Positions 1 through 64,000 of a DNA stretch of 64,000 nucleotides are shown piece after piece. The position numbers and the translations under genes were made by a program. Every line of letters begins with the position of its first letter. Position 1 is the stretch's first letter. The stretch covers positions 672,001-736,000 of the forward strand of contig OZ219790.1 in the NCBI GenBank assembly GCA_964291215.2. The letters run 5' to 3'. This DNA comes from Alphaproteobacteria bacterium. Its GTDB lineage: Bacteria > Pseudomonadota > Alphaproteobacteria > MPNO01 > UBA830. The notes beneath the pieces are model-generated. The model made no database searches. It had not been told where the DNA came from and worked only from the letters and a program-made list of their open reading frames with translations.

Positions 1-975
1 CGAAAGCGTCACCCGCCCCATGGCGCCCAGCCGCTGAATGACGACATCGCGGTTGCGGCGGTAGCGCTCCACGGTCTCGGTAACGAAGTCCTCGCCCTCG
101 CGAATGGCGGTAACGCCCGCATACTGCACGAAGGTCGTGGGACTCGCGATATTGTACTCCATGAGTTTGGAGAACCCGTCCCCCGCCGACAGCGGATGCG
201 TCATCCAGCCCAGCCTCCACCCGGTCATCGACCACGACTTCGAAAACGAATTGATGACGACCACCCGGTCTTCGTCCTCGGCGATGTCGAGAAAGGACGG
301 GGCGCGGCCAAGCGGCAGATCGGATTGGTAGGCGAGCCGGATGTAGACCTCGTCGCTGATCACCCAGATGCCACGCCTGCGACATTCCTCCAGGACAGCA
401 AACTGCTCCTCCGCCGGCATGACCCAGCCGGTGGGATTGCCGGGCGAATTGATGAATATTGCCCGCGTGTGCTCGTCGCAGTGGCTGAACAACTCGCCGA
501 TATCGAGATGCCAGCGCCCGTCAGTTCCGAGCCGAAGCAATGCCTCGCGCGGCTCAGCATCCATGATTCGCGCCGTCTCCCGGCAGTTCGGCCAGACCGG
601 GCCCACCACGACGATGTTGTCGCCGCGCGACAGCAGCGCTTCCGAGACCATCATGATCGCGTTCATTCCCGATCCCGATACGGTGATGCGATCCAGGCTG
701 ATCGGGCGACCATGCAGGCCCGTCGCGTATTCGCAGATCGCCTCGCGAAGCGGCGGAACGCCGCGGTTGCTGGCATAGAACACGTGATTGTCGGCGAGCG
801 CCGCCTCGGCTGCCCGCTTGATGAAGTCCGGTGTCGGACGATCCGGTTCGCCAAACCACAACCGCACCAGCCCGACACGGTCCATGTTGGGCTCCGAGAC
901 GTGCCTGATCAGGGATTCGGGCAGATCCTCGATGCTCCGGCGAAGGCCGTTCACTGCGCGTGCGTCCGCATCCAT
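1..975 (-). CDS. PLP-dependent aminotransferase class I/II (3' end runs off the window)
   Basis: Manual translation of the minus strand: MDADARAVNG...WFGEPDRPTP...YASNRGVPPLREAI...VINSFSKSWSMTGWRLGW (PLP-lysine motif). Absent from the ORF track because there is no stop inside the window. Confidence 0.9.
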   Translation of the reverse strand, partial: MDADARAVNGLRRSIEDLPESLIRHVSEPNMDRVGLVRLWFGEPDRPTPDFIKRAAEAALADNHVFYASNRGVPPLREAICEYATGLHGRPISLDRITVSGSGMNAIMMVSEALLSRGDNIVVVGPVWPNCRETARIMDAEPREALLRLGTDGRWHLDIGELFSHCDEHTRAIFINSPGNPTGWVMPAEEQFAVLEECRRRGIWVISDEVYIRLAYQSDLPLGRAPSFLDIAEDEDRVVVINSFSKSWSMTGWRLGWMTHPLSAGDGFSKLMEYNIASPTTFVQYAGVTAIREGEDFVTETVERYRRNRDVVIQRLGAMGRVTLS

Positions 976-1126
976 GTGCGATACTCCCGGTTGTTCCCGC
1001 GTCTATAACCGCCTCCCACTTGCTCGACAAGTGCAGACACCGTAAGAAGCGGCCGACAGCAGCGGGGATCCGGCGGCGATGGCTTGGCCCGGGCCCACGG
1101 TTACGATCGGAGAGGTTTTCGGGCCA

Positions 1127-1816
1127 ATGGATTTCGGCAATGAACAAGCGGACGCTATGCGCGTCTACGAGGTGCTCGCAGGCGGCGGGATCGGAATCGT
1201 CCCGACGGATGTCGGTTACGTGATCGTCGCCTGCGACCCGGACGCAATCTGGCGCATATTCGAGGTCAAGCAGCGCAAGCCGGACAAGCTCAACGCGGTC
1301 TGCGGCTGCAGCGAGATGCATGCGGCGCTCCATGACCTCCCCAGCGACCGGCGCGACATCGTGGCGGCGATCACCGAGCAATGCGGCCTGCCGCTCGGGA
1401 CCGCGGCGAAGGCGCGGCTCGACCACCCGGCAATGGCGATGCTCCGCCCCGACATTCTCGAGCAAACCACCGACCGCGGCACACTGGCCATGCTGCTGAA
1501 TGCCGGCCCGGTGATGGGGTCGCTGTCCCGCATCGCGTTTGCCGACAACCGCCTTGTCATCGGCTCATCGGCGAATATTTCGCTCCGGGGCGTAAAGTTC
1601 CGCGCCGGGGACATCGAACCGGAGGTACTCGATGCCGCGGATATCGTTCTCGACCGCGGCCTGATGCGCTGGCATCGCTACGAGAAGTCCTCGACCATGA
1701 TCAATTTCAGCGACATGCGCGTGATCCGCTATGGCTCGTGCTTTGACCTGATCGACGACCTGCTGCGGCGACACTTCGGCATCGAACTGCCGCCGGAACC
1801 CGGAAGGGAAGGCTGA
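1127..1816 (+). CDS. Sua5/YrdC (threonylcarbamoyl-AMP synthase-like) family protein, divergent
   Basis: PTDVGY, KQRKPDK (KxR) and SSANIS (SxN) motifs; GGAGAGG RBS upstream of ATG 1127. Confidence 0.8.
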   Translation: MDFGNEQADAMRVYEVLAGGGIGIVPTDVGYVIVACDPDAIWRIFEVKQRKPDKLNAVCGCSEMHAALHDLPSDRRDIVAAITEQCGLPLGTAAKARLDHPAMAMLRPDILEQTTDRGTLAMLLNAGPVMGSLSRIAFADNRLVIGSSANISLRGVKFRAGDIEPEVLDAADIVLDRGLMRWHRYEKSSTMINFSDMRVIRYGSCFDLIDDLLRRHFGIELPPEPGREG

Positions 1817-1819
1817 AGG

Positions 1820-2284
1820 ATGGGCGCAAGAATAGCACTTGAGGCAATCGGCACCGTGCGCGGCGGGCGCGCCGAGATCATCAACGACGACTGGGGCGGA
1901 ATCGAGGCCTGGATCGAGCTCGACGGGCGCCTCGAAGAAACGGCGCTGTCGAGCCTCGACCAGTTCTCCCACGCCGTCGTCGTCTTCCACTTCGACCGGG
2001 TTGATTCGTCGACCATCGAATGGGGTGCCCGTCATCCCCGCAACAACAGGGAATGGCCGCTGGTCGGCATCTTTGCGCAGCGCGGCAAGAACCGGCCCAA
2101 CCGGGTCGGCGTGACGACCTGCCGCATCCTCGGCGTCGAGGGACGACGGCTGCATGTGCAAGGGCTGGACGCCGTCGACGGCACCCCTGTGATCGACATC
2201 AAGCCCTACATGACCGGGTTCGAGCCGCGAGGCGAGGTCGCCGAACCGGACTGGTCGAGGGAACTCATGGCCGGTTACTGGTAA
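1820..2284 (+). CDS. TrmO/TsaA (YaeB)-like SAM-binding methyltransferase, single domain
   Basis: GIFAQRGKNRPNRVG and GLDAVDGTPVIDIKPY motifs. Confidence 0.88.
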   Translation: MGARIALEAIGTVRGGRAEIINDDWGGIEAWIELDGRLEETALSSLDQFSHAVVVFHFDRVDSSTIEWGARHPRNNREWPLVGIFAQRGKNRPNRVGVTTCRILGVEGRRLHVQGLDAVDGTPVIDIKPYMTGFEPRGEVAEPDWSRELMAGYW

Positions 2285-2489
2285 GGGCCCCGCCGGAACT
2301 CGTGCGGCTCCGGAACCGCGCGCAACTTTAGTGATTGCGCTTGCGGTGGCAAATGGGCTAATATGCCGCCGTGTGACTGCCCTGGCGTACTCTTCGACGT
2401 CTCGCGACGCGACCAGCTGCACCCGGACAGGATGATCGAGACCGTGCGGATTCCGGATCCGGCACCGCACACTGTATGGAGAAGTAGCT

Positions 2490-2699
2490 ATGCCGACAGG
2501 CACCGTAAAATGGTTCAATGCCGCAAAGGGGTTCGGATTCATCGAGCCTGAAGGCGGCGGCAAGGACGCGTTCGTGCATATTTCCGCCGTTGAGCGGGCA
2601 GGCCTTACCGGGCTGCAAGAGGGACAAAAGATCCGTTTCGAACTGGTTCCAAGCCGCGACGGTCGCGAGGCGGCAGACCAGCTGCAGGCAATCGACTGA
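2490..2699 (+). CDS. cspA: Cold-shock protein
   Basis: [15 protein letters not shown] and DAFVHISA (RNP1/RNP2). Confidence 0.95.
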
Positions 2700-2704
2700 T
2701 ACGC

Positions 2705-2740
2705 CGGCGCCCCGCCTCCTGAATGGCTGGCGGGGCGCCG
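2705..2740. terminator. GC-rich hairpin between convergent genes
   Basis: cggcgccccgcc / ggcggggcgccg 12-bp stem just after the cspA stop; no U-tract. Confidence 0.4.
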
Positions 2741-2879
2741 ACACCAGGCTCTGCCGGATCGACGCCGGCCGCGGAACGGACCGGTGACCGGGACTGTCAA
2801 GCGATGCTGCGGACTCCCGGTTCTGCGCCGGGGTCGACCTGCGTATGTTCGCTGGAAGAATGCCGGGGGTGTGCGGCCG

Positions 2880-3905
2880 TCAACGGCCGGTTTCTTGCGC
2901 CCTCTCGGCCGAGAGAAACTCGCCGATGATGCGGCGCGCATGAACGACGCCGGCATCGGCTGCGTTATTCAGCATCCCTTGGTCAGGCCGCGCCTCGATG
3001 TTCCTTTGCTGTCCAGCAAGAATGACCCGGTCCTCGTTGAAGGTCAGGTCTATCGAACGGGCTATCGTGTCGTCGATGCCGGCATCATCCAGTCTGAAAT
3101 CTCGAGAGAACGACCAGAGCTGGTCAACGGCGCTATCGCTCACCGGCGTCAGCATGCTGATGATTCGGGTATCGATGCCACGCCTCCTGTCGCCGGTGCC
3201 CGCCGGGACTCCACCAGCATCGATGATCACTGTCGATGGCGGTTCCAGCCAGATCCTGTGCCAGCGGTCGATTCTGCCCTCGAACCCGCCGACCTGCCGA
3301 TAGAACACTGACGGCTCGGTGTCATTCATCAGGCGTGTGACGGTAACGGTATTGCCTTCCCGTACCGCCGTCACCTCTGTGGTCGCCACATCGTCGGTGC
3401 CAATCGTCGATTTGTGAACGAAGGCCGTGTGAGAAAGGTCGATGAGGTTGTCGACCAGCAGGATCCAGTTGCAGTCGTAGCGCATGGTTCCGGTTACCGA
3501 GGTCCAGCCCGGATCGCCGATCCAGCGCACGTCGGGAACAAGGTTGGGGTCAGCGTGGTCGGCCGCGCCGGTCCAGACCCAGACGAGTCGGTGCTTCTCG
3601 ATGACCGGGAATGCGCGGACCCGCGCGCGGGACGGAACGTTCCGCTGGCCCGGGACGGCAGTGCAGGCGCCATCAAGGTCGAATCTCATCCCATGGTAGC
3701 CGCAAACGATGTTCTCTCCCTCAACCGAGCCGAAGGACAGCGGTGCGAAGCGATGGGGACAGCAGTCCTCGACCGCAGCGGCGCGACCGGACGCGGTCCG
3801 GTAGAGCGCGACATCCTCGTCCAGAATCCGTCTTGCCGCCGGGCCGCCTGTCAACTCTTCGGACCAGCAGGCCGCGTACCATGCGTTGCGAACGAAATCA
3901 GTCAT
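2880..3905 (-). CDS. Rieske non-heme iron oxygenase alpha subunit (VanA/O-demethylase-like)
   Basis: CPH...CGYHG Rieske motif; DNLIDLSHTAFVH mononuclear Fe motif. Confidence 0.92.
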   Translation of the reverse strand: MTDFVRNAWYAACWSEELTGGPAARRILDEDVALYRTASGRAAAVEDCCPHRFAPLSFGSVEGENIVCGYHGMRFDLDGACTAVPGQRNVPSRARVRAFPVIEKHRLVWVWTGAADHADPNLVPDVRWIGDPGWTSVTGTMRYDCNWILLVDNLIDLSHTAFVHKSTIGTDDVATTEVTAVREGNTVTVTRLMNDTEPSVFYRQVGGFEGRIDRWHRIWLEPPSTVIIDAGGVPAGTGDRRRGIDTRIISMLTPVSDSAVDQLWSFSRDFRLDDAGIDDTIARSIDLTFNEDRVILAGQQRNIEARPDQGMLNNAADAGVVHARRIIGEFLSAERAQETGR

Positions 3906-3936
3906 GACAGTTTCCTGTTACGGGTCGACGGCATCC

Positions 3937-5505
3937 TCAGACGCGCCGGTCCGTCCCCTCCCAATAGGGATCGCGCAAGCGGCGCTTAACGACCTTGCCA
4001 GGGCCGGTCGTCGGCAGGGGGCCTGCGACAAAATCCAGCGACTTCGGGATCTTGTAGCCGGCGATCCGGCCGCGGCAGAACTCGAGGATCTCGGCCGCCG
4101 AAACATCCTCGTGACCGCCGCGCCTGACGACGATCGCATGGACCTGTTCACCCCACAACTCGTGAGGGATCCCGAAGACAGCGGTTTCGAGCACCGCAGG
4201 ATGGGTCGAGAGCAGGTTCTCGACCTCGATCGAATAGACATTCTCGGCGCCGGTGATGATCATATCCTTCTTGCGGTCAACCAGATAGAGATGCCCCGTG
4301 TCGTCGAGATAGCCCATGTCGCCGGTACTGTACCAGCCGTTGCTAAGTACCTCGGACGTCAGGTCGGGGCGGCGCCAGTACCCCTTCATGACCTTGGGCC
4401 CGCCGCACAGCACCTCACCGACAGTACCGGCGGGGAGGTCGTTGCCGCCGTCATCGACGACGCGAAGATCGATCAGCGGCGTCGGCGGCCCGCATGAGGC
4501 CGCACGGTGGACACCGCCGTCAGAAACCGCAAGGTCGTGCTCCGAGGGGTGCAGGCAGCAGGCGAGTCCGGTCGTTTCGGTGATGCCGTAGGTATGCAGA
4601 AGGAGGTCGGACGGGAGAAATTCCCCCGCCTTCCGGAGCACTCCGATCGGCGTCGGTGAACCGCCATACATGATCTGGCTAAGGCTAGAAAGATCGTAAT
4701 CTGCGACGCCGCCGTGGTTGGCAATCATCGCGATCAGGGTGGCCGGCAGCGATGTAATGGTGACGCGTTCCGACTCGATCAGCCGCAGCGCCTTGTCGGG
4801 TCGGAACTGCACGCAGACCTGCGTGCCGCCGACCATGGGCACGGCCCAGAATGCAACGGCGTCGGCGAGATGGAACATCGGCGCACAGTGCAGCCAGATG
4901 CTGCCCAGCCGGAAATCCATCGTGCCGATGCAATCGAGGCCGCAGCAGAACACGTTGGTATTGGTCAGGCAGACGCCCTTGGGATCACCGGTCGTGCCCG
5001 ACGTGTAGTAGATCTGCATGACGTCATCGAGGCCGCTTCCCGGTTCGGTAAACCGCTCCGAGGCGGCGCCGATCAGGGTCTCGTAGTCGGCGACGCCGGC
5101 CGGACAGGGATCGATGTCGAGCCCGACGAGGAACTCGAGCGAGGGTGCTTCCGACCGCACTTCCTCAAGGAGGCCGCCGAACGGCTCCGACAGCAGGAGC
5201 GCCCGCGCGTCGGAGTCGTTGAAGATGTATGCAAGCTCGGGGGGCGCCAGCCGCGAATTGAGCGGCAGGAACGCGAACCCCGCGAGCGCGCACGCGTAAT
5301 AGGCCTCGGCGTAGCGATGAGAATTGTGATCGAGTACGGCAACGCGATCGCCGCGCTCCAGCCCGAGCCCGCGAAGGGCATTGGCAAGCCGGTGCACGCG
5401 GCCGCCCAGCTGGCGATAAGTCAGCCGCACGTCTCCGTCCACCAGCGCGGGACGCTCCGGAAAGAACAGGACGGCGCGCTCCAGTATGCGCGATGCGGTG
5501 TACAA
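3937..5505 (-). CDS. Acyl-CoA synthetase (AMP-binding, long-chain fatty acid/aryl-CoA ligase family)
   Basis: YTSGTTGDPKG, YGITET, TGDMG and DRKKDMII motifs; probable TTG start at 5505 after a GGGGAG RBS. Confidence 0.9.
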   Translation of the reverse strand: MYTASRILERAVLFFPERPALVDGDVRLTYRQLGGRVHRLANALRGLGLERGDRVAVLDHNSHRYAEAYYACALAGFAFLPLNSRLAPPELAYIFNDSDARALLLSEPFGGLLEEVRSEAPSLEFLVGLDIDPCPAGVADYETLIGAASERFTEPGSGLDDVMQIYYTSGTTGDPKGVCLTNTNVFCCGLDCIGTMDFRLGSIWLHCAPMFHLADAVAFWAVPMVGGTQVCVQFRPDKALRLIESERVTITSLPATLIAMIANHGGVADYDLSSLSQIMYGGSPTPIGVLRKAGEFLPSDLLLHTYGITETTGLACCLHPSEHDLAVSDGGVHRAASCGPPTPLIDLRVVDDGGNDLPAGTVGEVLCGGPKVMKGYWRRPDLTSEVLSNGWYSTGDMGYLDDTGHLYLVDRKKDMIITGAENVYSIEVENLLSTHPAVLETAVFGIPHELWGEQVHAIVVRRGGHEDVSAAEILEFCRGRIAGYKIPKSLDFVAGPLPTTGPGKVVKRRLRDPYWEGTDRRV

Positions 5506-5635
5506 GCGACGGTCTCCCCCGATGCTCGAGGGGATAGTTGTCCCAATGCCGGCACAAGGCAAGTGGTCCGGGTCGCCTTTTCCGATGCCGGCCGGTCTTC
5601 TACCATGCGCCGCCCACAGACCTGAGGAGAAGCCC

Positions 5636-6424
5636 ATGGACTACACCGATATCGAATTCGACCTGCGCGAGGACGGCATAGCGACGATGACGCTCAACCG
5701 CCCGGAACGTCTCAACAGCTTCACCCGCAAGATGTTCGACGAATGGCGCGACGTGATCGCGCATTGCGCGTTCAACGAGAAGGTACGGGTGCTGGTGATT
5801 ACCGGTCGGGGGCGGGCGTTCTCTTCGGGGGTCGACCTGTCGATGCTCGGAAGCGACAGGCTCAAGCCGCCAGCGTTCCGCTTCTACTACCGTCAAGCCC
5901 ACCAGGCATTTGACGATCTTGAGGCGCTCGAGGTCCCGGTCATCGCTGCGGTGAACGGGCTCTGCTACGGCGGCGGCGTGGAACTCGCTCTGTCCTGCGA
6001 CATTACGGTCGCTGACGAGAACGCGACCTTCTGCCTGATCGAGAACCAGCTCGGCGCAATCCCGGCATCTGGCGCCTGCAACCGCATGATTCACCACGTT
6101 GGCCTCGCCAAGACCAAGGAGCTGATCATCTCCGCCGACCCGATCAACGCCGCTGAGGCGCGGCGCATCGGCCTAGTCAGCGAGGTCTGCCGGGAGAATG
6201 AACTGATGCAACGGGTCTATGCGCGCGCCGAGCGGCTTCTCAAGAACTCCCCGTTCGCCATGGGCATGGCCAAACACATCGTCAACATGTGCGTCAATGC
6301 CGACATGCACACCGGCCGTGACATCGAGCGCTTGGCGCAGTCGGGACTTATGCTCTCGGAAGATCACCGCGAAGGCATGGCCGCCTTCTTCGAGAAACGG
6401 AAACCGCGCTTCCGCGGAGCGTAG
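5636..6424 (+). CDS. Enoyl-CoA hydratase/isomerase (crotonase) family
   Basis: LNRPERLN, AFSSGVDL, IAAVNGLCYGGGVELAL; GAGGAG RBS. Confidence 0.92.
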   Translation: MDYTDIEFDLREDGIATMTLNRPERLNSFTRKMFDEWRDVIAHCAFNEKVRVLVITGRGRAFSSGVDLSMLGSDRLKPPAFRFYYRQAHQAFDDLEALEVPVIAAVNGLCYGGGVELALSCDITVADENATFCLIENQLGAIPASGACNRMIHHVGLAKTKELIISADPINAAEARRIGLVSEVCRENELMQRVYARAERLLKNSPFAMGMAKHIVNMCVNADMHTGRDIERLAQSGLMLSEDHREGMAAFFEKRKPRFRGA

Positions 6425-6439
6425 GTGCCGCGGCGACCG

Positions 6440-6988
6440 TCAGCCCTTCGCGAACGGCGGCTCGCCGTCGGGAACCGCTACATCGAAAACGTTGAGGGTA
6501 AACGACACCAGGCTGTAGTATCCGCAGAGCCCGACCAGATCGACCATGCCCGCATTGCCTAGAAGTTTGCAGCCGGACGCGTAGCGCTCGTCGGAAAGGT
6601 GCCCGGTTTCCATGATCTCCTTGGCGAGTTCGTGGACAAGCCTCTCGTCGGGCGAAAGCGGCTCGGGCGTTGCACCCGTCCTCAGCTTCTCGAGCGCCGC
6701 TGCCGATATTCCCGCCTTCTCCGCCAGCGGCGCATGCGCATACCACTCGAAATTGGCCTGCCAGTGGCGCGCCACCGTGCAGATCGCGATTTCGCGGAGC
6801 CCGTCGGACATCTCCGTACCGAAACGCAGATAAGCGCCCGTCTGCTGGGCAGGGTCGGCCAGTCCCGGCGCATGGAGCCAGGGGCCGAACGGCCCGCGGA
6901 TGGAACCGCGGCTGGACGTGATCGAGTCTGCAATACGCTGCTGGTCTTCGTTGTAGTCCGACGGTTGCGGCGGGCCTAGTCGCGCCAT
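6440..6988 (-). CDS. Carboxymuconolactone decarboxylase/AhpD-like protein
   Basis: GPFGPWLHAP, LREIAIC...FEWYAH motifs; GAGGA RBS. Confidence 0.82.
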   Translation of the reverse strand: MARLGPPQPSDYNEDQQRIADSITSSRGSIRGPFGPWLHAPGLADPAQQTGAYLRFGTEMSDGLREIAICTVARHWQANFEWYAHAPLAEKAGISAAALEKLRTGATPEPLSPDERLVHELAKEIMETGHLSDERYASGCKLLGNAGMVDLVGLCGYYSLVSFTLNVFDVAVPDGEPPFAKG

Positions 6989-7088
6989 CTGCTCATTCCT
7001 CAGGTGGTCGGTGCGCCGGAACAACTCCGGCGGCGCGGTACTCTATCCGATCGCGGGCGCGTCTGAAAACCGCGCCGCAGCAGAACGC

Positions 7089-8741
7089 TCACAATCCCTC
7101 AAGATGCTCGCGCGAGAAGTCGTAACCTTCCTTGACCAGGCACTCGATAAGGAACGGCCGGTCCGATTCAGTGACCTTTCGCGCTTCCTCGAGAGCCGGA
7201 AGGAAGGCGTTGGGGGTTTCGACCCTGGCCGCGGCGACGCCAAGGCCCTCGGCCACCATCGCGTAGTTGCCGCTGACGGTCAGCGCACCGTATTTGGCGG
7301 TCGATGTCTTCAGAACATCTCGCTCGGCCGCCATCACCCCGTTGTTGAACACGATCGTCAGCGTCCCTATCCCGTTCCGCGCCGCTGTCTCGAGATCCAT
7401 CCCCGTCATGCCGATGGCTGCATCCCCCATCACGTTGATGCAGAGCTTGTCCGGCGCCGCCAGCCTGGCGCCCATGTTCAGGCCGAGGCCGTAGCCGAGT
7501 TGGGTGGACTTGCCCCAGCCGAGATAGCCGAGAGGCGCCGTAGCCTGCCAGAACGGCAGCAGCTGCTCGCGCGGCCCACCCGAATCATGCGTGATGATGA
7601 CCTCGCCCGGATCCACCGCATCCATGAGGTCCGCAATCAGGCGATACTGGTTGATCGGAATCTCGTCGGACCGCAGCTGCACTTCCCAGTCCCCGAGCCA
7701 GGCTGCACGCACCGCCGCGATCTCGCCGGCGAGCCGCTCCATGGACGCGGCCGGCGGGCTCCCTTCCTTCCGCGACCGTATCTCGGCACCAAGCATGACG
7801 AGCACGAGTTTCGCGTCGCCGACCACGCCATGATCCACCCGGTAGTCCTTGTTGATGTCCACAGGATCGTTCGTCGCATGGATGATGCGCTTGTCGGAAG
7901 GGATCATAGGACCGAAGGGAGTTCTGGTCAGGCTCGATCCGACGGCGAACACGACATCGCTCCGCTTCATCATCTCGACCAGCATGCGCGGTCGCGATCG
8001 CGTGCTCGCTCCGACCGCCAGGGGGTGATTCTCAGGAAACGCGCTCTTGCCGGGATTCGTGGTCATGACCGGCGCAGGAAGGAGCTCGGCAAGTTCCACC
8101 AGCTCGCCGCTGGCATCCGCATAGAGGACCCCCTGGCCGGCCCAAAGGAGAGGATGCTCCGCTTCAAGCAACATGTCGGCGGCACGGGCTATCGCTGCGG
8201 GGTCGGGCGCCGCTGCCAGTGCCTCGACAGGCATGTAGTCGACCTCACCGTCGAAATCCTGCTCCCAAACCTCGACCGGAATCTCGACGAGCACCGGACC
8301 TCCCTTGCCGCTACGCATGGCATGATAGGCTTGGCGCAGTGCGTCCGAAATCTCCGCCGCGTCATGAACTCGGGCAGCCCATTTGGTGATCGGTGCGAAG
8401 ACATCGGCCGCGCTGAACGTCGGATGTCGGTACTGGCGATCAAGCCCTGCTCCCGCCGGAAGGATGAGGATGGGAACGTTTTCGGCATAGGCTTGGGCAA
8501 CCCCGGCAAAGGCGTTTTCGATTCCGGGGCCCTGCTGGACCGCAAATACGCCGTTGATGCGGCCGCGCCGGATGCGCGTGTAGCCGTCGGCGATCCCGAC
8601 GCCGACCCGCTCCTGGCGGCAGAGGATGGGGCGGATATCCAGCTTGGCGCAGGCTTCTATGAGCGGATTGCGCGGATAGCAGGACAGGAACTCCGTACCT
8701 TCCCGCGCGAGAATGGTGGCGACGACATCAGCTCCGTTCAT
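7089..8741 (-). CDS. Thiamine pyrophosphate-requiring enzyme (acetolactate synthase-like, probably catabolic)
   Basis: CRQERVG, QQGPGIEN and GDAAIGM...FNN ThDP motif. Confidence 0.88.
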   Translation of the reverse strand: MNGADVVATILAREGTEFLSCYPRNPLIEACAKLDIRPILCRQERVGVGIADGYTRIRRGRINGVFAVQQGPGIENAFAGVAQAYAENVPILILPAGAGLDRQYRHPTFSAADVFAPITKWAARVHDAAEISDALRQAYHAMRSGKGGPVLVEIPVEVWEQDFDGEVDYMPVEALAAAPDPAAIARAADMLLEAEHPLLWAGQGVLYADASGELVELAELLPAPVMTTNPGKSAFPENHPLAVGASTRSRPRMLVEMMKRSDVVFAVGSSLTRTPFGPMIPSDKRIIHATNDPVDINKDYRVDHGVVGDAKLVLVMLGAEIRSRKEGSPPAASMERLAGEIAAVRAAWLGDWEVQLRSDEIPINQYRLIADLMDAVDPGEVIITHDSGGPREQLLPFWQATAPLGYLGWGKSTQLGYGLGLNMGARLAAPDKLCINVMGDAAIGMTGMDLETAARNGIGTLTIVFNNGVMAAERDVLKTSTAKYGALTVSGNYAMVAEGLGVAAARVETPNAFLPALEEARKVTESDRPFLIECLVKEGYDFSREHLEGL

Positions 8742-9342
8742 CGGGCCTCCTTGATCCGCGGCACTGCGCCGAATCCGTGTGGAAATGTCCAGCGGAGCCA
8801 TTCTTGCCAAGAATTCGGCCGCCGACGGCAGGTGCCGCCAACGCCCGGGCGAGGTCCCGTCGGACAGAGACTATCAGTACCCGGACATGCGCGCGAATCC
8901 ACCGGCATCCAATCGACGTGCGACCGGGCCTGTTCCGTGGCGGCCACCAGATGCCATCGGAAACAGGCTGGAGTTCCATCAGGCTGCGGATCTTGTAGAG
9001 TGTCAGGGCTCGATCGGCGCCGGACCACCGATGCGCCGCACCATGGGGCCGCAAGAGCTGCCATCGGACAAGTCCACGGACCCACCCATTGCCGCGACGA
9101 ACACACCGCCATGCGTCAACGCCTCGCCAAGGTACGGAGAAGCGATCGAAAAACCACCTCCCCGTTCCATGCTGAAGGGTTTGCCGTATTGCGTCACCAT
9201 GATCCTTACTGCCCGGAAAGCCAGTCGGAACTCCCAGTTGCACCCCCGGAGCGTGACTGCCATCATGGCTCCGGTCGAATTGTCAAAAGCGGGCTCACTC
9301 TGATTGTCGCACGCTATCAGGAGAGAAAATAGGGTGAAGAAA

Positions 9343-10170
9343 ATGTCTATGGAATTATATTACCTTAAGGAGACAGATTCCATATGTTCAAATCGGGTCA
9401 TAGTTACTCTTTATGAGAAAGGCATTACCAACTGGACCCCTGTCAAGATGATTTTGATGAATCGGGACCAGTTCAAGCCTTCATATCTGGAAATAAATCC
9501 TAACGGAACTGTTCCGACACTTGTTCATAACGGCGCCGTGATACGCGAGTCTTCGCTCATTTGCAGCTACATCGACACCCTGAAAGCCGATCCGCCGCTT
9601 GTTCCCGACGACCCCGTAGAGCGCTTTCACATGGCAGAGTGGATCAAGCTTTTTGACGAACGTGGATTCGAAGCCTGTGCAGTAGTCAATTTCCTCACCA
9701 AGTTTCGCCTAACCATTCCGCGAGAAGAGTTCGTGAAGCGCTGGAAATACGTCCCCAACATAGATCGCCTTTATCGCCAAAAGTCGGTTGTGCTGGATGG
9801 TCTCAACTCCCCTTACGTGCTGCGAGCAATCGGTGCCCTTGAGACGATCTTTCGCAGAATGGAAAAAGCTCTCGGAGACGGCCGGCCGTTTCTGATGGGC
9901 GACCAGTTCACTCTGGCCGAAACCAACCTGGCTCCATTCATCAAGGTGATCGAGATGGTGCGGTTTCTGGACTTCTGGCTTGAGCCATATCCGCTGACCA
10001 GAGCTTGGTGGGATCGCATGGCGAGCAGGCCGAGCATTCGGCAACTCGATGAATTCCCGAGCAATGCGGTTGCAGAAGACTCTCCGCATGCGCGGGCAGG
10101 CCGTGAAACGGAACCGGGCTTCCGAGAGAAACTTGCGGAATACCGCGAAACCTTCGCCCATGCATTCTGA
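9343..10170 (+). CDS. Glutathione S-transferase family protein
   Basis: SICSNRV, INPNGTVPTL, ESSLICSYI, FTLAET motifs; visibly lower GC than its neighbours. Confidence 0.88.
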   Translation: MSMELYYLKETDSICSNRVIVTLYEKGITNWTPVKMILMNRDQFKPSYLEINPNGTVPTLVHNGAVIRESSLICSYIDTLKADPPLVPDDPVERFHMAEWIKLFDERGFEACAVVNFLTKFRLTIPREEFVKRWKYVPNIDRLYRQKSVVLDGLNSPYVLRAIGALETIFRRMEKALGDGRPFLMGDQFTLAETNLAPFIKVIEMVRFLDFWLEPYPLTRAWWDRMASRPSIRQLDEFPSNAVAEDSPHARAGRETEPGFREKLAEYRETFAHAF

Positions 10171-10309
10171 ATGCGAGAAGGCAATCCTGTTCGGGAAGTT
10201 CGGGCTGGAGCCGCTGCCGGAGCGCGCGACGGCGAAAGAGACCGTGGTTCGCCGGCGCGGCCGGTGTCATCGCCAAACCGGCAAATCTACTGAACGTCTG
10301 TGTTTGATC

Positions 10310-10570
10310 GGTTACGCCGAACGCGCCGCCATGGACGAGGCCTTGCTTGCTCTCGGCAGCACGACCTTCGACATCCACCTCAACGGCGAGGCGTTCTGGC
10401 ACAATGTCCCCGCCGCCGTGTGGAGCTACCGCCTGGGCGGCTACCAGGCGCTCAAGAAATAGCTGTCCTACCGCGAGCGCGCCGTCCTGGACCGCTCCCT
10501 GCTGCCGGAGGAAGTGCAGCACTTCGCCGATACGGCGCGGCGGATCGCTTCGGTCCTGCTGCTTGCAAGG
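10310..10570 (+). pseudogene. C-terminal fragment of a Type ISP restriction-modification enzyme
   Basis: FWHNVPAAVWSYRLGGYQALKK*LSYRERAVLDRSLLPEEVQHFADTARRIA resembles the ISP C-terminal specificity domain; the conserved W codon is TAG; the rest of the gene is absent. Confidence 0.7.
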
Positions 10571-10617
10571 GGCTGGCCGCAGACAATCCGACCCCGGCAG
10601 ACCGTGAAGCCATCGCG

Positions 10618-11081
10618 ATGCGACCCACACAGCGTATATCGAGACATCGGTCGTGAGCTACCTGACCGCACGACCGGCGCGGGATGTAATCGTCGCGGCA
10701 TATCAGGAGATCGCCAGGGGGGGTGGCGCGACGCTCCTGACCGGTTTCTCGCGTCGGCCTGTCGTCGCGGAAGCTGGAGCGGGCGACCCTGAGGCTGCGC
10801 GCAGGCGGCTGGAGGCGCTCGAATCTGTCGCGTTTCTCGATGCGACACCGGAGGCGGAGAACCTCGCGCATTCTCTTATCGAAGCCGGCGCCGCGCCTCG
10901 GCAGGCCGCGGACGATGCAGCGCATATTGCCATCGCTGCTGCCAATGGCATCGACTTTCCGGTAACGTGGAACTTCCAGCATATCGCCAATACCGCAATG
11001 TGCACCAGCATCCAACAGGTTTGCTGCACGACGATAAAAACCGGCGCCAAGCCTTCCAACGAACGTGGCGTGGGGTCGTAG
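10618..11081 (+). pseudogene. PIN-domain (VapC-like) protein, frameshifted
   Basis: MRPT/AYIETSVVSYLTARPARD...DDAAHIAIAAANGIDFPVTWNFQHIAN; frameshifts near the N-terminus. Confidence 0.75.
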
Positions 11082-11230
11082 TGCGCTGTCTTGCGATGAC
11101 CATTGACATCGCACGCCAAACAGCAACATTCTCAGCAGCCGCGATCCGTCCAACAATTCCGTCGCATGCTGCATCCGACACCGGTTGGCGGTGCCCGGGG
11201 ACGCGGCGTTCAAGAGGCGATGAGGTGAAC

Positions 11231-12046
11231 ATGGTCCCCAACGGGCTGAAACGGAAATGGACCGATGGGCACGGCACGATCAATGGCTGGTTGTCAATCG
11301 GCAACGCGTTCAGCGCCGAGATCATGGGACAGCAGGGCTATGACAGCATCACGATCGACATCCAGCACGGATTTCTCGATTACGGCGATGCCCGGAGCAT
11401 GCTGCAGGCGCTGAGAGCCAGCGGCGTGACGTCCATGACTCGTGTCCCGTGGCTTGAGCCTGGCATCATCATGAAGGTCCTCGACGCCGGCGCCTACGGC
11501 GTGATCTGTCCTATGATCAACACCGCCGAACAAGCGGCAGCGCTTGTCGACTGCATGCGCTATCCGCCGCTCGGAAACCGGAGTTTCGGCCCAACGCGCG
11601 TGAACTTCGCGGCAGGAAGCGACTACGCGTCGGAAGCAAACGACAACATGCTCGCCTTCGCCATGATCGAGACCGCTGAGGGGCTCGCGAATGTCGAGGC
11701 GATCTGCGCAACTGCAGGGCTCGACGGCATCTATATCGGGCCGTCCGACCTTACGCTCAGCGTTACCTGCGGCCGACTGGCACCCGGGTTCGACCGCGAG
11801 GAACCCGAAATGATCGAGGCGATTCGCAAGATCCTTCAGGCGGCAAAGACTGCGGGCATACGCGCTGGTATACATTGCGGCACACCGGACTACGCGGCGC
11901 GCATGATCAGCTGGGGTTTCGACATGACGACAATCTCCGGCGACACACGGCTTCTCGCGGCTGCAGCGGCCGCGAGCGTCGGCGAGGCGCGCCGCCTGAT
12001 CGGACAGACACGCCGGGAAAGGGAGGGTAGCAAGGGCGAATGCTGA
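11231..12046 (+). CDS. HpcH/HpaI class II aldolase (GarL-like)
   Basis: IDIQHG, LDAGAYGVICPM, RYPPLGNRSFGP, MIETAEG, YIGPSDL. Confidence 0.9.
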   Translation: MVPNGLKRKWTDGHGTINGWLSIGNAFSAEIMGQQGYDSITIDIQHGFLDYGDARSMLQALRASGVTSMTRVPWLEPGIIMKVLDAGAYGVICPMINTAEQAAALVDCMRYPPLGNRSFGPTRVNFAAGSDYASEANDNMLAFAMIETAEGLANVEAICATAGLDGIYIGPSDLTLSVTCGRLAPGFDREEPEMIEAIRKILQAAKTAGIRAGIHCGTPDYAARMISWGFDMTTISGDTRLLAAAAAASVGEARRLIGQTRREREGSKGEC

Positions 12047-12386
12047 TGCTTCGCATCCTGATGCCGAGCAACTTTGGATGTCCGGCCGCGCCCTGCCCGA
12101 CCGTGCGGAGAGCTTCGTCTGCGATCACCTGCCAAACCCTGATCCAGCGGTCTGCGTCGCCCGGACCAGGGGAGTTATGCCCGCCATCCGTTCCCGCGCC
12201 TCAGAACATCCGACTGATGCAGCGCCCTCCGAGCGCTGACGGCGGATTGCAGGCGCAGTGCCTGCCCGGGTTACCCTCCCGGCCCTTCCCGGGTTCTATC
12301 GCGGAACATTGAGCGCAACGCCACCGCGGTCCCCGAGCGACCACGCCGCAAGCAATCCACACAGTTCAGCCATCAAGGAGATACCG

Positions 12387-13031
12387 ATGGACATCAAGCT
12401 CTACTATGCTCCCATAACCTGTGCTCTCGCACCCTACGTCACGCTCACCGAGGCTGGCGCCGAGTTCGAGGTGGAAACACTCGATTTCAAGAGGGAACAA
12501 CATAAATCACCGGAGTACCTGGCGATCAATCCGAAGCACAAGGTCCCGCTGCTCATGGTTGATGGAAGAAAATTGACCGAGAACGTGGCAATCCACCAAT
12601 GGGTGGCGCGCACCTTTCCCGAGGCCCGAATCCTGCCCGAGGACCCATGGCTCGAACTCCAGGCGGTATCGATGCTGTCCTGGTGCTCCGGCGGCATTCA
12701 TCCGTTCCTGAGTCGCATCAATGCACCGTCGAGAGTATGCCAGATTCGGGAAGCAGCCGATGATATCAAGCGGGCCGCAGCTGAAGCGATATACGAGAAT
12801 TTCGAGATCGCGGACAGGCTCCTTGACGGGCGCGACTATTTCTTCGATCATTTCACGGCTCCCGATGCGCACTTCTTCTGGTGCTTCCGACGCGCCACGC
12901 AGTTCGGTCTCGATCTCTCGCCCTTCGGAAATTGCCAGGCTCATTTCGACCGGATGCATTTGCGGGCGAGCGTCCAGAATGTCCTCGCCTTCGAAAAAGA
13001 GGCCCAGGCGCGACTTGTGGAAGCGGCCTGA
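12387..13031 (+). CDS. Glutathione S-transferase (beta-class-like)
   Basis: KLYYAPITCAL, INPKHKVPLL, LTENVAI; AAGGAG RBS. Confidence 0.9.
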   Translation: MDIKLYYAPITCALAPYVTLTEAGAEFEVETLDFKREQHKSPEYLAINPKHKVPLLMVDGRKLTENVAIHQWVARTFPEARILPEDPWLELQAVSMLSWCSGGIHPFLSRINAPSRVCQIREAADDIKRAAAEAIYENFEIADRLLDGRDYFFDHFTAPDAHFFWCFRRATQFGLDLSPFGNCQAHFDRMHLRASVQNVLAFEKEAQARLVEAA

Positions 13032-13045
13032 ACGTGGGGTAAGGC

Positions 13046-13747
13046 ATGGGTGCAGAAAAACCCGGTGAAGGTAGGGACGCGACACGGCGCATCCGGGTCT
13101 GGGACCGCCCGACGCGGATCTTTCACTGGGTGCTCGTCATACTGTTCGTGGTGTGCTTCATCAGCGGACGCCAAGAGCGCTTCGACGTTCACATTGTCGC
13201 TGGCCAGGCATTGCTGGTGCTCGTCGTCGCACGGGGGCTCTGGGGCCTCGTCGGCAGCGAGACCTCCCGGTTGCGCCGCCTCCTTCGTTCGCCCGCCGAG
13301 ATTGCGGCCTATCTCCGCGTCGTGTTTCGCCGCAAACCGGACCGCCATGCCGGCCACAATCCGCTCGGCGGCCTCTCGGTTCTGGCGATGCTAGCGGCGC
13401 TCCTCGCGCAGAGCGGCCTCGGTCTGTTCGCGGCAGATGTCGACGGGCTGCACGAAGGCCCGCTATCTTTCCTCGTGACCTACGATCTCGCCCGCGAGGC
13501 CGCAGAACTGCATGGGCTGGTCGTCGACATCCTGCTCGTACTCGTCGGCCTGCATCTCGCCGCGATCGTGTTCCACCTCCTCTACAAGCGGGAAAACCTC
13601 ACCGCCCCAATGGTAACCGGGCGCGCCGATGTCGCGGAGAAGTTCGAGGCGCCGCGCCTCGCTCCCGACAGCCGGGCGCTCCTGGTCCTCGCGGTTGCCG
13701 TCGTCGCGGTCGTCGGCGGAATCGAACTGGCCTCACTCATGTTGTAG
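13046..13747 (+). CDS. Cytochrome b (Ni/Fe-hydrogenase b-type-like) membrane protein
   Basis: VWDRPTRIFHW, GHNPLGG, heme His residues, four hydrophobic segments. Confidence 0.9.
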   Translation: MGAEKPGEGRDATRRIRVWDRPTRIFHWVLVILFVVCFISGRQERFDVHIVAGQALLVLVVARGLWGLVGSETSRLRRLLRSPAEIAAYLRVVFRRKPDRHAGHNPLGGLSVLAMLAALLAQSGLGLFAADVDGLHEGPLSFLVTYDLAREAAELHGLVVDILLVLVGLHLAAIVFHLLYKRENLTAPMVTGRADVAEKFEAPRLAPDSRALLVLAVAVVAVVGGIELASLML

Positions 13748-13782
13748 GCCCGCCGGGACGCCCTTCCCGGCGGCGGCCGGGC

Positions 13783-14268
13783 TCAGCGCTTGTCGCGGAA
13801 TACCCGATGGCAGCCCGAGCAACCACTCCTGCCCACATCCGCAAATGCGTCGCCGACCTTCTCCTTGTCGCCCGCCGCAAGCGCGGCGGCCAGGACCGCC
13901 GCCCTGTCCTCGAGCATCTTCGCGGCCCTCGTGAACGCGTCCCATTGCTGCCAGATCTCCGGCTTTGATTCTGAATCGGACAGCACGTCCATGCCAGTTC
14001 CCGCCGGAAACAGGGACGGTATCCCCGCCGCCGTCTTGGCGATCGAAGATGCCGCCTTTGCGGCGTCCTCGACCGAGCCGCGGCCGGCCGTGTAGAACTT
14101 GAGCGTCCGCATCGCGCCGCCCATGGATTTCATGGCTGCACTCCGCTCCCCTTGAACCTTCTTCGCTTCCTGTTCGTCGGCAACCCGCTCCGGAGCCGCT
14201 GCGGCAATGCCGAGGAATGCCGCGAGCAGCACGCCGGCGGTGCCGACCGATATCTTCAAGACTGACAT
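13783..14268 (-). CDS. Cytochrome c'/c556 (class II cytochrome c)
   Basis: Signal peptide, LFPAGT, PEIWQQWDAF, C-terminal CSGCH; convergent with the cytochrome b gene. Confidence 0.9.
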   Translation of the reverse strand: MSVLKISVGTAGVLLAAFLGIAAAAPERVADEQEAKKVQGERSAAMKSMGGAMRTLKFYTAGRGSVEDAAKAASSIAKTAAGIPSLFPAGTGMDVLSDSESKPEIWQQWDAFTRAAKMLEDRAAVLAAALAAGDKEKVGDAFADVGRSGCSGCHRVFRDKR

Positions 14269-14485
14269 AACACTATCTCCCACCCTCGCCGGGAATCTGC
14301 TGGCAGAGGCATCTCAGGCGCCACGAAAGGCCCGGAACACCACCCCGCGCGACATGGCACCATGTCTCGGGCACCGCGTTCCCGTGGCGTTTCTTCTAGC
14401 ACGGTCGCTGCGCGCCGAATACTCCTGCGGCATCGCTTCCTGTAACCGCGCAACCTCGGTGGAAGGCACGTAGCCGCAGGAGGAC

Positions 14486-14562
14486 CTAGTTTCCGGTTGC
14501 GATCGGATTTGCAGAGAATATTCGACACAATCCGAAATGTCTTCAGATCGAGCCGGAACCAG
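14486..14562. repeat. Imperfect intergenic palindromic element (~77 bp)
   Basis: ctagtttccggttgcgatcgga ... tcagatcgagccggaaccag imperfect inverted repeat. Confidence 0.3.
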
Positions 14563-14813
14563 TTGTTCTCATCGTCGGAAACCGACGATCCTCCGCCGAC
14601 GCGAATACGGGACGGCTCTCGAAATCGACCAATACCGAGCAGAGCAGGATTCGCCGCAGCGCTGGCGGAAGTCCGCCAGCGGGCAACCCCGACGGCGCAA
14701 TGGAATTCCTGTCCGGACAACCTATATTGTGCATTCTGAGGCCGAACCGCTCCGCATCCTGCGCTCGCATCCGCGGACGCCCGGTTCCGGCATTGCGAGG
14801 AGGACATTCCACT

Positions 14814-16157
14814 ATGAACGGCACACGCCAGCTCCACCTGAACGCCTTCATGCGCCCGGCGACCATTCACGCCGGTGGCTGGCGTTATCCGGGCGCCTAT
14901 GCCGACGCAAACTTCAACCTCAGGCACATGAAGTATTTCGCGACCCGCCTGGAAGATGGACGGTTCGACGGCATCTTTCTCGCCGATCACCTTGCCGTCC
15001 TGAATATGCCCGTCGAGGCCCTTCGCCGCTCGGTCACGCCGACCTCGTTCGAGCCTTTCACCCTCCTCTCGGCGCTCGCAATGATCACGAACCACATAGG
15101 CCTGCTGGCAACCGGCTCGACAACTTACGACGAGCCGTTCCACATCGCCCGCCGGTTCGCCTCGCTCGATCACCTCAGCGACGGGCGGGCCGGCTGGAAC
15201 ATCGTCACCACCTCGAATCCGGACGCGTCGAGAAATTTCGGGCGCGAAGAGCATCTGGAACACGGAGACCGCTACCGGCGGGCGCGCGAATTTCATGACG
15301 TGGTAACCGGCCTCTGGGACAGCTGGGCAGACGACGCCTTTGTCCGCGACCAGAAGCGCGGCATTCTGATGGAACCGGACCGCATGCATGTCCTCGATCA
15401 CCGTGGCGAATTCTTCAACGTCCGCGGACCGCTCAACATCGCGCGCCCGATCCAGGGTTGGCCGGTCATCGTCCAGGCCGGAGGATCGGACGCCGGACGC
15501 CAGCTCGCAGCCGAGACCGCGGAAGCCGTCTTCGCTGCCCAAGCCAATCTTGAGGCAGGCCAGGCGTTCTACAAGGATGTCAAGGGCCGCATGGCGGCAG
15601 TTGGACGCAATCCTGAATTTCTCAAGATCATGCCGGCCTGCCTCGTGGTGCTCGGTGACAGCGTCGAGGAGGCGCAGGCCAAGCGGGCGCGGCTCGATAG
15701 CCTGGTCCACGAGGAAAGCGCGATCGCCTCGCTGTCGATTGCTCTCGGGTGCGATGCTTCCGACTTTGACCTCGACGGCCCGCTGCCACCCATTCCCGAA
15801 AGCAATGCCACGAAATCCGGGCGGGAGCGCGCGATCGCACTCGCCGAGCGCGACGGGCTGACGGTGCGCCAGCTCGCGCAGCGCCTCGGCGGATATTCCG
15901 GCCTCGCGATGGTCGGCACCGCACGCACTGTCGCCGACGAGATGGAGGAATGGCTCGAGACCCGCGCCAGCGACGGCTTCACGATCATGTTCCCCTTCCT
16001 GCCCCAAGGGCTCGATGACGTCGTCGACCGGCTGATTCCCGAACTTCAGGACCGTGGCCTGTTCCGACAGGCCTACGAAGGCCAAACACTGCGCGAGGTT
16101 ATGGGCCTGCCGCGGCCCGAAAACAGGTTCTTCTCCGACCGACAAGCCGCCGAATAG
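14814..16157 (+). CDS. LLM-class FMN-dependent monooxygenase (NtaA/DszA/SnaA family)
   Basis: FDGIFLADHL, ARRFASLDHLSDGRAGWNIVT, QAGGSDAG; GAGGAGG RBS. Confidence 0.92.
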   Translation: MNGTRQLHLNAFMRPATIHAGGWRYPGAYADANFNLRHMKYFATRLEDGRFDGIFLADHLAVLNMPVEALRRSVTPTSFEPFTLLSALAMITNHIGLLATGSTTYDEPFHIARRFASLDHLSDGRAGWNIVTTSNPDASRNFGREEHLEHGDRYRRAREFHDVVTGLWDSWADDAFVRDQKRGILMEPDRMHVLDHRGEFFNVRGPLNIARPIQGWPVIVQAGGSDAGRQLAAETAEAVFAAQANLEAGQAFYKDVKGRMAAVGRNPEFLKIMPACLVVLGDSVEEAQAKRARLDSLVHEESAIASLSIALGCDASDFDLDGPLPPIPESNATKSGRERAIALAERDGLTVRQLAQRLGGYSGLAMVGTARTVADEMEEWLETRASDGFTIMFPFLPQGLDDVVDRLIPELQDRGLFRQAYEGQTLREVMGLPRPENRFFSDRQAAE

Positions 16158-16229
16158 GACGCGGCGACTGGCATTCCGGGGATCAATCCGCTAAGAAGCG
16201 CATCACGCCGACAGGGAGACGACCAGCAC

Positions 16230-17372
16230 ATGCTAGGACTGACCGACATCGATCCGGACGGCCTTCTCGAATACTCGGTGGTCTTCACCGACCGCTCGCT
16301 GAATCACATGTCCCGCAGTTTCCAGACGGTCATGAACGAGGTCTCGGGAGTCCTGCGCCAAGTGTACAATGGCCGTGCGGTGGCCTTGGTCCCTGGCGGC
16401 GGCACCTACGGCATGGAAGCGGTAGCGCGCCAGTTCGCCACCGGGCGCAAGTGTCTCGTTCTGCGCAACGGCTGGTTCAGCTACCGCTGGAGCCAGATCT
16501 TTGCCGCTGGCGCCATTCCTGCCAAGGAGATCGTGCTCAAGGCCCGGCCCGTGGAAGACGGCGAACAGGCGGCCTTCGCGCCCGCGCCGGTCGAGGAAGC
16601 GGTTCGCACGATCGACGAAGAAGCGCCAGACATCGTCTTCGCGCCGCACGTGGAGACGGCCTCGGGCATGATCCTTACCGACGACTACATGCAGGCGGTT
16701 GCAAACGCCACGCACCGCTCGGGCGGCCTCTTCGTGCTCGACTGCATCGCGTCGGGCGCGATGTGGGTCGACATGGAGCAGATCGGCGTCGACATTCTGA
16801 TCAGCGCTCCGCAGAAGGGCTGGAGCGCATCGCCCTGCAGCGCCCTCGTGCTCCTGTCCGAGCGGGCCCGGGATGCCATCGGGAGCACCACCAGTTCAAG
16901 TTTCGCCGCCGATCTGAGGAAATGGCTGCAGATCATGGAAGCCTACGAGGGTGGCGGGCACGCCTATCACGCGACCATGCCGACGGACGCCATCGTGCGC
17001 TTTCACAGCGCGATGAGGGAGACCGAGGCCTTCGGTTTCGACCGCGCCCGTGCAAACCAGCAGGCACTGGGATCCAGGGTCCGCAGGCTCTTTGCCGGCC
17101 GCGGATTCAGGAGCCTTGCCGCCCCGGGGTTCGAGGCGCCCGGCGTGGTCGTCAATTACACCGACGATCCCGATCTGCACAACGGCAGCAAGTTCGCTGC
17201 CGCCGGGCTGCAGACGGCAGCCGGAGTACCTCTGATGTGCGACGAGCCCGAGAGTTTCCGAACCTTCCGGGTAGGGCTCTTCGGGCTCGACAAACTTGGC
17301 AACATCGACCGCACCGTAGCCAGCCTCGAGACGGCGCTTGACCAGGCAGTCGGTACGGCAAATGTCCGCTAG
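16230..17372 (+). CDS. Class V aminotransferase (alanine-glyoxylate/serine-pyruvate type)
   Basis: PGGGTYGMEAVA, HVETASG, LDCIASG, SAPQKGW. Confidence 0.9.
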   Translation: MLGLTDIDPDGLLEYSVVFTDRSLNHMSRSFQTVMNEVSGVLRQVYNGRAVALVPGGGTYGMEAVARQFATGRKCLVLRNGWFSYRWSQIFAAGAIPAKEIVLKARPVEDGEQAAFAPAPVEEAVRTIDEEAPDIVFAPHVETASGMILTDDYMQAVANATHRSGGLFVLDCIASGAMWVDMEQIGVDILISAPQKGWSASPCSALVLLSERARDAIGSTTSSSFAADLRKWLQIMEAYEGGGHAYHATMPTDAIVRFHSAMRETEAFGFDRARANQQALGSRVRRLFAGRGFRSLAAPGFEAPGVVVNYTDDPDLHNGSKFAAAGLQTAAGVPLMCDEPESFRTFRVGLFGLDKLGNIDRTVASLETALDQAVGTANVR

Positions 17373-17411
17373 GCCGCGGCGCAAATGACCGCATAACGGG
17401 GTGATCAAGAG

Positions 17412-18617
17412 ATGGCTGACAGCTACATCCCTTATGGCAGTTACTGGAGCACTCCCTTCGCCAAGTGGCAGGGCGCCCTGAGTCACCTGAACTCGGTCGA
17501 GTTCGCTGCCCATGTCGCGCGCGCCGAACTCGAAGATCGGGACATCGAAGCGACGAGTTTCGACACCGCCATACTGGGCATCACCGTCCCCCAGCAAAAA
17601 TCGTTCTACGGAACGCCGTGGCTGACCGCCATGATCGGTGCCGACCGCCTGACCGGCCCCACCGTGAGCCAGGCCTGCGCGACCTCGGTCAGGTGCCTCC
17701 GGAACGCGCGCTCCGAGATCTCCAGCGGCACCGTGAACTCAGCGCTGGTCGTCACTGCCGACCGGACCTCGAACGGCCCGACGCTGTCCTTCCCCGACCC
17801 CACCGCGCCAGGCGCGCAACCGTCCAGCGAGCACTGGATCATCGATAATTTCAACCGCGATCCCTATGCCGGGCTTGCGATGGTCGAGACCGCGGAGAAT
17901 GTGGCCCGACGCTGGCAGATCACCACCGCCGAACAACACGATGTCGTACTGTGCCGCCACGAGCAGTACGGCCAGGCGACGGCCGACGACAATGCCTTCC
18001 ACAAGCGCTACATCAGGCTGCCCTTCGAGGTGCCGGACCGCCGGTTCCGAAAGACCGCCACAGTCCTCGACGGCGACGAGGGCATCTATCCGACGACCCC
18101 GGAAAAGCTCGCCTCGCTCAGGCCGGTCATTGCCGAAGGCACGGTCACCTTCGCCGGCCAGACCCACCCGGCCGACGGCAACACGGCGATGATCGTGACC
18201 ACCCGTGACCGCGCGCGCGAGATGTCGCGCGACCCCGGCATCGAGATCCGCGTCGCCGGCCTCGGCGAAGCGCGGACGGAAAAGGGGTACATGCCCCACG
18301 CCCCGGTGCTCGCGTCACAGAAGGCGCTTGATGACGCCGACATCGCGCTCGACGACGTCAGCGCCGTCAAGACCCACAATCCCTTTGCCGTGAACGATAT
18401 CGTGTTCTGCCGCGAGACCGGCCACGACATCGAACGGATGAACAATTTCGGCTGCTCGTTGATCTGGGGGCATCCACAGGGGCCAACTGGGCTTCGTGCC
18501 ATATGCGAACTGATCGAGGAACTGGTCCTGCTCGGCGGCGGCTACGGTCTGTTCAACGGCTGCGCCGCAGGCGACAGCGCAATGGCGGCCATCTTCCATG
18601 TTAACGATGTCGCCTGA
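17412..18617 (+). CDS. Thiolase family protein (atypical motif set)
   Basis: QACATS, KTHNPFA, GHPQGPTG, GCAAGD. Confidence 0.88.
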   Translation: MADSYIPYGSYWSTPFAKWQGALSHLNSVEFAAHVARAELEDRDIEATSFDTAILGITVPQQKSFYGTPWLTAMIGADRLTGPTVSQACATSVRCLRNARSEISSGTVNSALVVTADRTSNGPTLSFPDPTAPGAQPSSEHWIIDNFNRDPYAGLAMVETAENVARRWQITTAEQHDVVLCRHEQYGQATADDNAFHKRYIRLPFEVPDRRFRKTATVLDGDEGIYPTTPEKLASLRPVIAEGTVTFAGQTHPADGNTAMIVTTRDRAREMSRDPGIEIRVAGLGEARTEKGYMPHAPVLASQKALDDADIALDDVSAVKTHNPFAVNDIVFCRETGHDIERMNNFGCSLIWGHPQGPTGLRAICELIEELVLLGGGYGLFNGCAAGDSAMAAIFHVNDVA

Positions 18618-18669
18618 CGGCGATGCCTCAACTCCGGCGTCCGGCCGGATAAAACAAAGGCCCTGATCC

Positions 18670-20160
18670 ATGCTCAAGACCGGCGAACAGCATCTCGATT
18701 CACTACGCGACGGGCGTAGGGTCTATATCGGCAACGAACTGGTCGAGGACGTCACCGCGCACCCGGCGTTCCGGAACGCGGCACAGTCGTTCGCGATGAT
18801 CTACGACCGCAAGCGCGATCCAGAGAATGTCGATGTCATGGCTTACGAAGCCGACGACGGCGAGCTCTCCTCGAGTTGGTTTCTCAAGCCGAAGACGAAG
18901 GACGACCTGCGTCGACGCTCCGAGACCCATCGCCGGGTCGCCGAATGGTCCTACGGGCTGCTCGGCCGGTCGCCCGACCACGTAGCAAGCTTCGTGACCG
19001 GCCTGACTTTCCGCCACGATCTGTTCGACGACAACCGCAAGGGCGCCGGCGCCCATCTCGAAGCCTATTACGATGACATGCGGCACAACGACACCTTCGC
19101 CTGCTACACGGTGCTTCCACCCCAGGGAGCCCGCCAGCCGGAACTCTATCTGCGCGAGGGCCTCAAGGTACCGACGCTCCAGGTCACCGGTGAGGATTCG
19201 GACAGCGTGATCCTGAACGGGATGAAGATGCTCGGCACCTCGGCCGTCTTCGCCAACGAGACCTGGGTCGGCAACCTTCTGCCGCTCGGCGCGGACCAGG
19301 CGGCAGAGAGCGTTACCTGCGCCGTCCCGCTCAATGCGCCGGGGGTCACGATCTGGACCCGCAAACCGTTCGAACGGTACGCAATCTCCGAGTTCGACTC
19401 GCCATTTTCCTGGCGTTTCGACGAAACCGACGCGATGGTCCTGTTCGAGGATGTCAGGGTTCCATGGGAACGGGTATTCACCCACAATGATGCCCCGCTG
19501 TCGCGCGAGATCTATTTCCAGACGCCGAGCCACATCATGGGCAACCACCAGTCCAATGTCCGCTTTCACGAAAAGCTCAAGCTCCTGCTCGGCATTGCGC
19601 ACAAGTCGGCGGAACTGAACAACGTGCTTCAGGTTCCGGCGGTGCGAGACACGCTAGGCCGGCTGGCTGCCGGCGAAGCCGGCCTCGGCGCGATGATCGC
19701 CGGCCAGATCGAGGCCGCCGGGGAAATGGTTCCCGGTTACCTCAATGTGAACCTCCGCTATATGTACGGTGCGCTCCATTGGTGTACCCAGAACTACGCC
19801 GATATCTGCGAGATCGTGCGCGAACTGATGGGTGGCGGCCCGTTCCAGATGCCGGCCGATGTCTCGGTGATCGCCGACCCAGAACTCAAGGAGAAGTTCG
19901 AGACCTACTGGTCGGTTCCTGGCCAGTCAGCGGTCGAGCGCATGAAGTTCCTGAAACTGGGCTGGGACCTGCTCGGCAGCGACTTTGCCGGACGGCACCA
20001 GCAGTACGAGCGCTTCTATGCCGGTCCTGCCTTCATCAACACACTCTACAACTTCCTCAACTGCCCATGGCAGAACATGACCGACATCGTCGACGGCGCG
20101 CTGACCTCCTACGGGACGCCGCAAATCGAGCAGGTGCGCCGCCCGCTCGCCGCGGAGTGA
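18670..20160 (+). CDS. 4-hydroxyphenylacetate 3-hydroxylase (HpaB) family flavin monooxygenase
   Basis: SLRDGRRVYI, GRSPDHVA, RFDETDAM, RHQQYERFYAG. Confidence 0.9.
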   Translation: MLKTGEQHLDSLRDGRRVYIGNELVEDVTAHPAFRNAAQSFAMIYDRKRDPENVDVMAYEADDGELSSSWFLKPKTKDDLRRRSETHRRVAEWSYGLLGRSPDHVASFVTGLTFRHDLFDDNRKGAGAHLEAYYDDMRHNDTFACYTVLPPQGARQPELYLREGLKVPTLQVTGEDSDSVILNGMKMLGTSAVFANETWVGNLLPLGADQAAESVTCAVPLNAPGVTIWTRKPFERYAISEFDSPFSWRFDETDAMVLFEDVRVPWERVFTHNDAPLSREIYFQTPSHIMGNHQSNVRFHEKLKLLLGIAHKSAELNNVLQVPAVRDTLGRLAAGEAGLGAMIAGQIEAAGEMVPGYLNVNLRYMYGALHWCTQNYADICEIVRELMGGGPFQMPADVSVIADPELKEKFETYWSVPGQSAVERMKFLKLGWDLLGSDFAGRHQQYERFYAGPAFINTLYNFLNCPWQNMTDIVDGALTSYGTPQIEQVRRPLAAE

Positions 20161-20187
20161 CGACGACGGCAGGAGCGATGCCGACCG

Positions 20188-20748
20188 CTATTCCGTCCCG
20201 TCAAGACGATGGCGGGAAATCAGCGGAATCTGGATCAGCATGAAGACGAACGTGATCGCGAGAATGCCGAACACCTTGAATGAAATCCAGACGTCCGTTG
20301 ACTGGGTCCGCCAGACAATTTCGTTGACCGCCGCCATGGCGAGGAAGAAAGCCGCGAAGTTGCGGGTGAGCTTGCGCCAGCCGGCATCGTTCATCGACCA
20401 GGCAGACCCCAGAACCGGCCTGAGCAGCGGCCTGCCGAACAGCAGGCCGCCGAACAGCACTGCGGCGATCAGGCCCTGAACGATGGTCGGCTTCATCTTG
20501 ATGAACATCTCGTCGTTGAGAATCAGCGTGAGTGCGCCGAACACCCCGACCACCACCGCCGTGATCACCGGCAGCACAGGGACCCGGCGGTTGACCACGA
20601 GCGAGACCGCGAGCGCGACTGCGGTCGCAGCCATCAGCGCCGCCGTCGCGACAAACAGGTCCCAGCCCACATAGGCGAGAAAGAACGCCGCCAGTGGGAC
20701 ATAGTCGCTGAACGCCTTGACCCGGGGATCTTCCTTGCTTTCCGCCAT
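20188..20748 (-). CDS. yciB: Inner membrane/intracellular septation protein YciB (IspZ)
   Basis: FIKMKPTI, NEIVWR, WISFKVFG. Confidence 0.9.
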   Translation of the reverse strand: MAESKEDPRVKAFSDYVPLAAFFLAYVGWDLFVATAALMAATAVALAVSLVVNRRVPVLPVITAVVVGVFGALTLILNDEMFIKMKPTIVQGLIAAVLFGGLLFGRPLLRPVLGSAWSMNDAGWRKLTRNFAAFFLAMAAVNEIVWRTQSTDVWISFKVFGILAITFVFMLIQIPLISRHRLDGTE

Positions 20749-20865
20749 GTCTCGTTCCCGTCTCTCCAGCGCCGCTGATTCGGACGCAACGCCGCAACCG
20801 CCATGGAACCTGCCGTACCGCAGGCATCTTTTCCACTGCCCCGCCGGACAGCGAAGGCCTTCGTT

Positions 20866-21351
20866 ATGAGCAAAAATGTCAAGGATGTCGAACCTGGCCC
20901 GATCGCCGCGACCTGGTTCGAGGACATACGGATCGGCGACAGCGCCCGGGCCGGGCCAATCACGGTGACCGCCGAGGAAATCACGACGTTCGCCGCACGC
21001 TACGACCCTCTGCCCATGCATGTCACCGATACCGGCGGCAAAGCCAGCGTCCATGACAGCATCATCGCCTCGGGCGTACTGACGGTAGCGCTCAAGCAGC
21101 GCATGATCATGAGCATCGAACGAAACACCGCGATCATCGGGGCAGCAAGAATTGAAAATCAGAATTTTCTACACCCGGTCCGCGCCGGCGACGAACTCTC
21201 GCTGCAGGTCACATGCATTGCCAAGCGGGAGTCACGAACGCGCCCCGACCGCGGCCTCGCCACCTGGGACTTCGCAGTCTCGAACCAGCACGGCGACACG
21301 GTGTTCACGTCCCGCGACACCGTCATGATGCGGCGCCGGCCCGCTGGCTGA
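20866..21351 (+). CDS. MaoC/PaaZ-type hot-dog dehydratase
   Basis: FAARYDPLPMH, IASG, FLHPVRAGD; start codon uncertain. Confidence 0.85.
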   Translation: MSKNVKDVEPGPIAATWFEDIRIGDSARAGPITVTAEEITTFAARYDPLPMHVTDTGGKASVHDSIIASGVLTVALKQRMIMSIERNTAIIGAARIENQNFLHPVRAGDELSLQVTCIAKRESRTRPDRGLATWDFAVSNQHGDTVFTSRDTVMMRRRPAG

Positions 21352-21518
21352 CGCGCCCTGCCTTTACACCGTCCGGACAGGCGGCTACGCTCACCTTGAC
21401 CGGTCGCCCGGATCCGTGGTCGTGATCGACAACCCGCCTTTCCGCTCCATCGAGGTACCTCCATGGCCACATCGGCGTCGCCGCGGTTCCAGGAACTGCG
21501 GCATCCGCAAGCGACGTC

Positions 21519-22580
21519 ATGAACACCGCGGACAGATCAGATGGCAAATCGCGCTTTGTCCGGAACGCTTGGTACATCGCTGCCTGGGCGAACGACGTCA
21601 CACGATCGACACCCCTCGGCCGCACCCTTCTCAATGAGCCTGTGGTTCTGTGGCGGACGGACGACGGCACCGCCGTCGCACTCGAGGACCGCTGCTGCCA
21701 CCGGCATGTTCCGCTCTCTCTCGGACGCATAACCGGACGGACCCTGCAGTGCGGTTATCACGGCCTCGAATTCGACGCCACAGGGCAATGTGTGAAGATA
21801 CCGGGTCAGGCGCGAATTCCCCCGGGTGCTTACGTCCCGGCCTTCCCTGCGGTCGAACGCCACCGCTGGATATGGATATGGATGGGTGATCCCGGACGGG
21901 CCGATCCCGGTCAGATTCCCGACTATCGCTGGCTCGATTCCCCCGGCTGGACGGCGCCCGTGGGCGATTTTCACCTCAAAGCGCATTATCAGCTTCTGGT
22001 CGACAATCTCCTTGATTTCTCGCACCTCCAGTTCGTCCATCGCCGCACTATCGGCACCGATGCTATCGCAGACATTCCGTCCAGCACCGAGAGGCGCGAG
22101 GACCGACTCGAGATCACGCGCTGGATCATGGATTCGCGGCCGCCGCCGCTGTTCGACCGCGCCTATGGCGGTTTCGGGGGAAATGTCGATCGCTGGATGA
22201 ACTGCAGCTACACGGCGCCGTCCAGCGTCACGTTCGACATCGGCTGCGCCGTCGCCGGCACCGGCGCGCCCGAGGGCGACCGCTCGCAGGGCATCGAAAT
22301 CCGGTCGCTGCACGGCATCACGCCCGAGACCGACCGGACCACGCTCTATTTCTGGGGCTACGCACGGAACTTCCGACTCGACGACGACGCGCTGACGGAA
22401 CTTCTCGCCAAAGGCGCATCTACAACCTTTGCCGAGGATGTCGAGGTCCTGGCCGCGCAGCAGGCGATGCTGGACCGCAGCGGCCAGGCCAAGCTTGTCG
22501 ACATTGGCGGCGACAGTGCCGGGCTCCTCGCCCGGCGCCTCGTCGCCGCGCAGCTTGCCGCAGAAACGGACGCTTGCTAG
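21519..22580 (+). CDS. Rieske non-heme iron oxygenase alpha subunit (VanA-like), second paralog
   Basis: CCHRH...CGYHG; DNLLDFSHLQFVH. Confidence 0.92.
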   Translation: MNTADRSDGKSRFVRNAWYIAAWANDVTRSTPLGRTLLNEPVVLWRTDDGTAVALEDRCCHRHVPLSLGRITGRTLQCGYHGLEFDATGQCVKIPGQARIPPGAYVPAFPAVERHRWIWIWMGDPGRADPGQIPDYRWLDSPGWTAPVGDFHLKAHYQLLVDNLLDFSHLQFVHRRTIGTDAIADIPSSTERREDRLEITRWIMDSRPPPLFDRAYGGFGGNVDRWMNCSYTAPSSVTFDIGCAVAGTGAPEGDRSQGIEIRSLHGITPETDRTTLYFWGYARNFRLDDDALTELLAKGASTTFAEDVEVLAAQQAMLDRSGQAKLVDIGGDSAGLLARRLVAAQLAAETDAC

Positions 22581-22610
22581 AACCCGGAAACACTGCTGGA
22601 AAACACCAAG

Positions 22611-23051
22611 ATGCCCAATGGGAACCAGGATCCCGATGCACCAGTTCTGCTCGCCGGCGATGCCATGCGCATCGCCGATGACGGCAAGCCGCGGCTGGTC
22701 GGGACTGTTTGCAGCAACTGCGGTGCGCGCACGTTCCCACCAGCCCCGGTCTGCAGCGAATGCATGTCCGAAGATGTCCGCGAAATCGAACTCTCTTCAG
22801 AGGGTAGCCTCTACGCGTTCTCGGTCGTTCATGTCGCACCTGCAGAATGGGACACGCCCTATATCGCCGGCTATGTCGACCTCCCCGAAGGGGTGCGCGT
22901 CTTTGCGCACATTATCGACGCAGATGCCAGAGCGCTGAAGATGGATTCGCCGGTCCAGCTGACGACCGCGAGGCTCGGAACCGCCGGCGATGGCGTACCG
23001 GTCGAGAGCTACGCCTTTCGACCGGCAAGCAGCGGGATGGAGAACGCGTGA
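22611..23051 (+). CDS. DUF35 Zn-ribbon/OB-fold protein (ChsH2-like)
   Basis: CSNCG...CSEC followed by an OB-fold (PYIAGYVDLPEG); stop overlaps the thiolase start. Confidence 0.88.
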   Translation: MPNGNQDPDAPVLLAGDAMRIADDGKPRLVGTVCSNCGARTFPPAPVCSECMSEDVREIELSSEGSLYAFSVVHVAPAEWDTPYIAGYVDLPEGVRVFAHIIDADARALKMDSPVQLTTARLGTAGDGVPVESYAFRPASSGMENA

Positions 23052-24190
23052 TGGGAGAGGTGTGCGTGATCGGCGTCGGGCTGACGCCGTTCGCCAAATA
23101 TCGCGACCGGTCGCTCTCGGAGATCGGCTGGCCCGCCGTGAGGCAGGCGATCGAAGACGCCGGCGTCGACAAGCGGGACATCGAGGCAGCCTATTGCGGG
23201 ACTGCGCTCGGTGGCATGATGGCCGGCCAACGCGTGCTCAAGATGCTCGGGATAACCGGCCTGCCGATCACCAATGTCGAAAATGCCTGCTCCTCGTCGT
23301 CGACGGCCTTCCGCCAAGCCTACATCGCGGTCGCTGCCGGAGCCTATGACATGGTGCTGGTCCTTGGCGTCGAAAAGCTGACCAAGTTCGGCGGCGGCAC
23401 ACTGCCGCTTGAACGGGAGGATTTCGAGGTTACCCACGGGCTCGTGATGCCGGCCCTCTACGGCATGCGCGCGCGGCGCTACATGCACGATTACGGCTTG
23501 ACCGAGAAGCAGCTCGCGGGCGTCGCCGTCAAGGCCCACCGCCACGGGGCGCGGAATCCCGACGCCCAGTACCGCAACGAAGTCACCGTCGACGAGGTCA
23601 TGTCGGCGCGCCCGATCGCCGATCCGTTTACCCTGCTCCATTGCTGCCCGTCGGGAGACGGTGCCGCGGCTGCCATCGTGTGTTCGGCGAAGACCGCCCG
23701 AAAATATACTGCCATGCCGATACGGGTCGCCTGCTCGGAGGTCAATTCAGGCAGGTACATGACCGGCTTCCGCGACATGACCAGCCCGGAAATCACGGTC
23801 CGCGGCGCCCGCCAGGCCTACGAGGAGGCCGCGATCGGCCCCGAGGATGTGGATGTCGCCGAGGTGCACGATGCTTTCACCATCGCCGAACTCCTCTATT
23901 ACGAGGCGCTCGGCTTCTGCGAACGCGGTGACGCGGCGGGCCTGCTCGAAGACGGAGAGACCTCGCTCGGCGGCCGCATCCCGGTCAATCCGTCGGGCGG
24001 CCTCCTTTCGAAAGGCCATCCCATCGGCGCAACCGGAGCCGCCCAGGTCGTCGAGGTTGTCCGCCAGTTGCGCGGCGACTGTGGCGCCCGCCAAGTGGAG
24101 GACGCCCGCGTCGGCCTCACCCACTGCACCGGCGGCGGCATTTCCGGTTTCGACCACGGCGCCTGTTCCATTCACATGTTTGCAGCCTGA
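23051..24190 (+). CDS. SCP2-type thiolase family protein
   Basis: ENACSSSS, EVHDAF, GHPIGATG; TGATG coupling with DUF35. Confidence 0.9.
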   Translation: MGEVCVIGVGLTPFAKYRDRSLSEIGWPAVRQAIEDAGVDKRDIEAAYCGTALGGMMAGQRVLKMLGITGLPITNVENACSSSSTAFRQAYIAVAAGAYDMVLVLGVEKLTKFGGGTLPLEREDFEVTHGLVMPALYGMRARRYMHDYGLTEKQLAGVAVKAHRHGARNPDAQYRNEVTVDEVMSARPIADPFTLLHCCPSGDGAAAAIVCSAKTARKYTAMPIRVACSEVNSGRYMTGFRDMTSPEITVRGARQAYEEAAIGPEDVDVAEVHDAFTIAELLYYEALGFCERGDAAGLLEDGETSLGGRIPVNPSGGLLSKGHPIGATGAAQVVEVVRQLRGDCGARQVEDARVGLTHCTGGGISGFDHGACSIHMFAA

Positions 24191-24191
24191 C

Positions 24192-25076
24192 ATGAAACCT
24201 CCTCCCTTTACCTATCACGATCCCCGCAGCGTCGACGACGCTCTGGTGCTGCTCGCGGAAAAGGAGAACGCGAAGCTCCTTGCCGGCGGGCAGTCGCTGA
24301 TGCCAATGCTCAACATGCGCTTCGTGCTGCCCGACCATGTCATCGACCTCAACCTGATCGACGACCTGTCCTACATCCGCGAGAGCGGTGCGGCGCTCGA
24401 GCTCGGCGGCATGACGCGCCAGCGGGACATCGAATATTCGGATACGGTCTCCCGCCTTTGCCCGCTCATGGAAGAGGCGATCCGGAATGTCGGGCACCGC
24501 CAGACGCGCAACCGCGGAACCTTCGGCGGCTCGCTCGCCCATCTCGATCCGAGCGCCGAACTGCCGACGGTCTGCATGGCGCAGGATGCCGTGATCTCGG
24601 TCGGCAGGAAGGGGTCGGAGCGCCGTATCGAGATGCGCGAGTTTCCGGCAGGTTACATGACGCCGTCGATCGAGCTCGACGAGATGGTCACCGGCATCAA
24701 GGTGCCGCTCTGGCCTGAGGGGCACGGCTACGCCTTCGAGGAATTCGCCCGCCGGCACGGCGACTTCGCGATCACCTCGTCGGCCGTCCTCCTCGATGTC
24801 GCGCCCGGCGGCACGATCCGGCGCGCCAGCGTCACTGTGGGCGGCGTCGGCCCGACGCCGGTGCGCGTCACTGCTGTCGAGGAAACGCTTGCCGGACAGG
24901 CGGGCGCCACCGGCCTGTTTACCGACATTGCCGAAAAATGTCGCGAGATCGACGCCATGGAGGATGTCTACGCCCCGGCCTGGTATCGCCAGCACCTTGC
25001 CGCGGTGCTGACGCGCCGCGCCCTTGCGACGGCCTTCTCACGCGCCGCAAACGGAACGGAGATGACCCTGAGATGA
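24192..25076 (+). CDS. Mo-hydroxylase FAD subunit (CoxM/XdhB-like)
   Basis: LAGGQSL, RNRGTFGGS, RRHGDFA. Confidence 0.92.
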   Translation: MKPPPFTYHDPRSVDDALVLLAEKENAKLLAGGQSLMPMLNMRFVLPDHVIDLNLIDDLSYIRESGAALELGGMTRQRDIEYSDTVSRLCPLMEEAIRNVGHRQTRNRGTFGGSLAHLDPSAELPTVCMAQDAVISVGRKGSERRIEMREFPAGYMTPSIELDEMVTGIKVPLWPEGHGYAFEEFARRHGDFAITSSAVLLDVAPGGTIRRASVTVGGVGPTPVRVTAVEETLAGQAGATGLFTDIAEKCREIDAMEDVYAPAWYRQHLAAVLTRRALATAFSRAANGTEMTLR

Positions 25077-25567
25077 GCGACCGCAGAACCGTTTCCGTCA
25101 CCATCAATGGCCAGACCTACGAGCGCGAGGTCGAGACCCGCTTGACCCTTGCAGATTTCATCCGCCACGAGGCACTGCTCACGGGCACCCATGTCGGTTG
25201 CGAGCACGGGGTGTGCGGCGCTTGCACGATCCTTCTCGACGGCAGGACCGCGCGTTCGTGCCTGATGCTCGCGGTGCAGGCCCACGGCCGCGAGCTGATG
25301 ACAGTCGAGGGCATTGCCCCCAACGAGGATGAGTTGCACCCCCTGCAGCAGGCGTTTCAGGACAATCATGGCCTGCAGTGCGGTTTCTGCACTCCGGGAA
25401 TGCTGACCACGCTTCTCGAATTTCTCGGTGACAACCCCGATCCTACCGAGAGAGAGGTTCGCGAAGCCATCAGCGGCAATCTGTGCCGGTGCACCGGCTA
25501 TCAGGGAATTGTCAATGCGGCGCTTGACGCCGCTCGGCGCCTGCGTGAGGCGCCGTCAGCCGAATAG
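25073..25567 (+). CDS. Mo-hydroxylase 2Fe-2S subunit (CoxS-like)
   Basis: [25 protein letters not shown]. Confidence 0.93.
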
Positions 25568-25618
25568 CCGCCGGCGCCCGCCGTTTCCGATACGGAAGCT
25601 TCACCGGGAGATATTCGG

Positions 25619-27943
25619 ATGGGTGCCAAGATGTTCGGCGCACGGGTCACGCGACTTGAAGATCCGCGCCTCCTCACCGGTTCGGGCGCCTACACGGACG
25701 ACTTTCACCTCCCGGACATGCTCGAGGCGGCATTTGTCCGCTCGCCACACAGTCATGCCCGGATAACCGGGATCGACGGATCGGCGGCACTCGCGCATCC
25801 TGGGGTGGTCGCGGTCTACACCGCTGCCGACCTGCCCGAGCACCTGCGTACGGCGACCGTACCATTCCAAGTGCCGAATCCCTCGATCACCCAACCGTTC
25901 CAGCAGAAGCTCCTGGAAAACGACGAGGCGTGCTTCGTCGGCGAACCGATCGCGCTGATCGTCGCTGAAAGCCGTTACGCAGCGGAAGACGCCGCGGCGC
26001 TGGTGGACGTCACCTATGAGGTCCTTGATGGCATATCGGACTGCAAGGCAGCGCTCGCGGACGGCGCCGCGGCAGCCCATTCCGGAACGTCAGGCAACGA
26101 GGCCGCACGGTTTACGGTCGGCTACGGTGATGTCGACGCCGCTTTCACAGCTGCCCGCGTGACCCATGCCGAGGAATTCCTCATCCATCGCGGTGGCGGT
26201 TTCGCGATAGAAAATCGGGCAGTAGTGGCCGAATATGACGAACTCCGCGATATCGTCACGATCTGGTCGGCGACACAGTCGCCGTTTCTGGTCAAGCAGA
26301 ATGTAATCGACATGCTCGGATGGGAGTCGGAGCACGTGCGCGTCATCGCGCCCGATGTCGGAGGCGGTTTCGGACCCAAGACCATCTACTATGTCGAGGA
26401 GGCGCTAATCCCTCTGGTCGCGAGGGACCTCGGGCGCCCGGTAAAGTGGATCGAGGACAGACGGGAGAATTTCCTCGCAACCAACATGGAGCGCGACCAG
26501 TACTGGAACATGGAGATCGCGGTCGACGGCGACGGCAAGCTGCTGGCAGTTCGCGGAACCATGATCCACGACACCGGCGCCTATATGCCATGGGGTATCA
26601 TTTCGCCTTACATCTCGGCAACCACGCTTCCCGGTCCGTACGTCCTTCCCGCCTACCAACTCGAGACCAGGGTCGCCCTGACCAACAAGGTTGCCGTGAC
26701 TCCTGTGCGCGGCGCCGGACGGCCGCAGGCGGTGTTCGCAATGGAGCGCCTGCTCGACCGCGCCGCCGACAGGCTCGGCCTCGACCGCGCCGAGATCCGC
26801 CGCCGAAACTTCATCCAGCCCGAGGAGATGCCCTACTCGCTGGGCCTGATCTTCCGCGACGGCAAGCCAATGAGCTACGATTCCGGAAACTACCCGAAGT
26901 GCCAAGCCGAAGCGTTGCGCGTGGCCGAATATGACGGCTTCACCCACCGGCGCGACGCAGCGCGAGCCGAGGGGCGCCGCATCGGCATCGGCATCGCCAA
27001 CTATGTCGAGGGCACCGGCCTTGGCCCGTTCGAGGGCGCGACGGTGCGTATCCAGCCATCTGGGCGCATCTGCGTCTACACCGGCGGCGGCGATTCGGGA
27101 CAGGGCCACTGGACAACGCTGGCCCAGGTTTGCGCCGACAAGTTCGGCGTCGGGATCGACGACATTGACGTGCAGAAGGGCGATACCGGCAAGATCGCGG
27201 CCGGGGTCGGTACCTTCGCCAGCCGTATCGCCGTGAACGCGGGATCCTCGACCCACCTCGCCGCGATCGAGGTCAGAGAAAAAGCCATCCGCGTGGCGGC
27301 CCACATGCTTGAGGCCGCCGAGGAGGATCTCGATATCGAAAACGGCCGCGTGGTGGTGACGGGCTCGGACCTCTCGGTAGGGCTGTCGGAGATCGCGCGA
27401 GCCGTCCAGGGCATGCCCGGGTTCTCGCTGCCCGGAGGTGTCGAGCCCGGCCTTGAGGCGACACACTACTTCTCGCCCTCCCAATCTTCGTACTGCAACG
27501 GCACCGCGGTTGCGGAAGTCGAGGTCGACCCAGAAACCGGGCATGTCGAAATCCTGAATTATGCAATGGCGCATGATTCGGGAACGCTCATCAGTCCGTT
27601 CCTGGTCGATGGGCAGGTGCAGGGCGCCACTGCTCACGGCATCGGGAACGCACTGCTCGAATGGATGCTCTATGACGATAGCGGGGGACCGTTGTCGGTG
27701 AACTTCGCCGAATACATGCTACCGTCAGCGGTCGAAATTCCCGGAGTAAAGGTGGTGCATGTCGAGTCGCCTACTCCGATCAACCCGCTCGGAGTAAAGG
27801 GAGCCGGTGAAGGTGGAACGATCCCGGCCGCCGCAGCCATCGTTGCCGCGATAGAAGACGCGCTGTCGGACTGGAACATCTCGCTGGGATCCGCCCCGAT
27901 CACCCCCGACATGATCGTCGCACGGATACGCGCCTCGGACTGA
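25619..27943 (+). CDS. Xanthine dehydrogenase family molybdopterin subunit (CoxL-like, not form I CODH)
   Basis: GGGFGPK, active-site loop PVRGAGRP, KGAGEG. Confidence 0.92.
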   Translation: MGAKMFGARVTRLEDPRLLTGSGAYTDDFHLPDMLEAAFVRSPHSHARITGIDGSAALAHPGVVAVYTAADLPEHLRTATVPFQVPNPSITQPFQQKLLENDEACFVGEPIALIVAESRYAAEDAAALVDVTYEVLDGISDCKAALADGAAAAHSGTSGNEAARFTVGYGDVDAAFTAARVTHAEEFLIHRGGGFAIENRAVVAEYDELRDIVTIWSATQSPFLVKQNVIDMLGWESEHVRVIAPDVGGGFGPKTIYYVEEALIPLVARDLGRPVKWIEDRRENFLATNMERDQYWNMEIAVDGDGKLLAVRGTMIHDTGAYMPWGIISPYISATTLPGPYVLPAYQLETRVALTNKVAVTPVRGAGRPQAVFAMERLLDRAADRLGLDRAEIRRRNFIQPEEMPYSLGLIFRDGKPMSYDSGNYPKCQAEALRVAEYDGFTHRRDAARAEGRRIGIGIANYVEGTGLGPFEGATVRIQPSGRICVYTGGGDSGQGHWTTLAQVCADKFGVGIDDIDVQKGDTGKIAAGVGTFASRIAVNAGSSTHLAAIEVREKAIRVAAHMLEAAEEDLDIENGRVVVTGSDLSVGLSEIARAVQGMPGFSLPGGVEPGLEATHYFSPSQSSYCNGTAVAEVEVDPETGHVEILNYAMAHDSGTLISPFLVDGQVQGATAHGIGNALLEWMLYDDSGGPLSVNFAEYMLPSAVEIPGVKVVHVESPTPINPLGVKGAGEGGTIPAAAAIVAAIEDALSDWNISLGSAPITPDMIVARIRASD

Positions 27944-28051
27944 ATGCTCAAGTGGACAGGCGCGGCCGGTCTACGCCAGTCAGACCTGCGTGACGTGAGG
28001 CATCATCGATCCCCAATCACGGAAGGCGCAAGACGAGTTTCGTTGCGTGAT

Positions 28052-28145
28052 ATCGCGGTAGGGAACCGGGTTTCCCCGGTCCCCCCGCAGTTACGGTAGG
28101 AATGCGCATTACTGCGCACCCCCCGTACGGATCCGGACATGAACA
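28052..28145 (-). mobile_element. Two tandem group II intron 3' ends (partial DV plus DVI)
   Basis: Minus strand: catgtccggatccgtacggggggtgcgcagtaatgcgcattcctaccgtaac then tgcggggggaccggggaaacccggttccctaccgcgat; each has a DVI hairpin with cctAcc and ends in AY. Confidence 0.75.
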
Positions 28146-28526
28146 CCACGGTGATCCCACGCTAGGTTTGTTGGAAGGGTCGGTTTCGCTTGTTCAGGAT
28201 GATTCGCATTTTCGCTGGCTTTTTGTGAAGCGCCGTAGTATCCGTTGTCGTAATGGAAGGGGCAGCGGATTTTTTTTGAGACGACTCTGGAGGGTTTTGA
28301 GCTCCGGGATGTGGTTGTGCGCCTTGCGCGGTCTGGTGCCGCTGGAACCGTGTTGTTGACCGTCATCACTATCTTGGTTTCAAACAGTTTGCCGGTCGAG
28401 GTTTGCGCTACGTGTTCACCTGGCGCGGGCGGTGGATTGGCGCTGCGGGCTGGCAGACGGGCGCCCTCAGCTGCGCACCGCGGGACCGTTGGATTGGCTG
28501 GCGCCGCGAGGAACAGTTCAGGCGGT

Positions 28527-28758
28527 GTAACTACTCACCCCCTGGTTCCGGCTTGATGTCGGGGTAGAGCAACGAACGGGTTTTCGTAGAGATTTGACAC
28601 TGCAGGCCGATTCGTTTAGTGGTGGTTATCGAGAACGACGGGGACCGGCAGTGAGCTACTTTGGATCGAAGGCGACGAGCGGGCTGTGCCATCGGAGGCG
28701 GCGCGCTGATGAAGCGCAAGGCGGAGTACCGGAAGATGCCGCCGGGCGAGCGGCGCCA
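28527..28758 (+). mobile_element. IS66 left end with a DNA-MTase fragment, cut by IS256
   Basis: GTAACTACTCACCCC TIR; near-identical to the reverse complement of 37305-37551. Confidence 0.85.
28594..28622 (+). promoter_or_regulatory. Putative sigma70 promoter inside the IS66 left end
   Basis: TTGACA-17 nt-TAGTGG, conserved in both left-end copies. Confidence 0.4.
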
Positions 28759-30010
28759 GGTACTGTAACTTGATGTCTGAAAATTTGTCTGAGGTTTGCG
28801 CTTTGAGGCGTTTCACTGGGGGGCTAGCCCCCCAGTGAAACGCGGCGCCATCGTGCTATCCCATGGAGCTGTAAACATTCATGGAGGAAGCGAATGGACC
28901 TGCGACACACTACGACGATTGAGGCCGTTTTGGAACATCTGATCGCAAACGGAGCAACGGATCTGGGGCGGATCTTTGGTCAGCTCTTCGAGCTTGCGAT
29001 GCAAATCGAGCGCGAGCAGCACTTGAGAGCGGGCCACTACGAACGGACACCGGAACGACAGGGCTATGCCAACGGCTATAAGCCCAAACGGATCGACACC
29101 CCCCTGTTACCGTTCAGGTGCCAAAGACGGCCGGTCACGAGGACGCCCCCCCCCCAGTCGCTTGAACGCGGCCAGCGATCTTCTCGCGCCGTAGCCGAGA
29201 TGTACATCAAAGGTGTTTCCACGCGGCAGGATGTAATGCGCGAGTTCGGGAGCCTGTCCTCTTCTCAGGTCAGCCGGGCCACCAGGTTGCTCGATGAAGA
29301 ACTCGCCGCGCAACCGGCCCCTGATGAAATACCTGATCCTAGATGCGCGCTATGAAAAAGCCCGCCATGACGGCGTTGTGCGCGATGTCGCAGTGCTCTC
29401 GACCATCGGAATAGGGGCTGCAGGCACGTTCTGGGGCTCTCTGTGGCGCTCTCCGAGGCCGAGGTCCATTGGAGAGCCTTCCTGGAAAGCTTGCTAGCCC
29501 TGCATGGTATGACCTTCATCGTCTCGGATGCCGGGCTGAAAGCGGCACGGTGCTGGGCGCGGCGACGTGGCAGCGCTGCCAGTTCCACCTGGCGCAAAAC
29601 GCCGTGCACCGAACAACGACATCAGGAAACGTATTGGAAAACAGCTCAGAGCCACGCCTCCTCACTCCAAACCGCCGAGGCTGAACTGGGCGCCCTCGTG
29701 GCCAGCTATCGCGACAAGCATCCAGGCTTCCTGGCTGGAAAACAATGCGGGGCTCGCTGTCTTCACCTTGCCCGATGCTCACCACAAACGTATGCGAACC
29801 TCGAACGGCATCGAGCGACCGATCCAGCAAGAGCTCAAGCGGCGCACCTCCAAAGTCAGGGTCTTTCCAAACCTCGCCTCGTTGGAGCGCCTCTCAACCG
29901 CGGTCCTCATCGACGAAAAATGGGAAACCGAAACCAAGGCATACATCAAATGGGAACAGCTCGATGACTGAGAGCTTCACGACAATTTCCAGACATCAGG
30001 TTGCGTAATC
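28759..30010 (+). mobile_element. IS256-family element, copy 1, transposase pseudogene
   Basis: Imperfect TIRs GGTACTGTAACTTGATGTCTG / GATTACGCAACCTGATGTCTG; fragments MYIKGVSTR, YLILDARYEK, WQRCQFH, RTSNGIER in shifting frames; no TSD. Confidence 0.92.
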
Positions 30011-30305
30011 TCAGTTCTTCCGCATCGACACTGGCCATCGGGTAGCAACCTTGGCGTTCACCGTCTATCCCACAAATCAGCTTCGTGTGGGTGGGGAATT
30101 TCGGGGCTTCCCGTTCGCTTTCGCCCTCCGGTTTGCTCGCCGCCCTGGCTGACCGAACCGGCTGGACACTGAGTTCCAGCCAGCCCACGACGGCTTCCTA
30201 CGTCCCAGCTCGCTGGTCCAGGGTCGCCCCTGAACCAATGCTACGGCGCCAAACTGAGAATTGCGGGACTTTCACCCGCAAGATCAGCAGCTAGACTCGC
30301 TGCAC
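30011..30305 (-). mobile_element. Group II intron B, 5' domain I fragment
   Basis: Minus strand starts GTGCAGCGAG...GCGGGTGAAAGTCCCGC; truncated by IS256. Confidence 0.65.
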
Positions 30306-30423
30306 GCCTGCCGCTCCCCAACGCTTCGCCTCGCGACGCATGGTTCACGGAGAAAGTGGTGGTTAGCCTCTCTTCCTGCCGGGACTTGCACCCGGCCACA
30401 TTCCACCAGTTTGCCTGGCGCAC
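30306..30423 (-). mobile_element. Group II intron A, 5' end (copy 1)
   Basis: GTGCGCCAGGCAAACTGG...GGTGCAAGTCC; near-identical to 35728-35845. Confidence 0.78.
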
Positions 30424-30676
30424 CCGGACGTCAGCTTCACCAACAATGCCGGCGAGCAGAAATTCGGATGGCAAAGGTCAGGCTCAAGGTGTCCGGGTAC
30501 TTTCGAACCCGGCTCCACGCCGAGGCTTGGTGCCGAATCTCAAGCTATCTCACCTCCATGGCCGCACTCGGCTACAGCCCACTCGTCGCCATCCGGATCG
30601 CACTTCGCCGGAAACGCCGCCGACAGATCAAAATGCACAACGCCAAACCCACCTCTGCGGAGGGGTGAGGAGATAC
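30424..30676 (+). mobile_element. IS66 transposase C-terminus and right end
   Basis: PDVSFTNNAGEQ...RMAKVRLKVSGYFRT...SYLTSM; end GGGGTGAGGAGATAC. Confidence 0.85.
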
Positions 30677-30809
30677 CTATTCCGTTTGATCATTCAACCG
30701 ACAAACATCCCAAGCAACAGGAGCGCAGTCTGGGCCGGGCGCAAGCCAACCAGATCAACAGCAGTAGGCCAAGCACGGAAGCCGGACACTCAAATCAAAA
30801 AAGCGCTAC

Positions 30810-31043
30810 TCATCGCCGGTCCCCCTCGCCCGCGAGCGCCGGCAGCTGGACGCGCTCGCCGGCCTCCAGCGCCTCGATCGACGCCTTCGAAAGCCGCAGC
30901 AGTCCGCTTTGAATTGCGCCGTGCACCGCTGCCGCCAGTATCGAACTGCGGTGCACCTGGTAGGCTTCCGCGTGGCGGTCGATCTCATGCAGAAGCGACG
31001 TGTCGAGACAAACTCGAATCCGTTTCTTTCCATCTGGAATCAT
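30810..31043 (-). CDS. Small ribbon-helix-helix (CopG-like) DNA-binding protein
   Basis: KRIRVCLDTSLLHEIDRHAEAYQVHRSSILAAAV fits the RHH pattern; AGGGAG RBS. Confidence 0.6.
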   Translation of the reverse strand: MIPDGKKRIRVCLDTSLLHEIDRHAEAYQVHRSSILAAAVHGAIQSGLLRLSKASIEALEAGERVQLPALAGEGDRR

Positions 31044-31090
31044 GTTCCGAATCTCCCTTCGTTGTATGGGCCACCATAACGGGAAGTAAT

Positions 31091-31270
31091 TCACCTTATC
31101 AACCCGCCCGCGTGCGGCTTACGCGGATACCGCGCACTGTGGAGCCGGCCGCCGCAATGCTGGCATCCCTCGAGGCGGCAGCGCTCGGCCTCGTCCGCAT
31201 CGACCTTCTCGAGAAACGCCCGGACATGGGCGCTGGAAAGCATGGAACCCGGAAAGGAATCGTGCGACAT
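31091..31270 (-). pseudogene. Truncated Cys-rich transposon-associated protein (59 aa)
   Basis: MSHDS...FLEKVDADEAERCRLEGCQHCGGRLHSARYPRKP; AGGAG RBS; shorter than any ORF in the track. Confidence 0.5.
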
Positions 31271-31328
31271 TGACTTATCTCCTGTGGTTTTGTCATCGTG
31301 GAGACAAGCCCCTCAGCCGACTTTTTGC

Positions 31329-32595
31329 GATTACGCAACCTGATGTCTGGAAATTGTCGTGAAGCTCTCAGTCATCGAGCTGTTCCCATTTGATGTATGC
31401 CTTGGTTTCGGTTTCCCATTTTTCGTCGATGAGGACCGCGGTTGAGAGGCGCTCCAACGAGGCGAGGTTCGGAAAGCCCCTGACTTTGGAGGTGCGCCGC
31501 TTGAGCTCTTGCTGGATCGGCCGCTCAATGCCGTTCGAGGTTCGCATACGTTTGCGGTGAGCATCGGGCAAGGTGAAGACAGCGAGCCCCGCATTCTTTT
31601 CCAGCCAGGAAGCTTGGATGCTTGTCGCGGTAGCTGGCCACGAGGGCGCCCAGTTCAGCCTCGGCGGTTTGGAGTGAGGACGCATGGCTCCGAGCTGTTT
31701 TCCAATACGTTTCCTGATGTCGTTGTTCGGTGCACGGCGTTTTGCGCCAGGTGGAACTGGCAGCGCTGCCACATCGCCGCGCCCAGCACCGTGCCGCTTT
31801 CAGCCCGGCATGGTCATCCGAGACGATGAAGGTCATACCATGCAGGGCTAGCAAGCTTTCCAGGAAGGCTCTCCAATGGACCTCGGCCTCGGAGAGCGCC
31901 ACAGAGAGCCCCAGAACGTTCCTGCGCTCGTCAGCCCCTATTCCAATGGCCGAGAGTACTGCGACATCGCGCACAACGCCGTCATGGCGGGCTTTTTCGT
32001 AGCGCGCATCCAGGATCAGGTATTTCATCAGGGGCCGGTTGCGCGGCGAGTTCTTCATCGAGCAACCTGGTGGCCCGGCTGACCTGAGAAGAGGACAGGC
32101 TCCCGAACTCGCGCATTACATCTTCGGCTTGCCGCGTGGAAACACCCTTGATGTACATCTCGGCTACGGCCACGGCGCGAGAAGATCGCTGGCCGCGTTC
32201 AAGCGACTGGGGGGGGGTCGTCCCCGTGACCGGCCGTCTTTGGTACCTGAACGGTAACAGTGGGGGTGTCGATCCGCTTGTAGCCGTTGGCATAGCCCTG
32301 TCGCTCCGGTGGCCGGTGGCCCGCTTTCAAGTGCTGCTCGCGCTCGATTTGCATCGCAAGCTCGAAGAGCTGACCAAAGACCCGCCCCAGATCCGTTGCT
32401 CCGTTTGCGATCAGATGTTCCAAAACGGCCTCAATCGTCGTAGTGTGTCGCAGCTCCATTCGCTTCCTCCATGAATGTTTTTCAACTCCATGGGATAGCA
32501 CGATGGCGCCGCGTTTCACTGGGGGGCTAGCCCCCCAGTGAAACGCCTCAAAGCGCAAACCTCAGACAAATTTCCAGACATCAAGTTACAGTACC
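31329..32595 (-). mobile_element. IS256-family element, copy 2, pseudogene
   Basis: Same TIRs and transposase fragments as copy 1, inverted. Confidence 0.92.
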
Positions 32596-33260
32596 CTGTA
32601 AAAAAACCAGTCGCACGTAGTGCAGGTAAACGTTCGCCAGGCAGGGGCTGCGCCCTGCGGCGAACCAGCACCGGTGTCGCTCCATGACGCCAGCGTCACT
32701 TGATGATCAGACCCCCCGATCCGTCTCTCGAGCATCGCGACCAGGTGGTCGCGGTTGTCGAAGAACCCGCGGGCGTCAACGATTCAGTTGACCTTCCGCC
32801 GTTCCACCGTGACTGCATCGAGCGCGTTGTGCGTCCCGGCCGGAAACCATAACTGAACCCGAGGAACTCCGTCTCGCGGTACCAGAATCGTGTCCGTCAC
32901 TGCCCACTGAAGAATCTTGTCCGAGGCAAGCGGTCGTTGCCCTCCATCCTCTTTGGGTATGTATACCCGACGGAGGCGCCCGCCCCTGTGCACACGGCAG
33001 GTCGACCAGTTCCACACCTTCCGCATACGCGTGCCACGTAACTCCGTCCACGCCCGCTGCCGCGTCCTTTCTCAAGGAGTGAAACGCCGCGTGCAGGACA
33101 TCACGTGGTGGAGCAACGTCACAAGACGCTCTTCCGGATTCCTCTTCGCAACTTGTCGTATGCGCCGCCTGTGACCCCCGCTTCTGCGCGCGGCGCGGGC
33201 CAACCGCATTTCCCTTCCCTCCAGCAGCTCCGCAGGCTCCGAGGAACCCTTTTTTTGTTC
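32596..33260 (-). pseudogene. Group II intron reverse transcriptase (LtrA-like) remnant, RT0-4, plus upstream intron RNA
   Basis: RKDAAAGVDGVTW, RRVYIPKEDGGQRPL, HNALDA..RRKVN, RGFFD, GSPQG, LANVYLHYV in broken frames; bounded by two IS256 left ends. Confidence 0.85.
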
Positions 33261-35687
33261 GGTACTGTAACTTGATGTCTGGAAATTTGTCTGAGGTTTG
33301 CGCTTTGAGGCGTTTCACTGGGGGGCTAGCCCCCCAGTGAAACGCGGCGCCATCGTGCTATCCCATGGAGTTGGAAAAATTCATGGAGGAAGCGAATGGA
33401 CCTGCGACACACTACGACGATTGAGGCCGTTTGGGAACATCTGATCGCAAACGTAGCAACGGATCTGAGGCGGATTTTTGGTCAGCTCTTCGAGCTTGCG
33501 ATGCAAATCGAGCGCGAGCAGCACTTGAAAGCGGGCCACTACGAACGGACACCGGAACGACAGGGCTATGCCAACGGCTATAAGCCCAAACGGATCGACA
33601 CCCCCACTGTTACCGTTCAGGTGCCAAACGGTCACGGGGACGCCCCCCAGTCGCTTGAACGCGGCCAGCGATCTTCTCGCGCCGTGGCCGTAGCCGAGAT
33701 GTACATCAAAGGTGTTTCCACGCGGCAGGATGTAATGCGCGAGTTCGGGAGCCTGTCCTCTTCTCAGGTCAGCCGGGCCACCAGGTTGCTCGATGAAGAA
33801 CTCGCCGCGCAACCGGCCCCTGATGAAATACCTGATCCTGGATGCGCGCTACGAAAAAGCCCGCCATGACGGCGTTGTGCGCGATGTCGCAGTACTCTCG
33901 GCCATCGGAATAGGGGCTGCAGGCACGTTCTGGGGCTCTCTGTGGCGCTCTCCGAGGCCGAGGTCCATTGGAGAGCCTTCCTGGAAAGCTTGCTAGTCAC
34001 CTGAATCTAAAGTTCGTGGCATAAGTTTTGTTCGACGCGGAGACAGAAGCGCTTGACGGCGGCGAGGATTTCGTCGGCTGATTTGGTCCACTTGAAGGGC
34101 TTGGGATTTTCGTTGTGGGTTTCGATGAAGGCCCGGATGTCGGTTTCGAGTTGCAGGGTCGAGCGGTGGACGCCACGCTGCAACTGCTTGCGGGTCAGTT
34201 CGGCGAACCAGCGCTCGACCTGATTGAGCCACGAGGCGGATGTCAGCGTGAAGTGGACATGCCAGTGCGGCCGCCGTGCCAGCCAGACCGCCGCGGTTTT
34301 GTGGGTGGCATAGTTGTCCATGACGATGTGGATGTCGAGGCCGTCCGGGACATTGCAGTCGATCACCTTGAGGAAGTCGAGGAACTCCTTGGCCCGGTGG
34401 CGTCTGTTGCCGATGACCGCGCCGGTGGCGATGTCCAGCGCGGCGAACAGCGAGGTCGTTCCGTTGCGCTTGTAGTCATGGGTGCGCCGCTCAGGGATGC
34501 CGGGCAGCAGGACCGGCTGGGTGCGGGCCTGGCTCTTTTCGTCGACGCAGAGTACCAGCGCGCGATCCGGCAGCGAGAGGTAGAGGCCGACGATGTCGCG
34601 GACCTTGTCGACGAAGTGCGGATCACGAGAGAGCTTGAACGTCTCGGCCCGGTGCGGCTGCAGGCCGAAGGCGCCCCAGATGCGCCAGATCGACGTGTGC
34701 GACAGCCCCGCCTCCTTCGCCATCGAGCGCAGCGACCAGTGGGTCGCGTCCGCAGGCGTCGAGGTGAGCGTGCGCTCGATCACTTCCGCCACCTTCTCGT
34801 CTGCGATGCTCCGCGGGCGTCCCGGCCGGGGCTCGTCCGAAAGCCCCTCGATGCGGTCCTTGACAAAGCGCTTGCGCCACTTGCCGACGGTGTGCTCGTG
34901 CACGCCGATCTCTGCGGCCACCGCCTTGTTGCCAAGCCCGTCCGCGCAGCGCAGGATTATGCGGCAGCGATCCGACAGCGAGCGCGCCACACGGTGGCGG
35001 CGAACCTGCGCCTCCAGATACGACCGTTCCGAATTACTCAAGACCAGCACCGCCAAGGGCCGTCCCATACCGCGTGGCATCGCCATGACCTCCGTGTTCA
35101 CACTCCGACCGCCATCATACAATTATACTTACTTCAGTTCCAGATGACCAGCCCGTGGCCTGCATGGTACGACCTTCATCGTCTCGGATGACCATGCTGG
35201 GCTGAAAGCGGCACGACGCGCGGTGCTGGGCGCGGCGACGTGGCAGCGCTGCCAGTTCCACTTGGCACAAAACGCCGTAGCACGCACCGAACAACGACAT
35301 CAGGAAACGTATTGGAAAACAGCTCGGAGCCATGCGTCCTCACTCCAAACCGCCGAGGCTGAACTGGGCGCCCTCGTGGCCAGCTATCGCGACAAGCATC
35401 CAGGCTTCGCAGACTGGCTGGAAAACAATGCGGGGCTCGCTGTCTTCACCTTGCCCGATGCTCACCACAAGCGTATGCGAACCTCGAACGGCATCGAGCG
35501 ACCGATCCAGCAAGAGCTCAAGCGGCGCACCTCCAAAGTCAGGGGCTTTCCGAACCTCGCCTCGTTGGAGCGCCTTTCAACCGCGGTCCTCATCGACGAA
35601 AAATGGGAAACCAAAACCAAGGCATACATCAAATGGGAACAGCTCGATCAGCTTCACGACAATTTCCAGACATCAGGTTGCGTAATC
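33261..35687 (+). mobile_element. IS256-family element, copy 3, interrupted by IS630
   Basis: Both TIRs present; split at the CTAG site that is intact in copies 1 and 2. Confidence 0.92.
33996..35148 (-). mobile_element. IS630-family element, copy 1 (ORF 34007-35122 open, with apparent in-frame deletions)
   Basis: [40 protein letters not shown]; inserted at TA (right copy reads CA); TIRs gtcacctgaatct / gtcatctggaact. Confidence 0.93.
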
Positions 35688-35845
35688 GGCACTCCGGTTT
35701 CAAAGCATCTCGTGGCTCAATAGCCTGGCCTGCCGCTCCCCAACGCTTCGCCTCACGACGCATGGTTCACGGAGAAAGTGGTGGTTAGCCTCTCTTCCTA
35801 CCGGGACTTGCACCCGGCCACATTCCACCAGTTTGCCTGGCGCAC
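35688..35845 (-). mobile_element. Group II intron A, 5' end (copy 2)
   Basis: GTGCGCCAGG start at 35845, continuing to GCTATTGAGCCACGA...GAGTGCC. Confidence 0.78.
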
Positions 35846-35971
35846 CTAATGTCAGCTTCACCAACAATGCCGGAGAACAGAAGATCAGGATGGCAAAGGT
35901 CAAGATCAAAGTGTCCGGATGCTTCCAAACCTCGCTGCACGCCGAGGCCTGGTGCCAATCTAAACTAACTC
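35846..35971 (+). mobile_element. IS66 transposase C-terminal fragment (continues at 37829-37960)
   Basis: NVSFTNNAGEQKIRMAKVKIKVSGCF...AEAWC; rejoins ctcacctccatgg after the MITE. Confidence 0.82.
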
Positions 35972-36033
35972 GTGCCTGCCCAAAAATGCACGACCGCGCG
36001 ATTCTATTGGCGAAATCGTGATATAGAGGGGAC

Positions 36034-37551
36034 GTATCTACTCACCCCTAGTTGGGTTCTGATTGGTCGTAGTGCTCGTTGATGATGTCTGCGGCTTTTC
36101 CGTCGAGGGCGATCTGGGTTGCGACGTGATGATTGTAGCCAAGTGCGGCCATGGAGGTGAGGTAGCTTGAGCCCCGGCACCATGCTTTTGCGTGGAGCGG
36201 AAGCATCCGGACACCTTGAGCTTTGCCATCCTGATCTTCTGTTCTCCGGCATTGTTGGTGAAGCTGACGTCGGGGTTGTCTATGAAGCGCAGGTTTTCGT
36301 GTTTCACGAGACGTTCGTGCAGGTTGTGCGCGTCGGACTTGCGTCCACGTTTTCCTTTCGGCGGCGGCGGAATGTCGGGCAGTTCCTTGGCGCCCTGATG
36401 GTGCGGTAGCGCTTGCGCCCGGCGTCGTTCAGGGTCTTGGATGCGCTCTTGTTGACCTTGTGGCAGGGAGCAGGCTCTTCATCAGTCGCGCCCAGCGGTA
36501 GCCTCGACGACAAAGGTCAGTTCGCGCAGCAGGTGGCTACCGCACAACTGGTGGCTACACTGGTCATAGCCCATATACGAGGCCCAGGACGCCCTTGTAG
36601 CACGGGCCGATCTCTTGCCTCCCGGCTGCGCTTGCGGTGCGGGAACTTGCACGTCAGGGTCCCACGACATGAAGCCACTTACTGTTGATCCGAAATCGTC
36701 GACATCGGGCGTTGCAGGAGGTGCGCCACGGCGGCCTCCTCCCATGACGCATCGTGAAAGCATAGCTGAGGCCTCGGAGAGCTTGATGCCGGAGATCGCC
36801 TGCACGAGCGCGACAGCACGGCGCAGGGACAGCATTTGGGCGACCAGCAGGTTGATGACGAGGGCCTGGATGCCGTACTGCACGGGATGTTGTCGGGGAA
36901 CCGGCCCCGGGCCTTGCACTTCGGGCATTCCTTGATCTCGGCGCGGCGCTCGACGACCTCGAACACGATGTCATAGAGGACGCGGCGCTCCCGATCGACG
37001 GGGCCGTCGATGTCAGCGCCGCAGGCGTCGCAGGCCGCGACCGTCTCCTCGACGATGATCTTGCGCAGGTTGTCGCCCATATGCTGGTTCGGCTTCGGGC
37101 CGTTGCTCCCGGCACGCTCTTGTCCGTCTGTGACGGCGGCAGACCGGAGTTCCGGCTCGTGCGTGGTCTTCTCCAGAAGGACGACGATGATGATGTCGAG
37201 CAGGATGACGAGGACGCGGATGACGGCCTCTTCCGCCACCTTGCCGGCAGCGCCGCGGTCCTGGCCGCTTCGAACTCCTCGCGCGCCGCCCGTCGCCATC
37301 ACCCGGCCTTGCGCTTCATCAGCGCGCCGCCTCCGAGATGCGTTTCCACATACAGATCATGCGGAGGCTGGAGCCCCGGAAGCAGCTGGCACAGCCCGCT
37401 CGTCGCCTTCGATCCAAAGTAGCTCACTGGCGGTCCCCGTCGTTCTCGATTACCACCACTAAACGAATCGGCCTGCAGTGTCAAATCTCCACAAAAACCC
37501 GTTCGTTGCTCTACCCCGACATCAAGCCGGAACCAGGGGGTGAGCAGTTAC
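36034..37551 (-). mobile_element. IS66-family element (single-transposase ISBst12-like), both ends present, transposase eroded
   Basis: TIRs GTAACTGCTCACCCC / GTATCTACTCACCCC; perfect 8-bp TSD GAGGGGAC; CDACG, CPKC, HQLCGSHLLRELT and FTNNAGEQ fragments. Confidence 0.92.
37299..37427 (-). pseudogene. N-terminal fragment (42 aa) of a Dam-like adenine DNA methyltransferase inside IS66
   Basis: VSYFGSKATSGLCQ...PPHDLYVETHLGGGALMKRK (motif X/I-like). Confidence 0.65.
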
Positions 37552-37828
37552 GAGGGGACGAAGAATCCCGCTTTGGGGCGGGAATTGACCGATCAGACCG
37601 GGAATCCGCCGGATTTTCGGAAAACTTCGCGAGAATTGCCACGCGAAACGTTATCCGCCCGCAGCTGGAATTGGGCCAGGTTGCGCCGGATTCTCGGTTG
37701 GAAGGGACCTGTGCCGCTGCGAATCGGCAGGCCCCCCTTGGAAACGGGGCACCCGGAGGCCCCGAGAGTGGATCAAACCCGAAATTTCGCCGGAGAGTCA
37801 GCCAAAACGGTCATTTCCGCACGGGCAC

Positions 37829-37960
37829 TAACTCACCTCCATGGCCGCACTCGGCTACAACTCACTCGTCGCCATCCAGATCGCACTCGCCGGAAACGCC
37901 GCCGACATGACCAAAAATGCACAACGCCAAACCCACCTCTACGGAGGGGTGAGCAGACAC
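37829..37960 (+). mobile_element. IS66 right end
   Basis: LTSMAALGY...; GGGGTGAGCAGACAC. Confidence 0.82.
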
Positions 37961-38026
37961 CCTTGGTCAACACAATTTCTCCCGGAAACGCCGGCGCACT
38001 GGCGACATGATCTCCATTCGACGCGG

Positions 38027-38362
38027 TCAGACGTGAAATGATTCACCGCACCCGCAGCGGCCCTTCTCGTTAGGGTTGTTGAACACGAATCCCGATTGCA
38101 GCTTGTCGACGACATAGTCCATTTCTGTTCCGATCAGGAACATGAGAGCCTTGGAATCGACATAGATCCGCACCCCCTTATCATCGACAACCTCGTCTAG
38201 GGGAGCCTTCTCCGCGGCAAACGCCATCTCGTAAGCCATGCCCGAGCATCCGCCCGTGCGAATTCCGATCCGGAGTCCGTCAGCCGGCTCCGAGCGGGCC
38301 GCCAGAAGGTGCCGGACGCGCTCTGCCGCCGCGTCCGTCAGGGTCATTACCGTGGATGCCAT
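38027..38362 (-). CDS. sufA: A-type Fe-S carrier (SufA/IscA)
   Basis: GGCSG, CGCGESF. Confidence 0.92.
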   Translation of the reverse strand: MASTVMTLTDAAAERVRHLLAARSEPADGLRIGIRTGGCSGMAYEMAFAAEKAPLDEVVDDKGVRIYVDSKALMFLIGTEMDYVVDKLQSGFVFNNPNEKGRCGCGESFHV

Positions 38363-38414
38363 TCACAACCTCCTGCATTTCAAGCCGCAACACATCACGT
38401 CCCTGTCCGCCCGA

Positions 38415-38783
38415 CTAGAGAAAGCCGAGTTCGAGCCGCGCCGCCTCCGACATCATCTCCGGCGTCCACGGCGGCTCCCAAGTCAGTTCGAGCGAAACCG
38501 CGTCCACGCCATCCACCTCGCCGACGCGGGTCTTGACCTGTTCGGGAAGAATTTCCGCAACCGGACAGTGCGGCGTCGTCAAGGTCATCACGAGATCGAC
38601 CTTGCCGGCGGGTGACACGTCGACATCGTAGATCAACCCCAGTTCGTAGACATTGACCGGAATCTCGGGATCATAGCATTCCCTGATCGCGGCAATGACC
38701 TGCTCCTTCAGCGCCTCTGCATCCGCAGCATCCTCTGCGCGGCCAGCAGCGCCGTCTGGTCCTGCCGGAAACCATTCCATCAT
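38415..38783 (-). CDS. sufT: DUF59/SufT Fe-S assembly protein
   Basis: DPEIPVNVYELGLIY, TTPHCPVA, EPPW. Confidence 0.88.
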   Translation of the reverse strand: MMEWFPAGPDGAAGRAEDAADAEALKEQVIAAIRECYDPEIPVNVYELGLIYDVDVSPAGKVDLVMTLTTPHCPVAEILPEQVKTRVGEVDGVDAVSLELTWEPPWTPEMMSEAARLELGFL

Positions 38784-38791
38784 CTCGTGCC

Positions 38792-39241
38792 CTACTCCGT
38801 CGTGACTTCTTCGCCGCTACCGTTCAGCGCCGCGCAGAAGGTGTGCCAGGCCAGCGTTGCGCACTTGACGCGGGTTGGAAATTTCCGCACCCCCGAAAGC
38901 GCCGCAAGCTCTCCCAACCCGTCGCCGTCGATGGCGTCCTTGGAGGTGAGACCGGTCACGAACCGAGCCGACACATCGGACGCCTCTGCGACCGTCTTGC
39001 CCTTGAGCGCTTCGGTCATCATCGATGCCGACGCGATCGAGATTGCACAGCCGCGCGCGTCGAAACGGACATCGGCAATGTTCCCCTCCTCGACCCGTAC
39101 ATGCACCATTACGCGGTCGCCACACAGCGGATTGTTGCCATGCGCCTCTCCGGTCGCATCCTTGAGCACGCCGCTGTTGCGTGGCGAGCGGTTGTGTTCG
39201 AGGATAATCTCCTGATAGAGGTCCTGGAGATCTGCATTCAT
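38792..39241 (-). CDS. sufU: SufU sulfur-transfer/scaffold protein
   Basis: LYQEIILEH, NPLCGD, GCAIS, RVKCATLAW. Confidence 0.92.
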   Translation of the reverse strand: MNADLQDLYQEIILEHNRSPRNSGVLKDATGEAHGNNPLCGDRVMVHVRVEEGNIADVRFDARGCAISIASASMMTEALKGKTVAEASDVSARFVTGLTSKDAIDGDGLGELAALSGVRKFPTRVKCATLAWHTFCAALNGSGEEVTTE

Positions 39242-40497
39242 GAGAACATCTCCGTAACTCGGCTTATGCCGCGAACCAGAGTGTCAATCTCGGCACGCGT
39301 ATTGTAGAGGCCGAACGATGCGCGGACCGTCGCCGCCACGCCGAACCGGTCCATAAGCGGCTGGGCGCAGTGGTGGCCGGTCCGCACCGCGATACCCTCG
39401 CAATCGAGAATGGTCCCGACATCGTGCGGATGAATGTCGCGCACGTTGAAGGACACAATCGCAGCCCTGTCGGCCGGCGTTCCGACGAGCTCGACGGAGT
39501 TCAGCGCGGAAAGCTGTTCCGTGGCGTACTCGACCAGGTCGCTCTCGTGATCCGCCACAGCCTCTTGGCTGAGCTTGTTCAGGTACTCGATCGCGGCCCC
39601 GAGCCCGATCGCACCCGAGATGTCCGGCGTTCCGGCCTCGAACTTGAACGGCAGATCGGCATATGTCGTCCCCTCAAAGGTCACGCGATCAATCATCTCG
39701 CCACCGGACTGGTAGGGCGGCATGGCGCGGAGAAGCTCCTCCTTGCCGTAGAGCAACCCGATCCCGCTCGGACCATAGAGCTTGTGGCCCGAAAAAACAT
39801 AGAAGTCGGCATCAAGAGCACGCACGTCGATGGCCATGTGCGGCGCTGCCTGACAGCCGTCGATCAGCGCCAGGGCACCCGCATCGTGTGCGCTGCGAAT
39901 CACCCTGTCGACCGGAACCACCGTGCCGAGAGCATTCGAGACATGGGTCAACGCGACCATCCGCGTGCACGGAGACAGAAGGCTCTCGTATTCCTCGAAC
40001 AGGAAATTACCGCAGTCGTCGATGGGGGCAACCTTGATCACGGCACCAGTTTGCTCGGCAATGATCTGCCACGGCACGATATTCGAGTGGTGCTCCAGAA
40101 CGGAGAGAATAATCTCATCGCCCGCGACAAGATTGGCGCGTCCCCACGTAGCCGCTACCAAGTTGATGCCCTCGGTCGCTCCGCGAACGAAGATCATTTC
40201 TGAGGCGCTTGCCGCGTTGACAAAGGCCCGCGCCGTCTCGCGCGCCTCCTCCATCGCGTTGGTGGCCAACTGGCTCATGGTGTGGACACCTCGATGCACG
40301 TTGGCATAGGCCGCCTTGTAGGTTTCCGACACCTTCTCGATCACCGCCGACGGTTTCTGGGCGCTGGCACCGTTATCGAGATAGACGAGTGGCTTTCCGT
40401 GAACCTGCTGCGCCAGAATCGGAAAATCCCTGCGGACATCCTCGATCGGATAGGCGCCGTTGCCGGGACCGTTCATGCCGCGGTTCCTCCCATCCAT
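39238..40497 (-). CDS. sufS: Cysteine desulfurase SufS
   Basis: YLDNGASAQKP, SGHK, RTGHHCA. Confidence 0.95.
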   Translation of the reverse strand: MDGRNRGMNGPGNGAYPIEDVRRDFPILAQQVHGKPLVYLDNGASAQKPSAVIEKVSETYKAAYANVHRGVHTMSQLATNAMEEARETARAFVNAASASEMIFVRGATEGINLVAATWGRANLVAGDEIILSVLEHHSNIVPWQIIAEQTGAVIKVAPIDDCGNFLFEEYESLLSPCTRMVALTHVSNALGTVVPVDRVIRSAHDAGALALIDGCQAAPHMAIDVRALDADFYVFSGHKLYGPSGIGLLYGKEELLRAMPPYQSGGEMIDRVTFEGTTYADLPFKFEAGTPDISGAIGLGAAIEYLNKLSQEAVADHESDLVEYATEQLSALNSVELVGTPADRAAIVSFNVRDIHPHDVGTILDCEGIAVRTGHHCAQPLMDRFGVAATVRASFGLYNTRAEIDTLVRGISRVTEMFS

Positions 40498-41762
40498 TGT
40501 TCGACCGCCTGCTGCAGATGGTCCCGCGCGCTGCCTTCCGGCGCGCCTTCGACGACTTCAGCCACAAAGGCGCGAATCAGCAGGTTCCGCGCCTCAGCGG
40601 GCGGTACGCCGCGGCTGATGAGATAGAACATCGCGTTCCGGTCGAGCTCTCCAACTGTTGCTCCGTGCGCACACTTCACGTCATCAGCAAGAATGCGCAG
40701 TTCGGGCTTGCTGTCGGCACGGGCGCCCCGGGACAGCAGGAGATTGCGGTTCGATTGCTGAGAGTTCGTCCCGATGGCACCAGTGCCGACCGCTACTCCG
40801 CCTTGAAACACCGAGCGGGCGCGGTCATCAAGCACGTTGCGGAAGATCTGGTTGCTCTCGGCGTGACCGGCGCAGTGGTTGATTTCGGTGGTGTTGTCGC
40901 CGTGTTGGCGTCCGCGCAGAAGCATGCCGCCTCGGATGTCGCAAGCGGCATAGGCGTCTTCGAGGACAACCTTTATTTCGTTGCGCGACAGCGCGGCACC
41001 GGTTGCCAAAACAGCCGCGGAGTAGGCCGCGTCACGGTCCAGCCGGGCCTCGGTCAGCGCCGTGTGATATGCGCCCGGCGCTTCCGCCTGCAGCTTGACA
41101 TGCGAAAGATGCGCCCCGCGACTAACCCGGACCTCGGTCACGGTATTGGTCCAGGAACGTGCCGAACCGCTGCCGACAAAAGTCTCGACTACCGTTGTCC
41201 GGCTTGCCTCACCGGCCACGATCACATTGCGCGAATGGACGGCGATGTCCGATCCCGTTTCGCAGACCACATGCATGACCTGAACCGGCCGTTCGAGCAC
41301 CGCGCCATCCTCCAGCCGCAACACGAGCCCTTCGCGCATGAACGCGGTATTGAGGGCTGCCAACGGCGCGCCGTCGACGGCGCCGGGTTGCAACCCGTCC
41401 GGATCCTCCACGGCGGCGGAAAGCGGTGCCAACCTTACGCCTTCGGGTAGTCGGCCAATGTGTGAAGCGGCCGTGTCGAAGCGGCCGTGGACGATGACGA
41501 TGCGATGGGCGTCGGCCACGAAGAAATCGCGCCACGGCGACGTGTCGACTTCCACCGTTGCAGCCAAGGGATCGAAATCCGTGCGCGCGAGGCGGTCGAG
41601 GCTGGTGTATTTCCAGGCCTCATCGCACCGCGTCGGAAACCCCGAGCGGAAGAACGCCTGGAGTGCGCTCTCCCGCAGAGTCCCGAGAGCGGGTCCCGGA
41701 AGGCACCCGCGAGCCTTCTCGAAATGCGCGCATAGCGCCTCGGTCTGTACACCGTGAGCCAT
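40473..41762 (-). CDS. sufD: Fe-S cluster assembly protein SufD
   Basis: EAWKYT, KPELRILADDVKCAHGATVG. Confidence 0.93.
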   Translation of the reverse strand: MAHGVQTEALCAHFEKARGCLPGPALGTLRESALQAFFRSGFPTRCDEAWKYTSLDRLARTDFDPLAATVEVDTSPWRDFFVADAHRIVIVHGRFDTAASHIGRLPEGVRLAPLSAAVEDPDGLQPGAVDGAPLAALNTAFMREGLVLRLEDGAVLERPVQVMHVVCETGSDIAVHSRNVIVAGEASRTTVVETFVGSGSARSWTNTVTEVRVSRGAHLSHVKLQAEAPGAYHTALTEARLDRDAAYSAAVLATGAALSRNEIKVVLEDAYAACDIRGGMLLRGRQHGDNTTEINHCAGHAESNQIFRNVLDDRARSVFQGGVAVGTGAIGTNSQQSNRNLLLSRGARADSKPELRILADDVKCAHGATVGELDRNAMFYLISRGVPPAEARNLLIRAFVAEVVEGAPEGSARDHLQQAVEQWMGGTAA

Positions 41763-41778
41763 TGTTCGCGCGTCCGTC

Positions 41779-42549
<771 letters not shown>

Positions 42550-42559
42550 ACAATCACCC

Positions 42560-44002
<1,443 letters not shown>

Positions 44003-44015
44003 CTCGGATCTCCGG

Positions 44016-44474
44016 TCAGGCTATTGCCGCCGAGGCGACGGCAGGCCGACTGTCGCGCGCAACCGGGATGGACGGACGTGCCATATCCGCAAGCGAAACG
44101 CTTTCCATAGCATTGACCAGCGCATCGTTTATGCGCCGCCAGTTGGTCTGCGTGGGACAAAGCGCTTCGATCTCACAGACGATTCCGTCATGGGTCATGC
44201 ATTCGGTGAGCGCTATCGGACCATCGAGTGCCGAAATAATCTCGGCGACCGAAATGTCGGCTGCGTCTCGGGCCAACCCGTAGCCACCGGAAGCGCCACG
44301 GCGTGACGTCAGAAGGGCGGCTGCCGAAAGCTGCTTGAGAAGCTTGCTGACGGTGGGTTGCGGAAGCACTGTGGCGCGCGCCAGTTCAACAGCTGTCGCG
44401 CTCCGCGCGCCGCTTCGGGCGAGTTCCGCCATCAATACCATCCCGTAATCCGCCATGCGGCTGAGTTTGATCAT
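44016..44474 (-). CDS. Rrf2-family SUF regulator
   Basis: [20 protein letters not shown], three-Cys ECM..C..C. Confidence 0.9.
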
Positions 44475-44660
44475 ATCAATCAGACCCTTGAAAATAGTAC
44501 CAAATCGGTGCTGTTGCGTGAAATAGAAAGCTTGCGGCCTTCTGTCAAGACAGCCCGCCAATATTTTTGACGGCGGCTGCCTTCGGACACTGCCCCCTCC
44601 CCCGGTTTGAATACCGCCGGGCCGGAGAACCACCCCAGCGTCTCTGCGCCCTTGCTCGAC

Positions 44661-44793
44661 CAAGCACTCACCTCCATGGCCGCACTTGGCTACAACCCAC
44701 TCGTCGCCATCCAGATCGCACTCGCAGGAAACGCCGCCGACATGATCAAAATTCACGACGCCAAACCCGCTCTGTGGAGGGGTGAGCAGATAC
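44661..44793 (+). mobile_element. Isolated IS66 right end
   Basis: Highly similar to 37832-37960 and 30545-30676. Confidence 0.82.
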
Positions 44794-44849
44794 CAAACAC
44801 TTACATCTCGTCTGAACATGGACATGATGAAATTTTGCACAAAGTCGAG

Positions 44850-45129
44850 CTAATACCAGCGGTTGAGTGTTGGGATTCATTGAAGAGATGCCCACGCCAG
44901 AGCGCGACAGTCCTCTGACGGAGGACCCGGACCATGTCCCTGCCCGCCGACGAAACCCTCTACGCCCACAAGATCAAGAGCCGCCACAAGCTGGCGAAAT
45001 AGAGTTCGGCGTGGTCGGTTACGAGTGTGGGGGTAGCTCGGCGGGATATCCCTCAGCCTGCAGCTTTCTCAGTATTCCTATGGCCTTGGAAGACTGCTTG
45101 TACGATGGCGTCCGGGCCGGTTTTACGCG
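44850..45129 (+). pseudogene. Possible IS5-family N-terminal remnant
   Basis: Broken fragments such as QYSYG/LEDCLYD resemble IS5 LQ.WY..SD..MEDALYD; weak. Confidence 0.3.
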
Positions 45130-45183
45130 GGTACTGTAACTTGATGTCTGGAAATTTGTCTGAGGTTTGCGCTTTGAGGCGTC
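45130..45183 (+). mobile_element. IS256 left end only
   Basis: Identical to 33261-33313; stops where the internal palindrome begins. Confidence 0.85.
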
Positions 45184-45521
45184 AACCGCCAAGAAACAGA
45201 CGAGGCTGCACTACGGCGCGTTTCTGCCATCCTTTGCGCCTGCTTGTGACGATAACCCCGTCCCCCGCTGTTGCGCTTGATCTCCCGGAAAATTGTTGAT
45301 CGGTCACGGCCCAGCTGCCGAGCAATCGCACCTTGTGAAAGACCGCTTTTCTGTAACGCCTCAATCTGACATCGCTCTTCGTAGGTGACGGTAGCCTTTG
45401 GACATGAACAACCTCCCTTCATCTTGTACAGGAACTCTCGCCGCTACCGCTCCGCAACATCATGCGTCTAAAAACACATGGTCACAGCCCATCACGTGTT
45501 GCACTTCACTATGGAACGGGG
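45184..45521 (-). mobile_element. IS30-family left end and N-terminal HTH remnant
   Basis: MSKGYRH/TYEERCQIEAL...IARQLGRDRSTIFREIKRN; TGTTGCACTT-type end near 45497-45520. Confidence 0.8.
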
Positions 45522-45522
45522 G

Positions 45523-45557
45523 CTTGCATTTCTGGCATATCATGCCAGAAATGCAAG
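45523..45557. promoter_or_regulatory. Perfect 16-bp inverted repeat (operator-like) directly before the ATPase ATG
   Basis: CTTGCATTTCTGGCAT atc ATGCCAGAAATGCAAG. Confidence 0.6.
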
Positions 45558-45558
45558 G

Positions 45559-46602
45559 ATGATACCGCGCCAGAAAGCCTAGGATGTTCTCGACCGCCTT
45601 AGCCAGTTTCCGGCCGTGGCTCTTCTCGGGCCGCGCCAGGCCGGGAAAACCACGCTGGCCGAGCATATCGCCGAAGAGCGGCCGAACGTTTACCTCGATC
45701 TCGAAGACCCGGCGGACCGCGAAAAGCTGGCCGACGCGGCGCTGTACCTCTCAGGCGACGAAGACAAGCTGGTGATCCTCGATGAAGTCCAGCGCATGCC
45801 GGAGCTGTTCCAGACGCTGCGCGGGCTCATCGACAAGGGGCGCGCCCGCAATCTCCGGGCCGGCCGGTTTCTGCTGTTGGGCTCGGCGTCGATCGACCTG
45901 CTCAAGCAAACCGGCGAATCCCTGGCGGGCCGGATCACCTATGTCGAGTTGGGTCCGTTCAACGTGCTCGAAGTCGAAGGTGATGCGCGCGAAAAACTGT
46001 GGACCAGGGGCGGCTTCCCGGACAGCTTTCTCGCCGAGAGTGATGAGGCCAGCACGATCTGGCGCGAGAATTTCATCCGTACTTATCTGGAGCGCGACAT
46101 CCCGCAGCTCGGCCCGCGGGTGCCGGCGGAAACGTTGCGGCGTTTCTGGACGATGCTCGCCCATATCCAAGGCGGTACGCTGAATGCGGCGCAGCTTGCG
46201 CGCGGCCTCGGCGTGGATGGCAAGACGGTGGCGCGGTATTTCGACCTGCTGGTCGATCTGCTTGTCGTGCGCCGCCTGCCGCCCCTGCACGCCAATGTCG
46301 GCAAGCGGCTCGTGAAATCGCCAAAGGTCTATGTACGCGACAGCGGCATCGTCCATACGCTGCTCGGCCTCGATGACCGGGACGCGGTGCTGGGTCACCC
46401 GGTTGCCGGCGGAAGCTGGGAAGGGTTTGTCATCGAAAACCTGCTCGGCTCGGCGCCGGAGCGGGTGAAGGCGAGTTTCTATCGCACCTCTGCCGGCGCG
46501 GAAATCGACCTTGTGCTGGAAATGCTCGGCGGGAAGCTGTGGACCGTCGAAATCAAGCGCGGCCTCGTCATGGTCGGTACCGAGACAGGGTGCGCTGTCT
46601 GA
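45559..46602 (+). pseudogene. AAA_14/DUF4143 ATPase; nonsense at codon 8 and C-terminal truncation
   Basis: MIPRQKA*DVL...GPRQAGKTT, ILDEVQ, RGGFP, KSPKVY, EIDL..EIK; diverges after EIKRGL at the IS1634 junction. Confidence 0.82.
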
Positions 46603-46906
46603 CCTTGTCGCCGATGCGTTGAGAAAGCACGAGCCGGTGGACGGGTTTGTCGTCTGCGGTGCTGCGGGTTTTGGTTGCCCTGATGAACATGTTGTCTGGA
46701 GGCTTTTGCGTTGACGAGGCTCCGGATATACCGGGTTTGGCGGCGGGGTCGAGCGAATCGGCAATATTCTGGCACCACAGGGGCCGTCCCGGACAGGAAA
46801 TCACAAACATAGTAGATATTATCACAAAAATAACAATATATACTATACCGAGTGAGGCCGCCGCATAAATTTTGGCTTCAACTGACGCAAAAAATGCCAA
46901 CTTGGG
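46568..46906 (-). mobile_element. IS1634-family left end and N-terminal remnant
   Basis: MFIRATKTRS...HRLVLSQRIGDKVRQRTL from ATG 46690; CCCAAGTT end. Confidence 0.65.
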
Positions 46907-46945
46907 TGAAGGCAGTTTTCCGCCCGGTAGCGGCCTCCCGACCGC

Positions 46946-48100
46946 CTATCTCGCCCAGAACTGAGGCCCGGCCCGGAGGTCTTCTGTATCGCGGTGGACA
47001 TGGACGCTGATCATCAGCCCGATCCCAAGCATCACCGTCAGCATCGCCGTGCCACCGTAAGAGATCAGGGGCAAGGGAATGCCAACCACCGGCATCAGCC
47101 CCATGACCATAGCAATGTTGATGAAAACATAGATGAACAGCATGACGGAAATGCCCAGCGAGAGCACGCGTCCAAAATGGTTCCGCGAGCGCAACGCGAT
47201 GACGATTCCGAAGGCGATGATGATGCCATATAGCGTGATCAGTAAAAGGCCGCCCGCCATGCCGAACTCCTCGGCAAGCATGGCAAAGATGAAATCCGTA
47301 TGAATCTCGGGCAGGAACCGCAACTGGCTCTGAGAGCCCTGAAGGAATCCCTTGCCGTCGAAACCGCCAGCACCAAGCGCGATCTTTGACTGAAGGATGT
47401 GGTATCCGGCGCCAAGAGCGTCATGCTCGGGATCGAGGAAGGAGAGAATTCGTTGCTGCTGATAGGGTCTGAGCAGGCTCCAAACAACCGGCACAGCAGC
47501 GCCGGCAACAGCCACCAGCACGCCGAATACTCTGAACCTCACCCCAACACCGAGAAAAACCGCCAAGCCGATCAGCAGGAGGAAGATAGCAGTTCCGAGA
47601 TCGGGTTGTCTGAGCACCAGCGCCGTCGGGACGGCAATCAGTACGCCTGGAATCAGCAGTTTGGACACCCTGAGTACTTGTTCGGCAGGAAGTCTGTAAA
47701 AATACCGCGCAAGGACCAGAACGAGGCCGATCTTCATCAGTTCCGAGGGCTGCACGCGGAAAAATACCAAGTCGATCCATCGGCGGGCCCCCATGCCTGA
47801 CGCCCCGACGACTTCCACCGCGATCAGCAGCAAGAGCAGCGCAGCATAGATCAGGTACGCGTGGCGCCACCAGAAGCGGATATCGATGACCGCGACCAGT
47901 AGCAGGATAACAAGACAGACACCGAACCGGATGAGATGCGGTTTGGCCCACGGGGTCCACGAACCCCTGGCTGCCGAATACAGCATCACCGTTCCGATGG
48001 CCGCGACAGCGCATACGACCAGGACCAGCCCCCAGTTCACGCGGATGAACTTGCCTGCGGACACACCGCCGTCAAAGGGCAGGACGGACTCCCTCCTCAC
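46946..48100 (-). CDS. rodA: Rod shape-determining protein RodA
   Basis: GARRWI, QPSELMK, QPDLGTA, HTDFIF, LPLISYGG. Confidence 0.95.
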   Translation of the reverse strand: MRRESVLPFDGGVSAGKFIRVNWGLVLVVCAVAAIGTVMLYSAARGSWTPWAKPHLIRFGVCLVILLLVAVIDIRFWWRHAYLIYAALLLLLIAVEVVGASGMGARRWIDLVFFRVQPSELMKIGLVLVLARYFYRLPAEQVLRVSKLLIPGVLIAVPTALVLRQPDLGTAIFLLLIGLAVFLGVGVRFRVFGVLVAVAGAAVPVVWSLLRPYQQQRILSFLDPEHDALGAGYHILQSKIALGAGGFDGKGFLQGSQSQLRFLPEIHTDFIFAMLAEEFGMAGGLLLITLYGIIIAFGIVIALRSRNHFGRVLSLGISVMLFIYVFINIAMVMGLMPVVGIPLPLISYGGTAMLTVMLGIGLMISVHVHRDTEDLRAGPQFWAR

Positions 48101-48103
48101 GGT

Positions 48104-49969
48104 TCAGATATCCTCGCGGTCGCGCGGCACATCAGGCAGCGGACCCTGGAGCCGAAGCGCTCGCCGCTTCTGGGCGGCAAGAAGAATTTCCCGTGCGATC
48201 GGCGCCGCCACGGCGGAACCGCTGCCGCCATGCTCGACGATCACGGAAACCGCGTATTTCGGGTGGTCCGATGGCGCATATCCGACAAAGAGGGAGTGGT
48301 CGCGCTCCTCCCAAGGTCGGTCCTTGTTCTTGCGAACACCCGTCGCGCGTTCGCTCCTCGTTATGCGCCGGACCTGCGATGTTCCCGTCTTGCCCGACAT
48401 CTCCATACCCTTCTCGCGAATGCGGGCGCGATAGGCGGTTCCGCCCCGCGCGTTGCAGACGCGGAACATCGCCTTGCGAACGACCGACAGCGAAGCCGAG
48501 GAAATGCCCAGTTTCTCGAAATCGGATTTCCAGGTTTCCTCTTGAGGCAGCCGTAGCAGGCGAGGAGTCACGGCCTCGTGCGCATTAGCAATGCGTGCAG
48601 TCATCACAGCAAGTTGAAGCGGCGTCGCCAGCAAATATCCTTGGCCGATGCCGTAGTTGAAGGTTTCGCCGCGATACCACGGCTCGTCCCTTTTCTTCTT
48701 CTTCCACGCCGTAGACGGAACAATGCCCTGCCTCTCGCCAGCCAGCCCGATCCCGGTCCGCACGCCGAATCCGAGCCGCCTTGCCATCGCCGCAATCCGG
48801 TCGGGTCCCAAGCGATTCGCCAGATCATAGAAATAGACATCGCAGGAGTTCTGGATCGCTGCCACCATATCCATCCAGCTGTGTCCCCCCTTCTTCCAGC
48901 AGTGAAAACGGTGACGGCCGAGGTCAACATGGCCGCGGCAGAACACTCGATGCTCCTTGCCGACAATCCCACCCTCCAGAGCCGCCAGCGCGACCACCAT
49001 CTTGAAGGTAGATCCCGGTGCGTAAGCCCCTGCAATCGTCCGGTCGACCAACGGCCTCATGGGATCGTTGACGAGTTGTTCCCAAGCCCCGGGCGAAAGG
49101 CCGCTGACAAACTCGTTCGGGTCATATCCGGGGACAGATGCTTGCACGAGAACCTCTCCGTTCTCGATATCCATCAGCACCGCGGCGGCGTTTCTTTGCT
49201 TGCTCAGCCGCTCGGTCGCCAGGAGCTGAAGATCGAGGTCAAGGGCGATGCGGACATCTGCTCCAGACCGGGGCTCCCGCCTCCCGAGTTCGCGAATGAC
49301 CCGCCCCAGGGAATTGACCTCGACCTCACTGTTCCCCGGCTGGCCGCGCAGCGACCGCTCGTAAATTGCCTCGATCCCACGCTTGCCTGTCAGGAGCTGC
49401 GACAACATGAGAGAGGGAGTGGCACGACGTTGGCGTTCGGACACCACAGACACGTAGCCAACCAAGTGGGAAGTACTCTTCCCGTAGGGGTAATTCCTGG
49501 TCTCCCCCAACTCGACCGAGACCCCCGACAGGTCGGGGGCGTTGACTTCGATCTTCGCGACATCCGTCCAGTCGAGACTCTCATATACTGTCACCGAACC
49601 ATGGCCGTAATGGTGCTGGATCTCACGCAATACCCGCCTCCGCGCATCGTCGCCGACCGAGACCAGAGAACCAAGACGCTCCAGTGTCCTCATGACATCG
49701 ACGGATCCGTAGGCAGCAAGCTTTATCCGATACAGTTCGAGGTTCCGTGCCAGCGGGCGGCCGTAGCGGTCGACAATTAAGCCGCGGGACGGCGCCAGCA
49801 GGCGCACGCTGATTCGGTTTTCCCTGGCAAGGGTCCGGAACCTCTCCGATTCGACGATCTGGAGCTGATACATGCGGCCCACCAGGACCGTGAGCAGCGC
49901 AGCTTTGCCGGCTCCCAGGATCGCAGCCCGGCGCGACAGCAACCTGAAACGCTGGCCGTCGCTACGCAT
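48104..49969 (-). CDS. mrdA: Penicillin-binding protein 2
   Basis: STFK, SCD, KTGT motifs; mre operon context. Confidence 0.95.
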   Translation of the reverse strand: MRSDGQRFRLLSRRAAILGAGKAALLTVLVGRMYQLQIVESERFRTLARENRISVRLLAPSRGLIVDRYGRPLARNLELYRIKLAAYGSVDVMRTLERLGSLVSVGDDARRRVLREIQHHYGHGSVTVYESLDWTDVAKIEVNAPDLSGVSVELGETRNYPYGKSTSHLVGYVSVVSERQRRATPSLMLSQLLTGKRGIEAIYERSLRGQPGNSEVEVNSLGRVIRELGRREPRSGADVRIALDLDLQLLATERLSKQRNAAAVLMDIENGEVLVQASVPGYDPNEFVSGLSPGAWEQLVNDPMRPLVDRTIAGAYAPGSTFKMVVALAALEGGIVGKEHRVFCRGHVDLGRHRFHCWKKGGHSWMDMVAAIQNSCDVYFYDLANRLGPDRIAAMARRLGFGVRTGIGLAGERQGIVPSTAWKKKKRDEPWYRGETFNYGIGQGYLLATPLQLAVMTARIANAHEAVTPRLLRLPQEETWKSDFEKLGISSASLSVVRKAMFRVCNARGGTAYRARIREKGMEMSGKTGTSQVRRITRSERATGVRKNKDRPWEERDHSLFVGYAPSDHPKYAVSVIVEHGGSGSAVAAPIAREILLAAQKRRALRLQGPLPDVPRDREDI

Positions 49970-50483
49970 TTCCGACGAGCCATCTTGTTTGCAGCCGGGA
50001 CAGTAGCCAGACAAGCAGGGGAAACGCGCCAGCCGTCAGGAGCACATGAAAGAGCACCGGAGAAGGGTCGATCAGATTCAGGTTCAGGATCATCGCGATC
50101 AACCATGTCAGCAGCGCCGCGAGAACGGCGACGAGCACGAAGCAGAACCACCGGCCGGCGTAATTCCTCGAACGCAGGAAAAGCTGCTGTGATCCGATCA
50201 GGCCGTACACGACCAGCATGACAAGCGCGTTCAGGCCGATCGGTGTGCCGGTCATGAGGTCCTGCCACAGGCCGAGCGCAAAAGCAGCCACTGGCGAAAA
50301 GAGATCGGGCCGGGAAACCGACCAGTAAAAGACGCATATCAGCCCCGCATTGACCGCGATCTGCCCGTAGCCGGGAACCAACAGCGGCACCGCCGCCAAC
50401 AGCACCAGTGCCAGACTAATCAGGACGGGCAGGGATTGCCGGAACAGGAGAAAAAGGTAACGGGGAAACCCCTGGATCATCAC
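49962..50483 (-). CDS. mreD: Rod shape-determining protein MreD
   Basis: FYWSVSRPD, GLWQDL; operon position. Confidence 0.88.
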   Translation of the reverse strand: MMIQGFPRYLFLLFRQSLPVLISLALVLLAAVPLLVPGYGQIAVNAGLICVFYWSVSRPDLFSPVAAFALGLWQDLMTGTPIGLNALVMLVVYGLIGSQQLFLRSRNYAGRWFCFVLVAVLAALLTWLIAMILNLNLIDPSPVLFHVLLTAGAFPLLVWLLSRLQTRWLVGNA

Positions 50484-51376
50484 CGGTCGGAATGCCCGGT
50501 GTTGCGGACGGCACCCGTTCCGATCCGGTCCCGACCGGCAATATTCCTGTCATAGGCGGTCAGGACGCGGACGTAGTCAAGCCGGTCGAGGTCGGCGAGC
50601 GGTCGAATCCGAACTTCTCCGTCGTCGATCGCAACCACCTCGCCGACCGCAAGATCGGGCGGGAACATGTTGCCGTGCCCGGACGTGATGATGCGGTCTC
50701 CAGGCCGGAGGCGCGTCCGCAGAGAGCGGAACTTCAATGACAGAGTCGCGCTGTTGTCGCCCGCAAGTATCGCAAGCACGCCGTTGCGCTGCACGACCAC
50801 CGGCACCCGCGAATTGAGGTCGGTAATCAGCAGCACCCGGGCAGACCTGTGGCCGGTCTCGATGACGCGTCCAATCAGGCCTCTGGCATTGACGACGGCG
50901 TCTCCCTTGGAAAGGCCAGCTTCGTCGCCCGCATTGGCCAGCACGGAACGCACGAAGATGCCCGTCGAATCACTGACCACCCGAACAGCGACTGACGCGA
51001 GCTCGTTTCCGGGCCGGTATTTCACCAGTTCGCGCAGGGCGTTGTTTTCCTTCGTCAGGTTCAGCGCCAACTGGTGCCATTCGCTCAGGCGCAGATTCTG
51101 TTCGCGAAGGCGAGCGTTCTCCTCGTAGATGGTCAGGAAAGCTCCGAGATCGTTCACCGCGACCGACAGCAGACCGATCGGTTCGGAGACGATTTCCATT
51201 ATGGGGGCGATGACGTCGCTCATTCCGGCGCGCGCGCGTTCCACCAACCCCGTCTGGGCCCGACCCAGCAGCAGCAGCAGCACCGCAACCAGACACAACA
51301 ACGCAAAGTCCCAGCGCCGGGCCGGACTGCGCCGGGATGTCCCGTTCCTCGCCGCTGCTCTGGAAAAAGATTTCAA
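50480..51376 (-). CDS. mreC: Rod shape-determining protein MreC
   Basis: Transmembrane segment, coiled coil ENARL, GLIGRV, TSG..FPP. Confidence 0.92.
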   Translation of the reverse strand: MKSFSRAAARNGTSRRSPARRWDFALLCLVAVLLLLLGRAQTGLVERARAGMSDVIAPIMEIVSEPIGLLSVAVNDLGAFLTIYEENARLREQNLRLSEWHQLALNLTKENNALRELVKYRPGNELASVAVRVVSDSTGIFVRSVLANAGDEAGLSKGDAVVNARGLIGRVIETGHRSARVLLITDLNSRVPVVVQRNGVLAILAGDNSATLSLKFRSLRTRLRPGDRIITSGHGNMFPPDLAVGEVVAIDDGEVRIRPLADLDRLDYVRVLTAYDRNIAGRDRIGTGAVRNTGHSDR

Positions 51377-51492
51377 CGGTTCTCAATTCCGCTCACAGTT
51401 GGTGTCAAGCCGGTTTCCCGGCCGGCGGAGCAAGCCCCCGGTCCGAACGAGAGCTGGTTCGGAAACGTGCAGCGGCACAGCGCCGGTCATTT

Positions 51493-52548
<1,056 letters not shown>

Positions 52549-52596
52549 CTACCTACCCAACCCTGCGCAAGCGCCGCGAAGACCTCCCCGTGGCTG

Positions 52597-54153
52597 TCAG
52601 GCACTCAACGCGCTGGGAGCGGTCTTTTCCCTCTTTATCAGCAGCTTGTTCAACGCATTCACGTAAGCGCGCGCCGAAGCGACCAGCGTGTCGGTATCCG
52701 CGCCCTGACCATTGACCGTCTTGCCGTTTTCCGCGAGGCGGACCGTGACCTCCGCCTGGGCATCGGTTCCCTCGGTCACGGCACTCACCTGGTAGAGTTG
52801 CAGCCGGGCGCGGTTTCCGGTCAGCACCTTGACCGCATTGAAGGTGGCGTCAACGGGGCCGTCTCCCGTCGATGTCGTCGCGCGGCGCTCGCCGTCGACT
52901 TCCAGCTCAAGCTCGGCGGTCTGGGGTCCGCGGGATCCGCAAACAACCTGCAGGGATACGAAACGTATGCGGTCATTGCCACGCACGACCTCATCGTCAA
53001 CCAGCGCGACGATGTCCTCGTCGAATATCTCGCGCTTCTTGTCAGCCAGCTCCTTGAACCGCCGGAAGGCATCCTGAAACGCGTTGTCGCCGAGTTCGTA
53101 GCCAAGTTCAATCAGCTTGTCCCTGAACGCGTGCCGTCCCGACAGCTTGCCCATCACGATCCTGGATTGAGCCAGCCCGACGGAAGCCGGCGTCATGATC
53201 TCGTACGTGCTGGCATTCTTGAGGACGCCGTCCTGATGGATGCCCGATTCATGGGCAAACGCATTGGCTCCAACGATCGCCTTGTTGGGCTGCACGTTGA
53301 AACCGGTGATCGTCGAGACGAGGCGGGAGGCCCTGGTGATGACCTCGGTCCTGACATTCGTTCTGTAAGGCATCGCGTCGCCCCTGGTGCGGAGCGCCAT
53401 GACGATTTCCTCGAGCGCCGCGTTCCCGGCGCGCTCCCCTATGCCGTTGATCGTGCATTCGACCTGTCGCGCCCCGGCCGCCACGCCAGCCAGAGAATTA
53501 GCGACCGCCAGTCCGAGATCATTGTGGCAGTGGGTCGAGAAGATGGCCTTGTCGCTGTTGGGCACCCGTTCGATGAGCATGCGGATCAGATTGCCGAACT
53601 CCTCGGGCACGGAGTAGCCAACGGTGTCGGGAACATTGATGCAGGTGGCGCCGGCCTTGATGGCGGCTTCAACGCAGCGGCACAGGAAATCATGATCGGA
53701 CCGCGTTCCGTCCTCGGGCGACCAGTCGACTTCGTCGGTGAAATTCCGGGCATGCGTAACGCTGTCGACAACATTGCGATAAACTTCCTCGCGCTCCATC
53801 TGGAGCTTGTGCTTCATGTGCAGCGGGCTGGTGGCGATGAAGGTATGGATGCGCGGTCGCACCGCTGGCTTTACCGCCTCGGCTGCGCGTTCGATATCAC
53901 GGCGCCCCGAACGCGCAAGACCGCATACCGCCGATTCCCGCACCAGCTTCGCGACCTCGTGCACGGCCTCGAAATCGCCATTCGACGAGATCGGAAAGCC
54001 TGCCTCGATCACGTCGACGCCCATGTCCTCAAGCGTCTCGGCGATCGCGATCTTCTCCTCGATGTTCATTGCCGCGCCGGGCGACTGCTCCCCGTCACGC
54101 AATGTGGTATCGAAGATGTAGACCACATCCGAATCGGAGTTGGCACCCATCAT
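52597..54153 (-). CDS. leuA: 2-isopropylmalate synthase
   Basis: [25 protein letters not shown], regulatory domain GDGPVDA. Confidence 0.96.
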
Positions 54154-55210
54154 ACTGCTCCTTCCTGGCCGCCAGCCGGAAACCCGGCGCCCGAATTCCG
54201 CCTGCGAACCTCTCCGCACCTCCCGGCCCGCTACGGCGACGAGACCGACGAATGCGCACTCCCAAGTACCGGTTGTACACCAGACCCAGCGTTTCTCTAC
54301 CAGTATTCTCTCTTGCCATGAAGCAAGATAAACTGCTCTCTATTACACTGTTTTCAAAGCCTGCGCAAAGTTTTTTTCAGTCCCGCCGCCGTTTCCGGCC
54401 GCTGACATGAACGAAAAGCCTGCATGGTCAACGGCACGTCTTGGTTATCACGCGACGGACACACAGGGCCGCTTTCCGCCAACAGCCTCACGCCTCCCTG
54501 CATCAGGATGGCCCCGTTCACGCCCCCGGGATACACCCGCCGCGCAACACTTCCGGCTCCTCTGCGATCCCCGGCCACCCCGGCCTCAGCATCGCGCCAG
54601 ACATGCCGGACGCGCGCAGGCGCCTCAGAACCGCCGCATCACACCACGGGTGAACTGGAACATTTTGATATTATCAAGAAACAAACCACTTCATATAGAT
54701 ATTTGAAACCCATCCACGATCGCCGACCTCTCGGTCACCGTTCGCGATGCCGGACGGCCGGGGTCACGGTTGGCCTCCTGGCGTACGGAGTAACGGGCCG
54801 AGCCCATGCGACCAGCCCTGGACGGAAACCGGAGACGAGCCGATGTCCTGTAGCCGCGATCGCCACCGCCGCCCACAACCCGTGGTCCGGAGGCGTCAGC
54901 ACTGCCCGCCTTGCCGGCGAGCTGCGCAGGCAGGCGGGAAGTCGCGAATCGGCAGCGTCGGCAATTTGCGGCTCTCCGGCCTCATCCCCGGGCCCGTCGC
55001 GGCACCAGTAACTCGCGCGAGCCCCGGTTCCGCGAACGGCCCCGCGACAACCGCGAATCTGGCTACCAACACCAGATGATGATGCACGGACACGTTTGCG
55101 AGCAAATCACGCCCGCATCTTGCGGTGGCCGGACCTTCCCGCCCGGCCAGCCGGTCTCCGCACATTCAGGTCAAGGGGCGTGCCGGAAAAACCACGACGA
55201 TCCCATGCTA

Positions 55211-56257
55211 ATCACCTGAATCTAAAGTTCGTGGCATAAGTTTTGTTCGACGCGGAGACAGAAGCGCTTGACGGCGGCGAGGATTTCGTCGGCTGATTTG
55301 GTCCACTTGAAGGGCTTGGGATTTTCGTTGTGGGTTGAAGGCCCGGATGTCGGTTTCGAGTTGCAAGGTCGAGCGGCCACGTTGCAACTGCTTGCGGGTC
55401 AGTTCGGCGAACCAGCGCTCGACCTGCACGAGGCGGATGTCGGCGTGAAGTGGACGTGCCAGTGCGGCCGCCGAACCAGCCAGACCGCGGCGGTCTTGTG
55501 GGTGGCGTAGTTGTCCATGACGATGTCGAGGCCGTCCGGAACATTGCGGTCGATCACCTTGAGGAAGTCGAGGAACTCCTTGGCCCGGTGGCGTCTGTTG
55601 CCGATGACCGCGCCGGTGGCGACGCGGCGAACAGCGAGGTCGTTCCGTTGCGCTTGTAGTCATGGGTGCGCCGCTCAGGGATGCCGGGCAGCAGGACCGG
55701 CTGGGTGCGGGCCTGGCTCTTTTCGTCGACGCCCAGCGCGCGATCCGGCGGCGAGAGGATGTCGCGGACCTTATCGACGAAGTGCGGATCACGGGAGAGC
55801 TTGAACGTCTCGGCCCGGTGCAGGCCGAAGGCGCCCCAGATGCGCCAGATCGACGTCAGCCCCGCCTCCTTCGCCATCGAGCGCAGCGACCAGTGGGTCG
55901 CGGGCGTCGAGGTGAGCGTGCGCTCGATCACTTCCGCCACCTTCTCGTCCGCGATGCTCCGCGGGCGTCCCGGCTCAGCCCCTCGATGCGGTCCTTGACA
56001 AAGCGCTTGCGCCACTTGCCGACGGTGTGCACGCCGATCTCTGCGGCCACCGCCTTGTTGCCAAGCCCGTCCGCGCAACGCAGGATTATGCGGCCGACAG
56101 CGAGCGCGCCACACGGTGGCGGCGAACCTGCGCCTCCAGATACGACCGATCGCTCAAGACCAGCACCGCCAAGGGCCGTCCCGTGGCATCGCCATGACCT
56201 CCGTGTTCACACTCCGACCGCCATCATACAATCATACTTACTTCAGTTCCAGATGAC
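55211..56257 (-). mobile_element. IS630-family element, copy 2, frameshifted
   Basis: Colinear with 33996-35148; TA duplication on both sides; 106 bp shorter. Confidence 0.93.
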
Positions 56258-56476
56258 TAATTCAGAGACGCGAAATCCGAATGCGTTGAGGCTCGGCTCA
56301 TCACAGATCGCCTCCTTGATCGCAATTTTCGTGCCAAGAAAGTCCCATCGAGCCTTGGCAGCACGATTGCAGCGCGACGCAAACTGAGAAAATCTCGCCA
56401 GTCGTCGCCGGATTAGCAGCGTGGGATCATCGTGCGGAAAAACCCGCATTGCCCGGCGGCAAACGGCCGCCGGCGT

Positions 56477-58094
<1,618 letters not shown>

Positions 58095-58151
58095 CAGGCC
58101 GTCTCCGGACACCGGAGAGGGGTCTCCGCGCCGGCGATGCCGCGCCCCGGC

Positions 58152-59939
58152 CTAGACAAGGATCATCCCCTCTTCCGAGACCGGCGTTTCGGCCTCGTCG
58201 CCGGGTCCGAGCAGCATTTCATTATGCGCCGCCCCCGACGGAATCATCGGGAAGCAATTCTCGGCCTGATCTACCTGGATATCGGCGAGAACCGGGCGGT
58301 CGACAGAGATCATCTCGGAAATCACGCCGTCGACTTCGTCCGGCCTTGTCGCGCGGAGTCCGACCCAGTGGCAGGCCTCGGCCAGCTTGACCATGTCGGG
58401 CAGCGCATCGGTGTAGCTCTCCGCATAGCGCCCGCCATGGAGCAGCTCCTGCCACTGGCGCACCATCCCCATGTACTGGTTGTTGATGACAAAGACCTTG
58501 ATCGGCGTACGGTACTGAACCGCGGTCGACATCTCCTGCATGTTCATCAGGAACGACGCCTCGCCGGCAATGTCGATCACGAGCGATCCGGGATGGGCGA
58601 CCTGGACGCCGATCGCGGCCGGCAGGCCATACCCCATCGTTCCAAGTCCGCCCGACGTCATCCAGCGGTTCGGTTCCTCGAACTTGTAGAACTGTGCCGC
58701 CCACATCTGGTGCTGGCCGACCTCGGTGGTGATGTAGCAGTCGCGGTCGCGAGTCTGTTCGTAGAGGCGCTGGATAGCGTATTGCGGTTTGATCAACGTC
58801 TTCGACGGCTGATACTTGAGGCAATCCTTGCGGCGCCATTGCGCGATCTTGTTCCACCAAGCCTTGAGCGCCTTGCCGTCGAGCTTCATCTCCCGCGCCT
58901 TCCAGGCCCTGAGCAATTGGCCGACGACCGTGCCCACATCACCCACGATCGGAAGATCGACGGCAACATTCTTGTTGATCGACGACGGATCGATGTCGAC
59001 ATGGATCCGCTTCGAATGCGGCGAAAAATCGGCGAGGCGGCCGGTAATCCGGTCGTCGAACCGCGCGCCGACCGCGATCACGAGATCGGCTTCGTGCATG
59101 GCCAGGTTGGCCTCGTAGGTGCCATGCATGCCCAGCATGCCGAGGAATTGCGGGTCGGAGCCCGGATAGGCTCCGAGGCCCATCAGCGTGAGGGTGATCG
59201 GAATGCCCGTCAGCCTGACGAGGCGCTGAAGCTGGCGCGACGCCGCCGGCCCCGAATTGATCACGCCGCCGCCACAATAGAATACCGGCCGTCTGGCCGC
59301 GGCGATCATTTCCACCGCCTCGTCGATCTCGCGCTTGTGCGCGCGCAGGCGCGGCCGGTAGGTCGGATGGCCGGCCTCCTTGGGCGCCACATAGGTGCCC
59401 TTGCCCATGAGAATGTCCTTGGGCAGGTCGATGACGACCGGGCCCGGACGCCCGCTACGCGCCACATAGAACGCCTCGTGGACGGTCTTCGCCAGTTGCG
59501 AGATGTCCTTCACCAGATAGTTGTGCTTGGTGCAGGGACGGGTGATTCCGGTCGTGTCGGCTTCCTGGAACGCGTCGTTACCGATGAGGTGGGTCGGTAC
59601 CTGTCCAGTCAGGCAGACCACAGGGATGCTGTCCATGAGCGCATCGGTCAGCCCGGTAACCGCATTGGTCGCGCCCGGCCCCGAGGTAACGAGCACGACG
59701 CCGACCCTGCCGGTGGACCGCGCATAGCCCTCGGCCATGTGTACTGCACCGCCTTCTTGGCGGACGAGGACATGGCGAAGACGGTTTTGCATGAAGATTT
59801 CGTCGTAGATGGGCAGCACCGCGCCGCCCGGATAACCGAACACGGTATCCACACCCTCGTTCAGGAGGGCCTTGATGACGATCTCTGATCCGTTCACGTC
59901 CCTGCTCCACGCCGGTTGTCCTGCGCTGGTTTTCGCCAC
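58152..59939 (-). CDS. ilvB: Acetolactate synthase large subunit (start 59939 or 59897)
   Basis: FGYPGGA, TSGPGATN, GQHQMW, SGGLGTMG. Confidence 0.95.
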   Translation of the reverse strand: MAKTSAGQPAWSRDVNGSEIVIKALLNEGVDTVFGYPGGAVLPIYDEIFMQNRLRHVLVRQEGGAVHMAEGYARSTGRVGVVLVTSGPGATNAVTGLTDALMDSIPVVCLTGQVPTHLIGNDAFQEADTTGITRPCTKHNYLVKDISQLAKTVHEAFYVARSGRPGPVVIDLPKDILMGKGTYVAPKEAGHPTYRPRLRAHKREIDEAVEMIAAARRPVFYCGGGVINSGPAASRQLQRLVRLTGIPITLTLMGLGAYPGSDPQFLGMLGMHGTYEANLAMHEADLVIAVGARFDDRITGRLADFSPHSKRIHVDIDPSSINKNVAVDLPIVGDVGTVVGQLLRAWKAREMKLDGKALKAWWNKIAQWRRKDCLKYQPSKTLIKPQYAIQRLYEQTRDRDCYITTEVGQHQMWAAQFYKFEEPNRWMTSGGLGTMGYGLPAAIGVQVAHPGSLVIDIAGEASFLMNMQEMSTAVQYRTPIKVFVINNQYMGMVRQWQELLHGGRYAESYTDALPDMVKLAEACHWVGLRATRPDEVDGVISEMISVDRPVLADIQVDQAENCFPMIPSGAAHNEMLLGPGDEAETPVSEEGMILV

Positions 59940-60118
59940 GGTCCCGCCCGCAGATTGCTGCCGCTTGAGCCGCATGCAACGGCCGCGACAGCTCACGCGG
60001 TCACGATACGGGATACGGGCGTCCGCCGACATCGCCCGGCCGACGCCAGATTCCGGCGACGCGACACGGCAACGGGAAATTGCCCAGGACAGGTTGCCAA
60101 GCGTCGGAAACTATACGG

Positions 60119-61045
60119 CTATCGACTGCCGGTCAACAGGAATTTGCCGACCGCTGCGAGGACACCGGCACCGGTGTCCTCCGCGTGGGCGGCGCCCAGG
60201 GTCAGGTCCGCCCTGAACCGGTTGCGGAACCACGTCATCTGGCGTTTGGCGTAACGGCGCGTGTCGCGCCCGGCGCAACTCACCATCTCGTCCTCCGAGA
60301 TGCCGCCCTCGAGCAGGCGTGCGATCGGCCGCACTCCGACCGCTTTCCACAGGGGGCAGTCGTCGGGAGGACGGGCGGTGATGAAGGCCTCGACCTCAGC
60401 GACAGCGCCGGCCGTCACCATCCGGCGGAACCGCCGTTCGCAGGCGGAATAGAGAAGGTCGCGCGGCGGCATGACCGCGATGTTCAGGAAGACGGTATCG
60501 GACACGCCGTCCCGGACCTCCGCGTCCCGCCAGTCCGCAAGGCCGCGACCGGTGTGCGAGAGCACTTCCAGCGCCCGTACGATCCGCTGGCTGTCGCCGG
60601 GGGCGAGCCGACGAGCGGTCTCGGGGTCCAGCCGCGCCAGTTCGCGATGCAGCGCCCGGGCCCCCTCGGCTTCGAGCCGCCGGCGAACGGCCTCGCGAAC
60701 CGTGCGCGGAACCTGCGGAATCCGGTGCAAGCCGTCGAGGAGCGCGCTCAGATAGAGGCCGGATCCGCCGACGATCACCGGCAGGCGGCCGGTCGCCGCA
60801 CAGCTGTTGATTTCCATCCCGGCCATGTCCCGCCAGTCTCCGGCGGTGCGGCGTTCGTCACTGGCGAGAAAGCCGTAGAGGCGGTGCGGCACCCGCGCCT
60901 CGTCGGCGGCGGTCGGACGCGCGGTGAGGATTGCCAGATCACGGTAGAGCTGCAGCGAATCGGCGTTGATCACCGTGCCGCCAAACGCACCGGCGATGGC
61001 CTGGGCGAGGCGGGACTTGCCGCCCGCGGTCGGGCCGGCGATCAC
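60119..61045 (-). CDS. miaA: tRNA dimethylallyltransferase (start may extend to about 61066)
   Basis: GPTAGGKS, NADSLQLY, GGSGLY, YAKRQMTW. Confidence 0.94.
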   Translation of the reverse strand: MIAGPTAGGKSRLAQAIAGAFGGTVINADSLQLYRDLAILTARPTAADEARVPHRLYGFLASDERRTAGDWRDMAGMEINSCAATGRLPVIVGGSGLYLSALLDGLHRIPQVPRTVREAVRRRLEAEGARALHRELARLDPETARRLAPGDSQRIVRALEVLSHTGRGLADWRDAEVRDGVSDTVFLNIAVMPPRDLLYSACERRFRRMVTAGAVAEVEAFITARPPDDCPLWKAVGVRPIARLLEGGISEDEMVSCAGRDTRRYAKRQMTWFRNRFRADLTLGAAHAEDTGAGVLAAVGKFLLTGSR

Positions 61046-61062
61046 GATGGCGGCCTGCGTGG

Positions 61063-62577
61063 TCAGCCCTTGTCGATCTCCAGAGCGACGAAGCGCCGCG
61101 TTCCCCGCGACTCGACAAGCAGAAGCACCGTCGTCTGTCCGGCCTTGCCAACGTCCCGCACCAACTCCGCAACCTCGGAGGACATCTTCACGGTGCGCTG
61201 GTCCGGGCCGATCTTGCGGATGATGGTTCCCGGTACGATGGCCTTTCGCGCTGCCGGGCCGTTTTTCGCAACCGCGGTGACGACAACGCCCTCGGCAGCC
61301 GCGTCAAGTTCGAATTTCTTCCGGAGTTCGGGCGTCAACGGCGACACCGTGAATCCGAGTTCGGCGATCTTGACACTCCGCGCCGCCATACCCGTCTGCG
61401 TTGGCGCCGCCGCATGTACGTCATCGTCCGGGAATTCGCCCAGAATCACCGTGACGGAACGGCGCGCACCGTCGCGCCAGACCTCAACGGCGACCGATTT
61501 TCCGGCCGCGGTTTCCGCCACCAGTCGGGGCAGGCGGCGCATCTTGCCGACATCCCTGCCGTCAAATCGCAGAATGACATCGCCGACCTTGATGCCGTGC
61601 TCCTCGGCCGGCCCGTCGGTGGTGACCGCCGCCACTAGGGCGCCGGTAGCCTCCGGCAGGTCGAGCGCGCGGGCGATTTCGCCCGTAACCGTCTGGATCT
61701 GCACACCCAGCCATCCCCGGCGGGCCCTGCCGAACTTCTCCAGCTGCTCGAGGATCGGACCTGCGAGATTGGAGGGGATCGCGAAACCGACGCCGACGCT
61801 GTGGCCGGCCGGTGCCAAGATGGCGGTGTTGATGCCGACCACCTCGCCGGCGACATTGAACATCGGACCGCCGGAATTGCCCTGGTTGATCGACGCGTCG
61901 GTCTGGATGAAGTCATCATAAGGGCCGGCGCGAATGTCGCGCTGGCGGCCGCTGACGATGCCCGCCGTGACCGTCCCGCCAAGGCCGAACGGATTTCCTA
62001 TGGCAACCACCCAGTCGCCGACGCGCAGCTTCGACGAATCACCGAAGGTCACCGTCGGCAGGTCTCCACCGGCCTTGACCTTGAGCAGCGCGAGATCGGT
62101 CTTGGCGTCGCGGCCGACGACTTCGGCCATCAGTTTTGTCTCGTCCTGAAGGGTGACCGTGATCTCGTCGGCCTCCTCGATGACGTGATTGTTGGTCACG
62201 ATATAGCCGGACGAACTGATGACAAAACCCGATCCGAGCGAGGTGGTCGGCCTCTGCTGGTCGAAGAACTGCCGGAAGAACTCCTCGAACGCCGATCCCG
62301 GCGGCAAGCGCGGTGACGGCGGAGCGGGCTGGTCCTCGTTCCGTTTCTCGGATGCCTGCACGGTCGAGATATTCACGACAGCAGGAAGCAGCCGGTCAAC
62401 GAGATCGGCGAAACCCGCCGGCGGAGGAGCGGCGACGGGAGCGCGCCCGACGCCGATTGCAAGGAGCGCGACGGTGACGGCGGCAACCGCCGCGAAACGG
62501 CGCGGTGCGCCTCGCGCCCCAGACCGGGGCGGGCGGTTCGGTGACGGCCGTCTTTCCCTCGCTCGCAGCATGGTCAA
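61063..62577 (-). CDS. degP: Do/DegP-family periplasmic serine protease
   Basis: TNNHV, DLAL, GNSGGP, two PDZ domains. Confidence 0.92.
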   Translation of the reverse strand: MTMLRARERRPSPNRPPRSGARGAPRRFAAVAAVTVALLAIGVGRAPVAAPPPAGFADLVDRLLPAVVNISTVQASEKRNEDQPAPPSPRLPPGSAFEEFFRQFFDQQRPTTSLGSGFVISSSGYIVTNNHVIEEADEITVTLQDETKLMAEVVGRDAKTDLALLKVKAGGDLPTVTFGDSSKLRVGDWVVAIGNPFGLGGTVTAGIVSGRQRDIRAGPYDDFIQTDASINQGNSGGPMFNVAGEVVGINTAILAPAGHSVGVGFAIPSNLAGPILEQLEKFGRARRGWLGVQIQTVTGEIARALDLPEATGALVAAVTTDGPAEEHGIKVGDVILRFDGRDVGKMRRLPRLVAETAAGKSVAVEVWRDGARRSVTVILGEFPDDDVHAAAPTQTGMAARSVKIAELGFTVSPLTPELRKKFELDAAAEGVVVTAVAKNGPAARKAIVPGTIIRKIGPDQRTVKMSSEVAELVRDVGKAGQTTVLLLVESRGTRRFVALEIDKG

Positions 62578-63470
62578 GGTTGTTCGGACCCTCCCTTCGG
62601 GACCGGAGGCTTTCCTGACAGATCATTGAAAAATCTGAAGAATTCGCTGTCCGGAGAGAGCACCATCGTGGTCCCTTGTCCAAGCGCCTCGCCATAGGCC
62701 TCAAGCGAGCGGTAGAAGGCGAAGAATTCGGGATCGCGCGAGAACGCATCTATGAGGATTGTGGTCTTTTGCGCCTCCCCCTCGCCACGCAGGATCTGGG
62801 CATCGCGCCGCGCCTCGGCAAGAATGACGGTGCGTTCGCGATCCGCGTCGGCCTGGATCCGTGCCTTGACCTCCGCCCCCTCGGACCTCAGCTTGGCCGC
62901 CTGCGCCACGCGCGACGAGCGCATGCGGTTATAGACCGATTCGCTGGTGGTGTCGGGCAGGTCAGTCCGTCCGATGCGGACATCGACAACCGATATGCCG
63001 AACTCGGCTGCTTGCAACTTGAGCTGTTCGGTAATTTCGGCCATCACGTCGTCGCGCTTGCTCGACAGCACGTCGGCGAGAATTATGCGCCCGACCTGGG
63101 CGCGCACGGCCGAATTCAGGCGGCGGCCGAAGATGCTGATGAAGTTCTGCTCGGTATCGGCGCGCTGGCGGAACTTGAGCGGCGAAACGATGCGGTAGCG
63201 CACGTAGGCGTCGACAATGATCCGTTTCTGATCAGCAAGGATGATCTCCTGGGCCGGCGGGTCGAGGCTCAGCACCCTGCGATCATAGTAGGTCGCGCTG
63301 CGCCAGGGCAGCTTGAAGTGCAGACCGGGGTCGCGCTCCTCGTGACGCGGCTGGCCGAATTCGAGAATCAGCGCCTGACGGGTCTCGTGGACCGTGTACA
63401 CGCAGCTGAACAGGATCACGCCGGCGACGATGACCGCCAGCCCGGCGATGATGAGGCGAAGGTTCGACAT
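62574..63470 (-). CDS. hflC: FtsH modulator HflC
   Basis: SPFH domain, DPEFFAFYRSLEAY. Confidence 0.94.
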   Translation of the reverse strand: MSNLRLIIAGLAVIVAGVILFSCVYTVHETRQALILEFGQPRHEERDPGLHFKLPWRSATYYDRRVLSLDPPAQEIILADQKRIIVDAYVRYRIVSPLKFRQRADTEQNFISIFGRRLNSAVRAQVGRIILADVLSSKRDDVMAEITEQLKLQAAEFGISVVDVRIGRTDLPDTTSESVYNRMRSSRVAQAAKLRSEGAEVKARIQADADRERTVILAEARRDAQILRGEGEAQKTTILIDAFSRDPEFFAFYRSLEAYGEALGQGTTMVLSPDSEFFRFFNDLSGKPPVPKGGSEQP

Positions 63471-64000
63471 CACTGGTTGGCTCCTTCGGCGCGCTTGCGC
63501 AATTCGGGCAGCGGCAGGTAGGGAACGACACCGCCCTGCCCCTTGTCGATGATGACCTTCTCGGAGTTCTTCATGACTTCCTGCATGCGTTCGAGATAGA
63601 GCCGGCGCAAGGTCACGTCGCGTCCGCCCATGTACGCGTCATACACCGAGATGAAACGCTTGGCCTCACCATCTGCTTCCTTGATCAACTGTTCCCGGTA
63701 GGCCTTGGCTTCGGCGCGCAACCGCTCGGCCTCGCCCTTGGCCTTGGGCAGGATGTCGTTGCGATACGCATTGGCCTCGTTTTCCTGGCGCTCCTTGTCC
63801 TGGCGCGCCCGCTGCACGTCGTTGAAGGCATCGATCACCTTCTGCGGCGGGTCGACCTTCTGGAGCTTGACCTCGGCGATGATGACACCGGCCCTGTACT
63901 CGTCGAGAATTCTCTGGAGCACATCCTTGGTCCGTGCCTCGACCTCCTGGCGCTTGGTTGCAAGAGTCTCCTCAAGCGGCGTCTGGCCGACGACCTCCCT
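63470..64000 (-). CDS. hflK: FtsH modulator HflK (5' end outside the window)
   Basis: DPPQKVIDAFNDVQRA, VTLRRLYLE, VVPYLPL. Confidence 0.93.
   Translation of the reverse strand, partial: REVVGQTPLEETLATKRQEVEARTKDVLQRILDEYRAGVIIAEVKLQKVDPPQKVIDAFNDVQRARQDKERQENEANAYRNDILPKAKGEAERLRAEAKAYREQLIKEADGEAKRFISVYDAYMGGRDVTLRRLYLERMQEVMKNSEKVIIDKGQGGVVPYLPLPELRKRAEGANQ

Follow-up and report, generated by a model that had tools for sequence, protein, structure and literature searches.

How do the copies of a mobile element come to lack many short pieces of DNA, nearly all of one size? The question is raised by two IS630-family copies in a 64,000-nt stretch of an alphaproteobacterial genome, here called the window. 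A first-pass annotation had counted 16 gaps between them, 106 bp in all and every one in copy 2, with sizes of 5, 6, 7 and 12 nt and spared termini of about 125 and 75 bp. Realignment gives the same 16 gaps and 106 nt, all in copy 2, along with 20 substitutions; 125 nt before the first gap and 75 nt after the last are ungapped. One 13-nt stretch can be aligned as 9+4, 13 or 6+7. The earlier sizes are kept, since comparison with the family reference gives only 5-, 6-, 7- and 12-nt deletions in copy 2.

Repeats in the window

The repeat copies of the window with such losses are the following.

33996..35148, minus strand: IS630-family copy 1, 1153 nt, inside an IS256 copy
55211..56257, minus strand: IS630-family copy 2, 1047 nt
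28829..30009, plus strand: IS256-family copy (F3) with 12 deletions of 5-7 nt, each found in 12-94 copies
31330..32525, minus strand: IS256-family copy (F3) with 12 deletions of 5-7 nt
33331..33996, plus strand: half of the IS256 copy that IS630 copy 1 interrupts, with 7 deletions of 5-7 nt
35150..35686, plus strand: remaining half of the interrupted IS256 copy, with two 6-nt deletions
32605..33254, minus strand: 650-nt fragment of a group II intron RT family (F8), with 20 deletions of 5-7 nt
36035..37438, minus strand: IS66-family copy (F0) with 23 deletions of 5-7 nt, each found in 15-172 copies
30010..30308: fragment of a family F41 repeat, with three 6-nt deletions common to 8-9 other copies
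45174..45522: fragment of a family F9 repeat, for which no Pfam name was found, with two 5-nt deletions

The transposase frame of IS630 copy 1 is open at 34007-35122 and encodes HTH and DDE_3. Losses had been suspected in this copy too, and five 6-nt deletions of its own are found against the family reference, each common to four or five other copies. Copy 2 differs from the reference by 21 deletions (one of 5 nt, fourteen of 6, five of 7 and one of 12) and 7 substitutions. Relative to copy 1, its junctions lie at 55335, 55375, 55426, 55521, 55622, 55732, 55757, 55818, 55856, 55902, 55975, 56026, 56093, 56148 and 56181. All deletions of both copies recur in other copies of the genome. The losses proposed for the IS256 copies, the IS66 copy and the intron fragment likewise proved real, at 2-23 deletions each. 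Copy 2 is missing at the same place in the sister genome G001 and in a contig of sequencing run X3. When the IS630 reference is aligned with its G001 homologue over 1,033 nt, the gaps are two compensating 2-nt ones.

It is very hard to credit that the deletions are an artefact of assembly or polishing. A 240-nt short-read contig of run X1, of multi-copy depth and possibly from the source sample itself, equals 55911-56150 with no differences and no gaps, and crosses the junctions at 55975, 56026 and 56093. The long alleles at the first three junctions are seen in contigs of X1-X3, so that both alleles are present in short-read data. In genes, 39 of 51 gaps of 5-7 nt have an in-frame size, a bias for which selection accounts and assembly error would not. 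Finally, an independent genome of the same genus (G002) shows the pattern and another (G003) does not. What speaks for an artefact is that this evidence consists of contigs, not raw reads, and that the best run may be the source sample.

Deletions across the genome

Repeats make up 35% of the genome, and the survey covered 36 families with 1,213 copies and 1.25 Mb. Polarisation by majority consensus gave equal numbers of "insertions" and deletions, since the bases are already gone from most copies. It was replaced by reference sequences gap-filled from other copies, a procedure that favours deletion calls and at which frame length fell in five families. The direction of the 5-7-nt changes is loss. 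Restoring the missing bases lengthens the longest frame by 50 or more codons in 11 of the 36 families, and only 11 of 899 apparent 5-7-nt insertions are tandem duplications.

The genome-wide 5-7-nt peak expected in the first-pass annotation is present across the 36 families and, weakly, in single-copy DNA. Distinct deletions in the families number 247, 535 and 301 at 5, 6 and 7 nt, and 41-44 at each size from 2 to 4 nt. Counted per copy, there are 15,517 deletions of 5-7 nt versus 819 of 1-3 nt. The copies have lost 137 kb from their 1.25 Mb, in pieces of 5-21 nt, with a median load of 12 deletions per kb per full copy. In 14 of 15 large families no full copy has fewer than three deletions; in the young 11-copy family F32, none of the full copies has one of 5-7 nt. 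Element ends are spared (40 alleles within 75 nt of reference ends, 114 expected), which can also reflect selection for mobilisation in trans.

Load is nearly unrelated to private SNPs (rho 0.08 overall, signs mixed). In the spacing of deletions, distances below 10 nt are under-represented and those of 10-24 nt over-represented, in part through the alignment, and there is otherwise no phasing. For a transposase target-site footprint there is no sign in the minority of families whose boundaries could be called: these gave no 5-7-nt duplication. Copies with common flanks are mostly nested within other repeats.

Single-copy DNA

In 599 kb of single-copy DNA compared with G001, 102 gaps of 5-7 nt belong to this lineage versus 10 to G001. 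Those in the window are listed below.

2769..2803: two junctions, 6 and 7 nt absent relative to G001
14451..14452: 6 nt of G001 absent
54718..54719: 7 nt of G001 absent
58152..58153: 6 nt of G001 absent, at the end of a TPP-enzyme gene
60041..60042: 7 nt of G001 absent

Sixteen such gaps lie in 85.5 kb of 63 broken genes (0.19 per kb), a crude set in which the time of gene death is uncertain, and 32 lie in 48.8 kb of intergenic DNA. At 0.14-0.66 per kb, single-copy DNA has a 20- to 80-fold lower load than the repeats, which bear about 60 times the load of the broken genes. The deletions are purged from genes unless in frame. Proximity to a repeat does not raise the number of events, and the peak persists far from repeats. 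Of the mutator proposed earlier, the weak single-copy excess, purged from genes, therefore stands, while its load is too low to explain the repeats; the 20-80-fold difference implies that something acts on repeats. Since single-copy events hardly carry the sequence motif of the repeats (about 0.1 bit), their seeding may be a different process.

Sharing of alleles between copies

Although modal sizes vary among sites (73, 147 and 108 at 5, 6 and 7 nt), 90% or more of the carriers have one and the same allele at 286 of 345 sites. Of 129 singleton alleles, only 23 are at fresh sites, compared with 94 fresh-site singletons of 1-3 nt. With per-copy counts so high, this scarcity means that origin is rare and spread is not. 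The first-pass annotation had envisaged a dedicated process comparable to RIP, or cleavage with trimming and joining. Repeats are indeed hit 20-80 times harder; the hits are not independent, as such processes would make them, because fresh-site singletons are few and sites mostly have one allele. Staggered cleavage may still be the seeding step, both ends showing some preference.

Mean allele frequency is 0.33-0.39 at 5-7 nt versus 0.06-0.11 at 1-4 nt, with the jump between 4 and 5 nt. There are only 17-25 alleles at each size from 2 to 4 nt, so a threshold set by MutS rests on small numbers.

An example of sharing across subfamilies is provided by two of the intron, A (5 copies) and B (49 copies), which are 9.3% apart. 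Their fixed differences in the RT frame are 52 synonymous and 26 non-synonymous, yet they have 32 alleles in common, 13 of them frameshifting. The subfamilies thus diverged as working genes, and the sharing postdates their split. A copies hold 11-22 of 34 common B deletions and the B allele at 29 of 504 diagnostic SNP cells. Of 43 A alleles, 32 are identical to those of B, to which a held-out sequence model gives 7% of its weight.

Copies with a shared deletion retain their own SNPs 3-11 nt away. The SNP of the donor subfamily is no commoner in carriers of a shared deletion than in non-carriers (26 of 351 and 13 of 187 at 1-5 nt, fewer further out). This lack of co-transfer is expected both if a loop alone is excised and if deletions recur independently, and the usual proof of templating is gone. 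Repeat copies are mosaics, in which 20 nt suffice for SNP linkage (r2) to drop from 0.6 to about 0.1. Close to a nested insertion, at 20-75 nt, common alleles reach 0.77 of the expected level, versus 0.91-0.94 further off; the test is weak (paired p = 0.11, from 39 of the 48 distinct breakpoints; 0.80 across all 97 split copies).

Models for the spread of deletions

The model preferred here, with a probability of roughly one half, is that a weak genome-wide mutator seeds alleles, which pairing between copies then spreads through excision of a bulge invisible to MutS. In a seeding step, microhomology would help a nick-and-trim or slip event to take out 5-7 nt at sites of weak preference; its products would be purged from working genes unless in frame. 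Next, an intact and a deleted copy would pair in a RecA-type reaction, and the extra 5-7 nt of the longer strand would stand out as a loop. MutS binds only loops of up to four nucleotides (PMC8235422). The longer loop would escape it, and a candidate enzyme would cut it from the recipient's own strand and seal the gap. Because the loop is excised from that strand, the deletion alone would be copied, and in one direction. Occasional misregistered loops would leave rare variants clustered on common sites. As a result, newly arrived intact elements would acquire the deletions of their family, and whole families would die together.

The simplest alternative is a general mutator acting alone, with repeats as old neutral DNA and sharing due to descent from dead copies mobilised in trans plus unbiased shuffling. 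It draws on the peak far from repeats, the crude broken-gene set and the absence of IS630 copy 2 from a strain 0.8% away, by which deleted copies may move. It is quite unlikely: an unbiased ratio of 5-7-nt to 1-3-nt deletions of about 0.3-1 would be expected, not 19, and loads of 0.19 and 12 per kb would have to be reconciled. Lightly deleted copies also hold different, non-nested subsets of the common alleles, and the frameshifting alleles common to A and B, which split as working genes, largely refute it. An unlikely alternative, analogous to RIP, is that pairing triggers deletions afresh at sites fixed by sequence, so that copies would converge without copying. The missing SNP co-transfer fits, as does the number of alleles per kb (18-45), which shows no increase with copy number, as though sites were in limited supply. 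So do a two-copy element in which one copy has 31 gaps and 42 substitutions with no donor in the present genome, the overlap of 8 of 11 non-identical A alleles with B sites, and the 106 of 129 singletons that touch a shared allele (51 expected). The deletion sites themselves have a weak anchor, R-T-(not G), at one of their ends and some microhomology, which at least a third of events lack. A sharp ATC serves as anchor in G002 (20 of 65 versus 1.9), again in favour of recurrence. However, local sequence explains about 1 bit (held-out models 0.6-1.15 bits) where about 5 are needed, sites persist despite SNPs 3-8 nt away, and each site has a single exact size. No hairpin, RNA-structure or other folding signal was found in 506 alleles, so structure was rejected as the site determinant, and the full copies of F32, free of 5-7-nt deletions, also count against recurrence. 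Site choice may exceed what was modelled, given the sharp ATC, the correlation of allele frequency with motif score (rho 0.31) and a flexible model with an AUC of 0.82 on few examples.

The preferred spread by loop excision could also be replaced by spread begun with a break. A loosely specific nuclease would cut the intact allele, repair would use a copy without the site, deleted alleles would be immune, and rare direct joining would seed them. The rise of allele frequency with motif score suits this, as do the preference at both ends, with correlated scores (r 0.20), sizes of 247:535:301 that fit two ends each wobbling by one base, and an association of SNPs 1-4 nt from a site with the intact allele. 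It remains unlikely: donor repair should co-convert the nearest SNPs and does not, very many breaks per genome would be required, Ku and ATP-dependent ligase were not found, and in both genomes modelled the fit is better with an asymmetric than with a symmetric end model.

Relatives and gene content

Positive (this genome, G000, and G002) and negative (G003, and G001, of which only 1.9 kb of repeats were comparable) genomes lie in one genus, which makes the process directly testable. In G004, 14 pairs gave nine 6-nt gaps, mostly within one tandem-repeat gene. The end joining by Ku/LigD and the pAgo cleavage suggested earlier find no counterpart: Ku, ATP-dependent ligase (PF02735, PF01068) and Piwi (PF02171) were found in none of the five genomes, where divergent short pAgos could be missed. 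Cas involvement fares no better, none of 116 CRISPR spacers matching the genome. RecT and TopIB were likewise found in none of the five, and NucS gave only a weak match, in G002.

A mismatch-repair mutator was rejected, the mutS and mutL frames being open and over cut-off here and 1-nt gaps numbering 177 versus 135 in G001. RecA, RuvC, PolA, RecJ and XseA are also intact. None of these seven, nor Cas1, GIY-YIG or tyrosine recombinases, distinguishes positives from negatives; IMS occurs in four of five genomes and DndC in G002 and G004. Screening for atypical genes returned 700 candidates, spread over 307 islands.

One source of the seeding nick, compatible with the preferred model, would be the Ssp phosphorothioate system, through the SspB nickase or breakage at modified sites. 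SspB is a nickase, and Ssp-type systems leave some of their short motifs unmodified (PMC8092258, PMC12914056). In G000, sspABCD is intact and accompanied by dndB, with no effector recognised, and G002 has the same subtype (SspB 53%, SspC 58%, SspD 76%). The DUF4007 match is absent from G003 and G004, and SspB is found in 3 of 41 relatives. The link is nevertheless improbable: sspC is split in G002, G001 has an intact Ssp of another subtype and no deletion excess, and the comparison covers two positive and one clear negative genome over 18 gene families. The printed motif is CpsCA, a literature search for ApsTC found nothing, and nicking leaves the 5-7-nt loss unexplained.

A broader reading, offered tentatively, is a horizontally patchy anti-repeat system, whether a loop-excising nuclease/ligase or an Ssp-linked nickase. 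Damaged copies would serve as heritable memory that drives deletions through homologues, a deletion-based counterpart of RIP sterilising IS and intron families.

Relation to known systems

In RIP of fungi, fresh C-to-T changes arise in each copy in a dinucleotide context. There, as here, mutation strikes repeats far more than single-copy DNA and disables transposon families as a whole. The changes here are instead deletions present as exact shared alleles, and C-to-T changes have no strong context bias (rate 0.12-0.22 over all 16 contexts).

Deletion-biased nonallelic gene conversion is known from Drosophila and primates, where all sizes taken together show a 3.4-fold bias (Assis and Kondrashov 2012, PMC3280953). 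Length differences between paralogs are resolved there to the short allele, much faster than by mutation, and neutral repeats shrink cooperatively. The bias to the short allele and the 32 derived alleles of earlier-diverged paralogs are seen here too, in a bacterium, in a 5-7-nt window, with deletions crossing subfamilies about eight times more than SNPs and no donor tract of flanking SNPs.

In a study of deletional bias and A-EJ, small deletions, 43% with microhomology, occur in pseudogenes of bacterial symbionts, most of which lack Ku/LigD (Danneels et al. 2018, PMC6054270). Their sizes follow a power law with an excess of 3n, whereas here deletions of 5 and of 7 nt are five to seven times as frequent as those of 3 nt, and it is in repeats that the load is concentrated. 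SPDIR (10.1101/2023.11.22.568220) also has ectopic strands templating short changes at limited homology; its microindels are rare, measure 3-100 bp, vary in sequence and are suppressed by RecA, RecJ and ExoX, whereas here RecA, RecJ and XseA are intact and the changes are pure deletions of one size class. Group II intron-like RTs perform Ku-independent MMEJ joining (10.1101/2022.03.14.484287), and the genome holds dozens of intron RT copies. These are themselves eroded, with 1 of 56 candidates passing at 1e-12; RT frames are longer in G001, which has no deletion excess; and at least a third of events lack the microhomology.

An open-access literature search found no description of deletions spreading in this way through repeats. 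Deletion-only copying, if true, would be a new mutational force under which family-wide transposon death is predictable. It bears on how exploding IS loads are halted and on the origin of the deletional bias of bacteria. For annotation, the majority consensus of such a repeat family is itself broken.

Deletions in the repeat families

The genome under study (G000), that of an uncultured alphaproteobacterium, comprises 6.15 Mb in two contigs, C1 and C2, and 35% of it consists of repeats of at least 200 nt. The sponge-metagenome run X4 holds a relative that is ~95-96% identical. The window contains two IS630 copies, copy 1 at 33996-35148 (1153 nt) and copy 2 at 55211-56257 (1047 nt). As the first-pass annotation described, 16 segments summing to 106 nt are absent, every one of them from copy 2. 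The alignment shows 20 substitutions besides these gaps, and the ends are gap-free over 125 and 75 nt. A 13-nt stretch, ambiguous pairwise, resolves as 6+7 against the family reference. The junctions were checked on assembled contigs: a short-read one from run X1, possibly the source sample, is identical to 55911-56150 and spans three copy 2 junctions, and the long alleles are present in contigs from three runs. By contig depths, 56258-56430, immediately after copy 2, is a short, very high-copy repeat. Further on, 56624-58300 differs from a contig of run X3 by 41 substitutions, the gap count being 12.

References were made for 36 repeat families by filling gaps from other copies. Majority consensus sequences, being broken themselves, were dropped as references. 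After gap filling, the longest frame had gained 50 or more codons in 11 families and lost 20 or more in 5. Only 11 of 899 apparent insertions are tandem duplications, and the IS630 reference is consistent with the homologue in the sister genome, G001.

The 5-7 nt size class seen in the window recurs as a genome-wide peak. Measured against the gap-filled references, 1,213 copies, which total 1.25 Mb and of which 770 are full length, carry 247, 535 and 301 distinct deletions of 5, 6 and 7 nt, flanked by 191, 41, 44 and 43 of 1 to 4 nt and 89 of 8 nt, with a further peak at 12 nt (68). For deletions of 5-7 nt the median load of a full copy is 12 per kb, and in 14 of the 15 families having at least 14 full copies every full copy carries three or more deletions. 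A young IS66-like family of 11 copies (F32) has zero 5-7 nt deletions in its full copies. Among the families to which Pfam gives a name are IS66, IS256, IS630 and ISAzo13, besides DruA-domain transposases, the RT of a group II intron and an autotransporter gene; for several others the Pfam search returned no name.

Four abundant insertion-sequence families (L184, L186, L187, L195) encode a DruA (DUF4338) domain, joined in two of them to a DDE_Tnp_1-associated domain. In the IS66 family F0, 39 copies are interrupted at an identical point, reference position ~252, mostly by the intron family F8. This point may be a homing site, or the whole a composite element.

Losses in single-copy DNA

Comparison with G001 covered 917 kb (~18% of G001), of which 599 kb aligned, 7% diverged. 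Segments of 5, 6 and 7 nt are missing 16, 64 and 22 times from G000, and 1, 7 and 2 times from G001. Within the first 424 kb, intergenic DNA (48.8 kb) accounts for 32 such losses and genes (375 kb) for 51, of which 39 are 6 nt long; these single-copy losses show no proximity to repeats. By crude gene calls and unpolarised lesions, the 63 broken genes, defined by at least two lesions, span 85.5 kb and have 16 losses in all; in the 348 intact genes, six-nt deletions number 23 and three-nt deletions 12. Microhomology of 3 nt or more is present at 34 of 83 single-copy events (7.4 expected) and absent at 28.

Because the losses in G000 far outnumber those in G001 yet stay below the repeat load, a weak mutator specific to the lineage exists. 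A general mutator of ~6 nt, which the first-pass annotation had offered, is partly borne out in single-copy DNA, but the load there is 20-80 times below that of the repeats.

Sharing of alleles between copies

Repeat alleles are shared rather than independent. One allele occurs in at least 90% of carriers at 286 of 345 sites, and 106 of 129 singleton deletions overlap a shared allele (51 expected). Only 23 of the 129 lie at fresh sites; these 23, all of 5-7 nt, compare with 94 singleton deletions of 1-3 nt in 900 kb. Mean allele frequency is 0.06-0.11 at 1-4 nt (102, 17, 25 and 24 alleles) and 0.33-0.39 at 5-7 nt.

The copies are fine mosaics in which SNP linkage decays over ~20 nt. The two intron subfamilies, A and B, are 9.3% apart, with third positions making up 54 of 78 coding differences. 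They have 32 alleles in common, 13 of them frameshifting, and carriers retain their own SNPs 3-11 nt away. The subfamily border is crossed by 11-22 of 34 deletions versus 29 of 504 SNPs. Among seven families with subfamilies, donor SNPs are not in excess in carriers, even at 1-5 nt. Descent and ordinary tract conversion are ruled out. Sharing without SNP co-transfer therefore leaves either transfer of the deletion alone or recurrence at fixed sites.

Choice of site

Three features together give held-out models 0.56-0.66 bits per event: a weak R-T-(not G)-N-R anchor at one end, a still weaker preference at the opposite end, and microhomology. A boosted-tree model reaches 1.15 bits (AUC 0.82); its weight on subfamily B alleles is 7%, whereas 74% of A alleles fall there. 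No folding signal was found at deletion sites. Element ends are spared (40 alleles within 75 nt of ends, 114 expected). Near nested insertions, common alleles stand at 0.77 of expectation, below the 0.91-0.94 seen farther off, a difference not significant in a paired test (p 0.11).

Related genomes

In the congener G002 (~77% identical), 62 non-independent repeat pairs over 292 kb show 90, 126 and 25 gaps of 5, 6 and 7 nt, and 96, 30, 47 and 11 of 1 to 4 nt. The congener G003 (180 kb, 32 pairs) has 1,391 mismatches, its only gaps being fourteen of 1 nt. In G004, 14 pairs gave nine 6-nt gaps, most of them within a single tandem-repeat gene, and the G001 repeats compared amount to 1.9 kb. The deletion pattern is real, large and present in at least two species. 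It is patchy within the genus, because G001 is far closer to G000 than G002 is. The G002 anchor is ATC at 20 of 65 (1.9 expected), worth 1.21 bits; microhomology adds no gain to this model.

Tandem 1.6-kb gene repeats in G002 (L169, L165), whose layout is not that of insertion sequences, bear deletions of this kind, 5-6 nt long, with one unit far more affected than the rest. Six IS630 copies in G003 (L157-L162) are 0-2% apart and have incompatible SNP patterns with zero gaps, so copies may be shuffled there without the deletion process.

Possible mechanisms

The favoured model, to which we give a probability of about one half, is that deletions are seeded and then spread. Rare losses of 5-7 nt would arise anywhere. 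When copies pair, the extra bases of the intact copy would loop out, too large for MutS, and a putative activity would cut the loop from the recipient strand. MutS binds loops of up to four nucleotides, according to PMC8235422. A single loop-excision step could explain the deletion direction, the exact sizes, the threshold between 4 and 5 nt and the absent SNP co-transfer.

Transfer between copies has evidence against it: a two-copy element has 31 gaps in one copy and no donor remaining, and alleles per kb do not increase with copy number. Recurrence at fixed sites, one of the two readings left by the sharing data, is unlikely in the form of recurrence triggered by pairing. A drive initiated by breaks is less likely again. 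Less likely still is a general mutator acting alone.

Among known systems, RIP has a comparable outcome for repeats; the G000 pattern reaches that outcome but fails a defining RIP test. It likewise fails a defining test of NHEJ, of mismatch-repair mutators and of SPDIR (bioRxiv 10.1101/2023.11.22.568220). Deletion-biased nonallelic gene conversion, as outlined in PMC3280953, works similarly, yet here too a defining test is failed. Ordinary pseudogene spectra (PMC6054270) are unlike that of G000. No prior description of such a deletion pattern was found in the open-access literature.

Candidate genes

A check for lost repair genes had been suggested; across the five genomes of the genus, MutS, MutL, PolA, RecJ, XseA, RecA and RuvC are intact. 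Searches of the five for Ku, Piwi, ATP-dependent ligase, RecT and TopIB gave no match. NucS was not found in G000. G000 has CRISPR arrays of two types (36-37-nt repeats) at C1:574247-581180 and C2:2068487-2069543, each near a cas1, and 0 of 116 spacers match G000.

Of the 18 gene families compared, one separates the positive genomes. It is an SspABCD subtype present intact in G000, at about 876-883 kb of C1, and with a split sspC in G002:

L203:8510-16859 (C1 about 874.5-882.9 kb), G000: sspA-sspBCD operon, then an unnamed 184-aa frame and dndB
L205:9522-19026, G002: sspB, split sspC and sspD, then a helicase, an HSP90-like ATPase and a PLD-like protein

No SspE or SspFGH was recognised near the G000 operon; G001 has a different Ssp subtype, with sspFGH. 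The motif printed for Ssp is CpsCA, and SspABCD is therefore a lead only.

Tyrosine recombinase matches number 61 in G000 and 56 in G001, many as triplets, and 24, 8 and 7 in the congeners G002, G003 and G004.
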